Source: an uncultured delta proteobacterium (GTDB lineage: Bacteria > Desulfobacterota > Desulfomonilia > UBA1062). From it: a DNA stretch of 64,000 nucleotides. Below, piece by piece: positions 1 through 64,000 of this stretch; the first letter of the stretch is position 1; each line of letters starts with the position of its first letter. The position numbers were made by a program, and so were the translations under genes. The stretch lies in NCBI GenBank assembly GCA_963785235.1, contig CAWAUM010000007.1, positions 96,001-160,000 on the forward strand, in the 5' to 3' direction. Below the pieces are notes generated by a model. It saw only the letters and a list, made by a program, of their open reading frames with translations, did not search any database and had not been told where the DNA came from.

Positions 1-2739
1 CGACAGGCAGGTACGCGTACAGGCACAGGGGAAAATCCACTTGGGTTCATGGCCCTATCCTGTTTCAGCATGGGCGTTTTCTCTGAATGGAGACCTTGTA
101 TCCCCCACCACCAGAGCCCTTTTAACCGCCCGTGAACAATCCATGCCCGAGATGGGTCCTTTTCGAGCGAAATTCCATATCATGGGCACTTCCGGCCGGT
201 TTGCACTTGAGGATATGGATATTTCTCTCGGGAACAGACAATCGCTGAGCTATGGGCTGTTCAGGGCGTATCGGCAAGGTGGAGCCGGGCGGTGTTACCC
301 TTTTATCTTCAGTAAATCTGACGGGGTCCCTCGATGCAGCAACCATTGCCAGCCTTGGCCCTTTTGTTAAAGGGGCCCTTCCTGATCTCGGGCCGCTTTC
401 CGCCCGCTGCGACCTCATGGACCGAAATGGCGGCTACGCCCTTGAGAACATGCGGATCATCCTGGGGAAAGCAGAGGCCTTCAGGGTGGAGGCTACGGGC
501 ACAATGAACACCGGTATGCGTGAAAAAAGGATCTCCCTGGACAGGGTCGCACTGCACTGCAGGGTAAGTGCGGCTGACCCGAGCCAGATGGAAAAGCTCT
601 TTGGTCTGGAAGAGCCGTATCTCGATTCTCTCGAAGGGTCGTTCGACCTGTCGGGAAGCCCCCGGGAGCTCTCGGTTTCCAAGGCCCACGTGTCTGCGGG
701 CGTTGCCCAGGAAATGAATGCAACACTGGACGGCGGCATCAGGCGGGTCAACCTCATGGCCATACGATCAATAAAAGAACAAGACCGCAAAGGCCTGGAT
801 GGGAAAAATGCTGCCATGGAAGGTGTTGATCTGCGCTGCACTGTCAAGGCCTCCGGCACGCACAAGCTGATGCAGCGGTTCGGATTCAAGAAAACATATA
901 TCGAATCGTTTGAGGGATCGTTCAACCTCACAGGCAGCCCTGATAACCTCTCCATCACCCAGGCCATTGTTGAGGCCGGCATGCTGGAGAGGTGGGAATA
1001 TAACCCTCACAGGCTCCATAGACCATCTCGATGTCAAGGATCCTCAAGCGGTTAAAGGCGTTGTCTTCAACCTCACGGGTTCCACCCCTGACTCGGAGTT
1101 CCTTTCAAAGCTCACAGGCCGCGACTTTCCGGAGCTGGGTGCCATTTCCGTCAATGCCCACCTGGGAGACAAAGAAGGGACACTTGAATTGAATCCCTTT
1201 GAATTACATGCCGAAAAGGCCGGGAAAGAGGTGCTGATCATAAACGGACACATCCATGATGTTCTGAACGCTGAAAAGTTTCTCCTGGATGCCGACTTCA
1301 TAACATCATCGAAGGCAGTGTTTGATAACAGCCTTCAAAAGCCTCAGAAACAGTCCTTCCCCATAAGCGGGAAAATCAAGATCCAAGGCGATGGCGACCA
1401 GATCCATATCCAGGAACTTCAGGTGACATCCCCGACGGCCGATGCCCTGTTCATAGATGTTAAAGGAAACATTGAAGACATGTCAGAGGAGCCGACATTT
1501 ACCGGAACGCTTTTATCAGACATCCTGGACCTCTCGCTCATCGCACCCGGTGCTGGTGCTTCGTTGGCATCTCTCGGAGCTCTCCACGCAGATGGACAGA
1601 TCATGATCAAGAAGGACAACATTGCCTTCAACGGTGCAATGAATCTCGGCCGGACCCAGTTCATGACAGACATGTTTGCATCATCTGCAGAAAAACGACC
1701 CCGCATCGTTGCCAAGATCCATGCGCCGACAATCTATCTCGATAATCGCGATGCTCCCCCCAAGGCCCCCTCCACGCCTCAGGCACCCTTAAAGCCCACA
1801 CGTAAAACTGCAAAGAAGCGGATCTTCGATACGACTCCGCTCCACATTGATATACCCCAGGCAATGGATGCTTCCATAAGCATTACCGCTGATACCGTAC
1901 ACGATCGCTCAACTATGCATTCCTTTCATGATGTCAGGCTTGGGGCATCACTTGAAAAAGGTTCTCTGCAGCTCAGCCCCATAACCTTTCAGTATGCGGG
2001 GGGCTCTGTCACAATGGACATTGCAATCGAATCCCATGGCAAAACCCCGGATATGAAGATGTGGCTCACAGCAGATGATATGGACATCGTCACGCTCGAA
2101 GATTATCTTCACAAACCGCATATCCTCGACGGGAAGATGTCCGTCTCTGCATACCTGCATGGGCAGGGCAACTCAGCACACGAGATCGCATCGGCCCTGG
2201 AGGGTGATATCGGCTTCGCCATCGAGAAGGGTGCCATCAATCGTAATGTCGAGATCCTTGGATCTGACGGGGTGGATGTGGTGCTTTCCTTTACCGGAAG
2301 CATTACCGGAGATGCACTCGACCTGGTGCTCCCCTCTGATGAAGAAAAGAAATATACAGCATTGAACTGCATGGTTACCCGGTTCGCTTTTCAGGATGGT
2401 GTGGGCCTCAGCAGTGTCATCGCGTATGACACAACTGACTACAAAGTGAGCGGGCTTGGCACGCTGAATCTCAATAAAGAGACAATGGAGCTGGTGATCA
2501 AGCCCAGATCCAAGAAAAAAATTTACGACTGGTCATCATCGCCCATATATATTTCAGGACCCATAAACAATCCCTCACTCAAGAAGATCCCTATACGGGA
2601 AGCAGCCCGTTTATCCGGAGAGATATTTGCGCCCTATGTCTTTCTGCCTGTCCGGGGTGTGGGATACCTCTGGTATCTTCTGAACAAGGATACCGACAAA
2701 GATTCTTCATGCGCACAACTGAATCTGGACGACAGGTGA
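1..2739 (+). CDS. AsmA-family membrane assembly protein, 5'-truncated by the window and split by frameshifts (ORFs 252..1055 and 910..2739)
   Basis: Long beta-rich repeats. The C-terminal region has AsmA-like motifs (LHGQGNSAHEIASALEGDIGFAIEKGAI; TALNCMVTRFAFQDGV; GTLNLNKETMELVIKP; PIYISGPINNP). Confidence 0.7.
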
Positions 2740-2874
2740 TATTTTCCACAGAGGAACTCAGTGCAAAATGGATAGATACCGAACCTGTCCGGGTCACCTT
2801 CACCCTTGTTCTTCGGCTCCGCCAGAGGGTTTCTAATTCCGCATTACCAGGGTATATATTAATAAGAATCCTAC

Positions 2875-2900
2875 TTGACATTTGGTCGTCTCAATGTCAA
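2875..2900. promoter_or_regulatory. Inverted repeat TTGACATT-N10-AATGTCAA overlapping a -35 TTGACA; possible operator of the ATPase gene
   Basis: Perfect 8-bp arms at 2875-2882 and 2893-2900, 10 nt before the ATG at 2911. Confidence 0.4.
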
Positions 2901-2910
2901 TTTTATTGCC

Positions 2911-4068
2911 ATGATCAACCGCCCGTTCTGGACTCAACGCATTCAGGAATCCTGGAATAAACGGCCGATTGTCTGGCTTTCCGGGGTACGCAGGTCAGGA
3001 AAAACAACAATTGCCCGGATGTTTCCCAATGCATCCTATCAGAACTGCGACCTGCCGTCGGTAATGCGCCAGCTTGTCGATCCTGAACCTTTTTATGACA
3101 GTCTCGCTACAGGCACGATTGTCATCTTCGATGAAATCCATCGCCTGGAAGACCCGAGTCTGGTATTGAAAATAGCTGCTGATGCATATCCACATTTAAA
3201 GATTCTTGCCACCGGATCTTCCACTCTGGCGGCTACCCGTAAGTTTCGCGACAGCCTGACCGGCAGGAAACAGACGATCTATCTTCCCCCGGTACTCTGG
3301 AGTGAATGCACCGATGAATTCGACATAAAGGATCTGGACCACAGGCTTCTCCATGGCGGACTGCCGGAACCCTTGCTTGAAACAACAAAAGACATGACCT
3401 TTTTTTCAGAATGGATAGATAGCTTTTATGCCCGTGATATTCAGGAGCTTTTCGATATACGCAACCGGACCGGCTTCATGAAGCTGCTGCATCTCCTGTT
3501 ACGCCAGAGCAGTGGCCTCCTGGACTATACCAATCTGGCGCAACTCAGCGATTTGAGCCGCCATACGGTGAAGGCCCATATCGAAGCCATGCGTATTGCC
3601 CATGCAGTTTTCTTGCTGCCTCCATTTGAGGGTGGTGGTCGTCGTGAAATCACACACAGGCCTAAATGCTATGCCTTTGATACCGGGTTTGTAACATTTG
3701 TCCGCGGATGGGAAAGCATCCGCGAGGATGATCGCGGTCTCTTGTGGGAACACATCGTCCTTGATTGCCTGCGTTCGGTAGTTGATGAAACCAATCTCCT
3801 GTACTGGAGGGACAAATCCGGTCGCGAAGTGGATTTTGTCGTCAGACAGGGGAGACAACAGGTGGATGCCATTGAATGCAAAATCAATCCCGATGGGTTT
3901 GATCCTGCTAATCTCCGAGTCTTTCGTACGTACTATCCAAAGGGGCATAATTTGGTCATCAGCCCCAATGTGAAAACCCCTTATCAACGTAGATATGGCG
4001 ATCAAACGGTCGATTTCATCTCCGTGCAGAAAATGCGGAAAGCGTTGATTATGGATGTTGTCAAATAA
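2911..4068 (+). CDS. AAA_14 ATP-binding protein with DUF4143 C-terminal domain
   Basis: Walker A GVRRSGKTT, Walker B IFDEIH, ATGSS and HGGLPE motifs; C-terminal YWRDKSGREVDFV...AIECK nuclease-like motif. Confidence 0.85.
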   Translation: MINRPFWTQRIQESWNKRPIVWLSGVRRSGKTTIARMFPNASYQNCDLPSVMRQLVDPEPFYDSLATGTIVIFDEIHRLEDPSLVLKIAADAYPHLKILATGSSTLAATRKFRDSLTGRKQTIYLPPVLWSECTDEFDIKDLDHRLLHGGLPEPLLETTKDMTFFSEWIDSFYARDIQELFDIRNRTGFMKLLHLLLRQSSGLLDYTNLAQLSDLSRHTVKAHIEAMRIAHAVFLLPPFEGGGRREITHRPKCYAFDTGFVTFVRGWESIREDDRGLLWEHIVLDCLRSVVDETNLLYWRDKSGREVDFVVRQGRQQVDAIECKINPDGFDPANLRVFRTYYPKGHNLVISPNVKTPYQRRYGDQTVDFISVQKMRKALIMDVVK

Positions 4069-4205
4069 GAAGTAATTGTGGATCACTCATTGTAGAAGTA
4101 ATTAATTGAATATACTATGTTATAATGCAAGATCTGACCCTCAATCCTCTGTGAACAGGAACGAGAAAAGAGAATCTGAGAGATTACAAGGAGAGTGATG
4201 CAGTC

Positions 4206-4547
4206 ATGAAAAAGACCTCTAAGATCCCGGTCCCGAAGTTTACCTCTGAAGACGAAGAACGTGAATTCTGGGCAACTGCCGATTCTACCAGGTACATAGA
4301 TTGGAATAAAGCAAAGCGATCTATATTCCCTGACCTGAAACCATCTCTCAGATCTATATCATTGAGGCTGCCTGAGTTGTTGATAGCCAATGTGAAGGTC
4401 TTGGCTAACAAGAGAGATATACCCTATCAGACACTCTTGAAGAGCTTTCTGGCCGAGAGGGTTGAAAAGGAAATGAGATCGATCCAGGAGCAGGGGACTC
4501 CTGACAAGAGAAAGACCGGCAGAGTGCCAGGAGCAGGCAGGAGATAA
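4206..4547 (+). CDS. BrnA/CopG-type antitoxin (orphan)
   Basis: PKFTSEDEEREFWATADS...ISLRLPELLIANVKVLANKRDIPYQTLLKSFLAERV is typical of this ribbon-helix-helix antitoxin family. Confidence 0.85.
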   Translation: MKKTSKIPVPKFTSEDEEREFWATADSTRYIDWNKAKRSIFPDLKPSLRSISLRLPELLIANVKVLANKRDIPYQTLLKSFLAERVEKEMRSIQEQGTPDKRKTGRVPGAGRR

Positions 4548-4899
4548 AATCTGTCATCCTATTCATAATAGAGAGAGGGTGTCAGATAGAGATGACATAG
4601 TTTTCTAATAAGTCCTGGCCCTTTGATTCTGTACGTGTTTACAGGATGGGGATCTGTTTAAAAAAAGAGTACCAGATGTAATTTGTCAGTATTGTGTAAG
4701 ACCTGCTGTCGATAGATTATGATCCGGATTTGAGTCTTCACGGCGTTTCAAAAAAACCTCGAATACTATCTTAATAGGGTTGCTTAAAGAACAGTATTCA
4801 TTATATAATTAATAGATTAAGATTAAAGGCTCTTGTTGTTGCCACGCACAATTCTTAGAACATATCTTGAACAAGGAACTAAGAGCCTTGTGAGGTCGA

Positions 4900-7777
4900 A
4901 TGCAGTTTGGGCAGAGGGAAACAGATGAAAAGAGCCTGAAAAGACGTCTCCGTTTTGAAGAGATGCTCTCGGAGCTTTCTGCGCGGTTCATGGCAACTAC
5001 GTTCGATCAGGTCGACAGCGAGATCGAAAATGCCTTGAGGCAGATCATGGAATTCTTCCAGGTCGATCTGTGTGCCCTGCTGGAAGTCCACGAGGACAGG
5101 TCCTTTGCCAGAATCTCCCATGCCGTGTACGGCGAAGGCGTTGAGCAGATACCGAAAGACATAAACCTCGTAGAACTGTATCCGTGGACCTACCAGAAAC
5201 TGATGCGGGGGGAGCTTATCAACATCACCCGGATGGAAGATTATCCTGAAGAAGCCCTGATAGACAGGCAATCTAATTTGGCAATGGGTACAATATCCAG
5301 ATTGGCCTTTCCTGTGGCCGTTGACGGCGGCATTTCGAGAATAATCACTATACATCAGAGACACCGGCATCAGGCCTGGCCCGAAGAGTATATCCCCCGG
5401 CTGCGGCTGCTGGGTGAGATCCTTGTCAATGCCCTGGAGCGCAGGCAGGACAGGGTGCACTTGGAGGAACAGCTCAGCCTTTGAGATGCTCCTGGCTGAG
5501 ATCTCGGGGCGTTTTGTCAACCTGAGAGCCGACCAGGTAGACAGCGAAATAGTAGATGCCCAGCGCCGTATCTGTGAATGCCTGGGGCTGGATCTTTCCG
5601 CGCTCTGGCAGTGGTCGATGGAAACTCCCCGCATCCTCAGAATGACTCACATATACCGACCCCTTGGAGGCCCGCCGCTTCCCGAACCCATGTATGCCCA
5701 TGAGCATTTTCCCTGGTGCCAGCAGGAACTGGAGGCAGGCAGGATAGTTATCGTTTCAAGCATGGAGGATGTTCCGGCCGAGGCGGCCCGTGACCAGGAG
5801 GTCTGGCGCCAGCTCGGCATCAAGACCTCGTTGACCTTCCCGCTATCGCTAGGGGGAGGCCGATCATCGGTGCATTGTCCTTCAATGACATGCTGGCCGA
5901 ACGCACCTGGTCGGAACCGATCATTGCAACGTCTTCAACTGGTCGCCCAGATATTCAGCAATGCGCTCGCCCGCAAGCAGACCGAAACCGCGTTGCGTGA
6001 AAGCGAGGCGCGTCTGAGTCTGGCTACTGAAGCCGTGGGGGCAGGCCTGTGGATCATGGATGTCGACACGAAAAAGGTATGGGTTTCGCAAAAGAGCCGG
6101 GAGCTGTTTCATTTTGCCCCGGATGAAGAGATTACCTATGAAAGTTACTTCAGAGTGATCCATCCCGAGGACAGGGACCGGGTCAACCAGGAGGTGCAGC
6201 ACGCACTCCGGTCCGGAGAGCATCTTCTCTGCGATTACCGGATCGTGCTCCCTGATGGAAGCATCAGATGGATTGTGGCCCGCGGACAGCGGTATCTGAA
6301 ATCGACCGGAGAGCCGGATCGCATCATGGGCCTGTCGTTTGACATAACCGAGCGCAAAGGAATGGAGCTGCAGCTGAGCGAGTCACAGACCACGCTCGCT
6401 TCACTGGTCAACTCTACCTCCGATCTGATCTGGTCGGTGGATGCAGAGCGCTTCGGTCTTCTCACCTTCAACCGCGGCCTTACCGAATACTTCTTCAATA
6501 ACCATGGCATTCATACCAAGGTCGGCATGCGTCCGGAAGACCTCCTGCCTGCAGGCTATGCTCAGCAGTGGCAGAAGTTCTATCAACAAGCTCTGGAGAA
6601 GGGATCTTTCACAACAGAGTACCGGGCGTCCGGGGGAAGCCGGGTGCTGCGGCTGAATATCAACAGCCTCAGGGACGGTGATAATATGTTCGGCGTATCG
6701 GTATTCGCCCAGGACATCACCGAGCGCAAGCAGTTGGAGGAGCAGCTCAGAGAACGTCTCAATGAGATCGAGGTGCTCAAACAGCGGCTCGAAAGAGAGA
6801 ATATCTATCTGCGCGAGGAGGTCAGACTCCTGGTTGAGCATACAGACATCGTGGGGCAAAGCCTAGCCATGAAGAGGGTCCTGAGCCAGGCGGAACAGGT
6901 TGCAAAAACAGATGCTACGGTTCTCCTCACGGGGGAAACCGGAACAGGAAAAGAGCTGCTTGCCCGGGCGATCCACAGCATGAGCACCAGGAAAGACCGG
7001 ACCCTTGTAGTGGTCAACTGCGCCTCGTTGCCGCCCACCCTCATCGAGAGCGAACTCTTCGGCCGGGAAAAGGGCGCCTTCACCGGTGCGCTCACCCGGA
7101 TGACCGGGCGTTTCGAGCTTGCCGACGGGTCTACCCTGTTCCTGGACGAGATCGGGGAACTCCCCCTTGACCTGCAGAGCAAACTGCTCAGGGTGCTTGA
7201 ACAGGGGCAGTTCGAACGGCTGGGGTCCAGCAGGACCACCAAGGTCAATGTCCGCATCATTGCCGCCACCAACCGGGACATCGAGCAGGCGGTGAAGGAC
7301 GGCACATTCAGACGGGACCTTTTCTATAGGCTGAATGTGTTTCCCATTGTGATTCCGCCGCTGCGTGAGCGTGCCGGAGATATACCTCTCCTGGTCCGAT
7401 CGATCGTCAGGGAGTTTCAGAAGAGGATGGGGAAAGAGGTAGAAAGCATCCCGAAGAAGACCATGGAGGCCCTGCAATCCTATTCCTGGCCGGGTAACGT
7501 CCGGGAGCTCAGGAATATGATCGAACACGCCATGATCCTGAGCACGGGTAAAACACTGGATGTACACGTGCCCAAGCGTGCACCTTCAGAAACAGACACG
7601 ACCGGCAACCTCCAAGATATGGAGCGGATACATTTGATGACCGTGCTGGAGAAGACCGGCTGGCGCATTTCCGGACAGGGTGGCGCTGCCGAGGTTCTTG
7701 GTCTGAAGAGAACAACCCTCCAGGCGAAGATGAAGAAATTAGGCATCAAGCGTTCCAGCAAGCCAATGCCGCACTAA
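4900..7777 (+). CDS. Sigma54-dependent transcriptional activator (2x GAF, 2x PAS, AAA+, Fis HTH); frameshifted near 5480 and 5855-5920
   Basis: [36 protein letters not shown] and C-terminal [21 protein letters not shown]. Two similar GAF repeats precede PAS domains. Confidence 0.9.
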
Positions 7778-7796
7778 CGTCTTTTGCCCAATATAT
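7731..7796 (+). repeat. Direct repeat copy 1 (3' end of the activator gene), about 66 bp
   Basis: tgaagaaattaggcatcaagcgttccagcaagccaatgccgcactaacgtcttttgcccaatatat matches 8717..8781 with about 4 mismatches and 1 gap. Confidence 0.85.
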
Positions 7797-7862
7797 CATC
7801 AGTTTCTTGGGACTTGGGGGGGCTGATCATGTGTTACTTCTTGCAAATAGTTAAATCAAACC

Positions 7863-7909
7863 TTGACAGTTAGCTGGATGAATCTTATAATCTAGACAGA
7901 CTAGACAGG
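7863..7909 (+). promoter_or_regulatory. Consensus sigma70 promoter of the TA operon with a tandem CTAGACAG putative operator
   Basis: TTGACA (7863-7868), 17-bp spacer, TATAAT (7886-7891), then ctagacaga-ctagacagg and an RBS ggagg. Confidence 0.8.
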
Positions 7910-7921
7910 AGGAAATGAAGA

Positions 7922-8176
7922 ATGAAACGTACATGGCAGATACAAGAAGCGAAGAATAAACTGAGCGAGGTAGTTGATGAAGCAGTCCATCATGGACCAC
8001 AGGTTATTACCAAGCGGGGTGTTGAAGTTGCTGTTATGCTATCCTATTGTGAATATCGTAAAATGATCTCCTTGCAGAAGAAGCTCTCCACTTTCTTTCG
8101 CGAATCTCCTCTTGTGGGGGTCGACCTCGATCTCAGTCGAGATAGGACCGGAATGCGTGAGGATGTCTCGCTATGA
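7922..8176 (+). CDS. Phd/YefM-family antitoxin
   Basis: WQIQEAKNKLSEVVDEA...PQVITKRG signature; overlaps the toxin start (ATGA). Confidence 0.9.
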   Translation: MKRTWQIQEAKNKLSEVVDEAVHHGPQVITKRGVEVAVMLSYCEYRKMISLQKKLSTFFRESPLVGVDLDLSRDRTGMREDVSL

Positions 8177-8592
8177 AGTATCTTCTCGATACGTGTGTAA
8201 TCTCAGAACTGGTCGCTAAAAAACCCAATCCCCTAGTACTCAACTGGATAGACAGCATAGACCCGGACAGCGCTTATCTGAGTGTGATCACCATAGGAGA
8301 AATAAGAAAGGGGATAGAGAAACTACCTGACTCGAGGCGTAAAACCACTCTCAATTCATGGCTGATCGAGGAGCTGATGGCTCGATTTAGTGGCAAGATC
8401 CTCCCAATTGATGCTGAAGTTGTGCTCATGTGGGGTCAGCTGATAGGTTCTCTGGAATCAGATGGGAAGAAAATGGCAGCAATAGATTCTCTTATAGCGG
8501 CCACAGCACTTTATAACCACTGCAGCTTAGTAACAAGGAATGAAGCTGACTTCAAACATACCGGCATAGCGATTATTAATCCTTGGGAGTAA
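8173..8592 (+). CDS. vapC: VapC-family PIN-domain toxin
   Basis: YLLDTCVISE, ITIGEI, DSLIAATA, LVTRNEADF, INPW PIN motifs. Confidence 0.9.
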   Translation: MKYLLDTCVISELVAKKPNPLVLNWIDSIDPDSAYLSVITIGEIRKGIEKLPDSRRKTTLNSWLIEELMARFSGKILPIDAEVVLMWGQLIGSLESDGKKMAAIDSLIAATALYNHCSLVTRNEADFKHTGIAIINPWE

Positions 8593-8716
8593 CTGTGGCT
8601 TCTGACAAAGTCGTTGCCTGTATGTTCTCCGAATTCAGATTGCGATAAATCATCGGTTTTTTGAACCCAAGGATCAATAAGAAAACTCCCGAGATTCAGC
8701 GCAGAGGAAACTTATC

Positions 8717-8781
8717 TGAAGAAATTAGGCATCCAGCGTTCCAGCAAGCCTATGCCGCATTAACGTCTATTGCCCATATAT
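8717..8781 (+). repeat. Direct repeat copy 2 of the activator 3' end
   Basis: tgaagaaattaggcatccagcgttccagcaagcctatgccgcattaacgtctattgcccatatat; compare with 7731..7796. Confidence 0.85.
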
Positions 8782-8884
8782 TGGCAGATAATCTCGCTCC
8801 TTCTGCTTTGTCCGTCACACCTTTTTTTATTGAAATCCTCATAACAACAGCGCCTTGACAACATAATCGTCCTCCGCCTTTTTC

Positions 8885-8901
8885 TTGGCCCGTATCTGGC
8901 A
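8885..8901 (+). promoter_or_regulatory. Putative sigma54 -24/-12 promoter for the GRE cluster
   Basis: TTGGCCCGTATCTGGCA has GG(8887-8888)-N10-GC(8899-8900). It lies 120 nt upstream of the first cluster gene, downstream of a near-palindrome TGCCCATATATTGGCA (8771-8786). Confidence 0.6.
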
Positions 8902-9020
8902 ATCTCTTTTCTGTGACATTGAAAACATCCATGAATTAATTTCGATGAAGGCATTGAGGAGTTTCTACCCGGAAGAAGCACAGGCGATCCTTCAGCAATA
9001 TCATAAAAAGGGAGAAGCAT

Positions 9021-9359
9021 ATGATCCTCGCAACCATTAGGATGGCGATACCACCCCAAAAGCGAGCTGAGGCATTGAAAATCATCAGATTGATAGCTGA
9101 TCGATGCAGTGACGATACCGGCTGTCTCGGGTTCCACCTCTATGAGGACCTGCAGGAAAAAAACGTCATCATGCTCGAAGAGGTCTGGAAGGCCCAGGAA
9201 GACCTGGACCTTCATCTTCGCTCGGACGAATACCACAACCTGCTCATGGTTCTGGAAATGGCAGTCAAACAGCCCGAGATCAGGTTCGACACCATCTCCA
9301 GTTCCACGGGCATCGAGACCATTGAAAAGGCAAGGAGCAATGCGAGACAAATATTCTGA
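9021..9359 (+). CDS. Antibiotic biosynthesis monooxygenase (ABM/YgiN-like) protein
   Basis: 112 aa; GCLGFHLYEDL...MLEEVWKAQEDLDLHLRSDEY pattern of the dimeric alpha-beta barrel ABM family. Confidence 0.8.
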   Translation: MILATIRMAIPPQKRAEALKIIRLIADRCSDDTGCLGFHLYEDLQEKNVIMLEEVWKAQEDLDLHLRSDEYHNLLMVLEMAVKQPEIRFDTISSSTGIETIEKARSNARQIF

Positions 9360-9450
9360 CATCACCCTCCTTGGAGGGGTGGCTGTGGTGAAATTACTTC
9401 ACGTATTTAGCGAAGTGAAAATATAAGTCAATAATAGGAGGAACATCATT

Positions 9451-10647
9451 ATGGCTAAGGAAACAGAGAAGATTAAAGAGACAACTTTCAAAAACACGAA
9501 ACTGAACCTTGTGAAGCTGGATTGGAAAGAGGTTTACTACACCAACTGTCCGCTGGTGTCTGCCAGCAATGTGGATGAAGGCCTGGGCTTGACCAAGAAG
9601 GAGTTCAAGAAGATCGGCGTGAAGTTTGCCTACATGCGTTCGACCCCTGAAACCGATTGGTATCCCCACTACATTCACAATCAGGAAAATCTTATCCGCT
9701 TCGGCGGTTTGTTTCCGCCCATCGAGGTTCACGCGGACATCCGCCGGACCCGGCTGCTGGGGGTTACGCAGATGCCGGCAGAAGGCGGTGTCATGATGGT
9801 GCGCGCCAAGGACGACATCTACCGGATGGTCGATCTGAAGGGCAAGAAGATCGGCATTTCCAAGAGCATGAACAAGATCAAGAACGACTGGTGGCGCATC
9901 CAGGAGCACCAGGGTATCGAGCTCATGCTCCGGATGAACGGCATGACCATGGACGACATCGAGCTCGTCGAGTTCCCTTACGCGGACGACTGGTATAACG
10001 ATCCGGCGATGATGGTCGCAACCATGGACCTCTCGATTGATCTGTGGCTGAAGCGTGACCACAAGCGCGACTTGGCCTTCCGTCCACTGGAAACCGCACT
10101 GGAAAAGAGGATCATCGATGCGATGTACATGCAAACCAAGCCGCTCCAGCAAGTCTCCGAGGCGACGGGCAAGTTCGCGGCGATCGAGGACCTCTCCCGC
10201 TATCCGGACTGGCGTTTGCAGGTCGCCAACATCCCCGCGGCCATTACGTGCACCGACGTCATGGCCAAGCAGCACCCCGAACTCGCCGTCACGTTCATGA
10301 AAGGCATGATCCGCGCCGGGCGCTGGGCCAACGAGAACAAACGCGCCGCGGCGGAAATCCTCGACCAACAGACCTTCTACAGAGACATCGAGCACACCTA
10401 CCAGGGAATCAGGGACGTGGACTTGGTGCCCAACCTGTCACCACTCAACCTGGCTGCTGTCGAGATCGGCAAGAACTTCATGCTGAGCCACGGCTACATC
10501 AAGAACGACTTCGATGTGCAGAAGTGGGCCGCGCCGGAGTTCCTGGAGAAGGCAGCCAGAGAACTGCTGGAAGAAGAATGGAAGAAAAGAACCACAGCAA
10601 AACTTCCCAAGACGGCTGCGCCGCTTACGGGAGAACGGCTCGGGTAG
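9451..10647 (+). CDS. DszB-like protein (desulfinase family; periplasmic-binding-protein fold), no signal peptide
   Basis: YTNCP (C33), PHY (H73), RFGG (R83, G86) and RTRLLGVT..VRAKD....DLKGKKIGIS parallel the DszB motifs YSNCP, H60, R70-FGG and RTRLLGIT. The N-terminus is charged, not a signal peptide. Confidence 0.75.
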   Translation: MAKETEKIKETTFKNTKLNLVKLDWKEVYYTNCPLVSASNVDEGLGLTKKEFKKIGVKFAYMRSTPETDWYPHYIHNQENLIRFGGLFPPIEVHADIRRTRLLGVTQMPAEGGVMMVRAKDDIYRMVDLKGKKIGISKSMNKIKNDWWRIQEHQGIELMLRMNGMTMDDIELVEFPYADDWYNDPAMMVATMDLSIDLWLKRDHKRDLAFRPLETALEKRIIDAMYMQTKPLQQVSEATGKFAAIEDLSRYPDWRLQVANIPAAITCTDVMAKQHPELAVTFMKGMIRAGRWANENKRAAAEILDQQTFYRDIEHTYQGIRDVDLVPNLSPLNLAAVEIGKNFMLSHGYIKNDFDVQKWAAPEFLEKAARELLEEEWKKRTTAKLPKTAAPLTGERLG

Positions 10648-10752
10648 TCGGGAAGACGCTCGGCACAGGGTGCACGTGCGAGGCAACTGAAGAATCAGCC
10701 ATAATCGCCGACCCGGTGAAGCCAAAATAAAACTGATGAAGGAGGAAACATA

Positions 10753-13185
10753 ATGGAAAAGGCAAAGGATGCAAAGAAGATTTCCACAGGCCGCGTCAAG
10801 GCCGACAAAGACCGGATCGACCGGCTGAAAGAACAACTCAGGAGCACCCCTGCCGAGGTTGATTTTGAGCGGATCAGGATCATGGAGGAGGTTTACGCGG
10901 CCACTCAGGGCGACCAGAATATCATGCGTCGAGCCAAGTTCTATGCCACCCTGCTGGAGCGGAAGAAGATCTACATCGACGACAACTGCTTTGTGGGCAG
11001 CATGGCCGGCACCGTCAACGGCATCTACACGTATCCGGAATGGAACATCGATTGGATGAAGGACGATAATACCGTCGAGAAGTGCAAGGATCCGGTGGAC
11101 AAGAAGGCGAACCAGTGGGCACTCGACTACTGGGACAAGCGCGCCCTGAAACCCCGCACCCTGGAGATCTTCGAGAAGAAGTATGGTTTCGATCCGAAAC
11201 CCTGCTATGAGTCCGGCTTTGTCGTCAGTTTCTTTGACTGGCCGGGTGGTGGCGGCAATCTGAACTACCCCCGGATTTACAACCATGGGCTGGCCGCCAT
11301 GATCAAGGAGGTCGAGGAGCGGCAGGCGGCCCTCGACATGCGGCTGCCCAATGCCAGCAAGCTCTACTTCTATGAAGCCAGCCTCATCGTCATGAGGGCC
11401 ATTGTGCGCCTGGCTCATCGCTATGCCGAGCTGGCCCGGGAAATGGCGAAAAAGGAAAAGAATGAAACCCGCAAGGCAGAGCTGATTGCCATCGCCGAAA
11501 CCATGGAACGAGTTCCCGAGCATCCGGCCCGGAACCTGAGAGAGGCCATCCAATGCCACTTCTTCTGTCACATTTGTGCGGAGCTCGAGCAGGTTGGCTG
11601 CGGTTACTCCGAGGCCTATCTGGGCCAGAACCTTGAGCCCTACTATCAACGCGACAAAGCGGCGGGTCTGGTCGATTACGAACAAGCGACGTTCATGTTC
11701 CAGAATCTCGTGATCAAGCTGAACGAGATCGGCTATTACTTTGGAGAGAAGGTCGCCCTGCAGAACTCGGCCGACCTCGGGCAGAGCGTCTCCCTGGGAG
11801 GCTTTACCGAGGATGGGGAGGATGCCACCGCGGAAATGGACTATGTGGTTCTGGATGCATGCAACTATCTCCACCTGCCGCAGCCTCCGCTGACTTGCGT
11901 CTACACGGAGAGGATGAGCGGCAAATTCCTCGAGAAGGTCCTGGATGTCATCGGCACCGGTATCGGCATGCCTCAGTTGGTAAACGGCAATGTGATGATC
12001 AAACGGGCACTCAATCTATTCGGTGACTCCAAAAAGGGCATCACCCTCGAAAAAGCCAGGCGCACCTGCATCGGCGCATGTGTGGGTTCTTACCCCCCCT
12101 ACGAGACCGGTCACCCGGTGGAAGGCCAGCCCAACCTGGGCAAGGTCATCGAGCTGGTGATGAACAATGGCTTCGATCCTCGCACCAAGAAGCAGGTCGG
12201 ACCCAAGACCGGTGATCCCGAGACCTTCAAAACCTTCGAAGAACTCTACGCGGCATTCCAAAAGCAGATCGATTTCAATGAAGAGGTCCTCCGCCGGGGT
12301 GCCTGGATCGCCAGCATGTTGTGCGCCGACTTCCTCCCGGTTCCTTGGCGCTCGCTCCTGACCGGGGGCTGCATTGAAACGGGCACCGAGGTGTGGAACG
12401 GCGGGGCCAATTACTACACCGTTGCCCAGATTGTGGTGGGGGGCATCGACGCGGCCAACTGTCTCATGGCGGTGAAGAAACTGGTCTACGACGACAAGAA
12501 GATCACCATGGCCGAACTCAAGAAAGCCCTGGCCGCCAACTGGGAGGGGGAATACGAGAAGATTCGGAAGCTGTGTTACGAAGCTCCCAAGCACGGCAAC
12601 GACATCCCTGAAATGAACAGGATGGCGTACAGGGTGTACGAAAGCATCTTCAAGGCTTTCAACAATGTTGACGGCGGCGGCAACTACCTCAGCAAAGACA
12701 TCAAATCAGCGCCGGATGCCTATACCAAGAGCATCCACAACCTGATGGGTATGGTGACCGGGGCTCTGCCCAACGGCAAGAGAGCCGGAGTGGCACTCAC
12801 CGATGGAAGTCTGTCGGCCATGCCGGGAACCGATGTCAGCGGTCCTACCGCGTTGGTGATGTCTGCGGCGAAGGCTCAGGATGCCATCAAGTACACCGCA
12901 ACCCACATGAACATGAAACTCCCGCCTGATCAGCTGAAGACACGCAAGGGCCGGGATAATGTGCTGCGTCTGGTCAAAACCCTGTTTGATAACGATGGCT
13001 ATCACATCCAGTTCAACGTCCTGGATACCAACATCCTCAGGGATGCGCAGAAGCACCCGGAAAACTACCGTGACCTCGTGGTCCGGGTAGCCGGTTTCAG
13101 TGCCTTCTTCACCGCACTGGCTAAGGGCGTACAGGACGAGGTCATTGAGCGCACTTTGCAGTCGTTTGACGGTCAGATGTGCTGA
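10753..13185 (+). CDS. Glycyl radical enzyme of unknown function (PFL2/GRE superfamily)
   Basis: C-terminal HPENYRDLVVRVAGFSAFF glycyl-radical loop (G781), HIQFNV, GALPNGKRAG, and Cys loop CIGACVGS (C443). A cognate activase lies downstream. Confidence 0.93.
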   Translation: MEKAKDAKKISTGRVKADKDRIDRLKEQLRSTPAEVDFERIRIMEEVYAATQGDQNIMRRAKFYATLLERKKIYIDDNCFVGSMAGTVNGIYTYPEWNIDWMKDDNTVEKCKDPVDKKANQWALDYWDKRALKPRTLEIFEKKYGFDPKPCYESGFVVSFFDWPGGGGNLNYPRIYNHGLAAMIKEVEERQAALDMRLPNASKLYFYEASLIVMRAIVRLAHRYAELAREMAKKEKNETRKAELIAIAETMERVPEHPARNLREAIQCHFFCHICAELEQVGCGYSEAYLGQNLEPYYQRDKAAGLVDYEQATFMFQNLVIKLNEIGYYFGEKVALQNSADLGQSVSLGGFTEDGEDATAEMDYVVLDACNYLHLPQPPLTCVYTERMSGKFLEKVLDVIGTGIGMPQLVNGNVMIKRALNLFGDSKKGITLEKARRTCIGACVGSYPPYETGHPVEGQPNLGKVIELVMNNGFDPRTKKQVGPKTGDPETFKTFEELYAAFQKQIDFNEEVLRRGAWIASMLCADFLPVPWRSLLTGGCIETGTEVWNGGANYYTVAQIVVGGIDAANCLMAVKKLVYDDKKITMAELKKALAANWEGEYEKIRKLCYEAPKHGNDIPEMNRMAYRVYESIFKAFNNVDGGGNYLSKDIKSAPDAYTKSIHNLMGMVTGALPNGKRAGVALTDGSLSAMPGTDVSGPTALVMSAAKAQDAIKYTATHMNMKLPPDQLKTRKGRDNVLRLVKTLFDNDGYHIQFNVLDTNILRDAQKHPENYRDLVVRVAGFSAFFTALAKGVQDEVIERTLQSFDGQMC

Positions 13186-13197
13186 GATTCAAGTCAA

Positions 13198-13232
13198 CCG
13201 GCACGACGTGGCATAGCGCCACGCCGTGCCGG
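13198..13232. terminator. GC-rich intergenic hairpin after the GRE gene
   Basis: ccggcacgacgtggc-atagc-gccacgccgtgccgg forms a 15-bp stem with 1 mismatch. There is no U-tract, so it may be a stabiliser or processing site. Confidence 0.45.
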
Positions 13233-13314
13233 AAGTTCCAAGATGAGTACCAAGGCTCTGCAGGGCGCGAGGCTATTGATGCCTATACAGGAAAATTCAC
13301 ACAGGAGGATTATT

Positions 13315-14490
13315 ATGAGTAAAGAAATAGGTCATGCCAGTTTTCAACGACGCATTGCCATCAATGTGGGTGCCGGCTACGTGCCCGGTATAAATGCTGT
13401 GATAATGGGCGCAAGCCTTGCTGCGAACAAACTGGGATGGGAGATAGTCGGCATCATGGACGGGTTTGAGGGGCTGTTGCACCGGCCTAGCTACCCCAAC
13501 GGCGGGCTGGTGTCACTCAGCCCGCAAATGATTGAGAACCTGGATCCGTCTGCCGGGGGAATCCTGGGCCAAGCGTTGCGGATCGATCCGTTTCATGTCC
13601 GTCGCGTAAATGAAGACGACATGGTAGAAGAAGTCGACGTATCCGATGAACTGATTAGAATACTTCAGGACGAGCAGATCGACGCATTGATTTCAGTTGT
13701 TGGGGGTCAAGGATTAAGTATTCTTTATAAGCTCCATCGTAAAGGGCTCAATACGGTTTGCATCCCCAGATCGATTGAGAACGACATCGCTGCCACAGCG
13801 GTCTCCTTCGGGTTCAACAGCGCCCTGAGTTTTACTATCGAAATGCTGGATCGGGCTCTTCAGGCGGCCCGGGCAGCCCGCAAAATCGCGGTAGTGGAGG
13901 TCTTGGGAGAACAGGCCGGTTGGATTGCATTACAGGCCGGCATTGCAGTTTGTGCCGATGTAGTGCTGATTCCCGAAGTTCCCTGCGATCTGAATGCGGT
14001 TGCATCCAGATTGAAAGAAAAGATGCGATTCAGAAATCATTACGGACTTGTGGTGGTGGCCGAAGGGGCGAAGTTTGTCGATAATACGCAAAGCCAGGCG
14101 GATCCCTCCTCCCTGAAAGCTACTCTCTCGCCGCTGGCAACGGGTGAGGCAAGTGAACATGTCATTTCGCAATCAGGCCAGGCCGCCGCGACAGTGGCAA
14201 CCAGGTTGCAGTTACTGATCGCCGAGGAAATCTATCCGCTGGTAATTGGTCCCTGGGTCAGGGGTGGTACCCCCACTGCTGTCGACCGGCAACTGGGGAT
14301 GGCCTACGGCGCCGGAGCCATTCAGGCGCTGAAAGCCGGGAAAAACGGCGCAATGGTTGCTTTTAATCCACCAGCCATCGAATTTCTGCCTTTGGCAGAA
14401 GCGATCAATAAAGTCAGAACGGTGCCCACAGACAGCCTGTTCGTGAAAATCGCCCAATCGCTCGGCATCTTTCTAGGGAGGGAATTATGA
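13315..14490 (+). CDS. 6-phosphofructokinase (PfkA)-fold protein with degenerate catalytic motifs
   Basis: PfkA architecture throughout ([46 protein letters not shown]), but GAGYV, PRSIEND and LGE replace GGD, PKTIDND and MGR. RBS aggagga before ATG 13315. Confidence 0.8.
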
Positions 14491-15450
14491 AAAAACAAAA
14501 CATCAACCCCTCCGATATAACAGGCACAGTGCTGAATATCCAACGATATTGCAGCCACGACGGTCCGGGCATCCGGACAACGGTTTTTCTCAAGGGCTGC
14601 TCTTTGCGCTGCAAATGGTGCGGCAATCCCGAAAGCATTAGCCTGAAGCCGGAAATGTCCTACGACTCCAGGAAGTGCACCGGCAAGAAGTGCGGCCTCT
14701 GCCTGAAGCCGCCGTTTCCTGAAGGCGCCTTCTATTTTGTGGAGGGGGATGATGACCAAAGTAAAAGTCAACTGGCACCTGGCCATGGACATAAATAACG
14801 AACTGGTTTCGCTCTGCCCGACCGGTGCGCTCGAAATGTTCGGCAAACGGATGACCGTCAACGAGGTGCTCGACGAGGTGGAGAAGGATGCCTCCATCTA
14901 CCGCAGTACCGGTGGCGGCATGACGATAAGCGGCGGTGAAGTCATGCTGCAACCCGACTTTGCGGCAGCTTTGCTGCAGGAAGCACACAATCGCGGCCTC
15001 AATACGGCTATAGAAACAGCCTGCAATGCGCCATGGTCCTTCCTTGAAAAAGTACTTCCCCACGTGGATACGATGCTTCACGACAACAAACTGATGAATT
15101 CGGAACGGCACAAAAAGTGGACCGGCGTAGGCAATGAAAGAATTCTGGCGAACTTCAAAAAAGCCTACGAAACGTTCCCCCATGTGGAGTTTATTACCCG
15201 CACACCGCTGATTCCCGGCGTAAACGCCGATGAAGAGCACGTCCGGGCCGTGCTGGCATTCATCAAGCCATATAAAAACGTGATCGACTATGAGCTCTTG
15301 CCCTATCACCGCTTTGGTCTGGGCAAGTATGAACTGTTGGGAGAGGTGTATGAACTGGATGATTACAAAACGCCGTCTGCCGACCTGGTCGCGCACCTGC
15401 AGGCCATCATCGACGAAGCCTTTGGCCGCAGCGGGCCGCAAACAAAATAG
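14487..15450 (+). CDS. Glycyl-radical enzyme activating enzyme (radical SAM), frameshift near 14750
   Basis: [26 protein letters not shown] (CxxxCxxC), a ferredoxin-like insert, [15 protein letters not shown] and LLPYH. Pieces at 14487..14798 and 14737..15450. Confidence 0.92.
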
Positions 15451-15463
15451 AAAGGAAACAATC

Positions 15464-16720
15464 ATGGCCAGACAGAAAGAGAAAAAAAGCATGAAAACTG
15501 AAGGCCGCCAAACACCTCCGAAGAAGCCGGGAGCCGGGAACGGTTCGGGCCGGACAGATGACATTTACGAGCGCCTGGCGGACGCGCTGGACGCGCTTCC
15601 GAGTGGCTTTCCCAGGACGAAATCCGGGGTGGAAATGAAACTGATCAAGATGGCGTTTACGCCCGAGGAGGTAGCCCTTGCCGGTCAGTTGACCCGCTTT
15701 CCCGAGACCGCTGCCGAGATCGCCAAACGGGTCGGCATGGATGAGGCTGACGTAACCGTGTTGTGCGAGAGCTTGATCCCCAGGCGCCTGGTACGTCTCG
15801 ACTCGCCCGGGTATGACATGGCCGGTCAAGATCAGGGTGATGGGGCGAAGAAGTACCGGCTGGGCATGTTCCTGGTTGGCTGGTATGAAGCCAATATGCG
15901 GCTGCTGGGTAAGGAATTTGCCGAGCTCTTCGAGCAATATGTTATTGAAGGCGGCGGTGAAAGAATACTTGCTCCTCGGCCTGGGGTTCTTGGTGTTGTT
16001 CCCGTTCGGGGGTCACTATCGCCAGAACAGATCAAAGTGATGGAACCCCATCTTGATATCGACGCGCATTTCAAACGGCACGAACGATTTGTTGTGTTTG
16101 GCTGCGTATGTAAAAGGGAGCAGGAATTATTGCATGGCCACAGCTGCGATATGCCGATGAAACGCTGCGGTTTTGTAGGCGTCCCACCCCAGACGCCACT
16201 TTCGGAAAACGTGCTTGACCGGGAAGAGGCGGACAAGCTTCTTCGTGAACTGGAGGACATGGGACACGTTCACCTCGCGGCCTATGGATACGTCATGGGC
16301 GCGGAGACTCCTCAGTTTGTCGGAGGGTGTAACTGCTGCGGCTGTTGTTGCGGGGTCCTTCACAGCCAGAAACTCTCCGGCATTTCGGAAGCGGCACAGC
16401 GTTCGAACTACCGCGCCGTCATTGATTCGGAAAAATGCATTTCCTGCGGTCTGTGCATCAAGCGTTGCCCGGTGGACGCCATCTTCGAGGGCCCGAAGCG
16501 CTTGCCCACAGGGCCTCTCTGTGCGGCCGTGGAATTGGAGCCCGGCAAGTCCGAGGTGGACCGGGCCAAGTGCATCGGCTGCGGCGTGTGCGTGATCAAA
16601 TGCCCGACGAATGCGATCGAACTTGTGCCGGTATCGAAAGAAGAATGGTTCCATACTCCTGCCAGCATGGCGGAATGGGAAGAGATGCGCCTTGCGTTTC
16701 TGGCAGCGGAAAAGAAGTAA
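15464..16720 (+). CDS. Multi-Cys 4Fe-4S binding protein with N-terminal HTH-like region
   Basis: GCVCK, GCNCCGCCC, CISCGLCIKRCP and CIGCGVCVIKCP motifs; RBS aaagga. Confidence 0.85.
   Translation: MARQKEKKSMKTEGRQTPPKKPGAGNGSGRTDDIYERLADALDALPSGFPRTKSGVEMKLIKMAFTPEEVALAGQLTRFPETAAEIAKRVGMDEADVTVLCESLIPRRLVRLDSPGYDMAGQDQGDGAKKYRLGMFLVGWYEANMRLLGKEFAELFEQYVIEGGGERILAPRPGVLGVVPVRGSLSPEQIKVMEPHLDIDAHFKRHERFVVFGCVCKREQELLHGHSCDMPMKRCGFVGVPPQTPLSENVLDREEADKLLRELEDMGHVHLAAYGYVMGAETPQFVGGCNCCGCCCGVLHSQKLSGISEAAQRSNYRAVIDSEKCISCGLCIKRCPVDAIFEGPKRLPTGPLCAAVELEPGKSEVDRAKCIGCGVCVIKCPTNAIELVPVSKEEWFHTPASMAEWEEMRLAFLAAEKK
16613..16689 (+). repeat. 77-bp direct repeat copy 1 (FeS protein 3' region)
   Basis: Matches 19408..19484 with 3 mismatches; weaker similarity extends upstream to about 16541/19336. 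Confidence 0.85.
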
Positions 16721-16787
16721 AGCCTGGGCAAACAGGCGGGATGGAAGAACGGCTTCGTTTCGCGAAGGGAATAGGAGGAGAAGCAAG

Positions 16788-18089
16788 ATGAACACAACCG
16801 ACTTGATTACGGCGGAAGTACTGGCCGGGCGGCTCAAGATGGCCGCCGAAGGCATCAAGCAGAAGCCCGGCTTAATGAAGTCCGCCATAGGCTATATGGA
16901 ACTGGTTTATAAGTACGTGGAGCGGATCGTGACGGCCAAAGAAAAGGGCAAATATGTGGTTACCCATGGCACCCAGCAGCCCCTCGAAATTTACGAAGCT
17001 ATGGACATCGTGTGCCTCTTCAACGAGTTCTGGGGTGTCATCTCGGATGTCGTGAACACGGATTCCGTCCCCGCGGCCATGAATATTTCGGCTTCGACCG
17101 GCACACCGCAGGAGGTCTGCTCCTTCTTCCGGAACATGGACGGCCTGCTGCATGCCGGGAAGTGGCCGCATACGGACATGTTTGTCTACGCCACCTCCTC
17201 GTGCGATAACGTTAAGGCGTTCCACACGCTGGGCCGGCGATACGGCATCCCCAGTTTCGGCATGGAGCGGCCCTATTACCCGTTCACACCCCATGCGATG
17301 GAACACTGGAAGAACGAGCACAAGCGTTTGATCGCCTTCCTGGAAGAGCAGACGGGGAAGAGGATGGACTATGACCGTCTCAATGAGACGTTACGCCTCT
17401 CTTACCGTCTTACCGAGATCGCCTGCGAGATCGACAAGCTGGTAGCCCATGTCCCAACTCCCATGTCCCCCGAATGCTTTGGGGGAGTACTGCTGGCGAT
17501 CCGCCTGATGTGCGGGACCCAGGAGGCTGTGGACTACCTGGAATCGCTGAAGGCGGAACTCGAGGAACGGGTGTCCAAGGGCATCGCCGCCGTCGAGCCG
17601 GAACGCTTCCGGGTGATGTGGAGCAGTTTCACCCCGTTCTGGGACCCGGGAATCATGGCCTTCATGCAGGAGAAGTACGGAGCGGTCTCGGTGTGCGAGG
17701 TGCTGCAGCGCTGGCGCGGGGAGGCGAACTGGATGCTGGATCCGGATGATCCGTTGGGCAACCTCGCTTACAAAACTCAGGTCGCACCCGGAAACTGTCA
17801 ATACTCGCCCTCCTTAGATTGGGCCGGGGAAGTCGTCGCGCAGGCCCGCAAATACAAGCCGGACGTGGCGATCTTCAACAACAACCGGGGCTGCAAGCAG
17901 GCTGCGGGCTTGGAACCAATCATCAGGGACGAGCTGCTGCGTCAATGCGGCGTGCCGACCCTCACGCTTGCCGTGGATGTGATTGATGCAACTTTTACCA
18001 GCCGGGCAGAGGTCGAAAGGCAGTTGGACGGCTTTTTTGAAATGATCGAGGGAAGCGAAGCTTACCAGGAAAGGAGGGCAAACGCATGA
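16788..18089 (+). CDS. 2-hydroxyacyl-CoA dehydratase / class I benzoyl-CoA reductase family subunit (alpha-type)
   Basis: EVCSFFR, SSCDNVK and RGCKQ cluster cysteines; LIAFLEEQTGKRMDYDRL; GVPTLTL..D. Confidence 0.85.
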   Translation: MNTTDLITAEVLAGRLKMAAEGIKQKPGLMKSAIGYMELVYKYVERIVTAKEKGKYVVTHGTQQPLEIYEAMDIVCLFNEFWGVISDVVNTDSVPAAMNISASTGTPQEVCSFFRNMDGLLHAGKWPHTDMFVYATSSCDNVKAFHTLGRRYGIPSFGMERPYYPFTPHAMEHWKNEHKRLIAFLEEQTGKRMDYDRLNETLRLSYRLTEIACEIDKLVAHVPTPMSPECFGGVLLAIRLMCGTQEAVDYLESLKAELEERVSKGIAAVEPERFRVMWSSFTPFWDPGIMAFMQEKYGAVSVCEVLQRWRGEANWMLDPDDPLGNLAYKTQVAPGNCQYSPSLDWAGEVVAQARKYKPDVAIFNNNRGCKQAAGLEPIIRDELLRQCGVPTLTLAVDVIDATFTSRAEVERQLDGFFEMIEGSEAYQERRANA

Positions 18090-19231
18090 ACCCCCAACTG
18101 CAAGTTCTGAACGAAATGCGGAAAGCGACCTCTCCATTCCCGGAGAGCGTAACCGTCAAGGACTGGAAAGCCTCTGGCCGAAAGGTGATCGGCTGTGTCA
18201 ACCCCTACGTCCCGGAGGAGATCATCCACGCGGCCGGGATGCTTCCATTCAAGATCACCGGTGACAACGAGCCGGTCGAGATGCAGGGGGCCGAGGCCTA
18301 CATCCTCTCCAATACCTGCTCCTACATTCGCACCTGCTGGCAGCTGCAGCTCGACGGCAAGTACGGTTTCCTGGACGGCCTGGTCTTCTCCAACATGTGC
18401 GACCAGGATAAGCGGCTGTACAGCGTGTGGGAGTACTATAAGAAGCTTCCCTACATGGACATCCTCTACGCGCCGCGCAAGCGCGACGAGGAGGCTGTCA
18501 AGCTGTACCTGGCCGATCTCGAGGACTTCAGGGACAGGTTCTCGCTGTACCGGCTGAGCAGGATCACCGACCGGGACGTCGCGGACGCCATCCGCGTCTA
18601 CAACCGGGGACGTGAGCTCATGCATCGTCTCTACGAACTGCGCAAGCGTGATCGCCCACCTGTGACAGGTGCCGAGGCCCTGGAAGTAAGCAAGGCTGCC
18701 GCACGCCTGCCGCGTGAGCGTTTCAACGAGCTGATGGAGCAACTGCTTGACGAGATCCAGCGCACCGGGCGCGAGATCAAGAAGGCCAGGCGCCTGATGG
18801 TCATCGGCAACGATATTCACAACACCAACCAGGTCGCCGCGTTCGAGGAAATGGACGCGCTGGTCGTCGTGGACGAGATGAATTGCGGCATCCGGCAAGC
18901 CCTGGGCCAGGTGGACACCAAGATGCCGCCGATGGAGGCTCTGGCCCGCTACTACGTGATGGGCCGTCCGGTCGACATGCACAACTGGAATTCCGACGGG
19001 CGACTCGCGTTCATTGGCCAGATGGTTGAACAATACAGGGTTGACGGGATTGTGTCCGAGATCGTTCGCTTCTGCACCTACAACGGCTGGGACAAGTTCG
19101 ATCTCAAGAAGCAGATGGAACAGCGCGGCATTCCCATCCTGGATATCGACCTCGAGTACGGCCATCCGGCTGGAGCGCAGGTGAAGACCCGCGCCGAGGC
19201 GTTCATGGAGATGCTGGAAAGCCGAGCCTGA
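18086..19231 (+). CDS. 2-hydroxyacyl-CoA dehydratase / benzoyl-CoA reductase family subunit (beta-type)
   Basis: PYVPEEIIHAAG, NTCSYIR, NMCDQ, RFCT and QVKTRAEAFMEML; ATGA overlap with the preceding gene. Confidence 0.88.
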   Translation: MNPQLQVLNEMRKATSPFPESVTVKDWKASGRKVIGCVNPYVPEEIIHAAGMLPFKITGDNEPVEMQGAEAYILSNTCSYIRTCWQLQLDGKYGFLDGLVFSNMCDQDKRLYSVWEYYKKLPYMDILYAPRKRDEEAVKLYLADLEDFRDRFSLYRLSRITDRDVADAIRVYNRGRELMHRLYELRKRDRPPVTGAEALEVSKAAARLPRERFNELMEQLLDEIQRTGREIKKARRLMVIGNDIHNTNQVAAFEEMDALVVVDEMNCGIRQALGQVDTKMPPMEALARYYVMGRPVDMHNWNSDGRLAFIGQMVEQYRVDGIVSEIVRFCTYNGWDKFDLKKQMEQRGIPILDIDLEYGHPAGAQVKTRAEAFMEMLESRA

Positions 19232-19295
19232 TTTGCAGCAAACACCTCATGACCACGGGTCTGACGAGGCGCAAAAAAGCAGAAGGAGAATTGAA

Positions 19296-19512
19296 ATGGC
19301 AAAGTTAGACGTGAAATTCATTGCCGGAAATGAGGCCCGCCAAGTCAGAAGTGATTCGGGACAAGTGCATCGGCTGCGGGGTCTGCGTGACGGGTTGCCC
19401 AGAGGAGGCGATCGAACTTGTGCCTGTATCGAAAGAAGAATGGTTCCATACTCCCGCCAGCATGGCGGAATGGGAAGAGTTGCGACTGCAGAATATGGCA
19501 TCGAAAAAGTAA
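19296..19512 (+). CDS. Small single-motif 4Fe-4S protein paralogous to the C-terminus of 15464..16720 (one indel near 19326), or a gene remnant
   Basis: RBS gaaggag plus ATG at 19296 gives MAKLDVKFIA. After removing one base it continues EMRPAKSEVIRDKCIGCGVCVTGCPEEAIELVPVSKEEWFHTPASMAEWEE. Confidence 0.6.
19408..19484 (+). repeat. 77-bp direct repeat copy 2
   Basis: gcgatcgaacttgtgcctgtatcgaaagaagaatggttccatactcccgccagcatggcggaatgggaagagttgcg compared with 16613..16689. Confidence 0.85.
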
Positions 19513-19597
19513 CGAGGTACCCAAAAGCCACGGTTGTGTAATGCCGTTGCTTCGGGAAGGGAAAAGGGGGACCACATACCATGTCAAGGAGAAACAT

Positions 19598-21284
19598 ATG
19601 AAAGTAATAATTGTCGGCGGAGTGGCGGGTGGCGCGTCGTGTGCGGCGCGCCTGCGGAGATTGGATGAAAAGGCGGAAATACTCATGGTGGAACGCGGGC
19701 CGTATGTCTCCTACGCGAACTGCGGGCTTCCCTACCATATCAGCGGCGTGATCGAAAAAGAGGCATGCCTCCTGGTGGCCACGGAAGCGACGTTCCGTGA
19801 GCAGTTCGCAGTGGATTGCCGCACGAACTGCGAGGCGGTCGGGATTGATGCGAAAAAGAAGACCGTGGAGCTGAAGAACCACGCCACCGGCGAGGTGTCC
19901 ACCGAGCACTACGACAAGCTCGTGCTTTCTCCCGGGTCGGCGCCGATCCGTCCGCCACTGCCGGGTATCGACCTCCCGGGGATCTTTTCGGTGCGGACCG
20001 TGCCGGACGCCCGAGACATACGCGCCTGGATTGGACGCAACGACGTGCCGGACCATTCGGAAACAGGCTACCAGGCCGTGACGCCAGCCAAGCGCGCGGT
20101 GGTGATCGGCGGCGGATTCATCGGACTTGAGATGGCCGAGAACCTGGTGCACCTCGGGCTCGAGGTCACCGTGGTTGAGATGCTCGATCAGGTCATGCCC
20201 CCGCTTGATCCGGAAATGGCACGCCTGGTCGAGTCCCACCTGGAGAAGCATGGTGTCCGCCTGGCGCTGGGCGACGCGGTGGCCGGCTTCAGGCAGGCGG
20301 AGCATGGTTCGCTCGAGGTGCTCACGAAATCAGGGAAAACGCATCCGGCGGACATCGTGATCATGGCCATCGGTGTGCGTCCTGAGACTGAGCTGGCAAA
20401 GATGGCCGCCATCGAGATCGGGGAGCGCGGGGGGATCCGCGTGGACGAGCATATGCGCACGAGCGACCCGGATATTTTCGCCGTGGGAGATGCCGTCGAG
20501 GTAAGGGATTTCGTTACAGGCCAGTGGTCGCTCATCCCGCTTGCAGGGCCTGCGAACCGTCAGGGCCGCATCGCGGCTGATGTGATCGTCGGGCGCGACT
20601 CGCGTTACCGGGGCACGCAGGGCACTTCCATCTGTCTCGTCTTCGATGCAGCGGTGGCCTCGACCGGAGTCAGTGAAAAGATCCTTATCAGACTGGGCGA
20701 CACGGATTACGAAAAGATCTATCTCTACCCGAACTCGCACGCAGGGTATTACCCGGGCGCCAAGCTGCTCGCAATAAAAGTCCTGTTCCGGAAATCCGAC
20801 GGCCGTCTCCTGGGCGCGCAGGTGCTCGGCCAGGACGGCGTTACCAAGCGGATCGATTCCTTTGCCATGGCTATCCAGATGGGATGCACCATTTACGACC
20901 TGGAAGAGGCCGAGCTGAGCTACGCGCCCCCGTTCGGCAGCGCCAAGGACCCGGTCAACTTCGCCGGGATGGTGGCCGCTAATATCTTGCGCGGCGACAT
21001 GCCGGTGTGCCCACTGGGATGCGGCGCAGGGAGGGTTCCTCCTCGATGTGCGCAATCCGCCCGAACTGGCCGTTGAGCAGGCGCCGGGTGTGGTCAACAT
21101 ACCGCTGCCGGAGCTCCGTGCACGCCTGGGCGAGCTGCCCCGCGAGCGCGAGATTTTCGTGATCTGCCGCTCGGCCCAGCGCGCCTACTATGCGACGCGC
21201 ATCCTGCTGCAGAACGGGTTCAAGGCCCGCAACATCTCCGGCGGCATGCTGGTGCGTTCGCACCTGGCGGTGGGATGGAAATAA
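19598..21284 (+). CDS. CoA-disulfide/persulfide reductase with C-terminal rhodanese domain, frameshift near 21010
   Basis: GGVAGGASCAARLRR, SYANCGLPY redox Cys, GGGFIGLE, YYPGA, YAPPFGSAKDPVN; rhodanese domain VICRSAQRAY in the next frame. Confidence 0.9.
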
Positions 21285-21307
21285 ATAGTGAACGCAAGGA
21301 GCACAAT

Positions 21308-21817
21308 ATGACTGAACAAAATCTTCCCAAAGGAAAACAGACGGTGCTGGGGCTCTATGTGACGGCAAAGGAGGCCTACGAGAAGTGGAAGGCCGAGCCG
21401 GACAGGGTGATGATCCTCGACGTACGCACACCGGAAGAGTACCTCTTCATCGGCCACCCGGCCATGGCCTGGAAGATCCCCATCGCGGCCCAGGAGTATG
21501 AGTGGGACGCCGGCAAGGGGAAGTTCCCCATGAAGCTCCTCACCGATTTCGTTGAGCGGGTGAGCTCCGTGGCCGGGCCAGATGACACGATCCTCGTCAC
21601 GTGTCGCTCCGGCGGCCGCAGCGCCATTGCCGCCAACCTGCTTGCCCAGGCCGGGTACAAGAAGGTCTACAACATCATCGACGGCGTGGAAGGGGACGCG
21701 GTTGAAGATCCTGACAGCGTCTTCCTGGGTCAGCGCCTGAAGAACGGATGGAAGAACTCGGGATGTCCGTGGACATACAAGCTCACGCCCGACAGACTGC
21801 TGCTTCCAAAAGCATGA
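21308..21817 (+). CDS. Rhodanese-like sulfurtransferase
   Basis: ILDVRTPEEY..IGH, active-site loop CRSGGRS, YNIIDGVEG, GWKNSGCPW. Confidence 0.88.
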   Translation: MTEQNLPKGKQTVLGLYVTAKEAYEKWKAEPDRVMILDVRTPEEYLFIGHPAMAWKIPIAAQEYEWDAGKGKFPMKLLTDFVERVSSVAGPDDTILVTCRSGGRSAIAANLLAQAGYKKVYNIIDGVEGDAVEDPDSVFLGQRLKNGWKNSGCPWTYKLTPDRLLLPKA

Positions 21818-21941
21818 TAGGCGGGCTTGCAGGAGGGACAACAACTTGAAAGGAAAGGGACCATGAGCGATGTAAGGCAGTTCCTTCAGCCCACAGGCCA
21901 TTTAACAGCAATGCATTTTATAATTTGAAAGGAAAAAGATT

Positions 21942-22816
21942 ATGGACATTATGACTTGGTTCAACATCACAGTGGTCGTGTTTACCGTGGCTAATCTGAT
22001 GGCCGGGGGCCTTGAGTGCGATCTGAAAGAAGCGGTCAAGTTGTTGAAAAGCCCCACGCTCTTCGTGCCGACCCTTTTTTGGGGCTGGGTGGCCGGGCCG
22101 GCCCTTGCCTGGCTGATCATCCAAGTGCTTCCGCTGTCGGCGGGACATGCCGCCGGGCTGATGTTGTGCAGCTTGGCGCCCATTGCGCCGTTCCTGCCGC
22201 TGGCGGCGATGAAGGCCCGTGGCGACATGACCTTCACCGGAGCCTACATCCTGCTGGGGACGGTCGTTACCGTCTTGTTGATGCCGCTGATGGCACCTCT
22301 GCTGATCAAGGGGCTGACCTTGAGCACCTGGCCGCTCGCGAAGCCGCTCATCATATTGGTGCTGATTCCTTTGCTGCTTGGCATTGTCATCCGGTTTTAC
22401 AAGCCGGCAGTGGCCGCCAAGATATTTAAACCGGTCAAGAAAACCGGCGGCATCTTCCTGCTGCTCTGCCTGGGGACGTGCCTGTGGATCTACGGCATGC
22501 AAATGCTCGGCACGGTGGGCAGCTTTGCCACGGCCGCTTGGGTCATCTTCATGGTCGTGATGGCCGTGCTGCCGTATCTGATTGGCTTCGGCATGAAACA
22601 GAATCAGCGCAGCGTCATGGCAATCGGCCAGAGCTCGCGGAATATTTCGGCCGGGTTCGTGGCGTTCTTTGGTATTACCAACCCGCCCGAGGGGATGTTC
22701 CTGATGGTTGTGCTGGTGGTTCCGCTGCACGTCATCATCGGGCTCTTATCGGTGCCGCCCATATTCGCCAGGCTGGCCGGCAAGACCGTGAAACCGCTGA
22801 GGAAGTTGCGGCATGA
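21942..22816 (+). CDS. Bile acid:sodium symporter (BASS/SBF)-family transporter; frameshift near 22790
   Basis: About 9 hydrophobic helices; LAPIAPFLP..AMKARGD and SSRNISA motifs. The probable true end is ...ETAEEVAA* at 22816. Confidence 0.75.
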
Positions 22817-22929
22817 ACATCATCCGGAAGATCTCCAGCCTGCTGCAGCGCGATTTTCCTGGAGTGAGGCACACAAGCATTACGATGAATCTCGAAAAGC
22901 ACAGAAGCTCAGAAATATGGAGGTATGCA

Positions 22930-23757
22930 ATGAGTACGTTCAAATCGACAATGGTCCTGATGGTGTTCCTGGCAACGGCTCTGGCGGCATGGGCGCAGGA
23001 GCCTGCCACGGAAGGGGCAAGCGCGCAGCAGGATCAGGCGGCGGAACTGGCGAAAAAGGCGCAGAATCCGGTAGCGGACCTGATGATCATGCCGCTGCAG
23101 TACAACATCGATTTCGGCATCGGCCCTGCGGACGCGTCCCAGCAGACGCTGAAATTCATGCCGGTCATTCCGTTTTCGCTGGGCACGGAGTGGAACCTGA
23201 TCACCCGCACCATCATACCATGGATCGATGCGGAGTCGCCGGTGGAAGGCGGCGAGGACTATTCCGGTCTGGGCGACATCCAGCAGAGCTTCTTCTTCAC
23301 GCCCAAAGAGCCGGTGGGTGGATGGATCATGGGAGCGGGACCGATCATCCAGTACCCGTCGGCCACCGAAGATGCGCTCGGCAGCGAGAAGTGGGGCGCA
23401 GGGCCCTCGTTCATTGTGCTGAAGCAGAAGAACGGATGGACCATTGGCATGCTCGCGAACCACGTCTGGTCGTTCGCCGGGAATGACGACCGGGAAAATG
23501 TCAACGTGACGTTCCTGCAGCCGTTCCTCGCCAAGACAACGAAGACCTATACGACGTTGTCCGTGAACACGGAGTCGATCTATGACTGGAAAAACAGCCA
23601 GTGGACGGTCCCCATCAACGTCTCCCTCGGACAGATGATCAAGGTCGGGAAGCTACCCATCAGTCTGGAGCTCGGCTACCGCTATTACGCGGAAAAGCCC
23701 GACGGCGGCCCGGATTGGGGGCTGCGCGCCTTCGTCAAGTTCCTGTTCCCGAAATAG
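22930..23757 (+). CDS. Outer-membrane beta-barrel/transporter (ELAKKAQNPVADL family)
   Basis: Signal peptide, NPVADL, GLGDIQQSFF, LGSEKWGAGP, FLQPF, terminal FLFPK. This family is commonly found beside sulfatases. Confidence 0.7.
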   Translation: MSTFKSTMVLMVFLATALAAWAQEPATEGASAQQDQAAELAKKAQNPVADLMIMPLQYNIDFGIGPADASQQTLKFMPVIPFSLGTEWNLITRTIIPWIDAESPVEGGEDYSGLGDIQQSFFFTPKEPVGGWIMGAGPIIQYPSATEDALGSEKWGAGPSFIVLKQKNGWTIGMLANHVWSFAGNDDRENVNVTFLQPFLAKTTKTYTTLSVNTESIYDWKNSQWTVPINVSLGQMIKVGKLPISLELGYRYYAEKPDGGPDWGLRAFVKFLFPK

Positions 23758-23782
23758 GCTTACGAGTAAAGGAGACTTTTCG

Positions 23783-26512
23783 ATGAATGCCGAACAGACC
23801 CGTCTTGAAGAAGCCCGGAAGAAGAAGGCCCCCTGGAAGAAATGGGGACCTTACCTGAGCGAGCGTCAGTGGGGAACCGTCCGCGAGGACTACAGCGAAA
23901 GCGGGGACGCCTGGAACTACTTCACCCATGACCATGCCCGTTCGCGGGCCTACCGCTGGGGCGAAGACGGCCTTGCCGGCATTTCCGATGAAAAACAGAT
24001 CCTGTGCTTCGCGCTGGCCCTGTGGAACGGCGAAGACCCTATCCTGAAAGAACGCCTGTTCGGGCTCACCGGCGGCGAGGGGAATCACGGCGAGGATGTG
24101 AAGGAATACTACTTCTATCTCGATTCCACACCCACCCACTCGTACATGAAGTACCTCTACAAATACCCCCAGGCCGCCTATCCCTATGACAATCTGGTCG
24201 CCACGAACCGTGACCGCGGCCGGGGCAAACCGGAATACGAACTGCTCGACACGGGCGTGTTTGACCAGGACCGCTATTTTGACGTCTTTGTGGAATACGC
24301 CAAGGCCTCCCCCGAAGACCTGCTCATTCAGGTCACCGTGCACAACCGCGGCCCGGAAACCGCCACGCTCCAGCTCCTGCCCACCCTCTGGTTCCGCAAT
24401 GACTGGTCGTGGGGGCAGGATGTTGCGCGGCCTGTCCTTTGTCAGTTGGCCCATGATAAGACCGGCGGGATCGTCGAGCTTTCGCATCAAAATCTCGGTG
24501 AGCGCTTCTTTTTCGCAGAGGGTGCAACTGATCTCCTGTTCACGGAGAATGAAACCAATACGGAGCGCCTCGTCGGCATGCCCAATCCATCACCGTACGT
24601 GAAAGACGGCATCAACAACTATATCGTTCATGGTAAAAAAGATGCAGTCAATCCCGGGAATAAGGGGACGAAAGTATCGGCCCATTACCCGCTCACACTT
24701 AAGGCCGGTGAATCGCGCACGATCCGCCTGCGGCTCAGCGATCAGCCGGTGAAGGGCTCAAAAAAAGCCCTTGGTCAACTTTTCGGCAAGGCCTTTGAAT
24801 CCGTATTCAAGGCCCGGCTCGCCGAGGCTGATGAGTTCTATGCAACCGTCATTCCCCCCTCGCTGGACACCGACCAAGCCCTGGTCATGCGGCAGGCCCT
24901 GGCCGGGATGCTCTGGTCCAAGCAGTTCTATTTCTTTGACGTGGGCAAATGGCTCAAACAGCACGGCATTCAACCATACAAGGTGAATCAGCGTTCCATA
25001 CGCAACGACCACTGGGGACACATGGTCAATGCAGACGTTATCTCCATGCCGGACAAATGGGAATATCCCTGGTACGCCGCCTGGGACCTGGCCTTCCATG
25101 TCACGGCCCTGACCCTGGTGGATCAGGACTTCGGCAAGGAGCAGCTTGAACTCTTCCTGAAGGCCCGTTATCTTCACCCCAGCGGCCAGATCCCGGCCTA
25201 TGAGTGGAACTTCGGCGACGTCAACCCCCCGGTCCATGCCTGGTCAACGATCTACACCTACCTGACGGAGAAGGCTCATGATGGCAAGGGTGATATCGCC
25301 TGGCTCGAGCGCTGTTTCCACATGCTGCTGTTCAACTTCAACTGGTGGGTGAACAGAAAGGACCGCAACGGGAACAATGCCTTCGAAGGGGGCTTCCTGG
25401 GGCTGGACAATATCGGGGTCTTCGACCGGTCCGCGCCTCTTCCCACCGGCGGATATCTTGAACAGGCAGACGGCACGGCCTGGATGGCGCTGTTCTGCCA
25501 GAACATGGTCGAGATCAGCGCGGAGCTTGCGATAACCAATCCGGCCTATATGAATCTCACCTTGAGATTTTTAAGACACTTCCTCCTGATCGCTTCGGGC
25601 ATGATCCGGCCGGGCGAGGAAGCCGGTATGTGGGACGAGCAGGACGGTTTCTTCTACGATGTGCTTCGCTTGCCGGACGGGCGGTGCGAACGTCTGAAGG
25701 TCCGCTCCATGGTCGGGCTGCTGCCGTTATGCGCGGTGACTATTTTCGAAGGGAAGTTGTTGACCAAATACCCTGAGGCCGCCTCGGCCATGCGTGGGTA
25801 TCTCCAGGCATACCCCGAGCTGATGGCTTTCATCCATGACCCGGCCAAGCCCGGGCACAAAGACCGACGCCTGGGATCGATCCTGAATGAAGACAATCTC
25901 AGAAGGGTGCTGAAGATCATGCTGGATGAGAAGGAATTCCTGAGCCCCTTCGGGATCCGGGCCATCTCGCGCATTCACCAGGATCACCCCTTTTCCTATC
26001 GGGTCGGCGATCAGGAGTACCGGGTGTCGTATCTTCCAGGGGAGTCGGACAACGCCATGTTCGGAGGCAATTCCAACTGGCGCGGCCCCATCTGGATGCC
26101 GGTCAACATGCTGATCCTCCGCGCGCTGCTTCAGTACTACCTGTATTACGGGGACTCATTCACCATCGAGTGCCCGACTGGGTCGGGCAAGCAGATGAAC
26201 CTCTACCAGGTGGCCCAGGAGATCGGGAGCCGGCTGGCCACTATCTTCCTGAAGGATAAGAACGGGAAGCGGCCCGTGCACGGGGCGGAGCGAAAATTCC
26301 AGGAAGATCCACACTGGAAAGATTATCCCCTGTTCTACGAATACTTCCACGGTGACACCGGCGTCGGCGTCGGCGCGAGCCACCAGACAGGATGGACCGG
26401 GGCGATCGCGCGCATAATGCATCTGTTTGCGTCTTACGATGCGGGCACTATGCTTGAGAGCGGCAAGGAAAAAGTCATGGCCGAGGACCATCACCCAGGG
26501 AGAAAGAAGTGA
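23783..26512 (+). CDS. MGH1-like / GH63-family glucosidase (copy 1)
   Basis: [77 protein letters not shown]. Confidence 0.9.
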   Translation: MNAEQTRLEEARKKKAPWKKWGPYLSERQWGTVREDYSESGDAWNYFTHDHARSRAYRWGEDGLAGISDEKQILCFALALWNGEDPILKERLFGLTGGEGNHGEDVKEYYFYLDSTPTHSYMKYLYKYPQAAYPYDNLVATNRDRGRGKPEYELLDTGVFDQDRYFDVFVEYAKASPEDLLIQVTVHNRGPETATLQLLPTLWFRNDWSWGQDVARPVLCQLAHDKTGGIVELSHQNLGERFFFAEGATDLLFTENETNTERLVGMPNPSPYVKDGINNYIVHGKKDAVNPGNKGTKVSAHYPLTLKAGESRTIRLRLSDQPVKGSKKALGQLFGKAFESVFKARLAEADEFYATVIPPSLDTDQALVMRQALAGMLWSKQFYFFDVGKWLKQHGIQPYKVNQRSIRNDHWGHMVNADVISMPDKWEYPWYAAWDLAFHVTALTLVDQDFGKEQLELFLKARYLHPSGQIPAYEWNFGDVNPPVHAWSTIYTYLTEKAHDGKGDIAWLERCFHMLLFNFNWWVNRKDRNGNNAFEGGFLGLDNIGVFDRSAPLPTGGYLEQADGTAWMALFCQNMVEISAELAITNPAYMNLTLRFLRHFLLIASGMIRPGEEAGMWDEQDGFFYDVLRLPDGRCERLKVRSMVGLLPLCAVTIFEGKLLTKYPEAASAMRGYLQAYPELMAFIHDPAKPGHKDRRLGSILNEDNLRRVLKIMLDEKEFLSPFGIRAISRIHQDHPFSYRVGDQEYRVSYLPGESDNAMFGGNSNWRGPIWMPVNMLILRALLQYYLYYGDSFTIECPTGSGKQMNLYQVAQEIGSRLATIFLKDKNGKRPVHGAERKFQEDPHWKDYPLFYEYFHGDTGVGVGASHQTGWTGAIARIMHLFASYDAGTMLESGKEKVMAEDHHPGRKK

Positions 26513-26596
26513 CGAAACTTCAAAACCCATCGCTCTGCCAGGTCAACACACGGGTCTGAAGGCGATTACCCTAGAACGTAAAAAGGAGGTTACCCT

Positions 26597-27643
26597 ATGA
26601 AAGCGATTACAGTAGAACCCGGAAAGGCCGGGACAGTCCGGTACGAAGATTTTCCGGAGCCCGATGTGCGTGAGGGCTCGGTCCTGGTTGAAGCCATTGC
26701 CGCCGCTGTCTGTGGGACAGACATCGAGATTGCCGAAGGGAAATACGGCTGGGCGCCTCCGGGAAATACGCGTCTGATACTGGGACATGAATCGCTGGGC
26801 CGCGTCATCGATCCGGGTCCAAACAGCTCATTCAAAAAGGGTGACCTGGTGTCCGGGATGGTCCGGCGACCGGACCCGGTTCCCTGCCCCAATTGTGCGG
26901 TAGGCGAGGCTGATATGTGCAGCAACGGCCAGTACACCGAGCGGGGAATCAAGGAAATCCACGGGTTCATGTCGGAACGGTGGCGCATCGAACCGGAATA
27001 CGCCATCAAGGTGGACCCAACGCTGGGAATCCTCGGCGTGCTTCTCGAGCCGACAACGGTGATCATAAAAGCATTGGAGCAGGTCCAAGCGGTGGGACAA
27101 CGATCCTTCTGGGAACCCAAGACCCTGCTCGTGACCGGAGCGGGACCGATTGGTCTCCTGGCGGCCGCTGTAGTAAGTCTTACAGAAATCGAGGTCCATG
27201 TCCTCGATCGTAACAAAACCGGACCGAAGCCGGAACTCGTGGCCGCCCTCGGTGCGACGTATCACTCCGGGAGCATGTTGGATCTCGGATTCGAGCCGGA
27301 CGTCATCGTCGAGTGTACGGGTGCGGGATCGGTGATTGCGGACTCGATCCAGAAGATCGGAGCGGGCGGGATCGTCTGCCTCACCGGCGTCGGAGCGGGC
27401 GGTGTCGCCAGCCGGGCCGTAGGGGACGTCGCGGCGGCAGCGGTCCTGAAGAACAATGTGATTGTCGGCAGCGTGAATGCCAACAAGCGCCACTGGTACA
27501 AGGCGAATGACAGGTTGGGCCGACTGGACCGGGCATGGCTGAGCCGCCTGATCACCCGCTATGAAAAGCCGGAGAATTTCAGTCAGGCCCTGAAGAGAGG
27601 ACCCGATGACATCAAAATTGTCATAGAGTTTTCAAAGATATGA
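26597..27643 (+). CDS. Zn-dependent glucose 1-dehydrogenase (MDR family)
   Basis: CGTD, GHESLG, RRPDPVPCPNC...DMC, YTERGI, LLEP, GAGPIG, GSVNAN. Confidence 0.85.
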   Translation: MKAITVEPGKAGTVRYEDFPEPDVREGSVLVEAIAAAVCGTDIEIAEGKYGWAPPGNTRLILGHESLGRVIDPGPNSSFKKGDLVSGMVRRPDPVPCPNCAVGEADMCSNGQYTERGIKEIHGFMSERWRIEPEYAIKVDPTLGILGVLLEPTTVIIKALEQVQAVGQRSFWEPKTLLVTGAGPIGLLAAAVVSLTEIEVHVLDRNKTGPKPELVAALGATYHSGSMLDLGFEPDVIVECTGAGSVIADSIQKIGAGGIVCLTGVGAGGVASRAVGDVAAAAVLKNNVIVGSVNANKRHWYKANDRLGRLDRAWLSRLITRYEKPENFSQALKRGPDDIKIVIEFSKI

Positions 27644-28498
27644 TGGAAGATTCAAACGACCGGCGTATCCCCTGGGCGCTTTTCGCCTCTGAACTGATCG
27701 GGACGGCAGTGCTCGTTCTGGTCGGCCTGTCTCTGGTCATCTTCATGTTTGGAGCCGGCACCCCTATGGCGCGCCTGATCCCAGGCGAAGGGCTGAGGCG
27801 CCTGATCACCGGTTTTCTCTTCGGTACAACAGGCGCCTGCATTGCGCTCTCTCCGGTTGGGAAGGTGAGCGGAGCGCATATCAACCCGGTCGTAACACTC
27901 GGGTTCCGGCTCATGGGCAAACTCGACGTGCAGACAACCCTCGGATATATCGCGGCTCAGCTGCTCGGCGCGGTCGTGGGGTCGCTGCCGCTTCTTTTAT
28001 GGGGAGCGATGGGGAAAAGCGTGGCCTTTGGAGCGACCTTACCGGGTTCCGACTGCACCCTCTCGGACAGTCTTCCTGGGCGAAGTGATCACCACGTTTA
28101 TGATGGTCGCCCTGCTCTGTGTCTTTCTTGGTTTCCGGACAATCCGTCCCTTCACGCCGGCAATCTTCCCCCCTCTCTACGCGATCATGGTGTGGGCTGA
28201 GGCGCCGATCTCGGGCACCAGCACAAATCCCGCACGCAGCCTTGGCCCGTCGGTCATCTCCGGGCAGTGGCAGGACTGGTGGATCTACTGGATCGGGCCC
28301 ATGGCCGGAATGCTTCTGGCCGTTATCGCCTGCAGTTTCCTTGCGAAGCGCATCGAAGTCGCCAAACTGTACTACTTCGACAGCGACCGCGACCGATCTG
28401 TTTCGCCGCATGGCCATGCCCAGGCCGCCCGGAGGTGCAGACATATGAACGGCCTGTGGTTTGTGAATCAGTTTGAAAAAAGCTCAATAAAACTTTAA
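27640..28498 (+). CDS. Aquaporin/MIP channel, frameshifted (3' end uncertain)
   Basis: SELIGT, SGAHINPVVT and SGTSTNPARSLGP..WIYWIGP across ORFs 27640..28200 and 28028..28498. Confidence 0.88.
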
Positions 28499-28508
28499 AG
28501 GAAGTACT

Positions 28509-29642
28509 ATGGATGAGGAACGAACGGACTTGACAGAGAGCCAAAACACTGTCACCCCAGGCGGACAGCGGTTCGTCGTTATCTGGGCGGTCTGCCTGCT
28601 GCTCATGTATGTGGTGGGCGCTTCCTTCGGGGTAGCCAAACTCCGCGGCTATGCAGCAGAGTCTGCCAAAACCAGGGAGGCCCGGATTGCGTCTCCGACC
28701 ATGGAGCTGAACGCCAAGGCACCCGATCTTAAGTTCCCGTCCAGTGCAAGACAGGTGGATGTGCTGGTGGGGGGCAGCATCAACCGTATCGGGGAATTCT
28801 CCCTGAGGGAGTCGGCCATGACCGCAGACTTCAACCTCTGGTTCAGCTGGAACAGTGATGCGGTGAACCCGGGCAAGGGCTTCCGCATCGTGAACGGCCA
28901 GATCCTGCAGCAGGAGAACGTGGAGAGCTCCCACAGCGGCAAGGAGCACTATGCGGAGTATCGCATTGTGGCGCGGATGACGGAAGATTTCGACTCCTCT
29001 CGTTTCCCGTTCGGCGAAAATGGGCTGTTTATCCAGGTGGAGGATGACACCCATGGGGCAGAGGCCCTCCGCTATGTTGCGGACAAACAGGGAAGCAGGA
29101 TAGACCCTGAGGCAATGCCGCGCGGACTGAAGCTTACCAGGTTTCTGGCAGCCACCAAGACCGGCATCCACAAATCCGGGCAGAAAAGCCCCGGCCCTGC
29201 GGGCAATAATTGGAAGACCCGCTCCCAGTTCATCCTGGCCATGCTGGTAATGCCCGACGGCATAGGAATCTATCAGAAGTTGTTCCAGGCGCTCTTCGCC
29301 TCCGTTGCCGTGGCCCTGATCGCCCTGTTCATCAAGCCCACCCACGTCGACTGCCGCTTCGGGCTCCCGGTGGGCGGCTTCTTCACCAGCGTGGGCAACA
29401 ACATTTTTGTCGGCACGCTTCTGCCCCATTCAGACCGCCTCGCACTCACCGATATGGTGAACGCCACCGGCCTGTTCACCATCTTCTTTATCCTGCTTCA
29501 GTCGGTGATCTCGCTGCACATCTATGACACCATGGGCAACGAGCGGCTGTCCCGTTTCTTTGACCGGGTTTCATTCGCGGTGTTTCTGCTCGGGTACATG
29601 GCCGTCAACCTGGCCCTGCCCCTCGCGGCAAGGCCGTTATGA
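28509..29642 (+). CDS. Prokaryotic pentameric ligand-gated ion channel-like protein
   Basis: N-terminal TM anchor, beta-rich domain (TADFNLWFSW, FRIVNG, DFDSSRFPFGEN Pro-loop), then 4 TM helices with LTDMVN in the M3 position. Confidence 0.6.
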   Translation: MDEERTDLTESQNTVTPGGQRFVVIWAVCLLLMYVVGASFGVAKLRGYAAESAKTREARIASPTMELNAKAPDLKFPSSARQVDVLVGGSINRIGEFSLRESAMTADFNLWFSWNSDAVNPGKGFRIVNGQILQQENVESSHSGKEHYAEYRIVARMTEDFDSSRFPFGENGLFIQVEDDTHGAEALRYVADKQGSRIDPEAMPRGLKLTRFLAATKTGIHKSGQKSPGPAGNNWKTRSQFILAMLVMPDGIGIYQKLFQALFASVAVALIALFIKPTHVDCRFGLPVGGFFTSVGNNIFVGTLLPHSDRLALTDMVNATGLFTIFFILLQSVISLHIYDTMGNERLSRFFDRVSFAVFLLGYMAVNLALPLAARPL

Positions 29643-29732
29643 GAGGTGGTGCCATGACAACAGGATATCAAAATGACTGGTTCCGCTTCGATCAAGCAGG
29701 GTTGTTAGTAAACAAGAACAGGAGGTAGGACA

Positions 29733-30125
29733 ATGCCGGAGATTCGCGAATTGATGGAACTCGCTTCCCTGGGTGTAGAGATTCTGGCCGTGGTTATCAT
29801 GGTTTCCTTCATCGTCATCGGGACCACGCGATGGGTAGTTCAATCCACGAGGAAGCTCGGAGATGCCCCCGTGGAGAAGGTCAGAATTGCCTACGAGGGG
29901 TATCGCCTCATGCTCGGGAAATCGATGCTTGTCGGGCTCGAGCTCCTTGTGGCAGCCGACATCATCCGTACCGTGGCCCTCGATTTGACCCTGATAAATA
30001 TCGAACTGCTGGGGGCTCTCGTGGTGGTGCGGACCTTCCTGGGGTGGTCGATTGTTGTTGAGCTTGAGGGCCGCTGGCCTTGGCAGAAAAAGAAGGAATC
30101 AGGCTCCGCTACGGGTGTGGAGTAG
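29733..30125 (+). CDS. DUF1622 membrane protein
   Basis: LGKSMLVGLELLVAADIIRTV...RTFLGWS..VELEGRWPWQ. Confidence 0.85.
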   Translation: MPEIRELMELASLGVEILAVVIMVSFIVIGTTRWVVQSTRKLGDAPVEKVRIAYEGYRLMLGKSMLVGLELLVAADIIRTVALDLTLINIELLGALVVVRTFLGWSIVVELEGRWPWQKKKESGSATGVE

Positions 30126-30200
30126 GCAGAAGGAACTGCACCTTGATGTGAGAAGGCGAGAGAGAGACAAACGAGAGCACACAGAATAGAGAGGACTGCA

Positions 30201-30593
30201 ATGGAAGATATGCTAACGAGATTCTTTGAGAACCTGGCCGGCCGGGTGAGCGGGCCCATGAAATTCCGGTTGGTCCTCCAGCCGCTCATGGCAATCATTT
30301 TTGCCATCAAGGACATAAGGAAGGACGCCCGTGAAGGGCAACCGGCCTATTTATGGGCACTGTACACCGGTGCGGGGCACCGGCGAGACATTATGAAAAG
30401 CGGATGGAAGTCGGTGGGCAAGGTGTTCGTCCTCGCCATTGTCCTCGATGCGGTCTACCAGTATATACAGATCAGATGGTTCTACCCGGTCGAGGCCATG
30501 CTGGTGGCATTCATCCTGGCGATCATCCCCTACGTCGTGATCAGGGGTCCTATAAGCCGCCTCATGCCTAAAAAAGGAGGAAGCTATGAATGA
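30201..30593 (+). CDS. Conserved hypothetical membrane protein
   Basis: GPMKFRLVLQPLMA...GWKSVGKVF...D.VYQ...PY...RGP; hydrophobic helices. Confidence 0.7.
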   Translation: MEDMLTRFFENLAGRVSGPMKFRLVLQPLMAIIFAIKDIRKDAREGQPAYLWALYTGAGHRRDIMKSGWKSVGKVFVLAIVLDAVYQYIQIRWFYPVEAMLVAFILAIIPYVVIRGPISRLMPKKGGSYE

Positions 30594-31035
30594 AGAGAAC
30601 AATAACCAGACACCCAAGGATGCCCCGGGCAAGCCGGACAAACCAGGTGCCAAGCCCGGCGATGTCGCCACGAACCTCGCCATGGACCGGAACTACATGG
30701 CAGCTGAACGCACCCTCATGGCCTGGATCCGCACGGCACTTTCCATGATCAGCTTCGGGTTCACCATAGGCAAGCTCGGGCAGGTCGTGCGTTCCATTGA
30801 AGTGAAGAGTCTTCTTTTGGGTCATACCAGGATGTTGGGTGTGGAAAGCATTGCCTACTTTCTCGTTATCCTCGGGACCCTGGCGCTCCTCCTGGCCTCT
30901 ATTCAGCACCGGGTCCGCCTGTACCAGCTCTACGCCATGGGCCTCCGCCGCCAGATCAGCACCTCGTTCGTCGTGGCGGTGCTGCTGATCGTGGTGGGTG
31001 GTTTCGCGCTGAGCTCCCTGGTTATGGCGCTATGA
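30586..31035 (+). CDS. YidH/DUF202 membrane protein
   Basis: MAAERTLMAWIRTALSMISFGF signature. Confidence 0.88.
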   Translation: MNEENNNQTPKDAPGKPDKPGAKPGDVATNLAMDRNYMAAERTLMAWIRTALSMISFGFTIGKLGQVVRSIEVKSLLLGHTRMLGVESIAYFLVILGTLALLLASIQHRVRLYQLYAMGLRRQISTSFVVAVLLIVVGGFALSSLVMAL

Positions 31036-31181
31036 AATACGGATCACTGGATTCTAAGCTTCCGCGGGAATGGCAATCTCGGATGGTTGATGGATGAACA
31101 CAAGAGATGACAACAGGTATGAATCAAGGGTATTAAGATTGAATAACAACAGATAAAATAGCAGAAGAAAAAGGAGTAGAT

Positions 31182-31973
31182 ATGAGAAGGATACTTTTTG
31201 GAGCTTTGATTGCAGCGATGGTCGCTCTGTGTTCCGGCATGCCTTTATATGCCGAAGAAGGAACGGACAGCGCCTGGAAGGTGTCAGTGACGCCCTATGC
31301 CTGGCTTATCGGCATGAAAGGCACGGTGAAGGTCAAGGGACGCAGTGCAGATATGAACATGAATATGAGTGATGTCCTCGACAAACTGGATGCTGCGGCG
31401 ACTCTTCAGATCGAGGCGGGCAATAGTAAATGCGGCGTGTTTGTCCAGCCGAACTATATGAAGTTGTCTGAAGACGCCACCGCCACGTTGCCCGTTTCCG
31501 GTGCCGAGGTCAAAGCCGAGCTCACCATGACGTCCACGTTCATTGAATTCGGCGGGTTCTCCCGGCTTGTGGACATCAAGCGAGCCACCGGAGGGCACAA
31601 CACCATCGACCTACTCGGGGGCCTGCGGTACTGGGACATGTGCAACGAGGTGAAGTTGAAAGTTCCCGCTGCAGAGCTTAGCCGCAAGGCTGATAAGGAC
31701 CTAAATCTTCTTGACCCGTTCGTGGGACTGCGCATGAAGGCATACATGGCTGACAAGTGTCCTATACAGCCTGAGAGCGGATATCGGCGGGCTGAACACC
31801 GGATCGTCTTCCAACTTCACCTACAACCTCCTGGCGATGTTGGGCTACGATGTGACCCAAACATCACCATGTTCGGCGGGTATCGTGTCCTGTACTTAGA
31901 CTATGGCGGGTCAGAGGCCGGCTTTGATCTTATGAGCCATGGTCCGTTTGTGGGGGCACAGTTTACATTTTAA
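31182..31973 (+). CDS. Outer-membrane beta-barrel protein (compensated frameshifts near 31760-31860)
   Basis: Signal peptide, VTPYAWL, GGLRYW, DPFVGLR, GGYRVL, C-terminal AQFTF. Confidence 0.7.
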   Translation: MRRILFGALIAAMVALCSGMPLYAEEGTDSAWKVSVTPYAWLIGMKGTVKVKGRSADMNMNMSDVLDKLDAAATLQIEAGNSKCGVFVQPNYMKLSEDATATLPVSGAEVKAELTMTSTFIEFGGFSRLVDIKRATGGHNTIDLLGGLRYWDMCNEVKLKVPAAELSRKADKDLNLLDPFVGLRMKAYMADKCPIQPESGYRRAEHRIVFQLHLQPPGDVGLRCDPNITMFGGYRVLYLDYGGSEAGFDLMSHGPFVGAQFTF

Positions 31974-32074
31974 TTGTGCCGGATATATATTTGAAGAGTA
32001 TCTATGAGCCCCTGTCCAGGAGAACGGGGAAAAAGTATTATTCAAGAGAGACGTACAGCTCAGGAGGAAAATAA

Positions 32075-33382
32075 GTGAAGAATACGAGGATTTTTATCAG
32101 CATACTCCTACTGTGTGCACTGCCTGTGATGCTTGTGCATGCCCAGGACAGCGCGGAGGAACCGGCAAAGGCATCTGAGCCGAAGGTACTCTCGCTGCCC
32201 TATGCTTTTTACAATGACTCCTTCGGTGCTGCTGTGGGGTATGTGTATGGGGCAACAGGATACCCACAGAAACAGTCCACCGTGCTGGCGACAGCCATTG
32301 CGGGGACCAACAGCGCCCTCGCTTTCATCCTGCTTGCCCGGGACATCAGGGTGCCATATACCGAGCGGTTCTTCTTCGATACGGACCTCGCCATGATGAA
32401 ATACGGCACGATCCAGAGCTATATCAGCGGCAACCCTGATTTTCCGGATGAACGAGCGGGAAGCAACAATTCCGATGTGGACAACTACGTGGAAGGAGAT
32501 GGTGACGACAACCTGGTCCGTGTCAACTTCAAATACCTGCTCCCCATGGGCGGGGGTCGGGATCTGCCGTTGACTCCGTTGGTCCTGAAAAGAGGCCTGC
32601 CCATGGAGGGCTCCGGTGGAGGCGACTCCTGGAATCCGTTTCAGAGCGGGAAGACCTTCCTCGAGATGAAACCCTACTGGAGGGCGCAGACCATTAATTC
32701 CGACTACGACACCGTAAACACCGTAAAACAGAAGACCAATGGCAGCGCTTTCTCCATTTATCGGGACAATACGGATTTTCAGAGGAATCCTTCCCAGGGG
32801 AGCGCTGTGCGCGTGAGGTATACCAGGGACTGGGGATGGTCCGACAGTTCGCAGCCCTATGAGGTCGGTGATGTCGAGATCAGCAAGTACATCTCCCTTG
32901 GTTCGACCGAGACATTCAGGCGGCGTGTGCTGGCCCTTGATTTCTGGACCTCCAACGCGTTTTCGTGGGACAACACCAGCATGCAGGATGACAAGCGGGT
33001 CTTCAACAGGCCTCCTGCCTACCTTGGGTCAACTCTCGGCGGGACCTGGCGCCTGCGGGGTTTCCCCACATCACGCTTCAATGACCAGGCTGCGCTCTAC
33101 TATTCACTCGAATACAGGATCATTCCGGAGTGGAACCCCTTTGCCCATAGCGATTGGATGCGCAGATATCTCGGGATCGAGTGGTGGCAGTGGGTCACCT
33201 TTGCGGAGGCGGGCCGGGTGGCCCCGGCATGGACCGTGAGCGAGCTCCACAGCGCCATGAAGTGGGATGCAGGCATCGGGGTTCGTGCCATGGCCAAGGG
33301 CATCGTGGTCCGCGTGGACATGGCCGGGTCGAAGGAGGGGATGGGGGTCAGCATGATGGTGGGCCAGCCCTTCCAGTTCTAA
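32075..33382 (+). CDS. BamA/TamA-like (Omp85) outer-membrane barrel
   Basis: Signal peptide, LGGTWRLRGF...RFND, LEYR, FAEAGRV, GIGVR, terminal QPFQF. Confidence 0.75.
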   Translation: MKNTRIFISILLLCALPVMLVHAQDSAEEPAKASEPKVLSLPYAFYNDSFGAAVGYVYGATGYPQKQSTVLATAIAGTNSALAFILLARDIRVPYTERFFFDTDLAMMKYGTIQSYISGNPDFPDERAGSNNSDVDNYVEGDGDDNLVRVNFKYLLPMGGGRDLPLTPLVLKRGLPMEGSGGGDSWNPFQSGKTFLEMKPYWRAQTINSDYDTVNTVKQKTNGSAFSIYRDNTDFQRNPSQGSAVRVRYTRDWGWSDSSQPYEVGDVEISKYISLGSTETFRRRVLALDFWTSNAFSWDNTSMQDDKRVFNRPPAYLGSTLGGTWRLRGFPTSRFNDQAALYYSLEYRIIPEWNPFAHSDWMRRYLGIEWWQWVTFAEAGRVAPAWTVSELHSAMKWDAGIGVRAMAKGIVVRVDMAGSKEGMGVSMMVGQPFQF

Positions 33383-33471
33383 GGGGTACAGAAAACTTGT
33401 GGACAAGGCTGGAAATGGTTCCAGTCAGACAAATACTTAAGATCTGAAAGCAACAATAAAAGGAGGAATAT

Positions 33472-34146
33472 ATGAACCGATCAATGAGGTTAGCAATGGT
33501 AGCGGCATTGAGTCTGGCGCTGGCGATATCGGCCACAGGCTGCGCATCGTTCTCAAAGCAGTCGGGGTTTCTGGACGGTTATTACAAGAATCTGCAGCCG
33601 GGGCCGGAAGGCGGGGCAAAGCTGCGCTGGATGAAGCCGGGGGTTGATTTTTCAAAATATGACAAGGTGATGCTGGACAGCGTTCGCTTTTATCTTGCTG
33701 CAGACTCGGAAGACCTGGGCGTCGATCCTGAGCAGATGAAGGAACTCTCCGATGCCTTCAACAAGGAACTGGTGAATGCCCTGAAAGACAAGTACCCCAT
33801 AGTGGCAGAGCCTGCCCCTGGTGTTATTCGCATCAGGGTCGCCCTGACAGGGATCAAACAGAGCATGCCGGTCCTCAGTGGTGTCACCTCCATCGTACCC
33901 GTCGGTTTGGCCGTCAGCATTGTGAAGAAAGGCACCACGGGAGCATGGACAGGTTCGGGTGCCACGAGGGCGGAACTGATGGCAATCGATCCCATGAATA
34001 ATGATGAGGTGATCGGTGTTGCAGTCGATGAACAGTCTGCCGGGTTCACGGAAAGGTTTTCCAAGCTCGGGTCGGCCGAAGAGGCCTTCAAGTTCTGGGC
34101 AGGCAGGATCAGGATATTCCTGGATCAGGCACACGGCGTGAAGTAG
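33472..34146 (+). CDS. DUF3313 lipoprotein
   Basis: Lipobox ATGC, SGFLDGYY, YDKVMLD, FKFWAGRI. Confidence 0.8.
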   Translation: MNRSMRLAMVAALSLALAISATGCASFSKQSGFLDGYYKNLQPGPEGGAKLRWMKPGVDFSKYDKVMLDSVRFYLAADSEDLGVDPEQMKELSDAFNKELVNALKDKYPIVAEPAPGVIRIRVALTGIKQSMPVLSGVTSIVPVGLAVSIVKKGTTGAWTGSGATRAELMAIDPMNNDEVIGVAVDEQSAGFTERFSKLGSAEEAFKFWAGRIRIFLDQAHGVK

Positions 34147-34213
34147 TATGGTGAAGGCAGCCCTCCTGTATATGGCAACTGAAATTACCTGAACCTATAA
34201 GGAGGTGAACGGT

Positions 34214-34707
34214 ATGACCACAAACGCATCGCGGGCAGCAAACTTTTTGAGCGGCTATGCGAAGAAGGCAGCATTTATAGGGGGGCTGTCTGCACTCATA
34301 TGTGTCCTACTCATACAGGGTGTGCACATAAACCCGAAGCCCCACCGCAGCAAACCGTGGACAGGAAGGCCCTGGTCTATAAGGAGGTAGCCGATCCTGC
34401 ACGCGCTGAAAAGATTGTGGCACTCATGGATAAGCTGGAAGCCGAGATGAAGCTCCAGAGCGAGATAAACAAGCAGGGCCAGCAGACGATACTGATGCTC
34501 AATACCGACTACGACACAACCCCTGAGCAGCTTCAGAAGCAAATGGACGTCATACAAACATCCCGTTCCCAGAACAGACAGAGGATTCTGGATACCTACT
34601 TCCAGATAAAGGCGCTCATGACCCGGCAGGAATGGGAGGCCATTTCCAAGCCTGAGGACCAGATGCTCATGCAGATGATCAACAAGGCCAAGGTGCCGGT
34701 CAAGTAG
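34214..34707 (+). CDS. Hypothetical helical lipoprotein, frameshift near 34320
   Basis: LICVLLIQG|CAHKPE across the frameshift; C-terminal IKALMTRQEW resembles that of the next gene. Confidence 0.55.
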
Positions 34708-34782
34708 CATGAATGATCTGAATCACGAGGGATTTCAGGCGGCTTAAGCCGGAAGAGCCGGTATTGTGAACAGGAGGACCAC

Positions 34783-35220
34783 ATGGTTGCTTATTTAACA
34801 ACCCTTTATACAAGCATTTTCATATTCAGCGCAATGCTGGTAGGCCCATTCATGCCCGGCATATCGGTGGACGATTACGGCAGAATGGTTATGGACAGGG
34901 AAAAGGCACAGAAAGCAGTCGTGAAGGTGATCCCGCCAAAGAAAGCCGGGAACACCGAGCGGTGCAACACGGTATTGTCCCAGATAGACGAGATTGACAA
35001 GGTCGTGGATGAGTACAACTCCGGATTTATGAGGGATGGGACTGAGATCGTTAATCTCTACATGAAGTATGATTCGAAACCGGAAGATTTTCAGAGAGTA
35101 TTTACCCGGATGGATGAACTAAGGGAAAACGGACAGAGGAAGATCGTGACCGCACGCTTCAAGATGAAAGAGGTCATGACAGCAGAAGAGTGGAAAGCGA
35201 TATTCAATCAGAACGGATAA
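34783..35220 (+). CDS. Hypothetical helical exported protein
   Basis: RBS ggagg; hydrophobic N-terminus; YDSKPEDF and MKEVMTAEEW parallel YDTTPEQL and IKALMTRQEW in the preceding gene (distant paralogues). Confidence 0.6.
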   Translation: MVAYLTTLYTSIFIFSAMLVGPFMPGISVDDYGRMVMDREKAQKAVVKVIPPKKAGNTERCNTVLSQIDEIDKVVDEYNSGFMRDGTEIVNLYMKYDSKPEDFQRVFTRMDELRENGQRKIVTARFKMKEVMTAEEWKAIFNQNG

Positions 35221-35281
35221 ACCAGTGGTTCATTGAATGGTCAACATTGCTATAATAAAAAATATGAAAGTGAGGAAAAAC

Positions 35282-35767
35282 ATGAAGAGAAAAGGTATCA
35301 TCAAGGTCGTTGTTTTATCAGCAATGGTGCTGTTTATTTCAGGCATGGTCTGGGCCCAGCAGGGGGATGCCACTGCGGACAACATGCAGATCGTGCGTGA
35401 TAAGATCCAGGCGGACAAGAAGCTCCTTGTTGCAACGAACATGAACCTCACGGAAAATGAGGCAAAGGCTTTCTGGCCCGTGTACGACAGTTATCAGAAG
35501 GACCTGATCAAGCTGAACGACCGTACGCTCAAGAACATCAGCGACTATGCAGCCAATGTGGACAAGATGTCCGACGATATGGCGAAAAAGATCGTGAAGG
35601 AGCATCTGGCCATTGAAAGCGACAGGCAGAAACTGAAACAGTCTTACCTTTCCAAATTTGCAAAGGCCTTGCCGTACAAGAAGGTGATGCGCTATTACCA
35701 GGTGGAAAACAAGATATTTGCAGTCGTCTATTACGAGGCTGCCAAGCAGATCCCGCTGGTTGATTAA
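35282..35767 (+). CDS. Conserved exported hypothetical protein
   Basis: Signal peptide; MNLTENEAKAFWPVYDSYQ...RYYQVENKI...IPLV. Confidence 0.7.
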   Translation: MKRKGIIKVVVLSAMVLFISGMVWAQQGDATADNMQIVRDKIQADKKLLVATNMNLTENEAKAFWPVYDSYQKDLIKLNDRTLKNISDYAANVDKMSDDMAKKIVKEHLAIESDRQKLKQSYLSKFAKALPYKKVMRYYQVENKIFAVVYYEAAKQIPLVD

Positions 35768-35818
35768 TAACTATCTGCGGAGTTTTCTGCCATGAGGTGA
35801 TTGCGGAACGTTAAAAAC

Positions 35819-35930
35819 CGTCATCACCGCGAAAGAAGCCGGCGAAAAAGGTGTTTATCCTGTCGTCCCGCGAAAGCGGGGACGACAGGAATCCCGAAAA
35901 AGACTGGATTCCCGCTTCCGCGGGAATGAC
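35819..35930. repeat. REP-like palindromic element cluster (GTCATTCCCGCGnAAGCGGGAATCCAG family)
   Basis: Hairpin tgtcgtcccgc-gaaa-gcggggacgaca (35861-35887) and inverted unit ctggattcccgcttccgcgggaatgac (35904-35930); a degenerate copy lies at 31047-31074. Confidence 0.7.
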
Positions 35931-36022
35931 AATGAAAAACATGACACATGAAAAATAAATCGCCTTAAGGGGTGAAAGAAGTAGTTCACAGGAATGAGAT
36001 CCGGGGATGACAGGAGTATTAC

Positions 36023-38268
36023 ATGATTGTCTCAAAGAGGAACAGCGTGCACAACAAAGTATGGCGGATAATCATTCTTGCAGCCCTGGTGGCAGCCATG
36101 ACATCTCCAGCAACCCTCACTGCCCAGGAAACACCCGCACACCCCAGGATCGGTCTTGTGCTCAGCGGCGGTGGCGCCAGGGGTGCAGCCCACGTGGGGG
36201 TGCTCAGGGTCCTGGAGGAGCTGCATGTGCCCATATACTGCATCGTGGGCACGAGCATGGGTTCCATCGTTGGAGGTCTTTACTCTACGGGCATGCCGCT
36301 GGATGAACTGGAACAGATAGCAGTCAAGACCGACTGGGAAGGGCTCTTCGCAGACAAAATCCCCCGAGAAGAGGTGAACTTCCGCAATAAGACCGACTGG
36401 CCAAATTATGTCGGCAGTATCGATGTGGATCTCAGCAAGGGAATAACCCTGCCCAAAGGGCTCATCACCGGGAAACGGCTTGACCTGATGCTACGCTCCT
36501 TGACATTGACCGCACCGAATGACTTCAACGACTTCCCTATTTCCTACCGGGCAATTGCGACTGATATCGAAACCGGAAACTATGTCGTGCTCTCCAAGGG
36601 AGATCTGGCCAGGTCATTGCGTGCAAGCATGGCCATCCCCGGGGCCTTTGCCCCGGTGGAGATCGACTCGAAGCTGCTGGTGGACGGCGGCATGGCCAAT
36701 AATATGGCCGTAGATGTAGCCAAACAGATGGGGGCTGATGTCGTGATCGCGGTGAACATCGGCACGCCGCTGAGCACCCGCGAGAATCTGGACAGCTTCC
36801 TTGGAATTATCGATCAGATCACCAACATCATGACCAACAGAAATGTCGCTGCCCAGATAAGCATCCTCGGGCCTAATGACACGCTTCTCACCCCGGAGCA
36901 TGGGGGCCGTTACCACTGCCAGCTTCGACAAGATGGGAGAGGCCATCGAGATCGGGGCCAGGGCCGCCCGCGAAGTCTCAGACGGGCTCAGCCGTTATTC
37001 CGTGAGCGAGGACGCATACCGGGCCATCCGTGAACAGCAGCTCAAGAAGGCCAGACCTCTGGGAAAGATCGAGTTCGTGAAGACCGGACCAGAAGTCCGT
37101 TTATGGCTCCGGCCTCCTCTTCAACGCCATCACGAAGAGTGCAAGCAATGTCATGAACAAGGATGTCCTGGCCTATGACATCTTCGAGCTCTACAAACGG
37201 GGTGATTTTGAGGATATCGATTTCACGCTCATAGAGGAAGACGGGAAACAGGGCGTGCTCATCAAAACAAAGAAACAGGAGAAGACCAGCCACACGATAG
37301 ATCTGGGACTGGAACTGTCGGGTACTTTCCAGAGAGACAACAGTTTCCGTGTGCTCGCCCGATATCAGGCCTCCAATCTGAACGGCCTCGGTGGCCAGTG
37401 GAAGAACGAGGTCTGGCTGGGGCAGAGCAGCAGGTTCTTTACCGAGTTTTACCAGCCGCTGAACCCGTTCCCCTGGCATTTATTCATTGCACCCTACGGC
37501 GAATACCGTAACTACCCGGTGGATCTGTACCTGAATTACAAGGATACCAATGCATTTGCCCAATACCGGATTGCAAAGACAAACGCAGGGGTCGACCTCG
37601 GGTTTCAGCTCGGTGAATACGGTGAGACGAGGATCGGTTATCTCAGAGGAACCGCGAAATCCAACCTCCAGACCGGAATACCGACGCTGCCTGATCAGAA
37701 CAATGACGAAGGCGCTTACCGGGTCGCCCTGAAATTCGATCAGCTGGACAGCCCCTTTTTCCCAAGGCAGGGCAGCCTGCTGGCCGCCAACTATATCTAT
37801 GGCCGTGAACATCTCGGTTCTGATGAGGACTATGAATCGGTTCAAACCACCATGGTAAAGCCCTTTTCCTACGGCGATCATACGATCCTGCTCCGCGGCA
37901 GGTTCGATACGAACTTTAATTCTACCAGGTCACTGGCAAGGGGATCCTTCCTTGGAGGGTTTTTAAACCTGTCAGGCCTGAACAAGGATCAGATTTTCGG
38001 GAATACCAATGCGTTGGGCGAGGTCATATACTTTGCCAGGATACTCAAGCTCTCCAAGCTGGTCGGTTCGGCCATATACGCAGGTGCCTCCTTTGAGGCG
38101 GGAAACGCATGGGTGCAGAGATCGGATGTCAGTTCCGGCGACCTCATCTATGCAGGCAGCGTCTTTATGGGCATCGATTCGAACATCGGCCCCATCTATA
38201 TCGGGCTCGGCCATGCCGAGGGCAATATGACGGCAATCTATTTTTCACTGGGGGCCAAACAGTTCTAG
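36023..38268 (+). CDS. Patatin-like phospholipase fused to an Omp85 barrel (PlpD/type Vd-like), frameshifted
   Basis: GGGARG, GTSMG and DGG patatin motifs; barrel with DQLDSPFFPRQG, LGGFLNLSG and terminal LGAKQF. Pieces at 36023..37033, 36876..37178 and 37153..38268. Confidence 0.85.
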
Positions 38269-38370
38269 CGTCTACTTCTCAAACTACATGACATGTCATG
38301 AAAAAATATCTTGCCTGGACCAGGACGGAAAGACTGCCGGCTGGATTTCACACAAAGGAGCGTGAAGGGC

Positions 38371-40766
38371 ATGAAGAAGACAATTTTTACAACCATAGTA
38401 TGTATACTCATCTTTGCCGGGATAGCATATTCCCGGCAGACCGGCCCGGTAACTCCGGACCCATGGCCCAGGACAGCTGAACTCTCTGGTGTGAAATATA
38501 CCATCTATCAGCCGCAGATTGATTCCTGGGACGGCTTCACCCTCAAGGCCCAGATACTGCCGTGGCAAACAAGCACTAAAACGAGCAGCAGCCGACGTAC
38601 GGTGTTATATTTTTCCAGGCACGGACCCTTGTGGACAGGGACGAGCGCCTCGTCCACTTTGAGGACTTCCGTATCAACGAGGCCAAATTCCCTTCAGCCC
38701 CGGGACATGGCCCAGACCTACCTTGAGCAGACACGGAAAGCCCTTCCCAAGAAGATGAAGTCGGTATCCCTTGACCGGGCCGAGGCGAGCATGGCGATCC
38801 TCGAACAGCAGAAGAAGTCGCAGGTGCTGCCGTTCAAGAACGATCCACCGAAAATCATCTTTTCCTCCAGGCCGTCACTCCTCGTGTTCATAGACGGTGA
38901 ACCCCGCTTTACGCCTGTCAAGGACAGCGACCTGGCCCGGGTACTGAACACCCGCGTCCTCATGCTGAAGGACGCCACCGGCAAACTGTACCTGCACATC
39001 TTTGACGGCTGGATGGAATCGCAGACATTCCAGGGGTCCTGGGGCGTTTCGACCAGCACTCCCAAAGACATCAAAGAAGGCTAATGAGAAGTGGGCCAGG
39101 GAATCGAAGCAGGTGGATTTCCTCGAGGGCGCCGAAGATATCGAGACCAAGAACAAGCTCTGGCTCAAGAAGCTCGCACCTGTTGTCTTTGTCACTCTCG
39201 AACCCGCAGAGCTTATCACGACGGAAGGGGAGCCGAACTTCGTTCCTGTAGAGGGAGGGACGCAGCTTCTTTATGTGAAGAACACCTCGGGTAACATCTT
39301 CAAGAACCTCGTGGACCTGAGAAGACATATATCCTCATCTCCGGCCGGTGGTTCAAGGCGGATTCGTTCGCCGGTCCCTGGCAGTACGTCCCTGGAAACG
39401 CCCTTCCTGCTGATTTCGCGAAGATCCCCGACGACAGTCCAAAGGAGAACGTGAAGGCCTCGGTGCCGGGTACGCACGAGGCCAAACGAGGCGGTGATCG
39501 CCGCCTCCATTCCCCAGATAGCGAAGATCGACCGGAAGAAGACCACGTTTACTCCCCAGGTCGACGGTGAGCCCAAGCTCAAGCCTATTGAGGGAACGCA
39601 GCTCTCTTATGTAGTAAACAGTTCATATGCCATTATTAAGGTAGACGAGAAATCATGTATGCCTGCGCCAACGGCGTCTGGTTCGTGGCCAAAACCCTCA
39701 AAGGCCCGTGGGCCGTGGCCGATTCCATCCCTGCAGTCATCTACTCCATCCCTCCGGGGTCATCGCTCTACTACGTGACGTGGGTGCGCATTTACACGGC
39801 CACGCCGGAGTATGTGTATGTCGGCTATACGTCGGGATACTACGGCTCATAGTAACGGCCTATATATGTTGTGGTCCATGGCACCGGTTACTATTATGAC
39901 CCCTGGTATGGAACGTACTGGTACGGGTCTCCGGTCACCTACGGGTATGGCTCGTCCATGTGCTGGACTCCCTGGTACGGATGGAGCTACGGTTATGGCT
40001 ACTGGTGGCACGCATGGTGCTATCATCCCCCTCCACCGTACTGGGGCCCTTACTATGGCTGGGCCTATAACTCTTCAGGGGGCGTTACCGCCTGGGGGCC
40101 CGGCGGATGGGCGAGCACTACGGGCAAAGTGTATCACCAGCAGGGAAGCGTATCTGCAGTAACCAGGGGTTCATCGGGCTATAACGCCTACACCGGCAAT
40201 GAGTGGTCCAGGAAGTACGGCATGGCATACAACTCCACAACGGGCACACTGGCAACCGGCCGCCAGGGATCGGTGGAGAACGTCTATACCGGCGGGTATG
40301 CCACAGGCAAGGCAGGGACAGGCGTATTCACCGTCCAAGGATGTAGCGGTGTCGGGCAAGAAGCTGACCGTAGGCAACGAGAACACGGGCAAGGAAGTGA
40401 CGGCAGGAAGGATAACGATCAAGGGCCCGGACGGCCAGACAGGTTCGGCTGCAGGCATCGAGGGTGAGCAGGGCTCGGTCGGCCGTGTGGGAGACAGTGC
40501 CTTTGCCACGAAAGACGGGAACGTCTATGTAAACAAGGGCGGTGAAGGCTGGAATGAGGTAACGCGCCCTGAGGGAACGCCGCAGGTTCAGACGCAGCAA
40601 TTACGGCAGAACCTCGACCGCGAACAACAGGCACGCGATATGGGGCAGCAGCGCGCCAGCAGTTTCCAGACAAGCCCGGCCAGCCGGAGGCTGGGGCGCA
40701 TCGGGTTCAAGGCCATCTGGAGGTAGAAGCTTCGGAGGTGGTGGCGGCGGAGGAAGGCGCCGGTGA
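38371..40766 (+). CDS. Large secreted hypothetical protein with a Tyr/Trp/Gly-rich region and Gly/Arg tail, multiple frameshifts
   Basis: Signal peptide, WPR...IYQPQIDSW, PPKIIFS, GPW motifs, GYTSGYYG, C-terminal GGGGGRRR. Consecutive + strand fragments. Confidence 0.65.
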
Positions 40767-40824
40767 CAGGAAGGCCGTGTCGTAAGGCCTTCGCCCGTAT
40801 TCTCGATCCTGCCGGGTGCGACGT

Positions 40825-40995
40825 TGTCCGTCTCGAAGACCATGGACATCCTGATGAAAGGGCGCGGCAGCCACTTTGACCCGGAAGATACCGATGCGTT
40901 CATGAAGATAACCTAAGCTGCTCTTTGAACAGTACGGAAGCTAAGATGACGGCCGGACGCGTAAAGATATGAATGGCATTATCGACTAATAGTAC
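40825..40995 (+). pseudogene. Remnant of an HD-GYP domain C-terminus
   Basis: Translates as KTMDILMKGRGSHFDPEDTDAFMKI (G..FDP motif) followed by stops; no N-terminal part is present. Confidence 0.5.
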
Positions 40996-41094
40996 AAGGC
41001 CGACCTAGCGACGTTTCTTGACTGAGGATCAGGGGTCGTTATATTTTGAAGTATAGGATGTGAGATCGTATTATATACAAGATGGAGGGAGACT

Positions 41095-43519
41095 ATGAAA
41101 AGGAAAACTGCATATAGTGTGTTCGGCCTTGCGCTGGGCACGGCGTGCGCCGCAACAGCCGCAGCGCAGACAGAGCCGGATCGCACGGCGCTGCCGATCC
41201 CGGAGCCGCAGATCCCGCACAGCACCGTGCTCGATGTCCGGAATGCCACGCCGCCGCCGCGGTTCGAGGTCAAGGCGCCGGCCGGCGCCCCGAACGTGCT
41301 CATCGTCCTGATCGACGACATGGGGTTCGGCCAGTCCAGCGCCTTCGGCGGGCCCATCAACATGCCGACCGCGGACGCCTGGCCAACGACGGCCTCCGGT
41401 ACAACAGTTCCACACCACGGCCCTGTGCTCGCCGACCCGGGCGGCGCTGCTCACCGGCCGCAATCACCACACGAACAACACGGGCTCGATCACGGAGACC
41501 GCCACGGCCTTCCCGGGCAACACCGGCCAGCGTCCCGACAGCGTGGCCCCGCTGGCGACGATGCTGCGGTACAACGGCTACTACCACCGCCGCCTTCGGC
41601 AAGAACCACGAGACCGCCGCCTGGGAAGTCAGCCCTTCCGGCCCGACCGACCGCTGGCCGACCCGCAGCGGCTTCGACAAGTTCTACGGCTTCATGGGCG
41701 GCGAGACGAACCAGTGGGCGCCGGCCATCTATGACGGCATGACCAAGGTCGAGGTGCCGAAGGACCCGAACTACCACTTCATGACCGACATGACGAACCA
41801 GGCGATCAAGTGGATGCAGTCGGTGAAGTCCCTGACGCCGGACAAGCCGTTCTTCATCTACTTCGCGCCGGGCGCGACCCATGCGCCGCACCATGTGCCC
41901 AAGGAATGGATCGCCAAGTACAAGGGCAAGTTCGACCAGGGCTGGGACAAGCTGCGGGAAGAGACCCTCGCCCGCCAGATCAAGCTGGGCGTGGTGCCTG
42001 CAGGCACGAAGCTGGCGCCCAAGCCGGCAGCCATCAAGGACTGGGACAAGCTGAGCGGCTGACGAGAAGAAGCTCTTTGCCCGCCAGATGGAGGTGTTCG
42101 CCGGCTTCGGCGAGTACACCGACACCGAGATCGGCCGGCTCGTCGACGCCATCGCGCGACATGGGCCAGCTCGACAACACGCTGATCTTCTACATCGTCG
42201 GCGACAACGGCGCCAGCGCCGAAGGCGGCATGAACGGCATGTTCAACGAGATGACCTACTTCAACGGCGTGCAGGAAACGGTCGCAGGACATCCTGAAGC
42301 ACTACGACGAACTGGGCGGCCCGAACACCTACGGCCACTATGCCGCCGGCTGGGCCGTTGCCGGCGACACGCCGTTCACCTGGACCAAGCAGGTTGCCTC
42401 GAGCTACGGCGGAACGCGCAACGGCATGGTCGTCCACTGGCCCAAGGGCATCAAGGCCAAGGGCGAGGTCCGTTCGCAGTGGCACCACGTCATCGATATC
42501 GCCCCCACGATCCTGGAGGCCGCCGGCCTGCCGGAGCCGAAGGTGGTGAACGGCATTCCCCAGACCCCCATCGAAGGCGTGAGCATGCTGTACACCTTCA
42601 ATGACGCCAAGGCCAAGGACCGCCACCTGACCCAGTACTTCGAGATCTTCGGCAACCGCGCCATCTACCACGACGGCTGGCTTGCCGGCACCGTGCACAG
42701 GGCGCCCTGGGAGCCGAAGCCGCGGGCTGCCGCTCGAGGAGGACACCTGGGAACTCTACGACACCCGGACCGACTTCAGCCTGGCCAACGACCTGGCGAA
42801 ACAGAACCCGGAAAAGCTCAAGGAGATGCAGGACCTGTTCATGAAGGAAGCGGTGAAGTACAACGTGCTGCCCATCGATGACCGCGCTTTCGAGCGCATG
42901 AACGCGGCACTCGTCGGCCGGCCCGACCTGATGGCCGGCCGCACATCGCTGACGGTTTACGAGGGCATGATCGGCATGTCCGAGAACGTGTTCATCAACA
43001 CCAAGAACCGCTCCCACACGATCACGGCCGAGGTCACGATTCCCAAAGGCGGCGCCAAGGGCGTGATCCTTGCCCAGGCCGGGCGGTTCGGCGGCTGGAG
43101 CCTGTACCTGAAGGACGGCAAGCCGACCTACACCTACAACTTCCTGGGGCTGAAGCGCTTCACCATCGCCGCCGAGAAGGCCGTGCCTGCCGGAAAGGCG
43201 ACGATCCGCTACGAGTTCGCCTATGACGGCGGCGGCCTGGGCAAGGGCGGCATGGGAACGATCTTCGTCAATGGCGAGAAGGTCGCCGAAGGCCGGATCG
43301 AGCAGACGCAGCCGATGATCTTCTCGGCCGACGAGGGGCCGATGTCGGCGAGGACGGCGAGACGCCGGTCGTCGAGGACTATGGGATCCCGGCGCCCTAC
43401 AAGTTCACCGGCAAGATCGACAAGGTCACCGTTGACCTGAAGGAAATGAAGACGGCTGAAAATGAGCAGGAGACAAAGCCCGCGCGGAAGCCGCGCATAA
43501 GAAGGCGCTGTCGGACTAA
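41095..43519 (+). CDS. Cys-type arylsulfatase (secreted), multiple frameshifts
   Basis: [28 protein letters not shown] (CxPxR), [28 protein letters not shown] and a C-terminal beta domain. Confidence 0.92.
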
Positions 43520-43538
43520 GTGACATGAAATCATGCAG

Positions 43539-43568
43539 GGAGGAAAGGGCATCACGCTCTTTCCTCCC
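43539..43568. terminator. Intergenic hairpin
   Basis: ggaggaaagggc-atcac-gctctttcctcc. Confidence 0.4.
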
Positions 43569-43640
43569 GAGCAGTTCTTGAGTTCAAGAGCCTGATAAGG
43601 TCGGACACGATACTGACAAACAATGAAGGAGCAATAGACA

Positions 43641-45153
43641 ATGAGAAGAACATGCATGCTTAAAGCGGTCCTTGCGGCCGTGATGCTCGTCAGCCTTGCG
43701 CTGCCGGGCTTGGGCAGAGTCGCCCAAGATGAAGATGACCACGAAGATCCCGCCGGGCATCGAGTCGCCGGACAAGGTGGAAACCCGCCTCGGCACGCTG
43801 AAGTTCTTCGACGGGTTCCCGGACGAGGCCAGCGTCGAGAAGCTCTACGACAACCTGGACTTCCAGCGCGCCGTGCAGGCCTACCTGCTTGGGCTGGCGC
43901 CGGTGAGCCAGGTGGCGAATCGCAAGGGGATCCTCGAGGTGGGCCCGGCCAACACGACCGTGCCGATCTTCGAGACGATGATGAACGCACGGTCGATCTT
44001 CCTTACCCCGAACAACAACACGCCTTACACCTGGTTCTGGCTCGACCTGCATGGCGGCCCTCTGGTCCTCGAGGTTCCGCCGAAGGTCCTCGGGTTGATC
44101 GACGACATGTGGTATCACTTTGTCACCGATGTGGGCATGGTGGGGCCCGACAAGGGCGAGGGCGGCAAGTATCTGCTCCTTCCCCCCGGTTATAAAGGCG
44201 AGGTCCCGCAGGGCTACTTTGTCGTGCGGCCGGCGACGTTCAGTGTCTGGGCCGCGTGGCGCACATTTCTGGAGAACGGCGACCCGAAACCGGGCGTGGA
44301 CAGGGTGAAGAAGTTCACGAAGATCTACCCGCTGTCCCAGGCTGCCAATCCGCCGGCATTGAATTTCGTCAACGTTTCCGGCAGGGATTTCTGCACCGAT
44401 GCCCCGGCGGATTATCCTTTCTGGGAATATCTCAACCAGGTGGTTCAGGAGGAGCCGACCGAGTCGATCGACCCGGTTACACTGGGCTTTTATGCCTCCA
44501 TTGGAATCCAGAAGGGCAAGCCCTTCGCACCCGATGCCAGGATGAAGAAGATCCTGACCGAAGCCGCAGCCGTGGGCGACGCAACCGCACGTGCCATCAC
44601 GTTCCGGATGCGCTTCAAGGAGGCGTACTACTACCCGAACAGCGCGTGGCGCGGCGGGTTCATCGGCGGGTATAAGTTCGAGGACAACGGTGCGCTCATC
44701 CTCGATGCTTATTCATCCTTCTTCTTCTATGCCACCGGCGTAACACCGGCCATGGATTCGAAGATGGTCGGACAAGGGTCGCAATATATGGCGGCATTCG
44801 TCGACTCCAAGGGCAAGCCGCTCGATGGAGGCAAGAACTACAAGCTTCACCTGCCTCCCAATATCCCGGTCGCCAACTTCTGGTCGGTGATCCTCTACGA
44901 CAACCAGACCCGCTCGATGCTCCAGAACGACCAGCAGTGGCCGGCTGTCAGCAGCCAGACCAAAGGGCTCATGGTCAATCCGGACAGTTCGGTGGACGTC
45001 TATTTCGGACCGAAGCCTCCGAAAGGCAAGGAGAACAACTGGGTGCAGACCATCCCCGGCAAGGGCTGGAACACGCTCCTGCGCCTGTATGGCCCGCTCC
45101 AACCGTGGTTCGACAAGACCTGGCGGCCGGGTGAGATCGAGCTGGTGAAATAA
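43641..45153 (+). CDS. DUF1254/DUF1214 exported protein, frameshift in the signal region
   Basis: TRLGTLKFFDGFP, LTPNNNTPY, GPDKGEGGKYLLLPPGY, FWSVILYD, LRLYGP, WRPGEIE. Confidence 0.88.
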
Positions 45154-45173
45154 GGAAACAGTCAGTGTGAAGG

Positions 45174-45200
45174 AGGAGCAGCCCCGGCAAGGCTGTTCCT
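45174..45200. terminator. Intergenic hairpin
   Basis: aggagcagcc-ccggcaa-ggctgttcct. Confidence 0.4.
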
Positions 45201-45296
45201 CCCCACAGATCGGTTCTCCGGATGGGAGAACGGTATCACCAAAGGAACGATTGAGAGATTGCTGTGAATGTCTAAGAAGGAATTACAGATGGGTTC

Positions 45297-46181
45297 ATGG
45301 TATTCGGCAAGGGTCGCATTCCTTGTATGCATGACCCTTGCACTGTTCTGGGGAACCCCGCAGTCAGCTTCGAAGTCAGGAGCGAATACATCCCGGCAGT
45401 GCAGGGAAGTGCACTGAGCGCAGAGCAGGTCCTTGCGGATCCCGGCATCCTCCACCAGCGTTTGAGGCTCAAGAACCCTGATTACAATGGCCAGGCTCAG
45501 TTTGCTTCAGACCCTGCACTGGGTCTGGTGGCCGACTTCACGGGCTCAAAGATATCGGACCTCTCGGGACTGGCCGGTATCCCATTCAATGCCCTGGACC
45601 TCAGGGGCCAGCCCGTCTCAGACCTGAAGCCGCTTAAAGGCATGCCGCTCAGGATCCTGGGCATTGAAGACACACGGGTGGCAGACCTGACGCCTGTAAA
45701 GGGCATGAAGCTGGAAAAGCTCTATCTGAACAACGCCCCCATCAGCGATCTGAGGCCGCTTAACGGCATGCCGCTCAAGGAGCTGATGCTGTCGGGCACA
45801 AAGGTGAAAGACCTCAAGCCCCTTCATGGCGCACCGTTGCAGGAGCTCTGGCTGAACAACACACCGGTGAGCGACATATCATCCCTTGCCGGGTGTCCGC
45901 TGATAAGCCTCACCCTGGAAGGGACAAAGGTGGATGACCTGAGGCCGCTTTCGAAGATGACAAGCCTGAAGCGGCTGCATATAGGCAACACACCGGTGAG
46001 CGACATCTCCCCCCTTAAGATGTTGAAGCTTGAGCGGCTGATCTTTACGCCAAAGAACATCCACAAGGGACTCTCTGTCGCACGGAACATGAAGACTCTT
46101 ATGGAGGTGGGCACCACGCTCGAAACGCGGATGCCTCCGGAACAGTTCTGGTCGCGCTATGACCGGAAGAAAGGGGAATGA
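45297..46181 (+). CDS. Leucine-rich repeat protein (start uncertain)
   Basis: About 8 tandem 21-aa repeats of the type VSDLxPLxGMPLxxLxLxxT. Confidence 0.85.
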   Translation: MVFGKGRIPCMHDPCTVLGNPAVSFEVRSEYIPAVQGSALSAEQVLADPGILHQRLRLKNPDYNGQAQFASDPALGLVADFTGSKISDLSGLAGIPFNALDLRGQPVSDLKPLKGMPLRILGIEDTRVADLTPVKGMKLEKLYLNNAPISDLRPLNGMPLKELMLSGTKVKDLKPLHGAPLQELWLNNTPVSDISSLAGCPLISLTLEGTKVDDLRPLSKMTSLKRLHIGNTPVSDISPLKMLKLERLIFTPKNIHKGLSVARNMKTLMEVGTTLETRMPPEQFWSRYDRKKGE

Positions 46182-46184
46182 ATC

Positions 46185-46325
46185 ATGGCGGTAAAATCCA
46201 AAAGCGGCAAAGAAGAAAAGAAGCGGCTTGAGGCTACACGTACGGATAACGTTCCCTGGAGAAAGTGGGGGCACTACCTTTCTGAACGGCAGTGGGCAAC
46301 GCCCCTCAGCCGTTCCGGGCAATAG
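46185..46325 (+). pseudogene. 5' fragment of a GH63 glucosidase gene
   Basis: [39 protein letters not shown] then unrelated sequence and TAG; the DNA resembles 47559..47648. Confidence 0.8.
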
Positions 46326-46497
46326 TACAAGGTGAAATGAGGCAAGCGATATGTGGATGACCAGACTCGTCCCGAAAGTCTACCTGGCAGCCCTATGCAG
46401 GGTGCTGAACGGCTGTGTGGTCTTCGGACCGACCACCATCAACCGGAACCGGTCAGATTACACGGCCGAGGAAAACCACCATGGTGGTGGCGCTTGG

Positions 46498-47436
46498 ATG
46501 AGTACTCAAAAACGGATGCTTGCTCTGTTCATAGGGCTGCTTCCTGTGCTGCTCAGCGGGCTCGTGCTCCAGGCCGTGCAGGCCCAGGCCGGTGAAATCG
46601 AGCCAAGGTCCTATGTCAATACGCCGGTGGGGGTCAATTTCCTGATCGCCGGGTATGCCTATTCGGATGGCGGTCTGGCAACATCGGGTTCGTCACCGCT
46701 CAAGGACGCCAATCTCACGATGCATACCTTCATTCTGGCCTATGCCCGGTCATTGGACATCCTGGGCAGTTCAGGAAAGTTCGATGTCATCGTGCCCTAT
46801 TCCGACCTGTCGGGAAACGCGAAGGTTGCAGGTCAAAGGCGCGAACGTAACATCTCGGGATTAAACGATCCGCGCTTCCGGTTCTCGGTCAATTTTTATG
46901 GCGCTCCTGCGCTTTCAGTGCAGGAGTTTCCCACGTACCGGCAGGATTTGATTATCGGTGCAAGCGTCCAGGTTTCCGCGCCGCTCGGTCAGTATGACCC
47001 GCAAAAACTCGTGAACCTCGGAAATAACCGCTGGTTTGTCAAGCCCGACCTGGGCATCTCCAAAACCTGGGGTGATTTTACCCTTGAACTTTCCACAGGA
47101 GGGACGTTTTTCACGGAAAATGACGACTACTTCGGCGGCAATAAACTGAAACAGGACCCGGTTTCCACCACGCAGCTGCATGCTACGTACAGCTTTGACC
47201 AAGGTATCTGGGCTGCATTGAGCGGTACGTATGATTACGGCGGACGCACAACCGTAAACGGGGTGGAAAACGACGATCTGCAGCAAAATCTGCGCATGGG
47301 AGCCACTCTGGCAGCGTCCGTAAACCGTAACAATTCAATCAAACTCTACGCCAGCACAGGCGTGCATACCAGTATCGGGACTGATTACGATCTTTTCGGC
47401 ATTGTCTGGCAGTATCGCTGGGGTGGAGGATTATAG
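46498..47436 (+). CDS. Outer-membrane barrel, MetA-pathway/phenol degradation (COG4313-like) family
   Basis: Signal peptide, [37 protein letters not shown], terminal WQYRWG. Confidence 0.75.
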
Positions 47437-47546
47437 GTGCATTGGGTTTACGGAGGAAACCCAACAACCAACTGATGGTGGACGGCTTGCGTACAAGAAA
47501 TCCGTTGTCGGTGACGGAACAAAGACTGAAGCAGGGGAGGAATACC

Positions 47547-50295
47547 ATGAACTCTCACGAAGAAAAGAAACGGCTCGAGGCTGCGCGCACGGATAACGTT
47601 CCCTGGAGGAAGTGGGGGCCCTACCTGAGTGAGCGTCAGTGGGGCACGGTGCGGGAGGACTACAGCGTAGACGGCGACGCCTGGAATTTCTTCACCCACG
47701 ATCATGCCCGCTCGCGTGCCTACCGCTGGGGGGAGGACGGTATCGCCGGAATATCGGATGACAAGCAGCACCTCTGCTTCGCGCTCGCCCTGTGGAACGG
47801 CAAGGACCCCATCTTGAAGGAGCGGCTCTTCGGATTGACCAACAGCCAGGCCAACCACGGCGAGGATGTGAAGGAGTACTACTTCTACCTGGACAGCACA
47901 CCCACCCATTCCTATATGAAATATCTCTACAAGTACCCCCAGGCGGCTTATCCCTATGAAGATCTCGTCAGGACGAACGGACACAGGACTCGCGAAGAGA
48001 TGGAGTATGAACTCCTGGACACCGGCGTCTTCAATGACGACCGCTACTTCGACGTCTTCGTGGAGTACGCCAAAGATGGTGCCGAAGACATCCTCGTGCG
48101 GATCACGGCGGCCAACCGGGGACCGGAAGGCGGCAGATCTGCATCTCCTGCCCACCCTGTGGTTCAGGAACGACTGGTCAGAGTGGATTGCCGAGTCCAA
48201 CAGATCCCCCGAGAAACCAATCCTCAAGCAGGTCAAGGCACTGGGTGGAGCGAGTACGGTTGAGGCCATGCATCCGCTGCTGGGGAAATACACCCTTTCT
48301 TGTGAGGGCGAGGTTCCTCTCCTCTTCTGCGAGAACGAAACTAACCATGAGCGGCTTTTCCCCGGACAGAAGAACGAGAGCCCCTACGTCAAGGACGGCA
48401 TCAACAACTATGTGGTGCAGGGCAGGCTAGACGAGGTAAATCTTGGCAAGCAGGGCACCAAGGTTGCGGCGCACTACCATGTCAATGTCGGCGCGGGTAA
48501 GACCGCAGTGATCCGCTTGCGGCTCTCCAGCAGTGGTCCTGACCAGTTGGGCAAACCCTTTGGAAAGCAGTTTGATGAAGTCTTCGCTAACAGGCTTCGT
48601 GAAGCCGATGAGTTCTACAAGTCAGTCACCCCGCCGTCAGTGAGTGAAGACAAGGCAAACGTCATGCGCCAGGCCATCGCCGGCATGCTCTGGAGCAAAC
48701 AGTTCTTCTTCTTCGACGGCGACAACTGGCTGGACGAGCACAACTCCAACCCGCTTCATTCCGGATATCGCAACGCCCGGAACTCGGAGTGGTTCCACAT
48801 GCTCAACGAGGACATCATATCCATGCCCGACAAGTGGGAGTACCCCTGGTACGCGGCCTGGGACCTGGCCTTCCACACGCTGCCCATCTCCATCGTGGAC
48901 CCTGACTTTGCCAAGGAGCAGATAGAGCTCATGCTCAAAGGCGTCTACCTGCACCCGAGCGGACAGATGCCCGCCTACGAGTGGAACTTCAGCGACGTGA
49001 ACCCTCCGGTCCACGCCTGGGCCACGATCTTCCTGCACCGCACCGAACAGGCTCTGCACGGCGTAACGGATATTGATTTCCTCAAATCTGCCTTCAACAA
49101 GCTGCTGCTGAATTTCACCTGGTGGGTAAACCGCAAGGACCGCTTCGGCAAGAATGTCTTCGAGGGGGGCTTCCTGGGCCTGGACAACATCGGCGTGTTC
49201 GACCGCAGCTCTCCGCTCCCCACCGGCGGCCACCTGGAGCAGGCGGACGGCACGGCGTGGATGGCGCTGTTCAGCCAGAACATGCTGGAGCTCTCCTTCG
49301 AGCTCGCCGAATACGACCCCAGCTACCAGGACATGGTCGTGAAGTTCATGGAGCACTTTGCCTACATCGCCACCGCCATGAACCATCCCGGACCGGACGG
49401 CATGTGGGACGAGGAGGACGGATTCTACTATGACCTGCTGCGGCTCCCCGACGGCAGCGCCACGAGGCTCAAGGTGCGCTCCATGGTGGGGCTGCTGCCG
49501 CTGTGCGCCACCACGATCGTCGAAGCGAAGCAGCGGGAGCGCAACCCGCGTGCCCAGGAACAGCTCATGAAACGCATGCACCGCATGCCCGAGCTTATGA
49601 CTTCCATCCACCCCACGGGACCGGGCCATTTCGGTGTGGCTGAGCGGGGAATTCTGGCGCTCATCAACCCGGAGCGGCTGAGACGGATCCTCTCGAAGAT
49701 GCTCGACGAGAACGAGTTCTTGAGCCCCTACGGCATCCGTTCCCTCTCCAAATTCCACGAGCAGCACCCCTACCTCTTCCATGTACAGGGCCAGGAGTAC
49801 CGGGTGGACTATCTGCCTGCCGAGTCGAACACCGGCATGTTCGGCGGCAACTCCAACTGGAGGGGGCCGGTCTGGATGCCCGTGAATGCGCTGATCATCC
49901 GGGCACTGCTTAACTTCTACCTCTACTACGGCGACAACTTCAAAATCGAATGCCCCACTGGTTCAGGCAGGATGATGAATCTCTTCGAGGTGAGCAAGGA
50001 AATCGCCGAGAGGCTCACCCGGATATTCACCCGTGACGAACACGGCCGCAGGCCCGTCAACGGCGGCACCGAGAAGTTCCAGTCCGATCCCCACTGGCGC
50101 GATCATGTCCTCTTCTACGAATACTTCCACGGCGACAACGGCGCCGGTCTGGGCGCATCACACCAGACGGGGTGGACCGGGCTGGTGGCAAAGATCATTG
50201 AGCTGTACGGATATCTCGATCCCGTCAAGGCCCTTGCTGCAGGCAAGGAAGAGGCATTCAGGCGTGGAGGGTCTGCCGGCAAGTCTAAAAAATGA
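47547..50295 (+). CDS. MGH1-like / GH63-family glucosidase (copy 2), frameshift near 48130
   Basis: Same motifs as copy 1 ([37 protein letters not shown]); RBS ggggagg. Confidence 0.9.
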
Positions 50296-50542
50296 AGCTG
50301 GGAGCCTGCCGGAGAAGGAGCTGAAACATGAACGTGAAAACGGATCACCATTCTCATCTGTGCCCTTGCGGTGTCAGTGCTCATTGTCTGGCTTGACCTG
50401 CCCATTGAGTTTCCCGGGATAATTACCAAGGTGCTCATGCTTTTTGGGAAACTGTTCATCGTCTTAGCCGTGACGAGTTTTGCGTTTGTATTCGCAGGCT
50501 CTAAGAAAAAGCCATCATGAACGAAGGGGCTAAGGTGTCCTC

Positions 50543-51831
50543 ATGACGACCGAACACACGAATTCGACCAATAATAAAGAAAGCATTGCCCGGGCATCCA
50601 TGTGGTGGCAAAGCCCATGGGGCCGGTGTGCAACCTTGCCTGCGAGTACTGCTTCTACCTCGAGAAGAAGGCGCTGTTCGCCCCGGGCGAGAACTTCCGG
50701 ATGAGTGATGAAGTCCTTTCCGCCTTTGTCTCAGACTACATGGCATCCCAGCCCACGCCGGTGGTGGAATTCGTCTGGCAGGGCGGTGAGCCAACCCTTG
50801 CGGGGCTCGATTTCTTCAAGAAGGTCGTCAAGGAGCAGAAACCCTATGCAAAAGAAAAAACCATCAGGAATTCCCTGCAGACCAATGGCACGCTCCTCAC
50901 GGACGAATGGTGCGCCTTCCTGAAGAAGAACAACTTCATGGTGGGCATCAGCCTGGACGGCCCGCGGGAGATCCACGATACCTATCGTCACGACCGCTCG
51001 GGACACGGCACTTTCGACGACGTGATGCGCGGGCTGAAGCTGCTGCAGAAGCACAAGGTGGAATACAACGTGCTGGCCTGCGTTGCCCGGGAGACGGCCG
51101 GCCGGCCCCTGGATGTGTACAAATTTCTGAAAGACGAAGGGGTCGAGTTCATCCAGTTCACCCCGGTGATCGAGCGGCTTCCCGATGAAACGAGCATTGC
51201 CAGCGGGCTGCGCCTTGCCGGGCCTGCTGTCCTGGATAGGCAAGAAAAACAGGTGCAGGTCACCCCCTGGACCGTGGTGCCGGAGGAATACGCGGACTTT
51301 CTCATAGCAGTGTATGAAGACTGGGTCCGCCATGACGTGGGCAGGGTCTTTGTCATGAACTTCGAGTGGGCGCTGAACGCCTGGATGGGCAACCCCTCGC
51401 CCGTGTGCATCCATGCACAGCAGTGCGGCCGCGCCGTGGTGATGGAGCACAACGGTGATGTGTATGCCTGCGACCACTTTGTCTACCAGCCCTACCGGCT
51501 CGGGAACATCGCCGAGGATACGCTTGCGCACATGGTGGAGAAGTCGCTGAGCACCGGGTTCGGACGTATGAAGGAGACCGCTCTGCCGGCGTGGTGCAGG
51601 GACTGCCCGGTACTGAAGGCCTGCCGGGGAGGGTGCCCGAAGCACCGCTTCCGGAAGAGCCCCCCTGGCGAGCCGGGGCTCCATTACCTCTGCGAAGGGT
51701 ACAGGAAGTTCTTCCTCCACATCCGCAAGTATCTGAGAGCCATGGCCACGTTGCTGGAAAACGGCCTCCCGGCCTCACGCGTGATGGACGCCATAGATGC
51801 CCCGCTGCTGATACGGACGGGAGATAAGTGA
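50543..51831 (+). CDS. Anaerobic sulfatase maturase (radical SAM/SPASM); frameshift near the start
   Basis: AKPMGPVCNLACEYCFY, WQGGEP, QTNG, ISLDG, and SPASM cysteines (YACDH, CRDC...CRGGCPKHR, LCEGY). Confidence 0.92.
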
Positions 51832-51933
51832 TGAGAGTCACAAACAAGGAGATAAACACAGGATGTCTTCAAAGGGCACGGGTTAAGAAGAATCGTATGG
51901 GCTGTTCAGATGAAATCATAACCGGGAGGTGTT

Positions 51934-53572
51934 ATGAATAAGGTCCTCATGGTGATGTGCATGGCTCTTCTCGTGCTCACAGGAATGTCGTATGCCCAGG
52001 AATCGGTTTCAAATACAGAGGCCAGGAGAGATATCGGCTCCCGGAGAACCTGTTACTCTCGGCAATAAAACCATCTTCACCCTCAAGGGTGTGCATGGCT
52101 ATTCCGCTCAGGAAAGGGCAAGGACAATCTCCGACAGAATCAAATCGATAGCAGAGAACCCCCATCATTGATGCGGCCTCCATAAAGACCATGGGGTATC
52201 AGCAACCCATGACGCTGGTCAATGCAGGTAATGAACTGCTCATGACCGTCTTTGAGGAGGATGCCCGGGCTCAAGGAATAAGCCAGCAGGACCTAGCCGC
52301 CCAGTGGAGCAAGGAATTACGGGCAGCCATTGAAGATTACCGGCAGGAACGCAGCCTGAAGTGGGTCATTTCAGGGACAGTCAAGGCTCTCATTGCAACG
52401 GTCATACTGATCCTGGCCCTTCTTGTCTTGTACAAAGGGTACAGCAAGCTGGGTGCGTTCCTGCAGGAATGGATGGGCAGGAAGAAGATTTCCATCCACA
52501 TCCAGTCATTTGAACTGGTCAAGGCAGAAAGGATCGGTGTATTCTTTTCCGGTATACTCAGGACTACCCGCCTCATTCTTGTTCTTGTCATAGTATATGC
52601 CTATGTCCATATTGTTCTGAGCTCTTTCCCCTGGACCGCGGGATATGCGAACCAGATTCTTCATTTTGTGATCAGGCCGTTTCAAGTCATCGGAGAGGCC
52701 ATCTGGGCGCAGGTGCCCAACCTGTTCTTTGCGGCAATCATCTTCCTGCTTGCCTTTTATATTACAAAACTGCTGCGCCTCTTTTTTGCTGAGATAGAGA
52801 AAGGTACCATCACCCTCCAAAAGTTTTTATCCTGAGTGGGCACAACCCACGTACAGGATTTGCCGTATTCTGATAGCCGTCATCGCTTTAGTAATGGCAT
52901 TCCCCTATATTCCCGGGTCCAACTCGCCCGCATTCAAGGGTATTTCCATCTTTTATAGGTGTCCTATTTTCCCTTGGCTCCACCTCCGCCATCTCAAATA
53001 TCCTGGCCGGATACTCACTCATATACCGAAGGGTCTTCAAGGTGGGAGACCGGGTGAAGATCGCCGACTTCATGGGTGATGTCGTGGAAATGAGGCTCCA
53101 GGTGACCCATCTGCGGACCATCAAGAACGAGGAGATCGTGGTGCCGAACTCCATGATCATCAACAGCCACGTGATCAACTACAGCACTCTGGCGAGCCAG
53201 AAGGGGCTTATCCTGCATACCAGCGTGACCATCGGCTATGATACGCCGTGGCGGCAGGTTCATGCCCTGCTCCTGATGGCAGCCGAAAAGACGCCCCGGT
53301 TGCTGCGTGATCCGGCGCCTTTTGTCCTCCAGACATCGCTCGATGATTTCTATGTTGCCTATGAATTGAATGTCTATTGCGACACGCCTCTGAAAATGGT
53401 GGAGATCTATTCCGACCTCCACAAAAACATCCAGGACGCATTCAACGAGTACGGCGTCCAGATCATGTCGCCCTCGTACCGGTTTGATCCCCACCAGCCG
53501 AAGGTCGTACCGAAAGATCAGTGGTATGCGGCCCCGGCAGAACCGCCTGATGCAGAGCATCGGAAGGATTAG
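51934..53572 (+). CDS. MscS-family mechanosensitive channel, multiple frameshifts
   Basis: FPYIPGSNSPAFKG, GDRVKI...GDV, VPNS...VINYS, IGYDTPWRQV, IQDAFNEYGVQIMSP. Confidence 0.88.
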
Positions 53573-53611
53573 AATAACAGGTGTTCATTCCTCGCCAGAA
53601 GGAGAATATCC

Positions 53612-54968
53612 ATGATGTCATATTTTGACCGGAACAGGGGATTGGTCCTGCTGATGATCATTTGGGCCTTCATACTTGTGCCGTCTCACTAGCATATGGG
53701 CATGGACCGAGCATCCCCTTGTCATCCATGAAACCCTCGCGGCACTCCCCGAGGTCAGGGACGCAAAACCGGTGAAGGTGGAAAGCCTCGATGCATTCCT
53801 CATGGCCCAGGAAAAAGGCCTGGTTGCACTGCTTGCAGGCGAAGAAGACTGGGCGCGGAAGAACCTGGCATGGTACAGGCCCCTGCCCGAAGCCTTGGTT
53901 TTCAAGGCTACGGGCAACAAGGCCGACATCAAGGAGCGTTTCGCTCACGCCATAAGGATCAACCCCAATGCCAGGCTCGGTCTTTATCTCCAGTTCGTTC
54001 CCGGAGCTGATACCGGGGGGAAGCCGGGTATCACGCCTTCGAGCCTCACCTTTCTCAAAGATCTTTCCGAATGGAAATCAACCGCGTTTGCTGAGCTCAA
54101 GGCAGGGGAGATGGTAACGCCTCTCGATATCGTAACGACAGCCAGTGACGAACCTGACTTTGGCCTGGATATCGGTCTGTATGAAGACAATGGCACTGAT
54201 TTCGGGAAGATCTACAACTTCGGAAAACAGCCCTTCGGGAACCCCAACCTCGAATACAGCAGCCAGGCGCCGTTCCACATGGGGTATTACCACGAATCCT
54301 GGATCATCAGCGCCTTTGCAGGCTTTGTGAAGCAGACCTATCCGGAATACCGGATCCACCTGTACAGGTCACTTTCCGCATATGCCTTCCGTACCGGGCA
54401 TGATTACTGGGGCTGGCGATTCATGGGCATAGGCCTCCATTATGTCATGGACCTCAACCTGCCGTATCATACCACGCTCCTGCCCGGGGTGAGCACGTTG
54501 CGGATGCTCTGGATCAACTTCCTCGATCTCATAGGGTTTTCCCGGCCCATGGCTGATGCCATCCAGCTTGTATCCAACAGACACACCGCTATCGAGAAGT
54601 TCCAGCAGGTGGCCATGCAGGAGGCTTACCGGACAAAGAACCATGAATACCCGGTCTTTGTGGCGCTGAGGTCCGTGAAGCCCTGCCCCGCATGGAATGA
54701 CAGGACCCCGCGCCATGTCATTTCGGCTAAAAGCAACGCCCTTGCCGGCAAGGCGGACAGGGTCATGGAGCAGACCATGCCCCTGCACTGGGTTTCCGAC
54801 CCGACCTTTGAGCTCGGGACCAGTAAAGAACAGGACGAGATCATGGCCATGATGAAGCGCAACCATGGAGATGCGGGCATAACCAAGGCAACGGAGCTTC
54901 TGAAAGAGATGCTTGCGCCTTTGGGCCCCTACACCTGTTCGTATATCCGCGGCATTCTGGCGAGATAA
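53612..54968 (+). CDS. Zn-dependent phospholipase C / P1 nuclease-like exported protein
   Basis: Mature N-terminus W-T-E-H after AWA, EPD, QAPFH, GLHYVMDL.LPYH and H..IE Zn-ligand pattern. Confidence 0.6.
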
Positions 54969-54982
54969 GGGAGACGGATCGC

Positions 54983-55693
54983 ATGTGTCGAGGAGAAATA
55001 CAGTTATTGTGCTGGAGCCGGATCATCAGCGCTGTGTTCCTGGTCGGCTGCCTGGGCTGGACCCCGGCCCTGGCCGACGATGATTCGACAAAGGACTTAC
55101 ACCTCCAGGTCGTGCTGGGGGGCACCCAGTATTCCGATCTGAGCTTTGAACACCAGAGCACCACGGATCCTTCCGTGGAGGCGGATTCCGAGATCACCGT
55201 GATGCCCACGCTGGGCATATGCGGGGTCATGCCGCTCCTGAAGAAACCTTTCACCCTCGGGCTGGAAGGCGGGGTGTTGTTCGGATGGAGGAACGATAAT
55301 GTCACGGCTGTCGGACAAAACGGCACTCTGCGTGTACACTTTGACAATAAGCTCTATCTGTTGGATCTGTTTGTCGGGCCGTATGTGAGCGCAAACCTCG
55401 GGCAGCGAACGCGCATTTATTTAGGCGCCGGACCGCTCCTGATGGCCGGTCAGTATGATAAGCGCACCGACGAGCAGGTGAGCGGAAGCGAAACCATACG
55501 GGATGATAAGACATCCATGGTCTCCGGTGCCGGGTTATATGCCCGTACCGGGATCGAGTTCATGTTCGAAGACGGCTCCATGATGGGCCTGTGTGTACGC
55601 GGCTTCAAATCGAAACTGGATTTCGAGGATATACCGGAAGATACCGACGTGAAGGGTATCCAGTTCCTGATTACATTCAGCCCCATGCTCTAG
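54983..55693 (+). CDS. Small outer-membrane beta-barrel protein
   Basis: Signal peptide; alternating strands IYLGAGP and GLYARTGIEF. Confidence 0.6.
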   Translation: MCRGEIQLLCWSRIISAVFLVGCLGWTPALADDDSTKDLHLQVVLGGTQYSDLSFEHQSTTDPSVEADSEITVMPTLGICGVMPLLKKPFTLGLEGGVLFGWRNDNVTAVGQNGTLRVHFDNKLYLLDLFVGPYVSANLGQRTRIYLGAGPLLMAGQYDKRTDEQVSGSETIRDDKTSMVSGAGLYARTGIEFMFEDGSMMGLCVRGFKSKLDFEDIPEDTDVKGIQFLITFSPML

Positions 55694-55747
55694 TCCCATG
55701 GATTGGGCGTTGGTGAATTTGAATGAACCCACGTGAAGGAGAAGACT

Positions 55748-57124
55748 GTGAAAAACAACTCAATCATCGCTTTGGTGCGTTCTGTTGCCTTGCTGGCGAT
55801 ACTCGGTGTGCTCGCCTGCGGCTGCGCCCACTGGCCGGCCACACCGCGGCTGGAGCAGGCCGGCGCGCCCGGCTACCGCCTCGCCGAGGTGACCCGCCCC
55901 GGCCAGTCCGACGAGCTGCTGGTGGTGCTGGCCATCTCCGGCGGCGGCATGCGGGCCGCGGCGCTGGGCTACGGCGTCCTGGAGGAGCTGCGCCGCACCG
56001 AGGTGACGGTGAACGGCGTGAAGCGCCGCCTCCTCGACGAGGTGGACGTGATCTCTGCGGTGTCAGGGGGCACGCTGCCCGCCACATACTTCGGCCTGCG
56101 CGGCGAGAAGACCTTCGATGAGTTCGAGGAGAAAGTGCTGTCGCGCAACCTCGAGCGCGAGCTGGCGCTGCGCATCCTGACCCCGACCAACTGGTTCCGG
56201 CTTCCATCGGCAACCTTCGGCAAGTCGGATCTCTTCGCCGAGCTCTACGACGAGACGGTGTTCAACCATGCCACCTTCGGCGACCTGCAGCAGGCTCAGG
56301 CGGGCCCTTTGTGATCATAAACGGCACCGATGTCACCACCGGCGCCCGGTTCAGCTTCACGCAGGACCAGTTCGACGCCATCTGCGGCGATCTCTCGAAG
56401 GTGACGCTGGGACGGGCCATTGCCACCTCGACGGCGCTGCCGCCGCTGCTCACGCCCATCACCTTTGAGAACTGCGGCGGGACCTGCGGCAGGAAGGCGC
56501 CGGCCTGGCAGGCCGCTGCCGAGGCCGCCATCGGCGAGTCCGAGACGCCGGGCCGCGCCCTGCTCCGCGCCCGTGCGCTGCAGTCCTACGAAAATCCGGC
56601 CCGCCCTTACATTCACCTCTTCGACGGCGGGCTCTCCGAGAATCTCGGCCTGACCGAGGTGCTCAGGGCCTTCGAGATCCTGAAGGTCGAGCCGGACGAG
56701 ACAGTGCTGCCTGCGCTCCGCAAGGCCCGCAAGGTGGTGGTCATCACCGTGAACGCGCTGCGCTTCCCCGAGGTGGACTGGGACCGCTCCCCCGAGCCGC
56801 CTGGCACCAGACACGCTGGTAGACCAGATGTGGTCGATCCCGGTGGACCGGATCTCGCTGGACACGGTGGAGCAGGTGCGCGATAAGCTGGCTGCCTGGC
56901 AGGCTGACGCTCCGGCCGGTGGCCCGAAGCGGAGCGGGTACCTGGCGCAGGTCACCTTCGATAACCTGAAGGACCCGGCCGAGCGGCTCTATTTCAAGCA
57001 GGTGAAGACCAGCTTGACGCTGCCCAAGGAGCAGGTGGACCGGCTGCGCGAGGTCGCCGGCAGGCTCCTGCGCGAGGCGCCCGCCTTCCAGAGGCTGCTC
57101 GCCGACCTGAATTCGGGGCGCTAG
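55748..57124 (+). CDS. Patatin-like phospholipase lipoprotein, frameshifted
   Basis: Lipobox ACGC, SGGGMRAA, SAVSGG, INGTD, FDGGLSENLG. Confidence 0.85.
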
Positions 57125-57126
57125 AT

Positions 57127-58219
57127 ATGAAAAAGAAACCCTTCAGTTTCATGATGATTGTACTGTTCATTATGATCCTGTTTCTGCCCTCGTGCATAAC
57201 GGAAAGCGAGATCTATCAATCGGCCAAAGGAGAGAAAGATCTGCCCGAAGTGGCGCCTCCTTGCCAGGGCAAGGGAGGCGTATGGGCCGTATGTTCAATG
57301 GAAGCAGGCCCTGATAAAGGAACTCATGGACGGCAGTCAGATAGTATATACCAAGATGGGCCCTGTGGAATATACAATCAACGGCGAGAGCGGCCCGTAC
57401 ATGATCGTCATGCACGGAGGCCCGGGCGGATATGATCAGACAGCGGCCCTGTTCAGCGATATGTTCGGGAAAGGGTTTCGTGTTGTAAGCTGGTCCCGGC
57501 CGGGCTATCTCCGCACCCCCATACAAGATGGGAAAACGTTTGAAGAGCAGGCCGATGTTGCGGCTGCCCTCATGGATAATCTGGGCATCGAGCAGGCTTC
57601 TCTCCTTGGATACTCGGCCGGCGGTCCGGTGGCCATTTATTTTGCCGTAAAATACCCCAAACGCGTCTGGGCGCTTATCCTTGAATGCGCAGTGACCCAG
57701 CAGTGGGTTATCAGCTCAGAGAATATCCAGGAGAAGATCTATTTCGGGTATCTCATGTACAACGACCCGTTCCTCTGGACCTCGGACGTGACCAGCCAGG
57801 TGTCTCCGCGGCTCATCGGTATGTCGACCATCGAAATGGAAAGCCATCTTGACAAGGAAGCAGCAAAGAAACTCATGGACAGCATCATGCAGGACCCGCG
57901 CAGGGTGAAAGTGCTCACCGGCATGATGAAGAGCATGAGCCCGGGAGAACTCCGGAAAGACGGCATGGTCAACGACGTGGAGCAGCTTGAAAAGGTGAAA
58001 GACCTGCCGCTGAAAAACATCAAGGCTCCCACCCTGATAATCCATGGCACGGACGATGCGGATGTCTCGGTTGCTGATGCAGCCCATGCAGTAAATAGAA
58101 TACCCAATGCGAAATTATATCTCGTGCATGGAGGGTTCCATGTCATGGCACTCACCGATGCGATAGATGCCATAACCGAGCAGAGGGTCGGGTTCCTGAA
58201 AAAGTATACCCCGAAGTGA
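57127..58219 (+). CDS. Alpha/beta hydrolase lipoprotein, frameshift near 57300
   Basis: HGGPGG, SRPGY, GYSAGG nucleophile, IHGTDD, GGFH. Confidence 0.85.
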
Positions 58220-58337
58220 TTTTTTTATGATCGTTGGAAAACTCATTCAATATCACATAGAAAAATATTGAGATCTTGATAGAAGAGCATCTTTCTGGGT
58301 ATCATGCAGAGTTAGAGCTATGGCTTAAGGAGGCTTC

Positions 58338-59105
58338 ATGAAGATAGTAAAATTGTGGATGACATGTATACTTGTCATATTTTCCATTTTCATCCTGATG
58401 AGTGCCAGTGCATACGCCCAGAGAACAGTTGCCGTGGCTGTGGATGGTGATTGGGCGCCCATGAAGATGAAGGACGACAAGGGGAATCTCACGGGATATG
58501 AAATAGACATGATAAAGGCCATTGGTGCCGAAGGCGGATTTCAGGTTAACCTCGTAGAGGTGCCGTGGGAGAATATCTTCTATGACCTGGATGCAGGCAA
58601 ATTCGACGCTGTAATGGCCTCGGTGAGCATAACGGATAAAAGAAAAGAGAAGTTCGATTTTTCACAGCCGTATTTTTCAGCAGAGCAGCTCCTTGTAGTT
58701 CGGAAGTCTTCTGTTTCGGAATCGCTCAAGGGAAAAACCATTGCCGCATTTGAAGCAACGACAGGGGCGGCTGCACTCAAGAAGTCCGAGCTTGTTGAAA
58801 AGAGATTTTACCCTGTCGAAGTGATGGAAAGGCCCTTCATGGATCTGGCAGACGGCAAGGTTGACGGCGTCCTGTGCGATACACCTGTTGCCATCAACTA
58901 TGCCTTCATGAAGGATGCATATAAAGGGAAGTTCGCCATTGGGAGCGAAAGAACCGTGCTGGGCAAGCCTTCAGCAACGGAAGATTATGCTGTCGTGGTG
59001 AAGAAAGGCAACACTGATGTCCTTGCCCTCATAAACAAGGGTATAAAGGCCGTTGCTGCAAAAGGTATCGATGCCAGGCTCAAGGCCAAGTGGATCAGGT
59101 GGTAG
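58338..59105 (+). CDS. Amino-acid ABC transporter substrate-binding protein (SBP family 3)
   Basis: Signal peptide, GYEIDMI, SITDKRKEKFDFSQPY, KVDGVLCD. Confidence 0.88.
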   Translation: MKIVKLWMTCILVIFSIFILMSASAYAQRTVAVAVDGDWAPMKMKDDKGNLTGYEIDMIKAIGAEGGFQVNLVEVPWENIFYDLDAGKFDAVMASVSITDKRKEKFDFSQPYFSAEQLLVVRKSSVSESLKGKTIAAFEATTGAAALKKSELVEKRFYPVEVMERPFMDLADGKVDGVLCDTPVAINYAFMKDAYKGKFAIGSERTVLGKPSATEDYAVVVKKGNTDVLALINKGIKAVAAKGIDARLKAKWIRW

Positions 59106-59376
59106 AGGCCGCTGAATCTGGTTCTTCGGCTGGTGGCCCGGTGCCATCAACTGAATGAACTTGCACAGGTGTTCAAAAATTATTTTCGTAGTATTTTATA
59201 GTGGTATTCGCCTTAAAAGCCGCAACCAGCCTGATTTTGGGGGTGTAATGATATCGATGGGTTAGATGAAAATATTTTAACCCTGATATATTCGCATATT
59301 GACATGGGCATGTATCTGCATTAATAATATTATGTAGTTATAGAGATCTCTCGACCACAAAGGAGGTAAGTGCCAA

Positions 59377-59667
59377 ATGGGAACCCTCACAAAGAGCGGT
59401 ATCATTGATGAGATCGTTCTGAATACAGGTCTGTCCAGGAAAGAGGCCAGTGATGGGATCGAGACGTTTATCGATATCATCAAGGGGAATCTTTCAAAGA
59501 AGGAGCCGGTAAGCATATCCGGATTCGGCAAATGGAAGATCAGAGAGAAATCGGCACGTCGCGGCCGGAACCCGAAGACCGCTAAGGAGATTACCATTTC
59601 TCCAAGAAAGGTGGTCACCTTCTCCCTATCCAATGTGCTGAGGGCAAAGCTCACCAGCAAGGGTTGA
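59377..59667 (+). CDS. ihfA: Integration host factor subunit alpha / HU family
   Basis: LTKSGI...ISGFGKW.IREKSARRGRNPKT..EITISPRKVVTF. Confidence 0.8.
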   Translation: MGTLTKSGIIDEIVLNTGLSRKEASDGIETFIDIIKGNLSKKEPVSISGFGKWKIREKSARRGRNPKTAKEITISPRKVVTFSLSNVLRAKLTSKG

Positions 59668-59809
59668 TAGCAGCGATATTCTCTCGTTCACACCAGCCGT
59701 GCGTTTCATCTGCAGGCCTTTATAGCGCATGTGGAAGCCTATTCGGTGGAGGTGACAGAGAACAGAGACTGTATCTGAAGGTTGTTAAAGAAAAATAAAG
59801 GTAAGCTGT

Positions 59810-59839
59810 AAGGCCCGAAGGCTGTAGCCTCCGGGCCTT
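59810..59839. terminator. Hairpin between the convergent ihfA and ferredoxin genes
   Basis: aaggcccgaaggct-gt-agcctccgggcctt. Confidence 0.6.
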
Positions 59840-59854
59840 GTGATGTAAGTATCC

Positions 59855-60028
59855 TTATTCCCCAGGTTCTATCGCGTCTGTGGGACAGACGTCCGCACAG
59901 GCACCGCAATCGGTGCATAATTCCGGATCAATGGAGTACTTGTCGTCACCCTCACTGATAGCTTCAACAGGACATTCATCGATGCAAGTTCCACAGGCGA
60001 TGCATTCATCAGTAATTACGTAAGCCAT
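59855..60028 (-). CDS. 2[4Fe-4S] ferredoxin, 57 aa
   Basis: MAYVITDECIACGTCIDECP...CTDCGACADVCP; RBS aggagagg. Confidence 0.93.
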   Translation of the reverse strand: MAYVITDECIACGTCIDECPVEAISEGDDKYSIDPELCTDCGACADVCPTDAIEPGE

Positions 60029-60217
60029 TGTAGCACCTCTCCTTTTCTGATTTCCTGATTGGTTGGTATAGGAAATATTGTGAAATGGCAAGTATTTTTT
60101 TGGTATCTTATAACGTCTGAGCACTATATTTTCCAAACAGGAAATGTAATGATCATGACTAAATACTAGGGTTGTAGTATTAAAAAGTGACACAATATCA
60201 TTTAAGATTAGGACAGC

Positions 60218-60698
60218 ATGATGAGCAAAAAAAATGATGGATTTATTGATGCACTCGAGCACAGGAGTTACTTCTTCGATCACAGGGGTGAGGTTCCAGT
60301 GTACACAATGCGGTATATGCTGTACCGGAGAGCCGGGCATAGTATACATAGACTCAGATGAGGCTGAACGAATCGCCTCATATCTTGAGATACCTGTTGA
60401 AGTGCTCACAGCAAGGATGCTGGACCCATTCAAGGACGGCTACACCGCACGTGAAGCGGAAGGCGGCCGGTGCATTTTTTATGAGAACGGCTGCGTCATT
60501 TATCCTGTCAGGCCAATCCAGTGCCTTACCTTTCCCTTCTGGTTCCAGAACATGCGTTCTGTTTCAGCCTGGGACGATGCGCTGCTGCAATGCCCCGGCA
60601 TCGGACAAGGCCGTCTTTATACGAAGGAAGAGATCATATCCATGATCCAGGCCAGCTATCATGTCTATGTAAAGGCGCTTGAATGGTTATATAAATAG
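60218..60698 (+). CDS. YkgJ-family cysteine cluster protein (frameshift near 60285)
   Basis: FQCTQCGICC, CIFY, CVIYPVRPIQCLTFPFW, CPGIG. Confidence 0.85.
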
Positions 60699-60852
60699 GT
60701 AGCAAAATGCTCACTGTTGAGTCCGGCCGGGAAATCAAGTATAGAGAAAGTATGTGAGAGCACTCTTCTTGTAATTCACACCTGTGAAGCATACTCACCA
60801 CGATTCCGGGTAATATCCACATCAGATAACTTGATATTAAAGGAGGAAGCAC

Positions 60853-61411
60853 ATGAACAAGCAAAAGCAGGGTCCGCGGACAACTCCTTTTCCCCATGCC
60901 CTCGGTGCTTATCGGTGCTGAGGTGGATGGCAAGGCCAATTTCATGACCGTAGCCTGGTGCGGCATAGCATCGCATCAGCCTCCAACGGTATCGGTTGCC
61001 ATACGTAAAGGTCGCTATACCCTTAAGGGGATAGAAGCGAATCATTGTTTCTCGGTAAATATTCCATCAAGCAAGATGGCAAAGATTGTAGATTACTGCG
61101 GCATCTATTCCGGCAAGGACAGGGACAAATCTACCCTTTTTTCAGTCAGCAAGGGGGAAGACCCTCGCATTCCGCTCATTGATGATTGCCCGGTAAATCT
61201 TGAATGCAAGCTGCTCCATACCCTTGATCTGGGCAGCCATACCCTTATAATAGGTGAAATCATTCAATCATATATCTGGCAGGATTGCATGCAGGGGAAG
61301 AAGATCGATGCCCTCATGGTAGATCCCCTGATCTATTCTACCTCTTCCGAGACCTACCACAAGCTTGGTGAAGTAGTGGGCCAGGCCTTTCAGATGGGAA
61401 AGGAGCTCTAA
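60853..61411 (+). CDS. Flavin reductase-like (flavoredoxin) protein, frameshift near the start
   Basis: PMPSVLIG, NFMTVAW, DYCGIYSG, CPVNLEC, GSHTLIIGEI. Confidence 0.85.
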
Positions 61412-61454
61412 GACTTTACACCCAGGTTCTGCATATAAGAGGAATAAACCTTGA

Positions 61455-61539
61455 TCCGTTAAAAACATCAATCATGCAGCCTTCAGGTCCGATAAAATTA
61501 GTGCTCCACAGAGGCTGCATGATTGATGTTTTTAACGGA
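61455..61539. repeat. Perfect 28-bp inverted repeat with a 29-nt spacer (MITE-like)
   Basis: tccgttaaaaacatcaatcatgcagcct (61455-61482) and aggctgcatgattgatgtttttaacgga (61512-61539). Confidence 0.85.
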
Positions 61540-61682
61540 CCTATTTTTTAAAAACAGTCCAATGGCCGCTATGAATTCCATACTCAAGACCGCCCAAAAG
61601 CATACAGCTATTCAGGCTAGATTCAAACACACAATCCGGGTTTCTTCTGGATTCTGCTTCTCTGATTCTGTATTCTCATGTC

Positions 61683-62354
61683 ATGGATGACCTGCAGAAA
61701 ACTTACCGGGCGGTTATCTTCGACATGGACGGCACCTTGCTCGATACCATTGATGACTTGGCCGACTCCATGAATGCGGTATTGAATAGCCTCGGCTTTC
61801 CTGCACATCCTTTAAGCAGTTATCGGGCATTCGTCGGCGACGGTATCGAGGTTCTGGTCATGAAGTCACTGCCTGAGGGGCGCCGTACCGAGCAGATCAT
61901 TGCCCAAAGTGTAAAGGCCATGAAGGAGGAATACAGCCTCAGGTGGTCGGTAAAATCAAGGCCATTTCCCGGTATACCCGAGTTGCTGGATGGGCTTACG
62001 GAAAAGGGCATGGCACTTTCCATCCTGTCCAACAAGCTCGATTCATTTACCAAGGCCATGGCAGCCTCATTGTTGCCTCATTGGAAATTTGCCGAAGTAA
62101 GGGGCCTTTCCCCGGATATCCCCAGAAAACCTGATCCGGCAGGTGCACGAATATGTGCTGAGCGTATGGGTGTAGACCCGCGGCACTGCATCTTCGTAGG
62201 CGACAGCGCTATTGATATGGAGACTGCCGGCCGGGCCGGAATGACAGCAATCGGTGTGTTATGGGGTTACCAGGATAAGCAGCTGTTGATAGATCACGGT
62301 GCAAAGATTCTCCTGGATGATCCAAGGGACCTGCTCAGACATCTAATCAAATAA
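61683..62354 (+). CDS. HAD-family hydrolase (phosphoglycolate phosphatase-like)
   Basis: FDMDGTL, LSNK, KPDP, GDSAID. Confidence 0.88.
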   Translation: MDDLQKTYRAVIFDMDGTLLDTIDDLADSMNAVLNSLGFPAHPLSSYRAFVGDGIEVLVMKSLPEGRRTEQIIAQSVKAMKEEYSLRWSVKSRPFPGIPELLDGLTEKGMALSILSNKLDSFTKAMAASLLPHWKFAEVRGLSPDIPRKPDPAGARICAERMGVDPRHCIFVGDSAIDMETAGRAGMTAIGVLWGYQDKQLLIDHGAKILLDDPRDLLRHLIK

Positions 62355-62439
62355 TTTACCATTGACCATGGACTTACCCATCCGGTAGAGAAATCCATTG
62401 ACAGGGCCAGCAGGGCTAAAGGCCAAGAAAGGTCGTTCA

Positions 62440-63117
62440 ATGATCGGAACCATTGCAAACACATCAGCAGTCCTGGCAGGATCCCTTGTGGGGATCGTTG
62501 CCGGAAAACGCCTAGGTGCGGACCTCAAGGAAACCCTCATGAAGGCCCTAGGGCTGGCAGTTGTCGTCATCGGCCTGCAGATGGCCCTTTCAGCAAAAGG
62601 CCTTATACCTTCGGTCGCATGCCTGTTGCTTGGCGCCCTTACCGGAGAACTTATGAAGATCGAGCGCGGGGTTGAACGACTGGGAGAATTCTTAAAGGTA
62701 CGGTTCAATTCTTCCTCAGCCACCTTTGTTCAGGGGTTCATGAGTTCAACACTGTTGTATATTACCGGTGCAATGGTCATTATCGGGTGCATCCAGGACG
62801 GGACCGCAGGCAATCCGGATACACTCTATCTGAAATCCATGCTGGACGGGGTGTCATCCATTGCTCTGGCATCAACCCTGGGCATTGGAGTGGCCTTCTC
62901 TGCGTTAAGCGTGTTCGTCGTTCAGGGTTCACTCACACTCCTTGCGTCACATATTGCCTTTCTCCAGGAGCCGGTTGTACTGGCTTCCATTACATCCACC
63001 GGCGGCATGATCATCCTGGGCATCGGCATAAACCTGATGGGGCTCACTGCCATCCGGGTGGGGAATCTGATCCCGGCCTTAGTCTATGCAGCCGTATACC
63101 CGCTCATTTTTCCATGA
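62440..63117 (+). CDS. DUF554 membrane protein
   Basis: MIGTIAN, GAM.IIGCIQDG, KSMLDG, GIGVAFSA. Confidence 0.88.
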   Translation: MIGTIANTSAVLAGSLVGIVAGKRLGADLKETLMKALGLAVVVIGLQMALSAKGLIPSVACLLLGALTGELMKIERGVERLGEFLKVRFNSSSATFVQGFMSSTLLYITGAMVIIGCIQDGTAGNPDTLYLKSMLDGVSSIALASTLGIGVAFSALSVFVVQGSLTLLASHIAFLQEPVVLASITSTGGMIILGIGINLMGLTAIRVGNLIPALVYAAVYPLIFP

Positions 63118-63683
63118 AGGAGGCATTCTTGAGTGCATTTCTTAAAAAAGATGACTGTTTTCTTGTTGTGGTAGACATCCAGGAGAGGCTCCATACCGCC
63201 ATGGAAGGTCAACTCAAGGATATCTATGTTAAGAATAGTGTGATCCTCATTGAAACAGCCAAATCTTGCCAGATACCGATTATCGTGTCCGAGCAATATC
63301 CCAAGGGGCTGGGATCGACTATTGCCGGAGCGGCAGAGCACCTCGAGGGTATACCCAGGCATGAAAAGCTCTTCTTCAGCTGTTACAGGGATGAGGGGAT
63401 AAAGAAGGCCATGAAGTCTACAGGCAGGAAGACGGCGGTCATCATCGGAATCGAGACCCATGTGTGCGTCATGCAGACCGCGCTGGACCTCCTTGATGAC
63501 GGCTATCGCGTAGTAATTGCCAGCGATGCAGTCTGCTCAAGACGGGCGCATGACAGGGTTACCTCGCTCGATGCCATGGCGCGTCTCGGGGTGCTTATAT
63601 ATCCCACGGAAACAATCGCCTTCATGTTCATGGAAAAGGCAGGAACGGATCTTTTCAAGAAGCTATCAGGGCTTTTTAAATAG
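63114..63683 (+). CDS. Isochorismatase-family hydrolase
   Basis: VVDIQERL, EQYPKGLG, K..FSC, GIETHVCVMQT, DAVCSR. Confidence 0.88.
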   Translation: MKEAFLSAFLKKDDCFLVVVDIQERLHTAMEGQLKDIYVKNSVILIETAKSCQIPIIVSEQYPKGLGSTIAGAAEHLEGIPRHEKLFFSCYRDEGIKKAMKSTGRKTAVIIGIETHVCVMQTALDLLDDGYRVVIASDAVCSRRAHDRVTSLDAMARLGVLIYPTETIAFMFMEKAGTDLFKKLSGLFK

Positions 63684-63859
63684 GTCCGTTGAAATGCGTA
63701 CTATCTTGCATGCCTTTATGCAACGAAAATTATTCGGATGGCTACATAGAGTCTAAACGTTATAATTACACTATCTTATCATCTGTAGACACTGGAACTT
63801 TTCAAGTTACAGCATTAAGCCCTTGAAACCATGATTCTTGTATGGTAATGGGCTCAACC

Positions 63860-63945
63860 AGCACACACGCCCGGTAGTATGACAAGGTCTGAGGTGTCCT
63901 TTTAAAACAAGGATCAGCCTTGCAGGGCGGAGGAAAAACCAAGGA
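63860..63945 (+). ncRNA. rpsB 5' leader (t44-like autoregulatory RNA)
   Basis: gcacacacgccc...gaggtg...gggcggaggaaaaacc directly upstream of rpsB resembles the conserved ends of the t44 leader. Confidence 0.65.
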
Positions 63946-63953
63946 GGTAGTAC

Positions 63954-64000
63954 ATGTCAGTCGTCACCATGAAACAGCTTCTCGAGGCAGGGGTCCATTT
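63954..64000 (+). CDS. rpsB: 30S ribosomal protein S2, 5' end only
   Basis: MSVVTMKQLLEAGVH with RBS aaggaggt. Confidence 0.92.
   Translation, partial: MSVVTMKQLLEAGVH

What the first reader, a model, noticed from the sequence alone, without database searches (positions are those of the whole stretch)
8885..22816. Candidate undescribed pathway: sigma54-driven glycyl radical enzyme cluster with a DszB-like desulfinase, a kinase-degenerate PFK fold, a dehydratase/reductase pair and a persulfide relay
Seen in the sequence: a co-oriented, tightly spaced run behind a GG-N10-GC promoter. The order is ABM protein, DszB-like protein, GRE, PfkA-fold protein, GRE activase, poly-FeS protein, HgdAB/BcrBC-type pair, mini FeS protein, CoADR-rhodanese, rhodanese, BASS transporter. 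Known: DszB cleaves an aryl sulfinate C-S bond in the aerobic 4S pathway; some GREs (IslA/IseG, HpsG) cleave C-S bonds and others decarboxylate arylacetates; CoADR-rhodanese fusions reduce persulfides. I know of no characterised GRE locus with this partner set. Inference: an anaerobic radical route for an organosulfur or aromatic anion, imported by the BASS carrier, attacked by the GRE and desulfinase, with sulfur handled by rhodanese/CoADR. The substrate cannot be read from the sequence.
Basis: partly seen in the sequence, partly recalled or inferred. Interest (0 to 1): 0.9.

Follow-up and report, generated by a model that had tools for sequence, protein, structure and literature searches.

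The report
Orphan glycyl-radical enzyme sulfur island
This is a real, apparently undescribed oxygen-sensitive radical enzyme that always travels with a disabled sugar-kinase look-alike and its activator, usually beside sulfur-handling genes, and has spread between many phyla of sediment and soil bacteria.

Summary
The genes are there, in the stated order, on one strand. Corrections: the activase and the CoADR-rhodanese gene each carry a one-base frameshift. The 'mini FeS protein' is a 184-nt repeat of the FeS gene's 3' end, and the two copies bracket the HgdAB-like pair. The run continues past 22816 to about 28500.

The GRE belongs to no curated GRE family, and its Cys loop reads C-V-G instead of CXE. 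In 68 close loci (74-97% identity, at least 11 phylum-level labels), GRE, pseudo-PFK and activase stand together in 39 of 39 loci with full flanks. At least one of DszB-like, CoADR, its rhodanese domain or the free rhodanese lies within 10 kb in 32 of 39. The HgdAB pair occurs in 2 of 68.

The DszB-like protein's only solved relative is DszB, by sequence and by fold. Activase plus pseudo-PFK gave weak complex support.

I found no paper describing this system. This scan has met the same family before on other DNA.

Best reading: a mobile anaerobic organosulfur island whose substrate is unknown.

The parts
4900..7777 (+). Sigma54 enhancer-binding activator (PAS, AAA+ sigma54 domain, HTH_8). The N-terminal sensory part, 4900-5484, lies in another frame.
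   Evidence: Pfam. ORF 4900-5484 matches residues 80-263 of the 904-aa activator of L008 at 58% identity.
7922..8592 (+). Phd/YefM antitoxin plus PIN toxin pair, lying between the activator and the promoter. Not part of the conserved island.
   Evidence: Pfam. Found in 0 of 68 relatives' loci.
8886..8901 (+). Putative sigma54 -24/-12 promoter, TGGCCC-N5-TGGCA, 120 nt upstream of the ABM start codon.
   Evidence: A like site stands in a similar position in 14 of 15 relatives' loci.
9021..9359 (+). ABM-domain protein. It is the first gene behind the promoter and travels with the sigma54 activator in relatives.
   Evidence: Pfam PF03992, E 1.9e-11. Synteny. An ABM cluster occurs in 10 loci.
9451..10647 (+). 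DszB-like cytoplasmic protein of the periplasmic-binding-protein fold. No signal peptide is evident by reading the N-terminus. Candidate desulfinase or sulfinate/sulfonate-binding enzyme.
   Evidence: The only PDB sequence hits with E at or below 0.001 are DszB. Best Foldseek hit is DszB 2de2, E 1.9e-19. C33, H73 and R83 are invariant in 23 sequences.
10753..13185 (+). Glycyl radical enzyme of an uncharacterised subfamily. Cys loop TCIGACVGS, Gly loop RVAGFS.
   Evidence: Pfam. Alignment to HypD. 470 of 810 positions are at least 97% conserved in 41 sequences.
13315..14490 (+). Pseudo-phosphofructokinase (PfkA fold with kinase motifs lost). The start may instead be 13243.
   Evidence: Pfam PF00365. 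Alignment to PFK 1zxx. Family alignment A1.
14487..15450 (+). GRE activating enzyme (radical SAM), split by one extra base at about 14754-14756. Reduced ferredoxin insert.
15464..16720 (+). Fe-S protein: an unassigned N-terminal domain, a Cys run (CNCCGCCC) and two 4Fe-4S ferredoxin motifs.
   Evidence: Pfam Fer4 families. Present in 25 of 39 full-flank loci. The Atlas gives no named relatives.
16788..19231 (+). Two HGD-D family genes (HgdAB/BcrBC/double-cubane type). A lineage-specific insert.
   Evidence: Pfam. NCBIfam scores below cut-offs. Present in 2 of 68 loci. No BcrAD activator nearby.
19321..19512 (+).
   Evidence: 184-nt direct repeat, 82% identical. 75% protein identity to residues 357-417 of the FeS protein.
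19598..21284 (+). CoA-disulfide-reductase-like flavoprotein fused to a C-terminal rhodanese domain, split by one extra base at about 21008-21012.
   Evidence: Pfam. NCBIfam TIGR03385: 461 bits against a cut-off of 578.8. Intact fusion in L010..
21275..21817 (+). Single-domain rhodanese with a CRSGGRS loop.
   Evidence: Pfam PF00581, E 3.8e-14. Sequence.
21942..22816 (+). SBF/BASS-family anion transporter. The 282-aa core is intact. The 3' end is uncertain because the frame reads on to 23486.
   Evidence: Pfam PF01758. Compared with relatives' 263-294-aa proteins.
22813..23757 (+). Putative outer-membrane channel. No Pfam match.
   Evidence: Atlas: 'transporter family' clusters, one of them with PF13557 on 11% of members, which is a lead only. 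Present in 14 of 39 loci.
23783..28498 (+). GH63/MGH1-like hydrolase, Zn-ADH with a Glu_dehyd_C domain, and a split MIP channel. An optional sugar-side module of the island.
   Evidence: Pfam. GH63 in 12 of 39 and the ADH in 11 of 39 loci. The MIP gene lies in two frames.

Best explanation
The stretch is one copy of a horizontally spread anaerobic gene island.

Core. The fixed core has three genes: a glycyl radical enzyme of an uncharacterised subfamily, a catalytically dead phosphofructokinase-fold protein, and the radical-SAM activase. I infer that the pseudo-PFK is a structural partner of the activase, and in other loci also of the ferredoxin-type Fe-S proteins. The activase has lost one of its two auxiliary-cluster motifs. 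The Fe-S protein probably supplies low-potential electrons.

Chemistry. The GRE lacks the Glu of the CXE motif, so it probably does not work as an acid/base-assisted 1,2-eliminase. I infer a base-independent radical cleavage of an anionic organosulfur compound.

Optional modules around the core point to sulfur:
- an outer-membrane channel and a BASS (elsewhere SulP) transporter for uptake or export;
- a cytoplasmic DszB-like protein that binds, and probably hydrolyses, a sulfinate or sulfonate group to give sulfite;
- a rhodanese and a CoADR-rhodanese fusion that take sulfane sulfur and reduce it to sulfide with NAD(P)H.

Expression here is probably sigma54-dependent. The HgdAB-like pair is a recent add-on in this lineage.

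Shown: gene identities, motif losses, co-occurrence, cross-phylum spread. Inferred: the partnership with the activase, the sulfur substrate, the order of steps.
For: - Core constancy: GRE, PFK and activase stand together in 39 of 39 full-flank loci; PFK is present in 64 of 68 close loci overall.
- Conservation and spread: 74-97% identity across at least 11 phylum-level labels. Several loci lie on contigs of 1.4-6 Mb (L003, L008, L027, L058, L070), and L029 is from a cultured isolate. On the tree, the 7 phylum groups it tabulates need 14 changes where 6 is the minimum. The GRE was not found in 14 of 14 other species of the same genus.
- Dead kinase: GGD becomes AGY, GGDGS becomes GGQGL, TIDND becomes SIEND, MGR becomes LGE. 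No Asp stands at the GGDG position in 25 of 25 sequences.
- Activase: only 4 invariant auxiliary cysteines in 22 sequences. Activases of the distant GREs L060 and L071, which have no PFK, keep two full clusters.
- Activase plus pseudo-PFK complex: weak support. ipSAE 0.50 (runs 0.54, 0.36, 0.50) against a best control of 0.00; at least 64% of contacts shared between runs; partner pLDDT at least 81. In the tool's calibration the mark was reached by 58 of 80 solved complexes and 2 of 110 mismatched pairs. At 0.60 or under it was reached by only 7 of those 80 solved complexes and by both passing mismatches.
- Gene order: in L008 the order is GRE-FeS-PFK-activase, so the PFK stays with the activase. 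At least two PFK copies occur in 15 of 39 loci, next to FeS genes.
- Sulfur link: at least one of DszB-like, CoADR, its rhodanese domain or the free rhodanese within 10 kb in 32 of 39 loci, and at least 2 of DszB-like, CoADR and free rhodanese in 22 of 39. They lie on the GRE's strand in 22 of 22, 25 of 26 and 12 of 12 cases.
- DszB likeness. The next structural neighbours are sulfonate-binding SsuA proteins.
- Cys loop: C-V-G aligned to C-V-E of HypD. CXE is kept by all eliminases and isomerases (review PMC13450708, sections 5.6.1, 5.6.3 and 5.7, read).
- A second GRE clade (L062, 49% identity) has the same partners.
Against: - No substrate or activity is known.
- 7 of 39 full-flank loci show none of the sulfur genes within 10 kb.
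- Module order differs even between close relatives. L054 has DszB-like at the far end and CoADR upstream. The island could therefore hold several independent operons.
- The complex prediction is only weak support, and the tool says a pass at this level is 'more often wrong than right unless the guess was likely beforehand'.
- The Cys27 equivalent of DszB was not aligned by HMMER.
- The structure model is of moderate confidence (mean pLDDT 71.5).
- GH63, Zn-ADH and MIP neighbours in about a third of loci point to a sugar-derived substrate that the sulfinate idea does not explain.
- In this window the activase and CoADR-rhodanese frames are broken, so this copy may be inactive if the frameshifts are real.
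Confidence: 0.55

Rival explanations
1. Sulfosugar or sulfonate catabolism. The GRE is a sulfite-releasing C-S lyase in the manner of IslA/IseG/HpsG, acting on a sulfoquinovose-derived sulfonate. GH63 would act as glycosidase, the Zn-ADH as sugar dehydrogenase, BASS as sulfonate or sulfite carrier, and the rhodanese and CoADR genes as sulfite and sulfane detoxifiers.
For: GH63 occurs in 12 of 39 and the Zn-ADH in 11 of 39 loci, at 60-89% identity across phyla. Here they lie on the same strand directly after the outer-membrane protein, followed by a MIP channel. SsuA sulfonate binders are the next structural neighbours of the DszB-like protein. The HpsG equivalog is among the better GRE family scores (413 bits).
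Against: The Glu of CXE, which hydrogen-bonds the substrate hydroxyl in all three C-S lyases (PMC13450708 section 5.6.3), is Gly here and in all 41 family members. The HpsG score of 413 is far below its cut-off of 1000. GH63 and the ADH are both present in only 7 of 39 loci. The Arg/Gln/Arg sulfonate anchor could not be checked.
Confidence: 0.2
2. A mosaic island of functionally separate modules. The GRE core serves some sulfur-free fermentative or hydrocarbon reaction. The reactive-sulfur genes (CoADR-rhodanese, rhodanese, DszB-like) are an independent sulfide- or sulfite-stress cassette that merely co-travels with it.
For: Module order is shuffled between loci, even at 96-97% GRE identity. 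7 of 39 loci have no sulfur gene within 10 kb. From my own recall, not checked in any call: CoADR-rhodanese plus rhodanese cassettes are known as stand-alone sulfide-stress operons in Firmicutes.
Against: Co-occurrence in 32 of 39 loci across many phyla, and almost always on the GRE's strand. The 49%-identical GRE clade in L062 keeps DszB-like, rhodanese and BASS. Distant GRE loci fetched by the same scan (L060, L071, L073-L075) have none of them.
Confidence: 0.15
3. Aromatic-acid decarboxylation or hydrocarbon activation followed by HgdAB/Bcr-type ring or acyl-CoA chemistry.
For: The genome is rich in GRE paralogues and in HGD-D/BcrAD genes. An HGD-D pair sits inside this copy.
Against: The HGD-D pair occurs in 2 of 68 loci. 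It is bracketed by a repeat and has no activator ATPase within 100 kb. No small subunit ORFs lie beside the GRE. Family scores against cut-offs: indoleacetate decarboxylase 420 vs 1100, HPAD 367 vs 1150, BssD activase 116 vs 496. No CoA-ligase or beta-oxidation genes recur.
Confidence: 0.04
4. In this genome the cluster is a decaying pseudogene array. On this view the frameshifts in the activator, activase, CoADR-rhodanese, BASS end and MIP genes are real.
For: Five frame disruptions in about 24 kb.
Against: All are single frame slips with no in-frame stops. Both halves of each gene remain highly similar to relatives. The assembly has 13 contigs for 3.9 Mb, and other GRE paralogues in it are also split, as expected of long-read indel errors. 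Short-read-derived contigs from three sediment runs lack the extra base in the activase, although they may come from related strains.
Confidence: 0.15

Closest known systems
trans-4-hydroxy-L-proline dehydratase HypD (PDB 6VXC) and the other PFL2-type GRE 1,2-eliminases and isomerases
   Same: Best solved relative (E 1.3e-119, full-length alignment). Same PFL-like barrel, Gly loop RVAG, Cys loop position, and a dedicated radical-SAM activase of the PFLE_PFLC subfamily.
   Different: The Glu of CXE is replaced by Gly, and a second Cys lies four residues upstream. The HypD equivalog scores 488 against a cut-off of 1100. The gene context is different.
C-S cleaving GREs IslA/IseG and HpsG with their activases
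   Same: A GRE beside sulfur-related genes and anion transporters. The activase's best equivalog match is the HpsH-type activase (236 bits).
   Different: No CXE. Scores far below cut-offs: GRE 413 vs 1000, activase 236 vs 430. Those loci are not described with a PFK-fold partner, DszB-like protein or CoADR-rhodanese. The review PMC13450708 has no occurrence of 'phosphofructokinase' or 'rhodanese'.
Multisubunit GREs (HPAD gamma; BSS beta/gamma; MASS beta/gamma/delta)
   Same: A GRE system with an obligatory extra protein encoded between or beside the GRE and activase genes.
   Different: The known accessory subunits are small HiPIP-like or rubredoxin-like Fe proteins that bind the GRE (PMC13450708 section 4.2). 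Here the partner is a protein of about 390 aa with the PfkA fold, no cluster motif, and a predicted (weak) contact with the activase.
DszB, 2'-hydroxybiphenyl-2-sulfinate desulfinase of the aerobic 4S pathway (PDB 2DE2/2DE3)
   Same: The only solved sequence relative (E 1.2e-12 for the single sequence, 3.5e-11 for the profile) and the best fold match. The His60 and Arg70 equivalents are aligned and invariant. No signal peptide is evident by reading the N-terminus, as expected of an enzyme rather than a transporter subunit. No ABC genes recur nearby.
   Different: About 22% identity. Set in an anaerobic GRE context without DszA or DszC. The equivalence to Cys27 is not aligned. The substrate is unknown.
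CoADR-rhodanese fusions (CoA persulfide / polysulfide reductases) with free rhodaneses
   Same: Pyr_redox_2 plus dimerisation domain plus C-terminal rhodanese with a CRS-Q-R loop, followed by a single-domain rhodanese.
   Different: TIGR03385 scores 461 against a cut-off of 578.8. Here the gene is embedded in a GRE island and is frameshifted in this assembly.

Membership tests
Glycyl radical enzyme superfamily (PFL-like branch) | PFL-like barrel domain plus C-terminal glycine-radical domain with an RVxG Gly loop | tested here: met
   PF02901, E 4.5e-145, and PF01228, E 3.6e-27. 'VVRVAGFSAFF' is invariant in the family.
Glycyl radical enzyme superfamily (PFL-like branch) | Catalytic Cys on the Cys loop and a cognate radical-SAM activase | tested here: met
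   The Cys of 'GACVG' aligns with HypD 'SGCVE'. The activase C-terminal part scores 214.9 against the TIGR02494 cut-off of 174.35. The activase frame is broken in this assembly.
GRE 1,2-eliminases and isomerases (GD, PD, HypD, CutC, IslA/IseG, HpsG, HplG, YbiW, PflD) | [quoted passage not shown] | tested here: not met
   C-V-G here, conserved in 41 of 41 family sequences. The motif is defined in PMC13450708 sections 5.6.1, 5.6.3 and 5.7.
C-S lyase GREs (IslA/IseG/HpsG) | Arg/Gln/Arg triad that anchors the sulfonate | not tested
   No residue-level alignment to 7KQ3, 5YMR or 6LON could be obtained with the tools. The HpsG equivalog scores 413 against 1000.
Formate lyases (PFL, TdcE) | Two adjacent cysteines on the Cys loop | tested here: not met
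   The loop is C-I-G-A-C, so the two cysteines are not adjacent. TIGR01255 scores 86.8 against 994.
X-succinate synthases | Alpha-beta-gamma architecture with small Fe-S subunits, and a BssD-type activase | tested here: not met
   No ORF of 60 aa or more lies in the GRE-PFK or PFK-activase gaps. TIGR04003 scores 115.7 against 496.
GRE arylacetate decarboxylases (HPAD, IAD, PAD, AAD) | Equivalog-level similarity. For HPAD also the Glu505 equivalent and a gamma subunit. | tested here: not met
   NF033718 scores 420 against 1100 and NF033715 scores 367 against 1150. Gly stands at Cys+2. No small subunit gene is present.
ATP- or PPi-dependent phosphofructokinase (PfkA family) | PfkA fold | tested here: met
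   PF00365, E 2.7e-60, covering positions 1-277 of 277.
ATP- or PPi-dependent phosphofructokinase (PfkA family) | Catalytic and substrate motifs: GGD(A/S)PG, GGDG, (T)IDND, MGR, GH.QRGG | tested here: not met
   AGYVPG, GGQG, SIEND, LGE and GPWVRGG, aligned to PFK 1zxx. The same losses appear in 25 of 25 family members, although some have D in SIDND. All PFK equivalogs score below their cut-offs. The naming of these motifs as catalytic is from recall.
DszB desulfinase | DszB/SsuA-type two-lobed fold | tested here: met
   Foldseek ranks 1-3 are DszB (E 1.9e-19, TM 0.57-0.66), followed by SsuA proteins. Model mean pLDDT is 71.5.
DszB desulfinase | His60 and Arg70 (sulfinate-binding and catalytic residues; their roles are recalled) | tested here: met
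   DszB H60 and R70, in 'HF...YTRFGG', align to window H73 and R83. Both are invariant in 23 sequences.
DszB desulfinase | Catalytic Cys27 | tested here: inconclusive
   An invariant Cys33 (TNCP) lies 40 residues before the His, against 33 in DszB. HMMER did not align this stretch. That C27 matters is shown only by the title of 2DE3, 'C27S mutant'.
CoADR-rhodanese persulfide/polysulfide reductase | Flavoprotein disulfide reductase domains plus a C-terminal rhodanese with an active-site Cys | tested here: met
   Pfam. A 'CRSAQR' loop is visible in the second frame. An intact 569-aa fusion exists in L010.
CoADR-rhodanese persulfide/polysulfide reductase | CoA-disulfide reductase equivalog score | tested here: not met
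   TIGR03385 scores 461.2 against a cut-off of 578.8.
2-hydroxyacyl-CoA dehydratase / benzoyl-CoA reductase / double-cubane reductase (HGD-D) | An HGD-D pair together with an ATP-dependent BcrAD_BadFG activator | tested here: not met
   Both HGD-D domains are present. All equivalogs score below cut-off. The genome has 15 BcrAD matches over the family cut-off, but the nearest on this contig is at C7:272125, more than 110 kb beyond the cluster.
BASS transporters | SBF domain, and the bass subfamily score | tested here: inconclusive
   PF01758 scores 60.3 against 24.3, which is met. TIGR00841 scores 27.2 against 326, which is not met.

The most novel reading that the evidence does not exclude
Two linked novelties.

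1. The pseudo-phosphofructokinase is a new class of accessory subunit for GRE activation. It would bind the activase, and paralogues would bind the ferredoxin-type Fe-S proteins, in place of a lost auxiliary cluster domain.

2. The Glu-less GRE carries out a base-independent radical fragmentation of an organosulfur anion, for example beta-scission of a sulfone or cleavage of a thiosulfonate-type compound. This would yield a sulfinate that the DszB-like hydrolase converts to sulfite plus a hydrocarbon or alcohol, while rhodanese and CoADR-rhodanese dispose of sulfane sulfur.

Together these would be the first anaerobic desulfination route, and the first use of DszB-type chemistry outside the aerobic 4S pathway.
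Probability: 0.15. Interest if true: 0.9.

Novelty: new variant of a known kind. Interest (0 to 1): 0.77.

Why it matters
GREs are a small set of enzymes that do chemically hard reactions without oxygen, and each new subfamily has so far brought new chemistry.

This one is unusually conserved: 470 of 810 positions are at least 97% identical in 41 sequences. It has moved between at least 11 phylum-level groups of sediment, soil, lake and wastewater bacteria. That suggests a common and ecologically relevant substrate, probably in the sulfur cycle of anoxic freshwater habitats.

Its obligatory PFK-fold partner would be a new kind of GRE accessory protein. The 2026 review of the field lists only small Fe proteins as accessory subunits.

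One cultured carrier is available for experiments: Flavihumibacter profundi KCTC 62290, locus L029.

Tried and rejected
- Sigma54 consensus scan of the window alone: 37 matches against 33.5 expected, so not informative. I replaced it with the positional comparison in relatives.
- Sigma70 and terminator scans inside the run: not above shuffles (6 vs 8.1; 21 vs 19.0). They give no evidence for or against internal units.
- tRNA scan for an integration site: 0 genes.
- Profile search of the DszB-like family against the PDB, meant to align Cys27: the N-terminal stretch still did not align.
- Atlas look-ups of the outer-membrane protein and of the Fe-S protein's N-terminal part: only unnamed or generic clusters.
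- Word searches of earlier findings with six or four words: nothing, or only partial matches.
- RNA run X23: only short contigs of 137-427 nt, with 2-21 differences each, lie on the PFK, FeS, HgdB, CoADR and BASS genes. The tool warns that DNA can be present in such a library, so I do not count this as expression.
- A contig joint 15434 to 19296 in run X5 would skip FeS plus HgdAB. It has only 26 letters on one side, so I do not rely on it.
- No indel rows appeared at the CoADR slip in the laid runs. The tool says this does not show that the sequences are the same there.
- A GRE plus pseudo-PFK complex could not be sent: 810 + 391 residues exceed the 1000-residue limit, and I did not want to cut the barrel.
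- The idea that the PFK fold binds a sugar phosphate or sulfosugar in the canonical site: I consider this unlikely because the MGR Arg and the His of GH.QRGG are also lost.
- Arsenic-resistance reading of the SBF transporter: no ACR3 family match at E up to 0.001.

Full report
**What is in the window.**
From 9021 to about 28500 the + strand carries an unbroken co-oriented run.
- ABM 9021-9359
- a DszB-like protein 9451-10647
- a GRE 10753-13185
- a PfkA-fold protein 13315-14490
- a GRE activase 14487-15450
- a Fer4 protein with a Cys run 15464-16720
- two HGD-D genes 16788-19231
- a small Fer4 ORF 19321-19512
- a CoADR-like flavoprotein with a C-terminal rhodanese 19598-21284
- a rhodanese 21275-21817
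- an SBF/BASS transporter from 21942

Upstream lie a sigma54 activator (4900/5414-7777) and an inserted Phd/PIN pair.

**Corrections to the observation.**
- The activase lies in two frames. The window has one extra base at about 14754-14756 compared with 4 of 4 relatives. Contigs in 3 of 3 sediment DNA runs laid on it also lack that base (table 4).
- The CoADR-rhodanese fusion is split by one extra base at about 21008-21012 compared with 3 of 3 aligned relatives, of 4 offered. The fusion is intact in L010.
- The activator's N-terminal part, the BASS 3' end and the MIP gene also change frame.
- That makes five single-frame slips in about 24 kb, with no in-frame stops. The assembly has 13 contigs for 3.9 Mb, and other GRE paralogues in it are also split. 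I read these slips as long-read indel errors (about 0.8 against 0.15 for real decay), but I could not prove it.
- The 'mini FeS protein' is a 184-nt direct repeat (82% identical) of the FeS gene's 3' end. The two copies bracket the HGD-D pair. It is a recombination scar, not a separate small ferredoxin.

**Promoter.**
TGGCCC-N5-TGGCA at 8886-8901 is not significant on its own. I scanned the DNA after the activator gene and before the GRE, at most 900 nt, in 15 relatives' loci where the activator lies upstream. A GG-N10-GC site with at most 3 mismatches is present in 14 of 15, and with at most 2 mismatches in 6 of 15. In most it lies 120-260 nt after the activator's stop, with up to 370 nt in L045. 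My rough estimate is about 0.05 chance sites with at most 2 mismatches per 900 nt. Sigma54 control is therefore plausible, though transcription was not shown.

**The GRE.**
Its best solved relative is HypD (6VXC, E 1.3e-119). In that alignment the catalytic Cys lines up, but HypD's C-V-E is C-V-G here, and a second Cys lies four residues upstream. The 2026 review of the field (PMC13450708; I read sections 4.2, 5.4, 5.5, 5.6.1, 5.6.3 and 7, plus passages from 5.3 and 5.7) makes three relevant points:
- all eliminases and isomerases keep CXE;
- only PFL and TdcE have two cysteines, and those are adjacent;
- the C-S lyases add an Arg/Gln/Arg anchor.

Every curated GRE equivalog scores far below its cut-off, for example HypD 488 against 1100, IAD 420 against 1100 and HpsG 413 against 1000. 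The enzyme therefore belongs to the superfamily but to none of its described classes.

**Spread.**
A scan of one genome per species returned 75 distinct loci. Of these, 68 carry a GRE at least 70% identical, under labels from at least 11 phylum-level groups. Several lie on contigs of 1.4-6 Mb, and one is from a cultured isolate, Flavihumibacter profundi (L029).
- In 41 intact sequences, 470 of 810 positions are at least 97% conserved.
- On a FastTree of 43 rows, the 7 phylum groups it tabulates need 14 changes where 6 is the minimum. MAG binning and submitter taxonomy are caveats.
- None of 14 other species of the window's genus has it at E up to 1e-100. One of 30 relatives has only a 32% paralogue.

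This is a horizontally moving island.

I ran tblastn with the window's proteins against all loci and tallied hits at 35% identity or more and 40% coverage or more. In the 39 close loci with at least 8 kb on both sides:

| Gene | Loci of 39 |
|---|---|
| PFK | 39 |
| activase | 39 |
| CoADR | 26 |
| FeS | 25 |
| DszB-like | 22 |
| BASS | 22 |
| outer-membrane protein | 14 |
| sigma54 activator | 14 |
| rhodanese domain of the fusion | 13 |
| free rhodanese | 12 |
| GH63 | 12 |
| Zn-ADH | 11 |
| ABM | 5 (an ABM ORF cluster occurs in 10 loci) |
| HgdA / HgdB | 1 |
| Phd / PIN | 0 |

- At least one of DszB-like, CoADR, its rhodanese domain or the free rhodanese lies within 10 kb in 32 of 39 loci, and none in 7. 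Almost all are on the GRE's strand.
- Distant GRE loci caught by the same scan (L060, L071, L073-L075) have none of these partners. A 49%-identical GRE (L062) has PFK, activase, DszB-like, rhodanese and BASS.
- Order is not fixed. L054, with 97% GRE identity, has CoADR upstream and DszB-like at the far end.
- Other recurrent neighbours are LuxR-type regulators and a 180-aa unknown protein in Bacteroidota loci, and MetK in 7 loci, plus a SulP carrier in L010.

**The pseudo-PFK.**
Aligned to a real PFK (1zxx), GGD becomes AGY, GGDGS becomes GGQGL, TIDND becomes SIEND, MGR becomes LGE, and GH.QRGG becomes GPWVRGG. The same losses hold in 25 of 25 family members, although five keep Asp in SIDND. 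The genome holds this single copy plus two ordinary 30%-identical PFK homologues.

The partnered activases keep the radical-SAM CX3CX2C motif but have only four invariant auxiliary cysteines. Activases of GREs without a PFK partner (L060, L071) keep two full CX2CX2CX3C motifs (a small sample).

In L008 the FeS gene is inserted between GRE and PFK, while the PFK stays next to the activase. In 15 of 39 loci extra PFK paralogues sit beside FeS genes.

A complex prediction of the L010 activase with its PFK-like neighbour gave weak support:
- ipSAE 0.50 (runs 0.54, 0.36, 0.50) against a best control of 0.00;
- at least 64% of contacts shared between runs; partner pLDDT at least 81;
- by the tool's calibration the mark was reached by 58 of 80 solved complexes and 2 of 110 mismatched pairs, but at 0.60 or under by only 7 of those 80 and by both passing mismatches.

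I take the pseudo-PFK to be an activation-side partner (about 0.5), not a metabolic kinase (under 0.05).

**The DszB-like protein.**
At E up to 0.001 its only solved relatives by sequence are the DszB entries, both for the single sequence and for a 23-sequence profile. An AlphaFold model (mean pLDDT 71.5) finds DszB first (E 1.9e-19, TM 0.57-0.66), then SsuA sulfonate binders, Thi5 and TauA. DszB His60 and Arg70 align to invariant H73 and R83. An invariant Cys33 lies where Cys27 would be expected but was not aligned. No signal peptide is evident by reading the N-terminus, and no ABC partner genes recur. So it is likely a cytoplasmic protein that recognises a sulfinate or sulfonate group. Enzymatic desulfination is inferred.

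**The HGD-D pair.**
It occurs in 2 of 68 loci (L043, L054). In L054 it is 96% identical at the DNA level together with the FeS gene. In L043 it precedes the FeS gene. The genome has 15 BcrAD_BadFG matches over the family cut-off, usually near other HGD-D loci, but none within 100 kb of this pair. It is a lineage-specific addition, not part of the unit.

**Mechanism (inferred).**
- The activase, with the pseudo-PFK and electrons from the FeS protein, installs the glycyl radical.
- The Glu-less GRE cleaves an imported organosulfur anion by radical chemistry that needs no general base.
- A sulfinate or sulfonate product or substrate is handled by the DszB-like protein, giving sulfite.
- Sulfane sulfur passes through the rhodaneses to the CoADR-rhodanese reductase.
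- The GH63, Zn-ADH and MIP module in a third of loci hints that the substrate may derive from a glycoside, possibly a sulfosugar. This is the main rival and cannot be excluded.

**Literature.**
- No paper holds 'glycyl radical enzyme' together with 'DszB', or 'glycyl radical' together with 'phosphofructokinase-like'.
- 'Glycyl radical' with 'desulfinase' gives one unrelated paper, judged from the listing only.
- The three-term search, and the first 40 listed of the 207 GRE papers from 2025 onward, showed nothing matching, judged from listings and abstracts.
- The 2026 review has 0 occurrences of 'phosphofructokinase' or 'rhodanese', and it states that many GRE clades remain unannotated.
- Subscription-only papers and supplementary files were not searchable.

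**Earlier notes of this scan.**
The same family was reported on at least seven other genomes, with the same general reading. Those notes are not independent evidence. They add that pseudo-PFK plus activase also accompanies other GRE subfamilies. My L062 result agrees with that in part.

**Verdict.**
This is a real, intact-in-nature, undescribed GRE system. The substrate is unknown.

Noticed in passing
window 4900-5484 and 5414-7777: The sigma54 activator seems to be one gene of about 960 aa in two frames. The upstream ORF matches the N-terminal sensory repeats of relatives' activators, for example residues 80-263 of a 904-aa protein in L008.
   Followed up: partly
window 7922-8592: A Phd/YefM-PIN toxin-antitoxin pair lies between the activator gene and its putative target promoter. 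It is absent from all 68 related loci, so it is a local insertion.
   Followed up: partly
window 23783-28498: GH63 (MGH1-like) hydrolase, a Zn-ADH with a Glu_dehyd_C domain, and a MIP channel split into two frames (27640-28200 and 28028-28498) follow on the same strand. GH63 and the ADH recur beside the GRE in about a third of relatives, at 60-89% identity across phyla.
   Followed up: partly
window 21942-23486: The BASS reading frame has no stop after its conserved core (about residue 282) and runs on through the next gene in another frame. Relatives stop 10-12 residues after the core.
   Followed up: partly
L060 (Desulfosarcina alkanivorans), 5578-8001 and 9953-12376: Two tandem GRE paralogues, 47-49% identical to the window's GRE. 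They are also Glu-less (Cys loop AGCVTT), have a sigma54 activator and a canonical two-cluster activase, and have no PFK-like gene. This is a sister family in a cultured strain.
   Followed up: partly
L029 15270-16451 and 6 other loci: An S-adenosylmethionine synthetase gene (MetK) sits next to the GRE core in 7 loci, including the isolate Flavihumibacter profundi.
   Followed up: no
L026 9263-9805 and 12 other Bacteroidota loci: A conserved 180-aa protein of unknown family lies directly upstream of the GRE, where the window has ABM and the DszB-like gene.
   Followed up: no
own genome G000, contigs C1, C7, C9, C12, C13: The genome holds about seven further GRE loci, each around 30% identical to this one, several of them split into pieces. 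It also holds 15 BcrAD_BadFG activator matches over the family cut-off, near other HGD-D genes. This is an anaerobe unusually rich in radical enzymes.
   Followed up: no
window 15434 to 19296 (run X5): One metagenome contig joins these two places, which would skip the FeS gene and the HGD-D pair. Only 26 letters lie on one side, so the evidence is weak.
   Followed up: no

Follow-up and report, generated by a model that had tools for sequence, protein, structure and literature searches.

The reading frame at positions 9451-10647 of the forward strand very probably encodes an enzyme of the DszB type and not a binding protein, as judged from its sequence relationships and its modeled fold, the activity itself being a prediction. 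The overall explanation that we consider probable on balance is that of a cytoplasmic, cofactor-free member of the DszB family, placed in a distinct and uncharacterized clade and acting as a putative sulfinate desulfinase. In what follows, the window is the whole 64 kb stretch of DNA that was analyzed.

Results

Relatives and loci compared

Of 7000 candidates in our protein search, 3024 proved to be relatives; the best 120, at 76-94% identity, are the close homologues referred to below. At 50% identity, 922 clusters matched the protein. A scan of GTDB genomes yielded at least 552 confirmed stretches, from which the best 80 loci (69-93% identity) were used. These loci cover 15 named phyla, with 25 loci in Bacteroidota, 16 in Planctomycetota, and 11 in Pseudomonadota, and seven have no phylum assigned.

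Gene, start codon, and predicted localization

The gene, its active-site codons, and the genes upstream of it are as follows:

4900-7777, forward strand: GAF/PAS sigma-54-dependent activator, read in two frames; 16 of the best 80 loci have related regulator genes
9021-9359, forward strand: small ABM-domain protein, directly upstream of the DszB-like gene; 5 of the best 80 loci
9436-9441, forward strand: Shine-Dalgarno sequence AGGAGG, supporting the ATG at 9451
9451-10647, forward strand: DszB-family protein with a type II periplasmic-binding-protein fold, 398 amino acids, signal peptide absent
9541-9549, forward strand: T31-N32-C33, corresponding to S25-N26-C27 of DszB, that is, the catalytic Cys and the hydroxyl residue of the His-Ser dyad (roles from the available text of PMC6100217)
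9667-9669, forward strand: H73, aligned with H60 of DszB
9697-9708, forward strand: R83-F-G-G86, aligned with R70-x-G-G73 of DszB, the RXGG motif

The reading frame is intact, and 9451 is the earliest start codon past an in-frame stop, so that an N-terminal extension of the protein is impossible. A hydropathy heuristic describes the N-terminus as hydrophilic (maximum 11-residue Kyte-Doolittle mean of 0.66 in the first 45 amino acids); the same heuristic detects nothing signal-like in 117 of 119 close homologues, and the other two have Tat-like signals. Second copies with Tat-like signals are present in loci L040, L044, and L063. Export thus appears to occur in the clade, but rarely. No sigma-70-like promoter was found in 8550-11000, and the matches to a loose sigma-54 pattern (131 against 111 expected, with no exact match upstream) were not informative.

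The databases name this protein 'ABC transporter substrate-binding protein'. Its only Pfam match is a marginal one to NMT1/THI5-like (22.2 bits), the NCBIfam model SsuA_fam scores 52.9 bits, below its cut-off of 163.5, and the ESM Atlas clusters of a 93%-identical homologue are either nameless or labeled 'putative ABC substrate-binding'. The sequence contains C33 (in YTNCP), H73, R83 and G86 (in RFGG), and RTRLLG at residues 99-104.

Kinship with DszB

DszB was the sole match under an E-value of 0.01 when 177,635 PDB sequences were searched with phmmer (E = 1.2e-12), and in that alignment H73, R83, and G86 fall on H60, R70, and G73, with RTRLLG identical in both proteins. A profile of 34 homologues, picked to cover 24-86% identity, matched nearly the whole length of DszB with an E-value of 1.4e-42, compared with 9e-11 to 8e-10 for the best true binding proteins (SsuA-type), and set the Cys of YxNCP (C33) on C27 of YSNCP in the DszB entry 2DE2. 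With an AlphaFold2 model built from an 81-sequence alignment (pLDDT 91.5), Foldseek placed DszB first (E = 5.6e-20), as did VIA-align among 48,161 chains (Z 30.3, rmsd 3.0 A, 320 residues, 24% identity), with an SsuA-like protein as the runner-up at Z 24.8. The structural alignment begins at residue 26 of the DszB-like protein and residue 20 of DszB, the same offset as between C33 and C27. The model superposes on DszB over the 320 residues, and the identity between both proteins is 21-24%.

The active-site residues are preserved well beyond the closest relatives. C33 is kept in 119 of the 120 best close homologues (the single miss is an N-terminally truncated record), in all 89 locus proteins, and in all 30 distant relatives; H73 is kept in 120 of 120, 89 of 89, and 29 of 30, respectively, and R83 and G86 in every row of the close, locus, and distant sets. 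All the close and locus rows that cover position 31 have Thr or Ser there. In the available text of PMC6100217, the catalytic cluster of DszB consists of C27, S25, H60, R70, and G73, the favored mechanism transfers the C27 proton to the ring carbon with release of SO2, and the arginine R70 of RXGG is said to have been assumed structural; the available part of PMC12168087 gives identical DszB active-site residues except S25. All five residues of the cluster have counterparts here (C33, T31, H73, R83, and G86). Being conserved family-wide, the Cys-His-Arg-Gly set argues for common ancestry and probable catalysis, but does not name the substrate.

These results agree with the preliminary description of this DNA in several respects. 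It had given the positions of C33, H73, R83, G86, and RTRLLG, all of which are correct, and had considered the signal peptide absent, as the hydrophilic N-terminus and 117 of 119 homologues suggest within the limits of the heuristic. It had also proposed a correspondence of C33, H73, R83, and G86 with C27, H60, R70, and G73, which phmmer and the profile reproduce. Its proposal of a DszB-type identity for this putative enzyme is upheld by DszB being the top match in both sequence and fold (Z 30.3 over 320 residues), by the full active-site set, and by the near-complete conservation of C33, H73, and R83 in the three sets of homologues.

A distinct clade with a charged lid

In a quick maximum-likelihood tree of 120 rows, built without DszB and with a deep structure that is unsure because of long branches, the window protein sits in a clade of 90 rows (SH-aLRT 100, stem 0.84), apart from the oxygenase-linked relatives on plasmids. 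The dszB genes of Rhodococcus and Gordonia are absent among the plasmid matches listed (the best 50 of 87 and the best 60 of 88). In the segment aligned with the DszB lid, the clade carries the near-invariant charged residues D180, R202, H204, D207, and R211, which the distant relatives do not have; these clade-specific residues suggest a different substrate, more polar than hydroxybiphenyl sulfinate. Many carriers of the gene belong to aerobic or facultative groups, such as Flavobacteriaceae, Algoriphagus, Methylococcus, and Rhizobium.

Absence of ABC importers and oxygenases

A motif scan of the 64 kb window detected no ABC ATPase, and tblastn with three ATPase and six permease queries detected neither an ATPase nor a permease. 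The same three ATPase queries, which matched three of three control loci, identified no import-ABC ATPase in the best 80 loci; their lone match there was a weak one to an exporter-type gene in L074. Permeases were also not found in these loci, although this is a weak test, each of the six queries having found its own locus only. Queries for DszA-, DszC-, and SsuD-like proteins and for sulfite oxidase gave no match in the window or in any of the best 80 loci; the first three were rhizobial and sphingomonad proteins, not those of Rhodococcus, and the search covered linked loci only. Likewise, Pfam detected no import-ABC or luciferase-like family in 26 cluster representatives and 107 further proteins, the latter comprising a few cluster representatives and a hand-picked share of the 239 unclustered candidates within 4 kb. 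On plasmids of Sphingobium and Sinorhizobium, by contrast, relatives with about 25% identity have monooxygenases and ABC importers as neighbors, and in one case a sulfite oxidase too. The exception closer to our protein is a Rhizobium copy of 62% identity, which comes after an amino-acid ABC operon that has its own binding protein. The earlier statement that no permease or ATPase lies nearby therefore stands for the window and the best 80 loci, with the exporter-type match and the weak permease test as qualifications; oxygenases of the DszA/DszC type were found in neither.

Recurring sulfur-handling neighbors

Downstream in the window, the following genes were identified:

16611-19231, forward strand: two HgdA/HgdB subunits (2-hydroxyacyl-CoA dehydratase/benzoyl-CoA reductase-like); none of the 80 GTDB loci
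19598-21269, forward strand: CoA-disulfide/persulfide reductase with a C-terminal rhodanese domain (CoADR-RHD/Npsr/CoAPR type), frameshift near 21008; 39 of the best 80 loci
21275-21817, forward strand: single-domain rhodanese with active loop CRSGGR; the commonest partner, 45 of the best 80 loci
21942-22815, forward strand: sodium/bile-acid symporter family (SBF) transporter, 3' part apparently frameshifted and end approximate; 16 of the best 80 loci

A SulP gene is present in 32 of the best 80 loci and immediately upstream of the DszB-like gene in 10. Rhodanese, CoADR-RHD, and SulP occur in 10 phyla each, and at least one of the three was identified in 67 of the 80 loci and in 45 of the 48 loci of at least 20 kb. 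In these 48 long loci, rhodanese is found in 33, CoADR-RHD in 27, SulP in 21, nitroreductase and crotonase in 18 each, and the glycyl radical enzyme cassette in 17. An outer-membrane barrel (28 of 80), a ferredoxin-nitroreductase (26), and a crotonase (25) are also recurrent. The last two are the tightest-linked neighbors; the crotonase lies within 500 bp in 19 loci and is the commonest immediate downstream gene (18 of 80). General island cargo is less frequent (AI-2E in 13, GH63 in 12, and sulfatase in 11 of the 80). It is important to note that the loci form a modular island rich in unrelated cargo, and that the co-occurrence of rhodanese, CoADR-RHD, and SulP may partly reflect shared island cargo, the counts coming from the loci alone with no genome-wide background rate.

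The CoADR-RHD proteins keep the SYANC motif and nearly always the rhodanese-domain Cys, and the best PDB matches of the reductase are CoADR-RHD, Npsr-type, and CoA-persulfide reductase entries (E-values from 1e-168 to 1e-138). A CoADR-RHD gene also adjoins the rhizobial copy of 62% identity. A signal-like N-terminus is present in 27 of 50 partner rhodaneses, so these partners may act in another compartment. The HgdAB subunits of the window are 68% and 78% identical to those flanking a DszB-like gene on a Rhizobium leguminosarum plasmid (strain ATCC 14479, NZ_CP030763.1), where the gene order is hgdA, hgdB, DszB-like, activase, activase, SBF, rhodanese, rhodanese, and sulP. The DszB-like protein of that strain (WP_112908153.1) shares 69% identity with ours. 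The window unites the glycyl radical enzyme cassette, the HgdAB pair, and the sulfur-handling genes.

Three apparent gene fusions were rejected as probable assembly artifacts: a SulP and DszB-like fusion (P0271, one match among 4885 longer-protein candidates), whose middle looks out of frame; a DszB-like/CoADR chimera (P0058), which is not taken as fusion evidence; and a single DszB-like/nitroreductase read-through in L073.

An accessory glycyl radical enzyme cassette

The DszB-like gene is followed in the window by a glycyl radical enzyme (GRE) and its associated genes:

10753-13185, forward strand: glycyl radical enzyme of an uncharacterized clade, Cys loop GACVG (C443) and Gly loop RVAGF (G781); 22 of the best 80 loci
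13243-14490, forward strand: PfkA-fold protein with altered catalytic motifs (END for DND, GAG for GGD, no MGR), accompanying the GRE
14487-15450, forward strand: GRE activating enzyme, radical SAM, split by a frameshift near 14750; mostly a single reading frame in related loci
15290-16720, forward strand: protein with a 2x[4Fe-4S] ferredoxin domain, true start probably past 15290; 15 of the best 80 loci

The split activase of the window is probably an assembly error, since the CoADR-RHD and activator genes are also split and related activases are mostly single reading frames. The cassette of GRE, PfkA-like protein, activase, and ferredoxin recurs at 72-96% identity in 9 phyla. The GRE lies within 10 kb of the DszB-like gene in 22 of the best 80 loci, any cassette gene in 24, and in long loci the ferredoxin-domain protein occurs solely alongside the cassette. 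On the tree, 17 changes are needed to account for the GRE in 23 rows, and strong branches force no fewer than 9 of them; the mean of shuffled trees is 21.5 changes, and one of 500 shuffles was as low. The cassette is a real but accessory partner of the DszB-like gene, its place being taken at other loci by crotonase/nitroreductase or Hgd/Bcr-type modules. The preliminary description had placed the GRE directly after the DszB-like gene; this is true in the window, where it starts 105 bp past the gene, but not elsewhere, as in none of the 22 loci do they lie within 500 bp of each other and the median gap is 4.5 kb. Together with the absence of the cassette from 31 of the 48 long loci and its scatter over the tree, this indicates that the adjacency in the window is a local arrangement, and the idea that the GRE supplies the DszB-like substrate as a general rule is not sustained.

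The GRE itself has 369 relatives at an E-value of 1e-100 or better among 8000 scored, and none close on plasmids, where the best has 33% identity. It falls below all the equivalog cut-offs considered (HypD, IAD, HpsG, CutC, HpfG, HPAD, and PFL), the best being HypD with 488 against 1100 bits. Its Cys loop is GACVG in 121 of 121 rows, and the Glu of the GCVE loop of HypD and CutC is missing. The C-S and C-O lyase GREs use a Glu two residues past the catalytic Cys. C283, H454, E457, Q459, Y657, and K659 are invariant, and from the alignment to HypD we infer that K659 lies near the active site. In the PfkA-fold partner, END replaces DND in 25 of 25 rows, and the GGD and MGR motifs are lost; as the Asp of the DND motif is the catalytic base of PfkA, sugar-kinase activity is doubtful for this partner.

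Discussion

Proposed mechanism

We lean toward the release of sulfite from a sulfinate as the predicted reaction of the DszB-like enzyme. The two lobes would close, in the fashion of DszB, on a sulfinate gripped by R83, G86, and H73; C33, polarized by an H73-T31 dyad, would protonate the sulfur-bearing carbon, and SO2 would depart and hydrate to bisulfite. The substrate would be more polar than hydroxybiphenyl sulfinate. DszB chemistry as modeled needs an sp2 carbon. An aromatic, heteroaromatic, or enoyl organic part is therefore probable and would be in keeping with the crotonase and Bcr/Hgd partners.

The sulfinate would be formed without DszA or DszC. As its source we propose, only tentatively, the removal of sulfane sulfur from a thiosulfonate, the simplest oxygen-free origin that fits the commonest partners. 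The rhodanese would strip the sulfane sulfur (R-SO2-S- to R-SO2-), the CoA-persulfide reductase would convert it to sulfide, and SulP would transport a sulfur oxyanion. Rhodaneses accept thiosulfonates as sulfur donors. The available text of PMC7545470 describes a thiol-dependent removal of thiosulfonate sulfane sulfur, in which thiotaurine gives sulfide and hypotaurine, and in that of PMC13467558 the components of reactive-sulfur homeostasis include CoA-persulfide reductase along with sulfurtransferases and transporters. The GRE, Hgd/Bcr-type, and crotonase/nitroreductase cassettes would be interchangeable add-ons for the carbon skeleton or for an upstream step. The crotonase, the closest neighbor, is unexplained by the thiosulfonate model.

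More doubtful is a wider reading, a widespread oxygen-independent organosulfur route that would end in DszB-like sulfite release and in which interchangeable one-electron modules would make the sulfinate. The modules would be the glutamate-less GRE with its kinase-dead PfkA-fold partner, a Bcr/Hgd-type ATP-driven reductase, or the ferredoxin-nitroreductase, and the substrates recalcitrant aryl or heteroaryl sulfonates, sulfones, sulfonamides, or thiosulfonates.

Alternative explanations

The same machinery might serve another leaving group: CO2 or nitrite would be expelled with the help of a proton, or hydrolysis would take place, and the substrate would be an aromatic or acyl-CoA intermediate handled by the crotonase, nitroreductase, or Bcr-like partners. 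We regard this as rather unlikely. The tight linkage of the crotonase and the ferredoxin-nitroreductase is consistent with it, as is the position of the DszB-like gene on NZ_CP030763.1, between hgdAB and two activase genes; the fold has also yielded the denitrase DnpB (available part of bioRxiv 10.1101/749879) and a decarboxylase (9jp7). However, these enzymes are far more distant from our protein than DszB (Z 14.1 for 9jp7 against 30.3; profile E-value 7e-5 against 1e-42), no residue of the sulfinate-binding set is missing, and the partners found most often are sulfur-handling genes. It also seems unlikely that the adjoining GRE makes the substrate, forming a sulfinate under anoxia by radical C-S or S-O cleavage ahead of desulfination. 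Its clade does recur with the PfkA-like protein and the activase (22 of the best 80 loci, 9 phyla), it matches no characterized GRE above the cut-off, and the invariant Lys659 would be near its active site; against this, the GRE is missing in 31 of 48 long loci, scattered over the tree, and never within 500 bp in its 22 loci, and GACVG lacks the Glu of the C-S and C-O lyases.

An ordinary desulfinase, fed with sulfinate by oxygenases elsewhere in the genome or by non-enzymatic thiol oxidation, with the anaerobic neighbors as mere cargo, is improbable in our opinion. The aerobic or facultative habit of many carriers, the unrelated cargo of the island, and the ABM-domain gene upstream in the window would agree with it, but oxygenase-linked members of the family keep their oxygenases in the operon and the present clade has them in none of the best 80 loci, all its recurring redox partners are reductive or radical, and ABM genes occur in just 5 of the 80. 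A non-catalytic ligand binder, whether an orphan ABC or SulP-associated binding protein or a cytoplasmic sensor, is very unlikely. Its appeal comes from the database name, the weak NMT1 and SsuA matches, the Tat-like signals of a few homologues, the SulP gene immediately upstream in 10 of 80 loci, and the 62%-identity member that follows an amino-acid ABC operon. That operon owns its binding protein, though; the SsuA_fam score is far from the cut-off (52.9 against 163.5 bits), a signal-like segment is missing from 117 of 119 close homologues, the searches of the window and the best 80 loci yielded no import ABC ATPase, and an invariant Cys at the catalytic position of DszB is hard to square with binding alone.

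Comparison with known systems

The closest known proteins to the putative desulfinase are DszB (2'-hydroxybiphenyl-2-sulfinate desulfinase, EC 3.13.1.3; PDB 2DE2, 2DE3, and 2DE4) and BdsA of Gordonia terrae. With DszB it shares the fold, the absence of a signal peptide, S/T-N-C, the His, RXGG, RTRLLG, and WAAPEFL. It differs in its low identity (21-24%), in the charged lid that is strongly conserved in its clade, in the extension of this clade over 15 named phyla at high identity, and in its partners, which are rhodanese, CoA-persulfide reductase, SulP, and radical or reductive cassettes in place of dszA and dszC. With dszA and dszC absent and its activity only predicted, the product is not DszB proper. 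BdsA, another desulfinase of low homology, is likewise in an operon with oxygenases according to the available text of PMC3868597. Uncharacterized DszB-like genes in the sulfur-scavenging clusters of rhizobia and sphingomonads share the Cys-His-Arg-Gly set at about 25% identity, but are not part of the 90-row clade, and their neighbors are flavin monooxygenases, ABC importers, and sulfite oxidase.

The binding proteins SsuA, TauA, and NMT1 share the type II binding-protein fold (Z 18-25) and the weak Pfam NMT1 match; unlike them, our protein is far below the cut-off, has no signal, and has no ABC partner in the loci searched, and its similarity to real SsuA is short and local (E = 7e-5). The periplasmic-binding-protein fold hosts other chemistry as well, such as the denitration by DnpB, 4,5-dihydroxyphthalate decarboxylase, and MqnA/MqnD. 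THI5, MqnA/MqnD, DnpB, and the decarboxylase exemplify catalysis on this fold, often mis-annotated as ABC components; those with PDB entries are structurally much less similar to our protein, with Z 14-16. Finally, the reactive-sulfur-species modules in the available text of PMC13467558 contain the same partner classes (rhodanese, CoA-persulfide reductase, and sulfur-oxyanion transporter), but that text lists SQR, persulfide dioxygenase, and TauE/YeeE with no DszB-family gene. SQR, persulfide dioxygenase, and TauE/YeeE are not among the recurring neighbors of the DszB-like gene.

Significance

In a literature search with subscription papers mostly outside its scope, we found no description of this DszB-like clade or of its gene set, and no paper joining DszB and a glycyl radical. 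The DszB-type desulfinases described in the literature covered depend on sulfinates made by oxygenases. In the present clade, a large one filed as ABC binding proteins (at least 552 confirmed stretches in GTDB genomes, spread over 15 named phyla at 69-94% identity), oxygenases are replaced by sulfur-transfer and reductive or radical partners. The clade also marks an unstudied class of GRE with an unusual active site. Its members are defined, easy-to-express candidates for studying an oxygen-free release of organic sulfur in soils and sediments, including that of a cultured Rhizobium strain with a compact operon, and the clade and its sulfur-transfer context hint at an undescribed route for the breakdown of organic sulfur compounds.

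Rhizobial loci

In the cultured strain Rhizobium leguminosarum ATCC 14479, the DszB-like gene lies in a compact operon (locus L081, plasmid NZ_CP030763.1, 9454-18765), ordered as hgdA and hgdB (2-hydroxyacyl-CoA dehydratase-like subunits), the DszB-like gene, two activases, a sodium/bile-acid symporter family (SBF) gene, two rhodaneses and sulP. The window also holds hgdAB, and a sequence search of it found no gene matching the L081 activases. At L082, which carries the rhizobial copy of 62% identity, a homocysteine S-methyltransferase family gene (10927-11835) is placed directly 5' of the DszB-like gene; by sequence search, a gene of this type was found in none of the 80 GTDB loci (the best 80 of at least 552 confirmed stretches).

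Signals and copy number of the DszB-like genes

Tat-like signals are predicted on DszB-like copies at three loci, L040 (17454-18752), L044 (18674-19993) and L063 (6441-7742), and on two homologous proteins, P0021 and P0022. At these three loci, rhodaneses with signal-like N-termini share the locus with the Tat-like copies. The DszB-like gene is present in three copies at L040 and in four at L071. Redox proteins with a C_GCAxxG_C_C motif are encoded near it at L045 (11283-11813) and L049 (11871-12251).

The GRE cassette and its surroundings

The glycyl radical enzyme (GRE) of the window segment 10753-14490 belongs to an uncharacterised clade whose catalytic Cys lacks a following Glu. In related loci, a PfkA-fold protein with altered catalytic motifs, at times in two copies, is encoded 3' of the GRE; nucleoside phosphorylase-family genes follow the cassette at L014 (6925-7701) and L056 (7537-8313). 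The operon is separated from the sigma-54 activator by a gene pair (7922-8592) that, from its translations, is probably a Phd/VapC-type toxin-antitoxin system.

Genes split across frames in the window:
4900-7777
14487-15450
19598-21269
21942-22815
27640-28498

By comparison with intact homologues, the splits at 4900-7777, 14487-15450 and 19598-21269 are probably assembly indels.

Cargo genes

Reading the translations, we take 41095-43440 to be a fragmented arylsulfatase-like gene, 43696-45153 a DUF1254/DUF1214-like gene and 50602-51831 a radical SAM gene resembling those for anaerobic sulfatase maturation. Related loci repeatedly carry cargo of this sort. The product of 58338-59105 is apparently an amino-acid ABC binding protein; its N-terminus is signal-like, and within the window no ABC transporter genes were found.

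MGH1/GH63-like glycoside hydrolase genes of the window:
23783-26512
47442-50295, split

The 23783-26512 copy adjoins a zinc-dehydrogenase-like and an aquaporin-like gene, and the cargo block of these three types recurs in about 12 of the 80 loci.

Follow-up and report, generated by a model that had tools for sequence, protein, structure and literature searches.

Phosphofructokinases (PFKs) of the PfkA type, in particular the "mixed-substrate" ATP/PPi enzymes (PF00365, TIGR02483 group), are the described proteins that most resemble the PFK-like protein analyzed here. It shares their fold and length class, and the clade to which it belongs nests among them. However, it lacks the Asp of the GGDG motif, the Arg of the MGR motif, Arg243 and His249, and has Ser in place of T125 and Glu in place of D127. 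It also differs in having an extra conserved loop, in scoring under all NCBIfam cut-offs, in having no glycolytic context, and in always being encoded just before the activase of a glycyl radical enzyme (GRE). PFK modules that are catalytically dead and regulatory are known in eukaryotes, namely the alpha subunit of plant PPi-PFK (PFP) and the C-terminal half of eukaryotic PFK. The resemblance to these lies in the apparent loss of catalysis with retention of the fold and of part of the ligand site. The dead modules regulate a catalytic PFK, whereas the partner proposed here belongs to the radical SAM enzymes, and no PFK gene is linked to the locus.

Two further systems invite comparison. SqiK, a sulfofructose kinase of the PfkA family in the sulfo-EMP2 pathway, is likewise a PF00365 member with a place in organosulfur metabolism (PMC9594981, accessible part). 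As described there, it has kinase activity, and in Firmicutes its gene accompanies those for an aldolase and an isomerase; the PFK-like protein, by contrast, is without the Mg-ATP residues, and its gene neighbors that of a GRE activase. Among GREs, small subunits are listed only for HPAD, BSS and MASS in the accessible part of a June 2026 review (PMC13450708); all are HiPIP- or rubredoxin-like, and they are small Fe proteins that bind the GRE. The PFK-like protein is similar to these in being an extra product of a GRE operon that may affect radical installation or stability, as they are thought to do. It is, however, a 391-aa protein of PFK fold that tracks the activase, and it has neither a Cys cluster motif nor the small HiPIP- or rubredoxin-like build with Cys-ligated Fe or Fe-S. 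Phosphofructokinase, or PFK, is nowhere mentioned in that part of the review. In the literature that we searched on GREs or activases together with phosphofructokinase, pseudokinase or radical SAM, no description of a PFK-like partner of either protein was found. GREs run key anaerobic reactions, and the main obstacle with orphan GREs is getting their activases to work. An obligatory partner of one activase clade, occurring under many phylum labels, would add a new part to this machinery and offer a practical handle for reconstitution.

Gene order and expression signals

The window, a stretch of 64,000 nucleotides from one contig of an uncultured delta proteobacterium, contains an intact ORF for the PFK-like protein on the forward strand (13315..14490, 391 aa), running from the ATG at 13315 to a TGA at 14488-14490. 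The product is a PFK-fold protein without the kinase residues and a member of what we call the activase-linked PFK-like clade. A ribosome binding site, AGGAGGA, can be read in the sequence at 13303..13309 (+ strand), 5 nt before the ATG. The ATG of the activase, at 14487, shares the tetranucleotide ATGA with the stop codon of the PFK-like gene. The intact frame, strong ribosome binding site and ATGA coupling reported in the preliminary description of this locus are thus all present.

The upstream neighbor (10753..13185, + strand) encodes a GRE of 810 aa, of an uncharacterised class, with Pfam PFL-like and Gly_radical matches. Its Gly motif is RVAGFS, and the usual Glu is absent from its Cys loop, GACVGS. 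The protein falls under every NCBIfam equivalog cut-off, the best being HypD (487.9 bits against 1100), and its top PDB match is HypD as well (6vxc). The downstream neighbor, which begins within the PFK-like stop as noted above, encodes the GRE-activating radical SAM enzyme (AE; 14487..15450, + strand). As assembled, the AE gene reads as two frames, 14487-14798 and 14737-15450, both of which match NCBIfam TIGR02494; the split is due to one extra base near 14754-14757 and had been overlooked in the preliminary description. Contigs from three DNA runs, representing related populations, have one base fewer at 14754-14756. A second split activase occurs elsewhere in the same genome, which points to assembly error; if the frameshift is real, the system might be broken in this organism.

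The AE is followed by a gene for an Fe-S protein (15464..16720, + strand, with the start chosen as the first Met past the activase stop), which has the Cys run CNCCGCCCG, two ferredoxin-type motifs and matches to Pfam Fer4 families. This protein is a possible electron donor. In the genome collection, 233 stretches encode a relative of the PFK-like protein, and the best 78 of these were examined as loci. A homologue of the Fe-S protein was found at 42 of these 78, so that it is a frequent rather than a constant neighbor. Further downstream in the window are genes for two HGD-D family proteins, a CoA-disulfide-reductase-like flavoprotein, a rhodanese and an SBF transporter, while an SsuA-like protein and a sigma-54 activator are encoded upstream.

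A GC-rich RNA hairpin without a U-run is predicted right behind the GRE stop codon (13198..13231, + strand; intergenic fold of -45.5 kcal/mol, z -3.2). Among the 55 intact PFK-like/AE pairs described below, the spacer between the GRE and PFK-like genes was folded for the 41 loci in which the end of the GRE gene is complete and this spacer measures 40-260 nt. A long hairpin was recognized by eye at the same place in all 41, with z < -2 in 36 of them. RNAalifold was run on 41 sequences, the window and 40 loci (one locus, L017, was omitted, its hairpin lying further in), and gave 13 pairs, with compensatory changes in 11. The intergenic hairpin matched no Rfam family, and a terminator scan called nothing at this U-run-less element. 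It is probably a partial terminator or a 3' stabiliser that parts expression of the GRE from that of the downstream genes. Because the PFK-like gene lies behind the hairpin and is translationally coupled to the AE, its product is likely made in activase-like rather than GRE-like amounts. In a sister operon (see below), no hairpin was found directly behind the GRE gene, where there is only a structured spacer ahead of the PFK-like gene; this argument is therefore limited to the main family.

Kinase motifs, fold and descent of the PFK-like protein

The PFK-like protein has a PFK fold. It matches Pfam PF00365 over the entire profile (positions 1-277 of 277, E 2.3e-60), and none of the 11 NCBIfam PFK models that match it reaches its cut-off, the best being TIGR02483 with 239.6 bits against 430.55. 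An AlphaFold2 model based on a 109-row alignment has a pLDDT of 88 and a pTM of 0.86; it replaced a model from a shallower 14-row alignment (pLDDT 45), which was discarded. The top Foldseek matches of the model are the PPi-PFK structures 9cis and 9cir and the ATP-PFK structures 1zxx, 3u39 and 1pfk, with TM values of 0.72-0.79.

Sequence motifs were compared with those of the genome's own two canonical PFKs and of 60 canonical representatives, and residues were counted over 199 members of the family. Relative to canonical PFKs, GGGD is replaced by GAGY, GGDG by GGQG, PKTIDND by PRSIEND, MGR by LGE, and LGHxQRGG by IGPWVRGG. These substitutions had been listed in the preliminary description and are real. 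In the change of GTILG.SR to GGILGQAL that was listed with them, the Arg is in fact retained, shifted by one residue (R89), and 181 of the 199 members have Arg there. The alignment at GGDG, whose Asp we take to be a ligand of Mg-ATP, is ambiguous by one residue: HMMER places Q132 opposite the Asp and MAFFT places G131 there. Neither candidate is ever acidic, position 131 being Gly in 192 of the 199 and position 132 being Arg in 100, Gln in 82 and Lys in 10; the canonical representatives have GGDG, GGED or GGDD at this site. The presumed catalytic Asp of T-I-D-N-D (Asp127 in E. coli numbering) corresponds to position 155, in the loop S-I-E-N-D, which is Glu in 167 members, Asp in 31 and Asn in one. 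The Thr of the same loop (153) is Ser in all 15 clade representatives. The MGR Arg (Arg171), which we assume to lie beside the transferred phosphate, corresponds to residue 199; here E, A, G, S, Q or D is found, and Arg in 0 of the 199. Arg162, Arg243, His249 and Arg252 are presumably the ligands of the 6-phosphate, as judged from the literature on the E. coli and Bacillus enzymes. Only Arg252 is kept (199 of 199), the Arg162 position being Lys in 195 of the 199, the Arg243 position Y, F or I, and the His249 position Pro in 180 of the 199. Residues that are at least 85% conserved in canonical PFKs yet present in at most 2 of the 15 clade members include D22, T153, D155, H188, M197, R199, R307 and H313. 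The PFK-like protein almost certainly performs no glycolytic PFK step. It should be noted that the sources which name these proteins call them "6-phosphofructokinase", so that reconstructions of metabolism for genomes of soil and sediment may wrongly include a glycolytic step.

Several residues of the cleft are conserved in the family: R152 in 198 of the 199 members, S153 in 194, N156 in 198, K190 in 195 and R316 in 199, with Asp157 (185 of 199) and Glu250 (175 of 199) also kept. A remodelled cleft so highly conserved could belong to a working enzyme with altered chemistry, for example a phosphotransferase or other transferase whose target would be an anionic compound, sulfonated or phosphorylated, that serves the pathway as substrate or product. 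Such an enzyme would use Glu155, Asp157, Lys190 and Arg316 together with a metal-independent donor site (Arg152 and Arg, Gln or Lys132). The existence of SqiK, a PfkA-family sulfosugar kinase in the accessible part of its description (PMC9594981), lends this idea some plausibility, and so does the frequency of genes for sulfur-handling proteins at the 78 loci (CoADR-like at 33, SsuA-like at 29, rhodanese at 19). However, the would-be catalytic positions vary freely (R/Q/K at 132, E/A/G/S/Q/D at 199, E/D at 155), and neither R152 nor W314 is conserved in the sister subfamilies. Moreover, adjacency to the activase is constant across two very different GRE classes (28-32% identical) with different neighboring enzymes, and service to both classes argues against a substrate-specific pathway enzyme. 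We therefore regard an enzyme of altered chemistry as unlikely.

The motif changes are common to all 199 family members examined. A word-indexed search listed 120 clusters at 75-82% identity, all of 383-407 aa. In an exhaustive representative library, sister subfamilies at 41-50% identity have the same kind of changes, and canonical PFKs appear only at 39% identity or less to the window protein. Among the 199 members, 124 of the 391 positions are at least 98% conserved. The median pairwise dN/dS of the PFK-like gene is 0.17 (834 usable pairs), compared with 0.13 for the AE and 0.16 for the GRE, and intact PFK-like ORFs are found at all 55 loci kept by a length filter of 380-396 aa. The family is thus under purifying selection, and the loss of kinase residues throughout these 199 members supports the pseudokinase reading of the preliminary description. 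Canonical motifs in the closest homologues, as a sign that one copy had recently decayed, would have refuted that description; instead, the changes are present in all relatives as far down as about 41% identity. A decaying kinase copy without function, for which loss of the kinase motifs and nothing else speaks, is ruled out by the intact ORFs, the purifying selection and the clade-wide conservation. The data support an old, selected, non-canonical PFK-fold protein that is tied to a GRE system.

In a quick maximum likelihood search on 81 rows, after six truncated or aberrant rows had been dropped, the 14 PFK-like rows all fell into one clade (SH-aLRT 100, stem 0.86) inside the canonical "mixed" PFKs. 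The signatures of the clade are Ser153, Glu155, Val129, Cys149, Ala184 and an inserted L-x-A-S-L-S-P loop. The window protein has S-[IV]-E-N-[DE], L-x-A-S-L-S-P, Val129 and Cys149, each of which is found in 13-15 of the 15 clade representatives and in less than 15% of the 60 canonical PFKs. Six further PFKs that are partly degenerate lie dispersed over other parts of the tree.

The inserted loop (residues 265-276; codons at 14107..14142, + strand) is specific to the clade. Among the 199 members, L271 and S272 are conserved at 100% and K268, P273 and L274 at 99%; canonical PFKs are gapped at L271 and P273 in 97-100% of cases. The sole internal stretch of low confidence in the model, 258-282 (pLDDT <50 at 258-274 and 278-282), contains the near-invariant sequence SSLKA(S/T)LSPLAT. 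A near-invariant sequence in a loop that is predicted to be flexible would fit a role in docking or as a lid, for which this loop is a candidate.

No PFK-like gene was found at E 1e-100 or better in 40 relatives of the organism (14 of the same genus, 10 of the family and 16 of the class). The 78 loci carry, as deposited, the labels Acidobacteriota, delta proteobacteria, Bacteroidales, Nitrospiraceae, Verrucomicrobiota, Planctomycetota and Chloroflexia, among others. The cassette is horizontally mobile. This distribution bears on a further alternative, in which the PFK-like protein would join the host PFK as a subunit that regulates without catalysis and couples glycolysis to GRE metabolism. 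Dead PFK modules that act as regulators are a precedent for such a subunit, and the genome does have two canonical PFK genes. Both of these, however, are on other contigs, and a cassette that was found in none of the 40 relatives yet crosses phylum labels together with its activase must bring its partner with it. We consider a subunit of the host enzyme highly improbable, and the earlier suggestion of a non-catalytic partner of another PFK was not borne out.

Linkage to the activase and to the GRE

A homologous GRE gene lies upstream on the same strand at all 78 loci (the best 78 of 233), and the start of an AE gene lies within 120 nt downstream at 77; the 78th locus ends at the PFK-like gene. 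The linkage of homologues to GREs, for which a check had been proposed in the preliminary description, is thus general in this set. In the 55 intact PFK-like/AE pairs, the two genes overlap by 4 nt in 26 cases and by 1 nt in 10, and all spacings are between -14 and +42 nt. Metagenome loci were also collected with the sister subfamilies as seeds, 77 in all, and 13 of these were motif-degenerate. In 11 of these 13 an AE gene followed, and the other two end at a sequence edge. No AE or GRE match was found nearby at any of the remaining 64 loci, of which 63 had canonical motifs and one was unreadable.

A sample of 401 genomes from the window's phylum contained five genomes with a strong PFK-like match, and all four loci inspected showed adjacency to an AE. 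Twelve weaker matches (E 1e-91 to 1e-99) were also obtained from this sample. Three of the four loci have the sister operon, with the order GRE2-SDR-PFK-like-AE-CMD-transporter (DUF3300 and DUF2950 follow the SDR in one). In comparison with the window, identity in this operon is 28-32% for GRE2, 53-63% for the PFK-like protein and 62-68% for the AE, and GRE2 carries the canonical GC(V/C/S)E Cys loop. The fourth locus belongs to the main family and has the order GRE-FeS-PFK-like-AE. Because the sister operon keeps the PFK-like/AE pair with a distant GRE, and because the order GRE-FeS-PFK-like-AE exists, the invariant neighbor of the PFK-like gene is the AE and not the GRE.

The divergence of the three genes shows the same preference. 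For pairwise dN, Spearman's rho reaches 0.75 between the PFK-like gene and the AE, against 0.12 between the PFK-like gene and the GRE and 0.22 between the AE and the GRE. Because the pairs of loci depend on one another, these values are descriptive and carry no valid p-value. One of the examined loci, L044, an island almost identical to that in the window, is particularly informative. Its DNA identity to the window is 97-100% in the 3' part of the GRE gene (from 12301), only 57-83% between the GRE stop and hairpin (at about 13200) and the AE stop (at about 15600), 88-95% in the Fe-S gene and again 97-100% in the HGD-D genes. This dip indicates that the PFK-like/AE block was exchanged as a unit, and a 97% identical GRE is found with a PFK-like protein that is only 73% identical. 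In the window's genome itself, GRE matches number about nine and AEs at least seven. Five further intact AEs of this genome are 29-41% identical to the PFK-like-linked AEs and have the usual eight-Cys double-ferredoxin insert, and none of the five has a PFK-like neighbor.

These observations must be weighed against a different arrangement, in which the GRE would have the PFK-like protein as a stoichiometric accessory subunit that guards its radical domain or active site, much as the small beta/gamma subunits of benzylsuccinate synthase or HPAD would do, and the linkage to the activase would be incidental. The PFK-like gene directly follows the GRE gene at 78 of 78 main-family loci, as would be expected for such a subunit, and accessory subunits are known to regulate radical installation, according to the accessible part of the GRE review (PMC13450708). 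The clade, however, also serves the GREs that are only 28-32% identical, and is there separated from them by other genes. Its divergence does not track that of the GRE, as both the rho of 0.12 and the unequal identities of 97% and 73% indicate. The conserved hairpin, in addition, parts the PFK-like gene from the GRE cistron, while translational coupling is to the activase. A GRE subunit is, in our judgment, quite unlikely. The preliminary description had proposed a GRE accessory role among its possibilities; its tie to the GRE system stands, with the activase rather than the GRE as the constant partner.

Fusion of a PFK to a radical SAM domain was also considered. Among 22 longer proteins, only P0122 (712 aa) joins the two domains. 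Its PFK-like C-terminus is read out of frame, and the fusion was rejected as a frameshift artefact.

A proposed partner of the activase

We consider it somewhat better than an even chance, with a probability of roughly 55%, that the PFK-like protein is a non-kinase partner or regulator of the activase. According to this proposal, a former PFK that no longer phosphorylates sugar would work with the radical SAM AE encoded directly downstream. The two proteins may bind each other, and the PFK-like protein could either stabilise the activase or gate the timing of glycyl radical installation. It might do so by means of a small anionic or adenosyl ligand in the remodelled cleft, or by means of the conserved flexible loop LKASLSPLAT. 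The hairpin behind the GRE gene would keep the GRE abundant, and the PFK-like protein and the activase would be made together in smaller amounts.

Some of the evidence can be read in other ways. Overlapping genes are physically linked, so that the co-inheritance of the PFK-like and AE genes could arise from this linkage. The conserved part of the former sugar-phosphate site, comprising Ser153, Asn156, Asp157, Lys190, Glu250 and Arg316, and the Asp found at the catalytic position in 31 of the 199 members would also fit an enzyme or ligand binder that never touches the activase.

A structure prediction of the complex bears on binding of the PFK-like protein to the activase. The cognate pair from one locus, L004, was co-folded (AE of 322 aa and PFK-like protein of 385 aa, with a 57-row alignment each), and its three runs had a median score of 0.58, whereas the highest of three controls scored 0.00. 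The runs share at least 38% of contacts and the pLDDT of the partners is at least 83; no interface was reported. The mark that was attained here is reached by 116 of 157 solved complexes and by 2 of 215 mismatches, but at scores of 0.60 or less by 18 of the 157 and by both of the mismatches that pass. The tool's verdict for such a result is "weak support", which by the tool's own account is mostly wrong if the prior is not high. The multimer prediction that had been suggested, run here for the pair with the activase, thus favors this pair over its controls, at the level of weak support, and we take it as a small addition to a prior already raised by the genetics.

A more specific version of the proposal would make the PFK-like protein the first regulatory subunit to be known for any radical SAM AE, with a cleft that senses a small anionic or adenosyl metabolite and an invariant loop that licenses or blocks radical installation. 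We offer this as a tentative possibility, with odds well short of even. If it were true, the cell would arm an oxygen-sensitive GRE only when substrate or reducing power is present, and co-expression of the PFK-like protein could render intractable activases soluble and active in vitro.

Finally, among the sequencing runs compared, none contained more than 38% of the sampled words. An RNA run contained short contigs that are at least 90% alike to the PFK-like gene, for example one covering 14239-14407 with 2 differences. These contigs are only a hint that relatives of the organism express the gene.

Exchange and frame of the PFK-like/activase block

The PFK-like gene, coding for a phosphofructokinase-fold protein without the kinase residues, and the gene of the GRE activase next to it were compared with those of L044, a locus carrying a nearly identical island. 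DNA identity to L044 was 57-83% across this block (13200-15600) and 88-100% in the flanks. The block has been swapped as a unit between the two islands, and the breakpoints coincide with the stop codons of the glycyl radical enzyme (GRE) and of the activase.

In the window, the activase is divided by one extra base into two reading frames, which overlap at 14737-14798, with the break near 14754-14757. Contigs from three DNA runs, each from a different study, have one base fewer than the window at 14754-14756, and a second activase of the same genome, outside the window at C7:251497-252389, is likewise split. The break is therefore more likely to be an assembly indel than a mark of a real pseudogene.

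A short metagenome contig (L124:1-1925) carries a PFK-like gene with the C-terminal part of an activase upstream of it; this arrangement may represent two cassettes in tandem. Partly degenerate motifs were also seen in six other representatives of the PFK family (P0205, P0293, P0268, P0217, P0286 and P0177). Since these are dispersed among canonical PFKs in the tree, their motif losses look independent.

Cysteine motifs of the GRE and activase

The window GRE (10753-13185) has the Cys loop GACVGS, which lacks the Glu of eliminase-type GREs, whereas GREs of the sister operon, which also contains a PFK-like gene, have GCVE, GCCE or GCSE. The activases differ as well. In the ferredoxin-like insert of the main-family activases only four Cys are invariant (C64, C69, C72 and C110 in L004 numbering; alignment A4), predicted to be enough for one auxiliary cluster, but the full eight are present in the sister-operon activases, as they are in five other activases of the window genome.

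A conserved hairpin and neighboring genes

A hairpin follows the GRE stop codon at 13198-13231 and occupies the same place in 41 loci, across which 11 of its 13 pairs show compensatory changes. Its sequence is partly conserved (CCGGTACGGCGTGGC...GCCACGCCGTACCGG), and no family in Rfam matched it.

Adjoining the cassette is an HGD-D gene pair (2-hydroxyacyl-CoA dehydratase/double-cubane reductase-like; 16611-19231), homologues of which are rare, being found in 2 of 78 related loci (L044 and L056). In a 514-aa ORF at 21942-23486, similarity to the SBF transporter family is confined to the first 180 residues; the remainder may be out-of-frame read-through, possibly from another indel. Upstream of the cassette, two small overlapping ORFs (7922-8592), judged by eye only, resemble a toxin-antitoxin pair in which the second protein is PIN-like.
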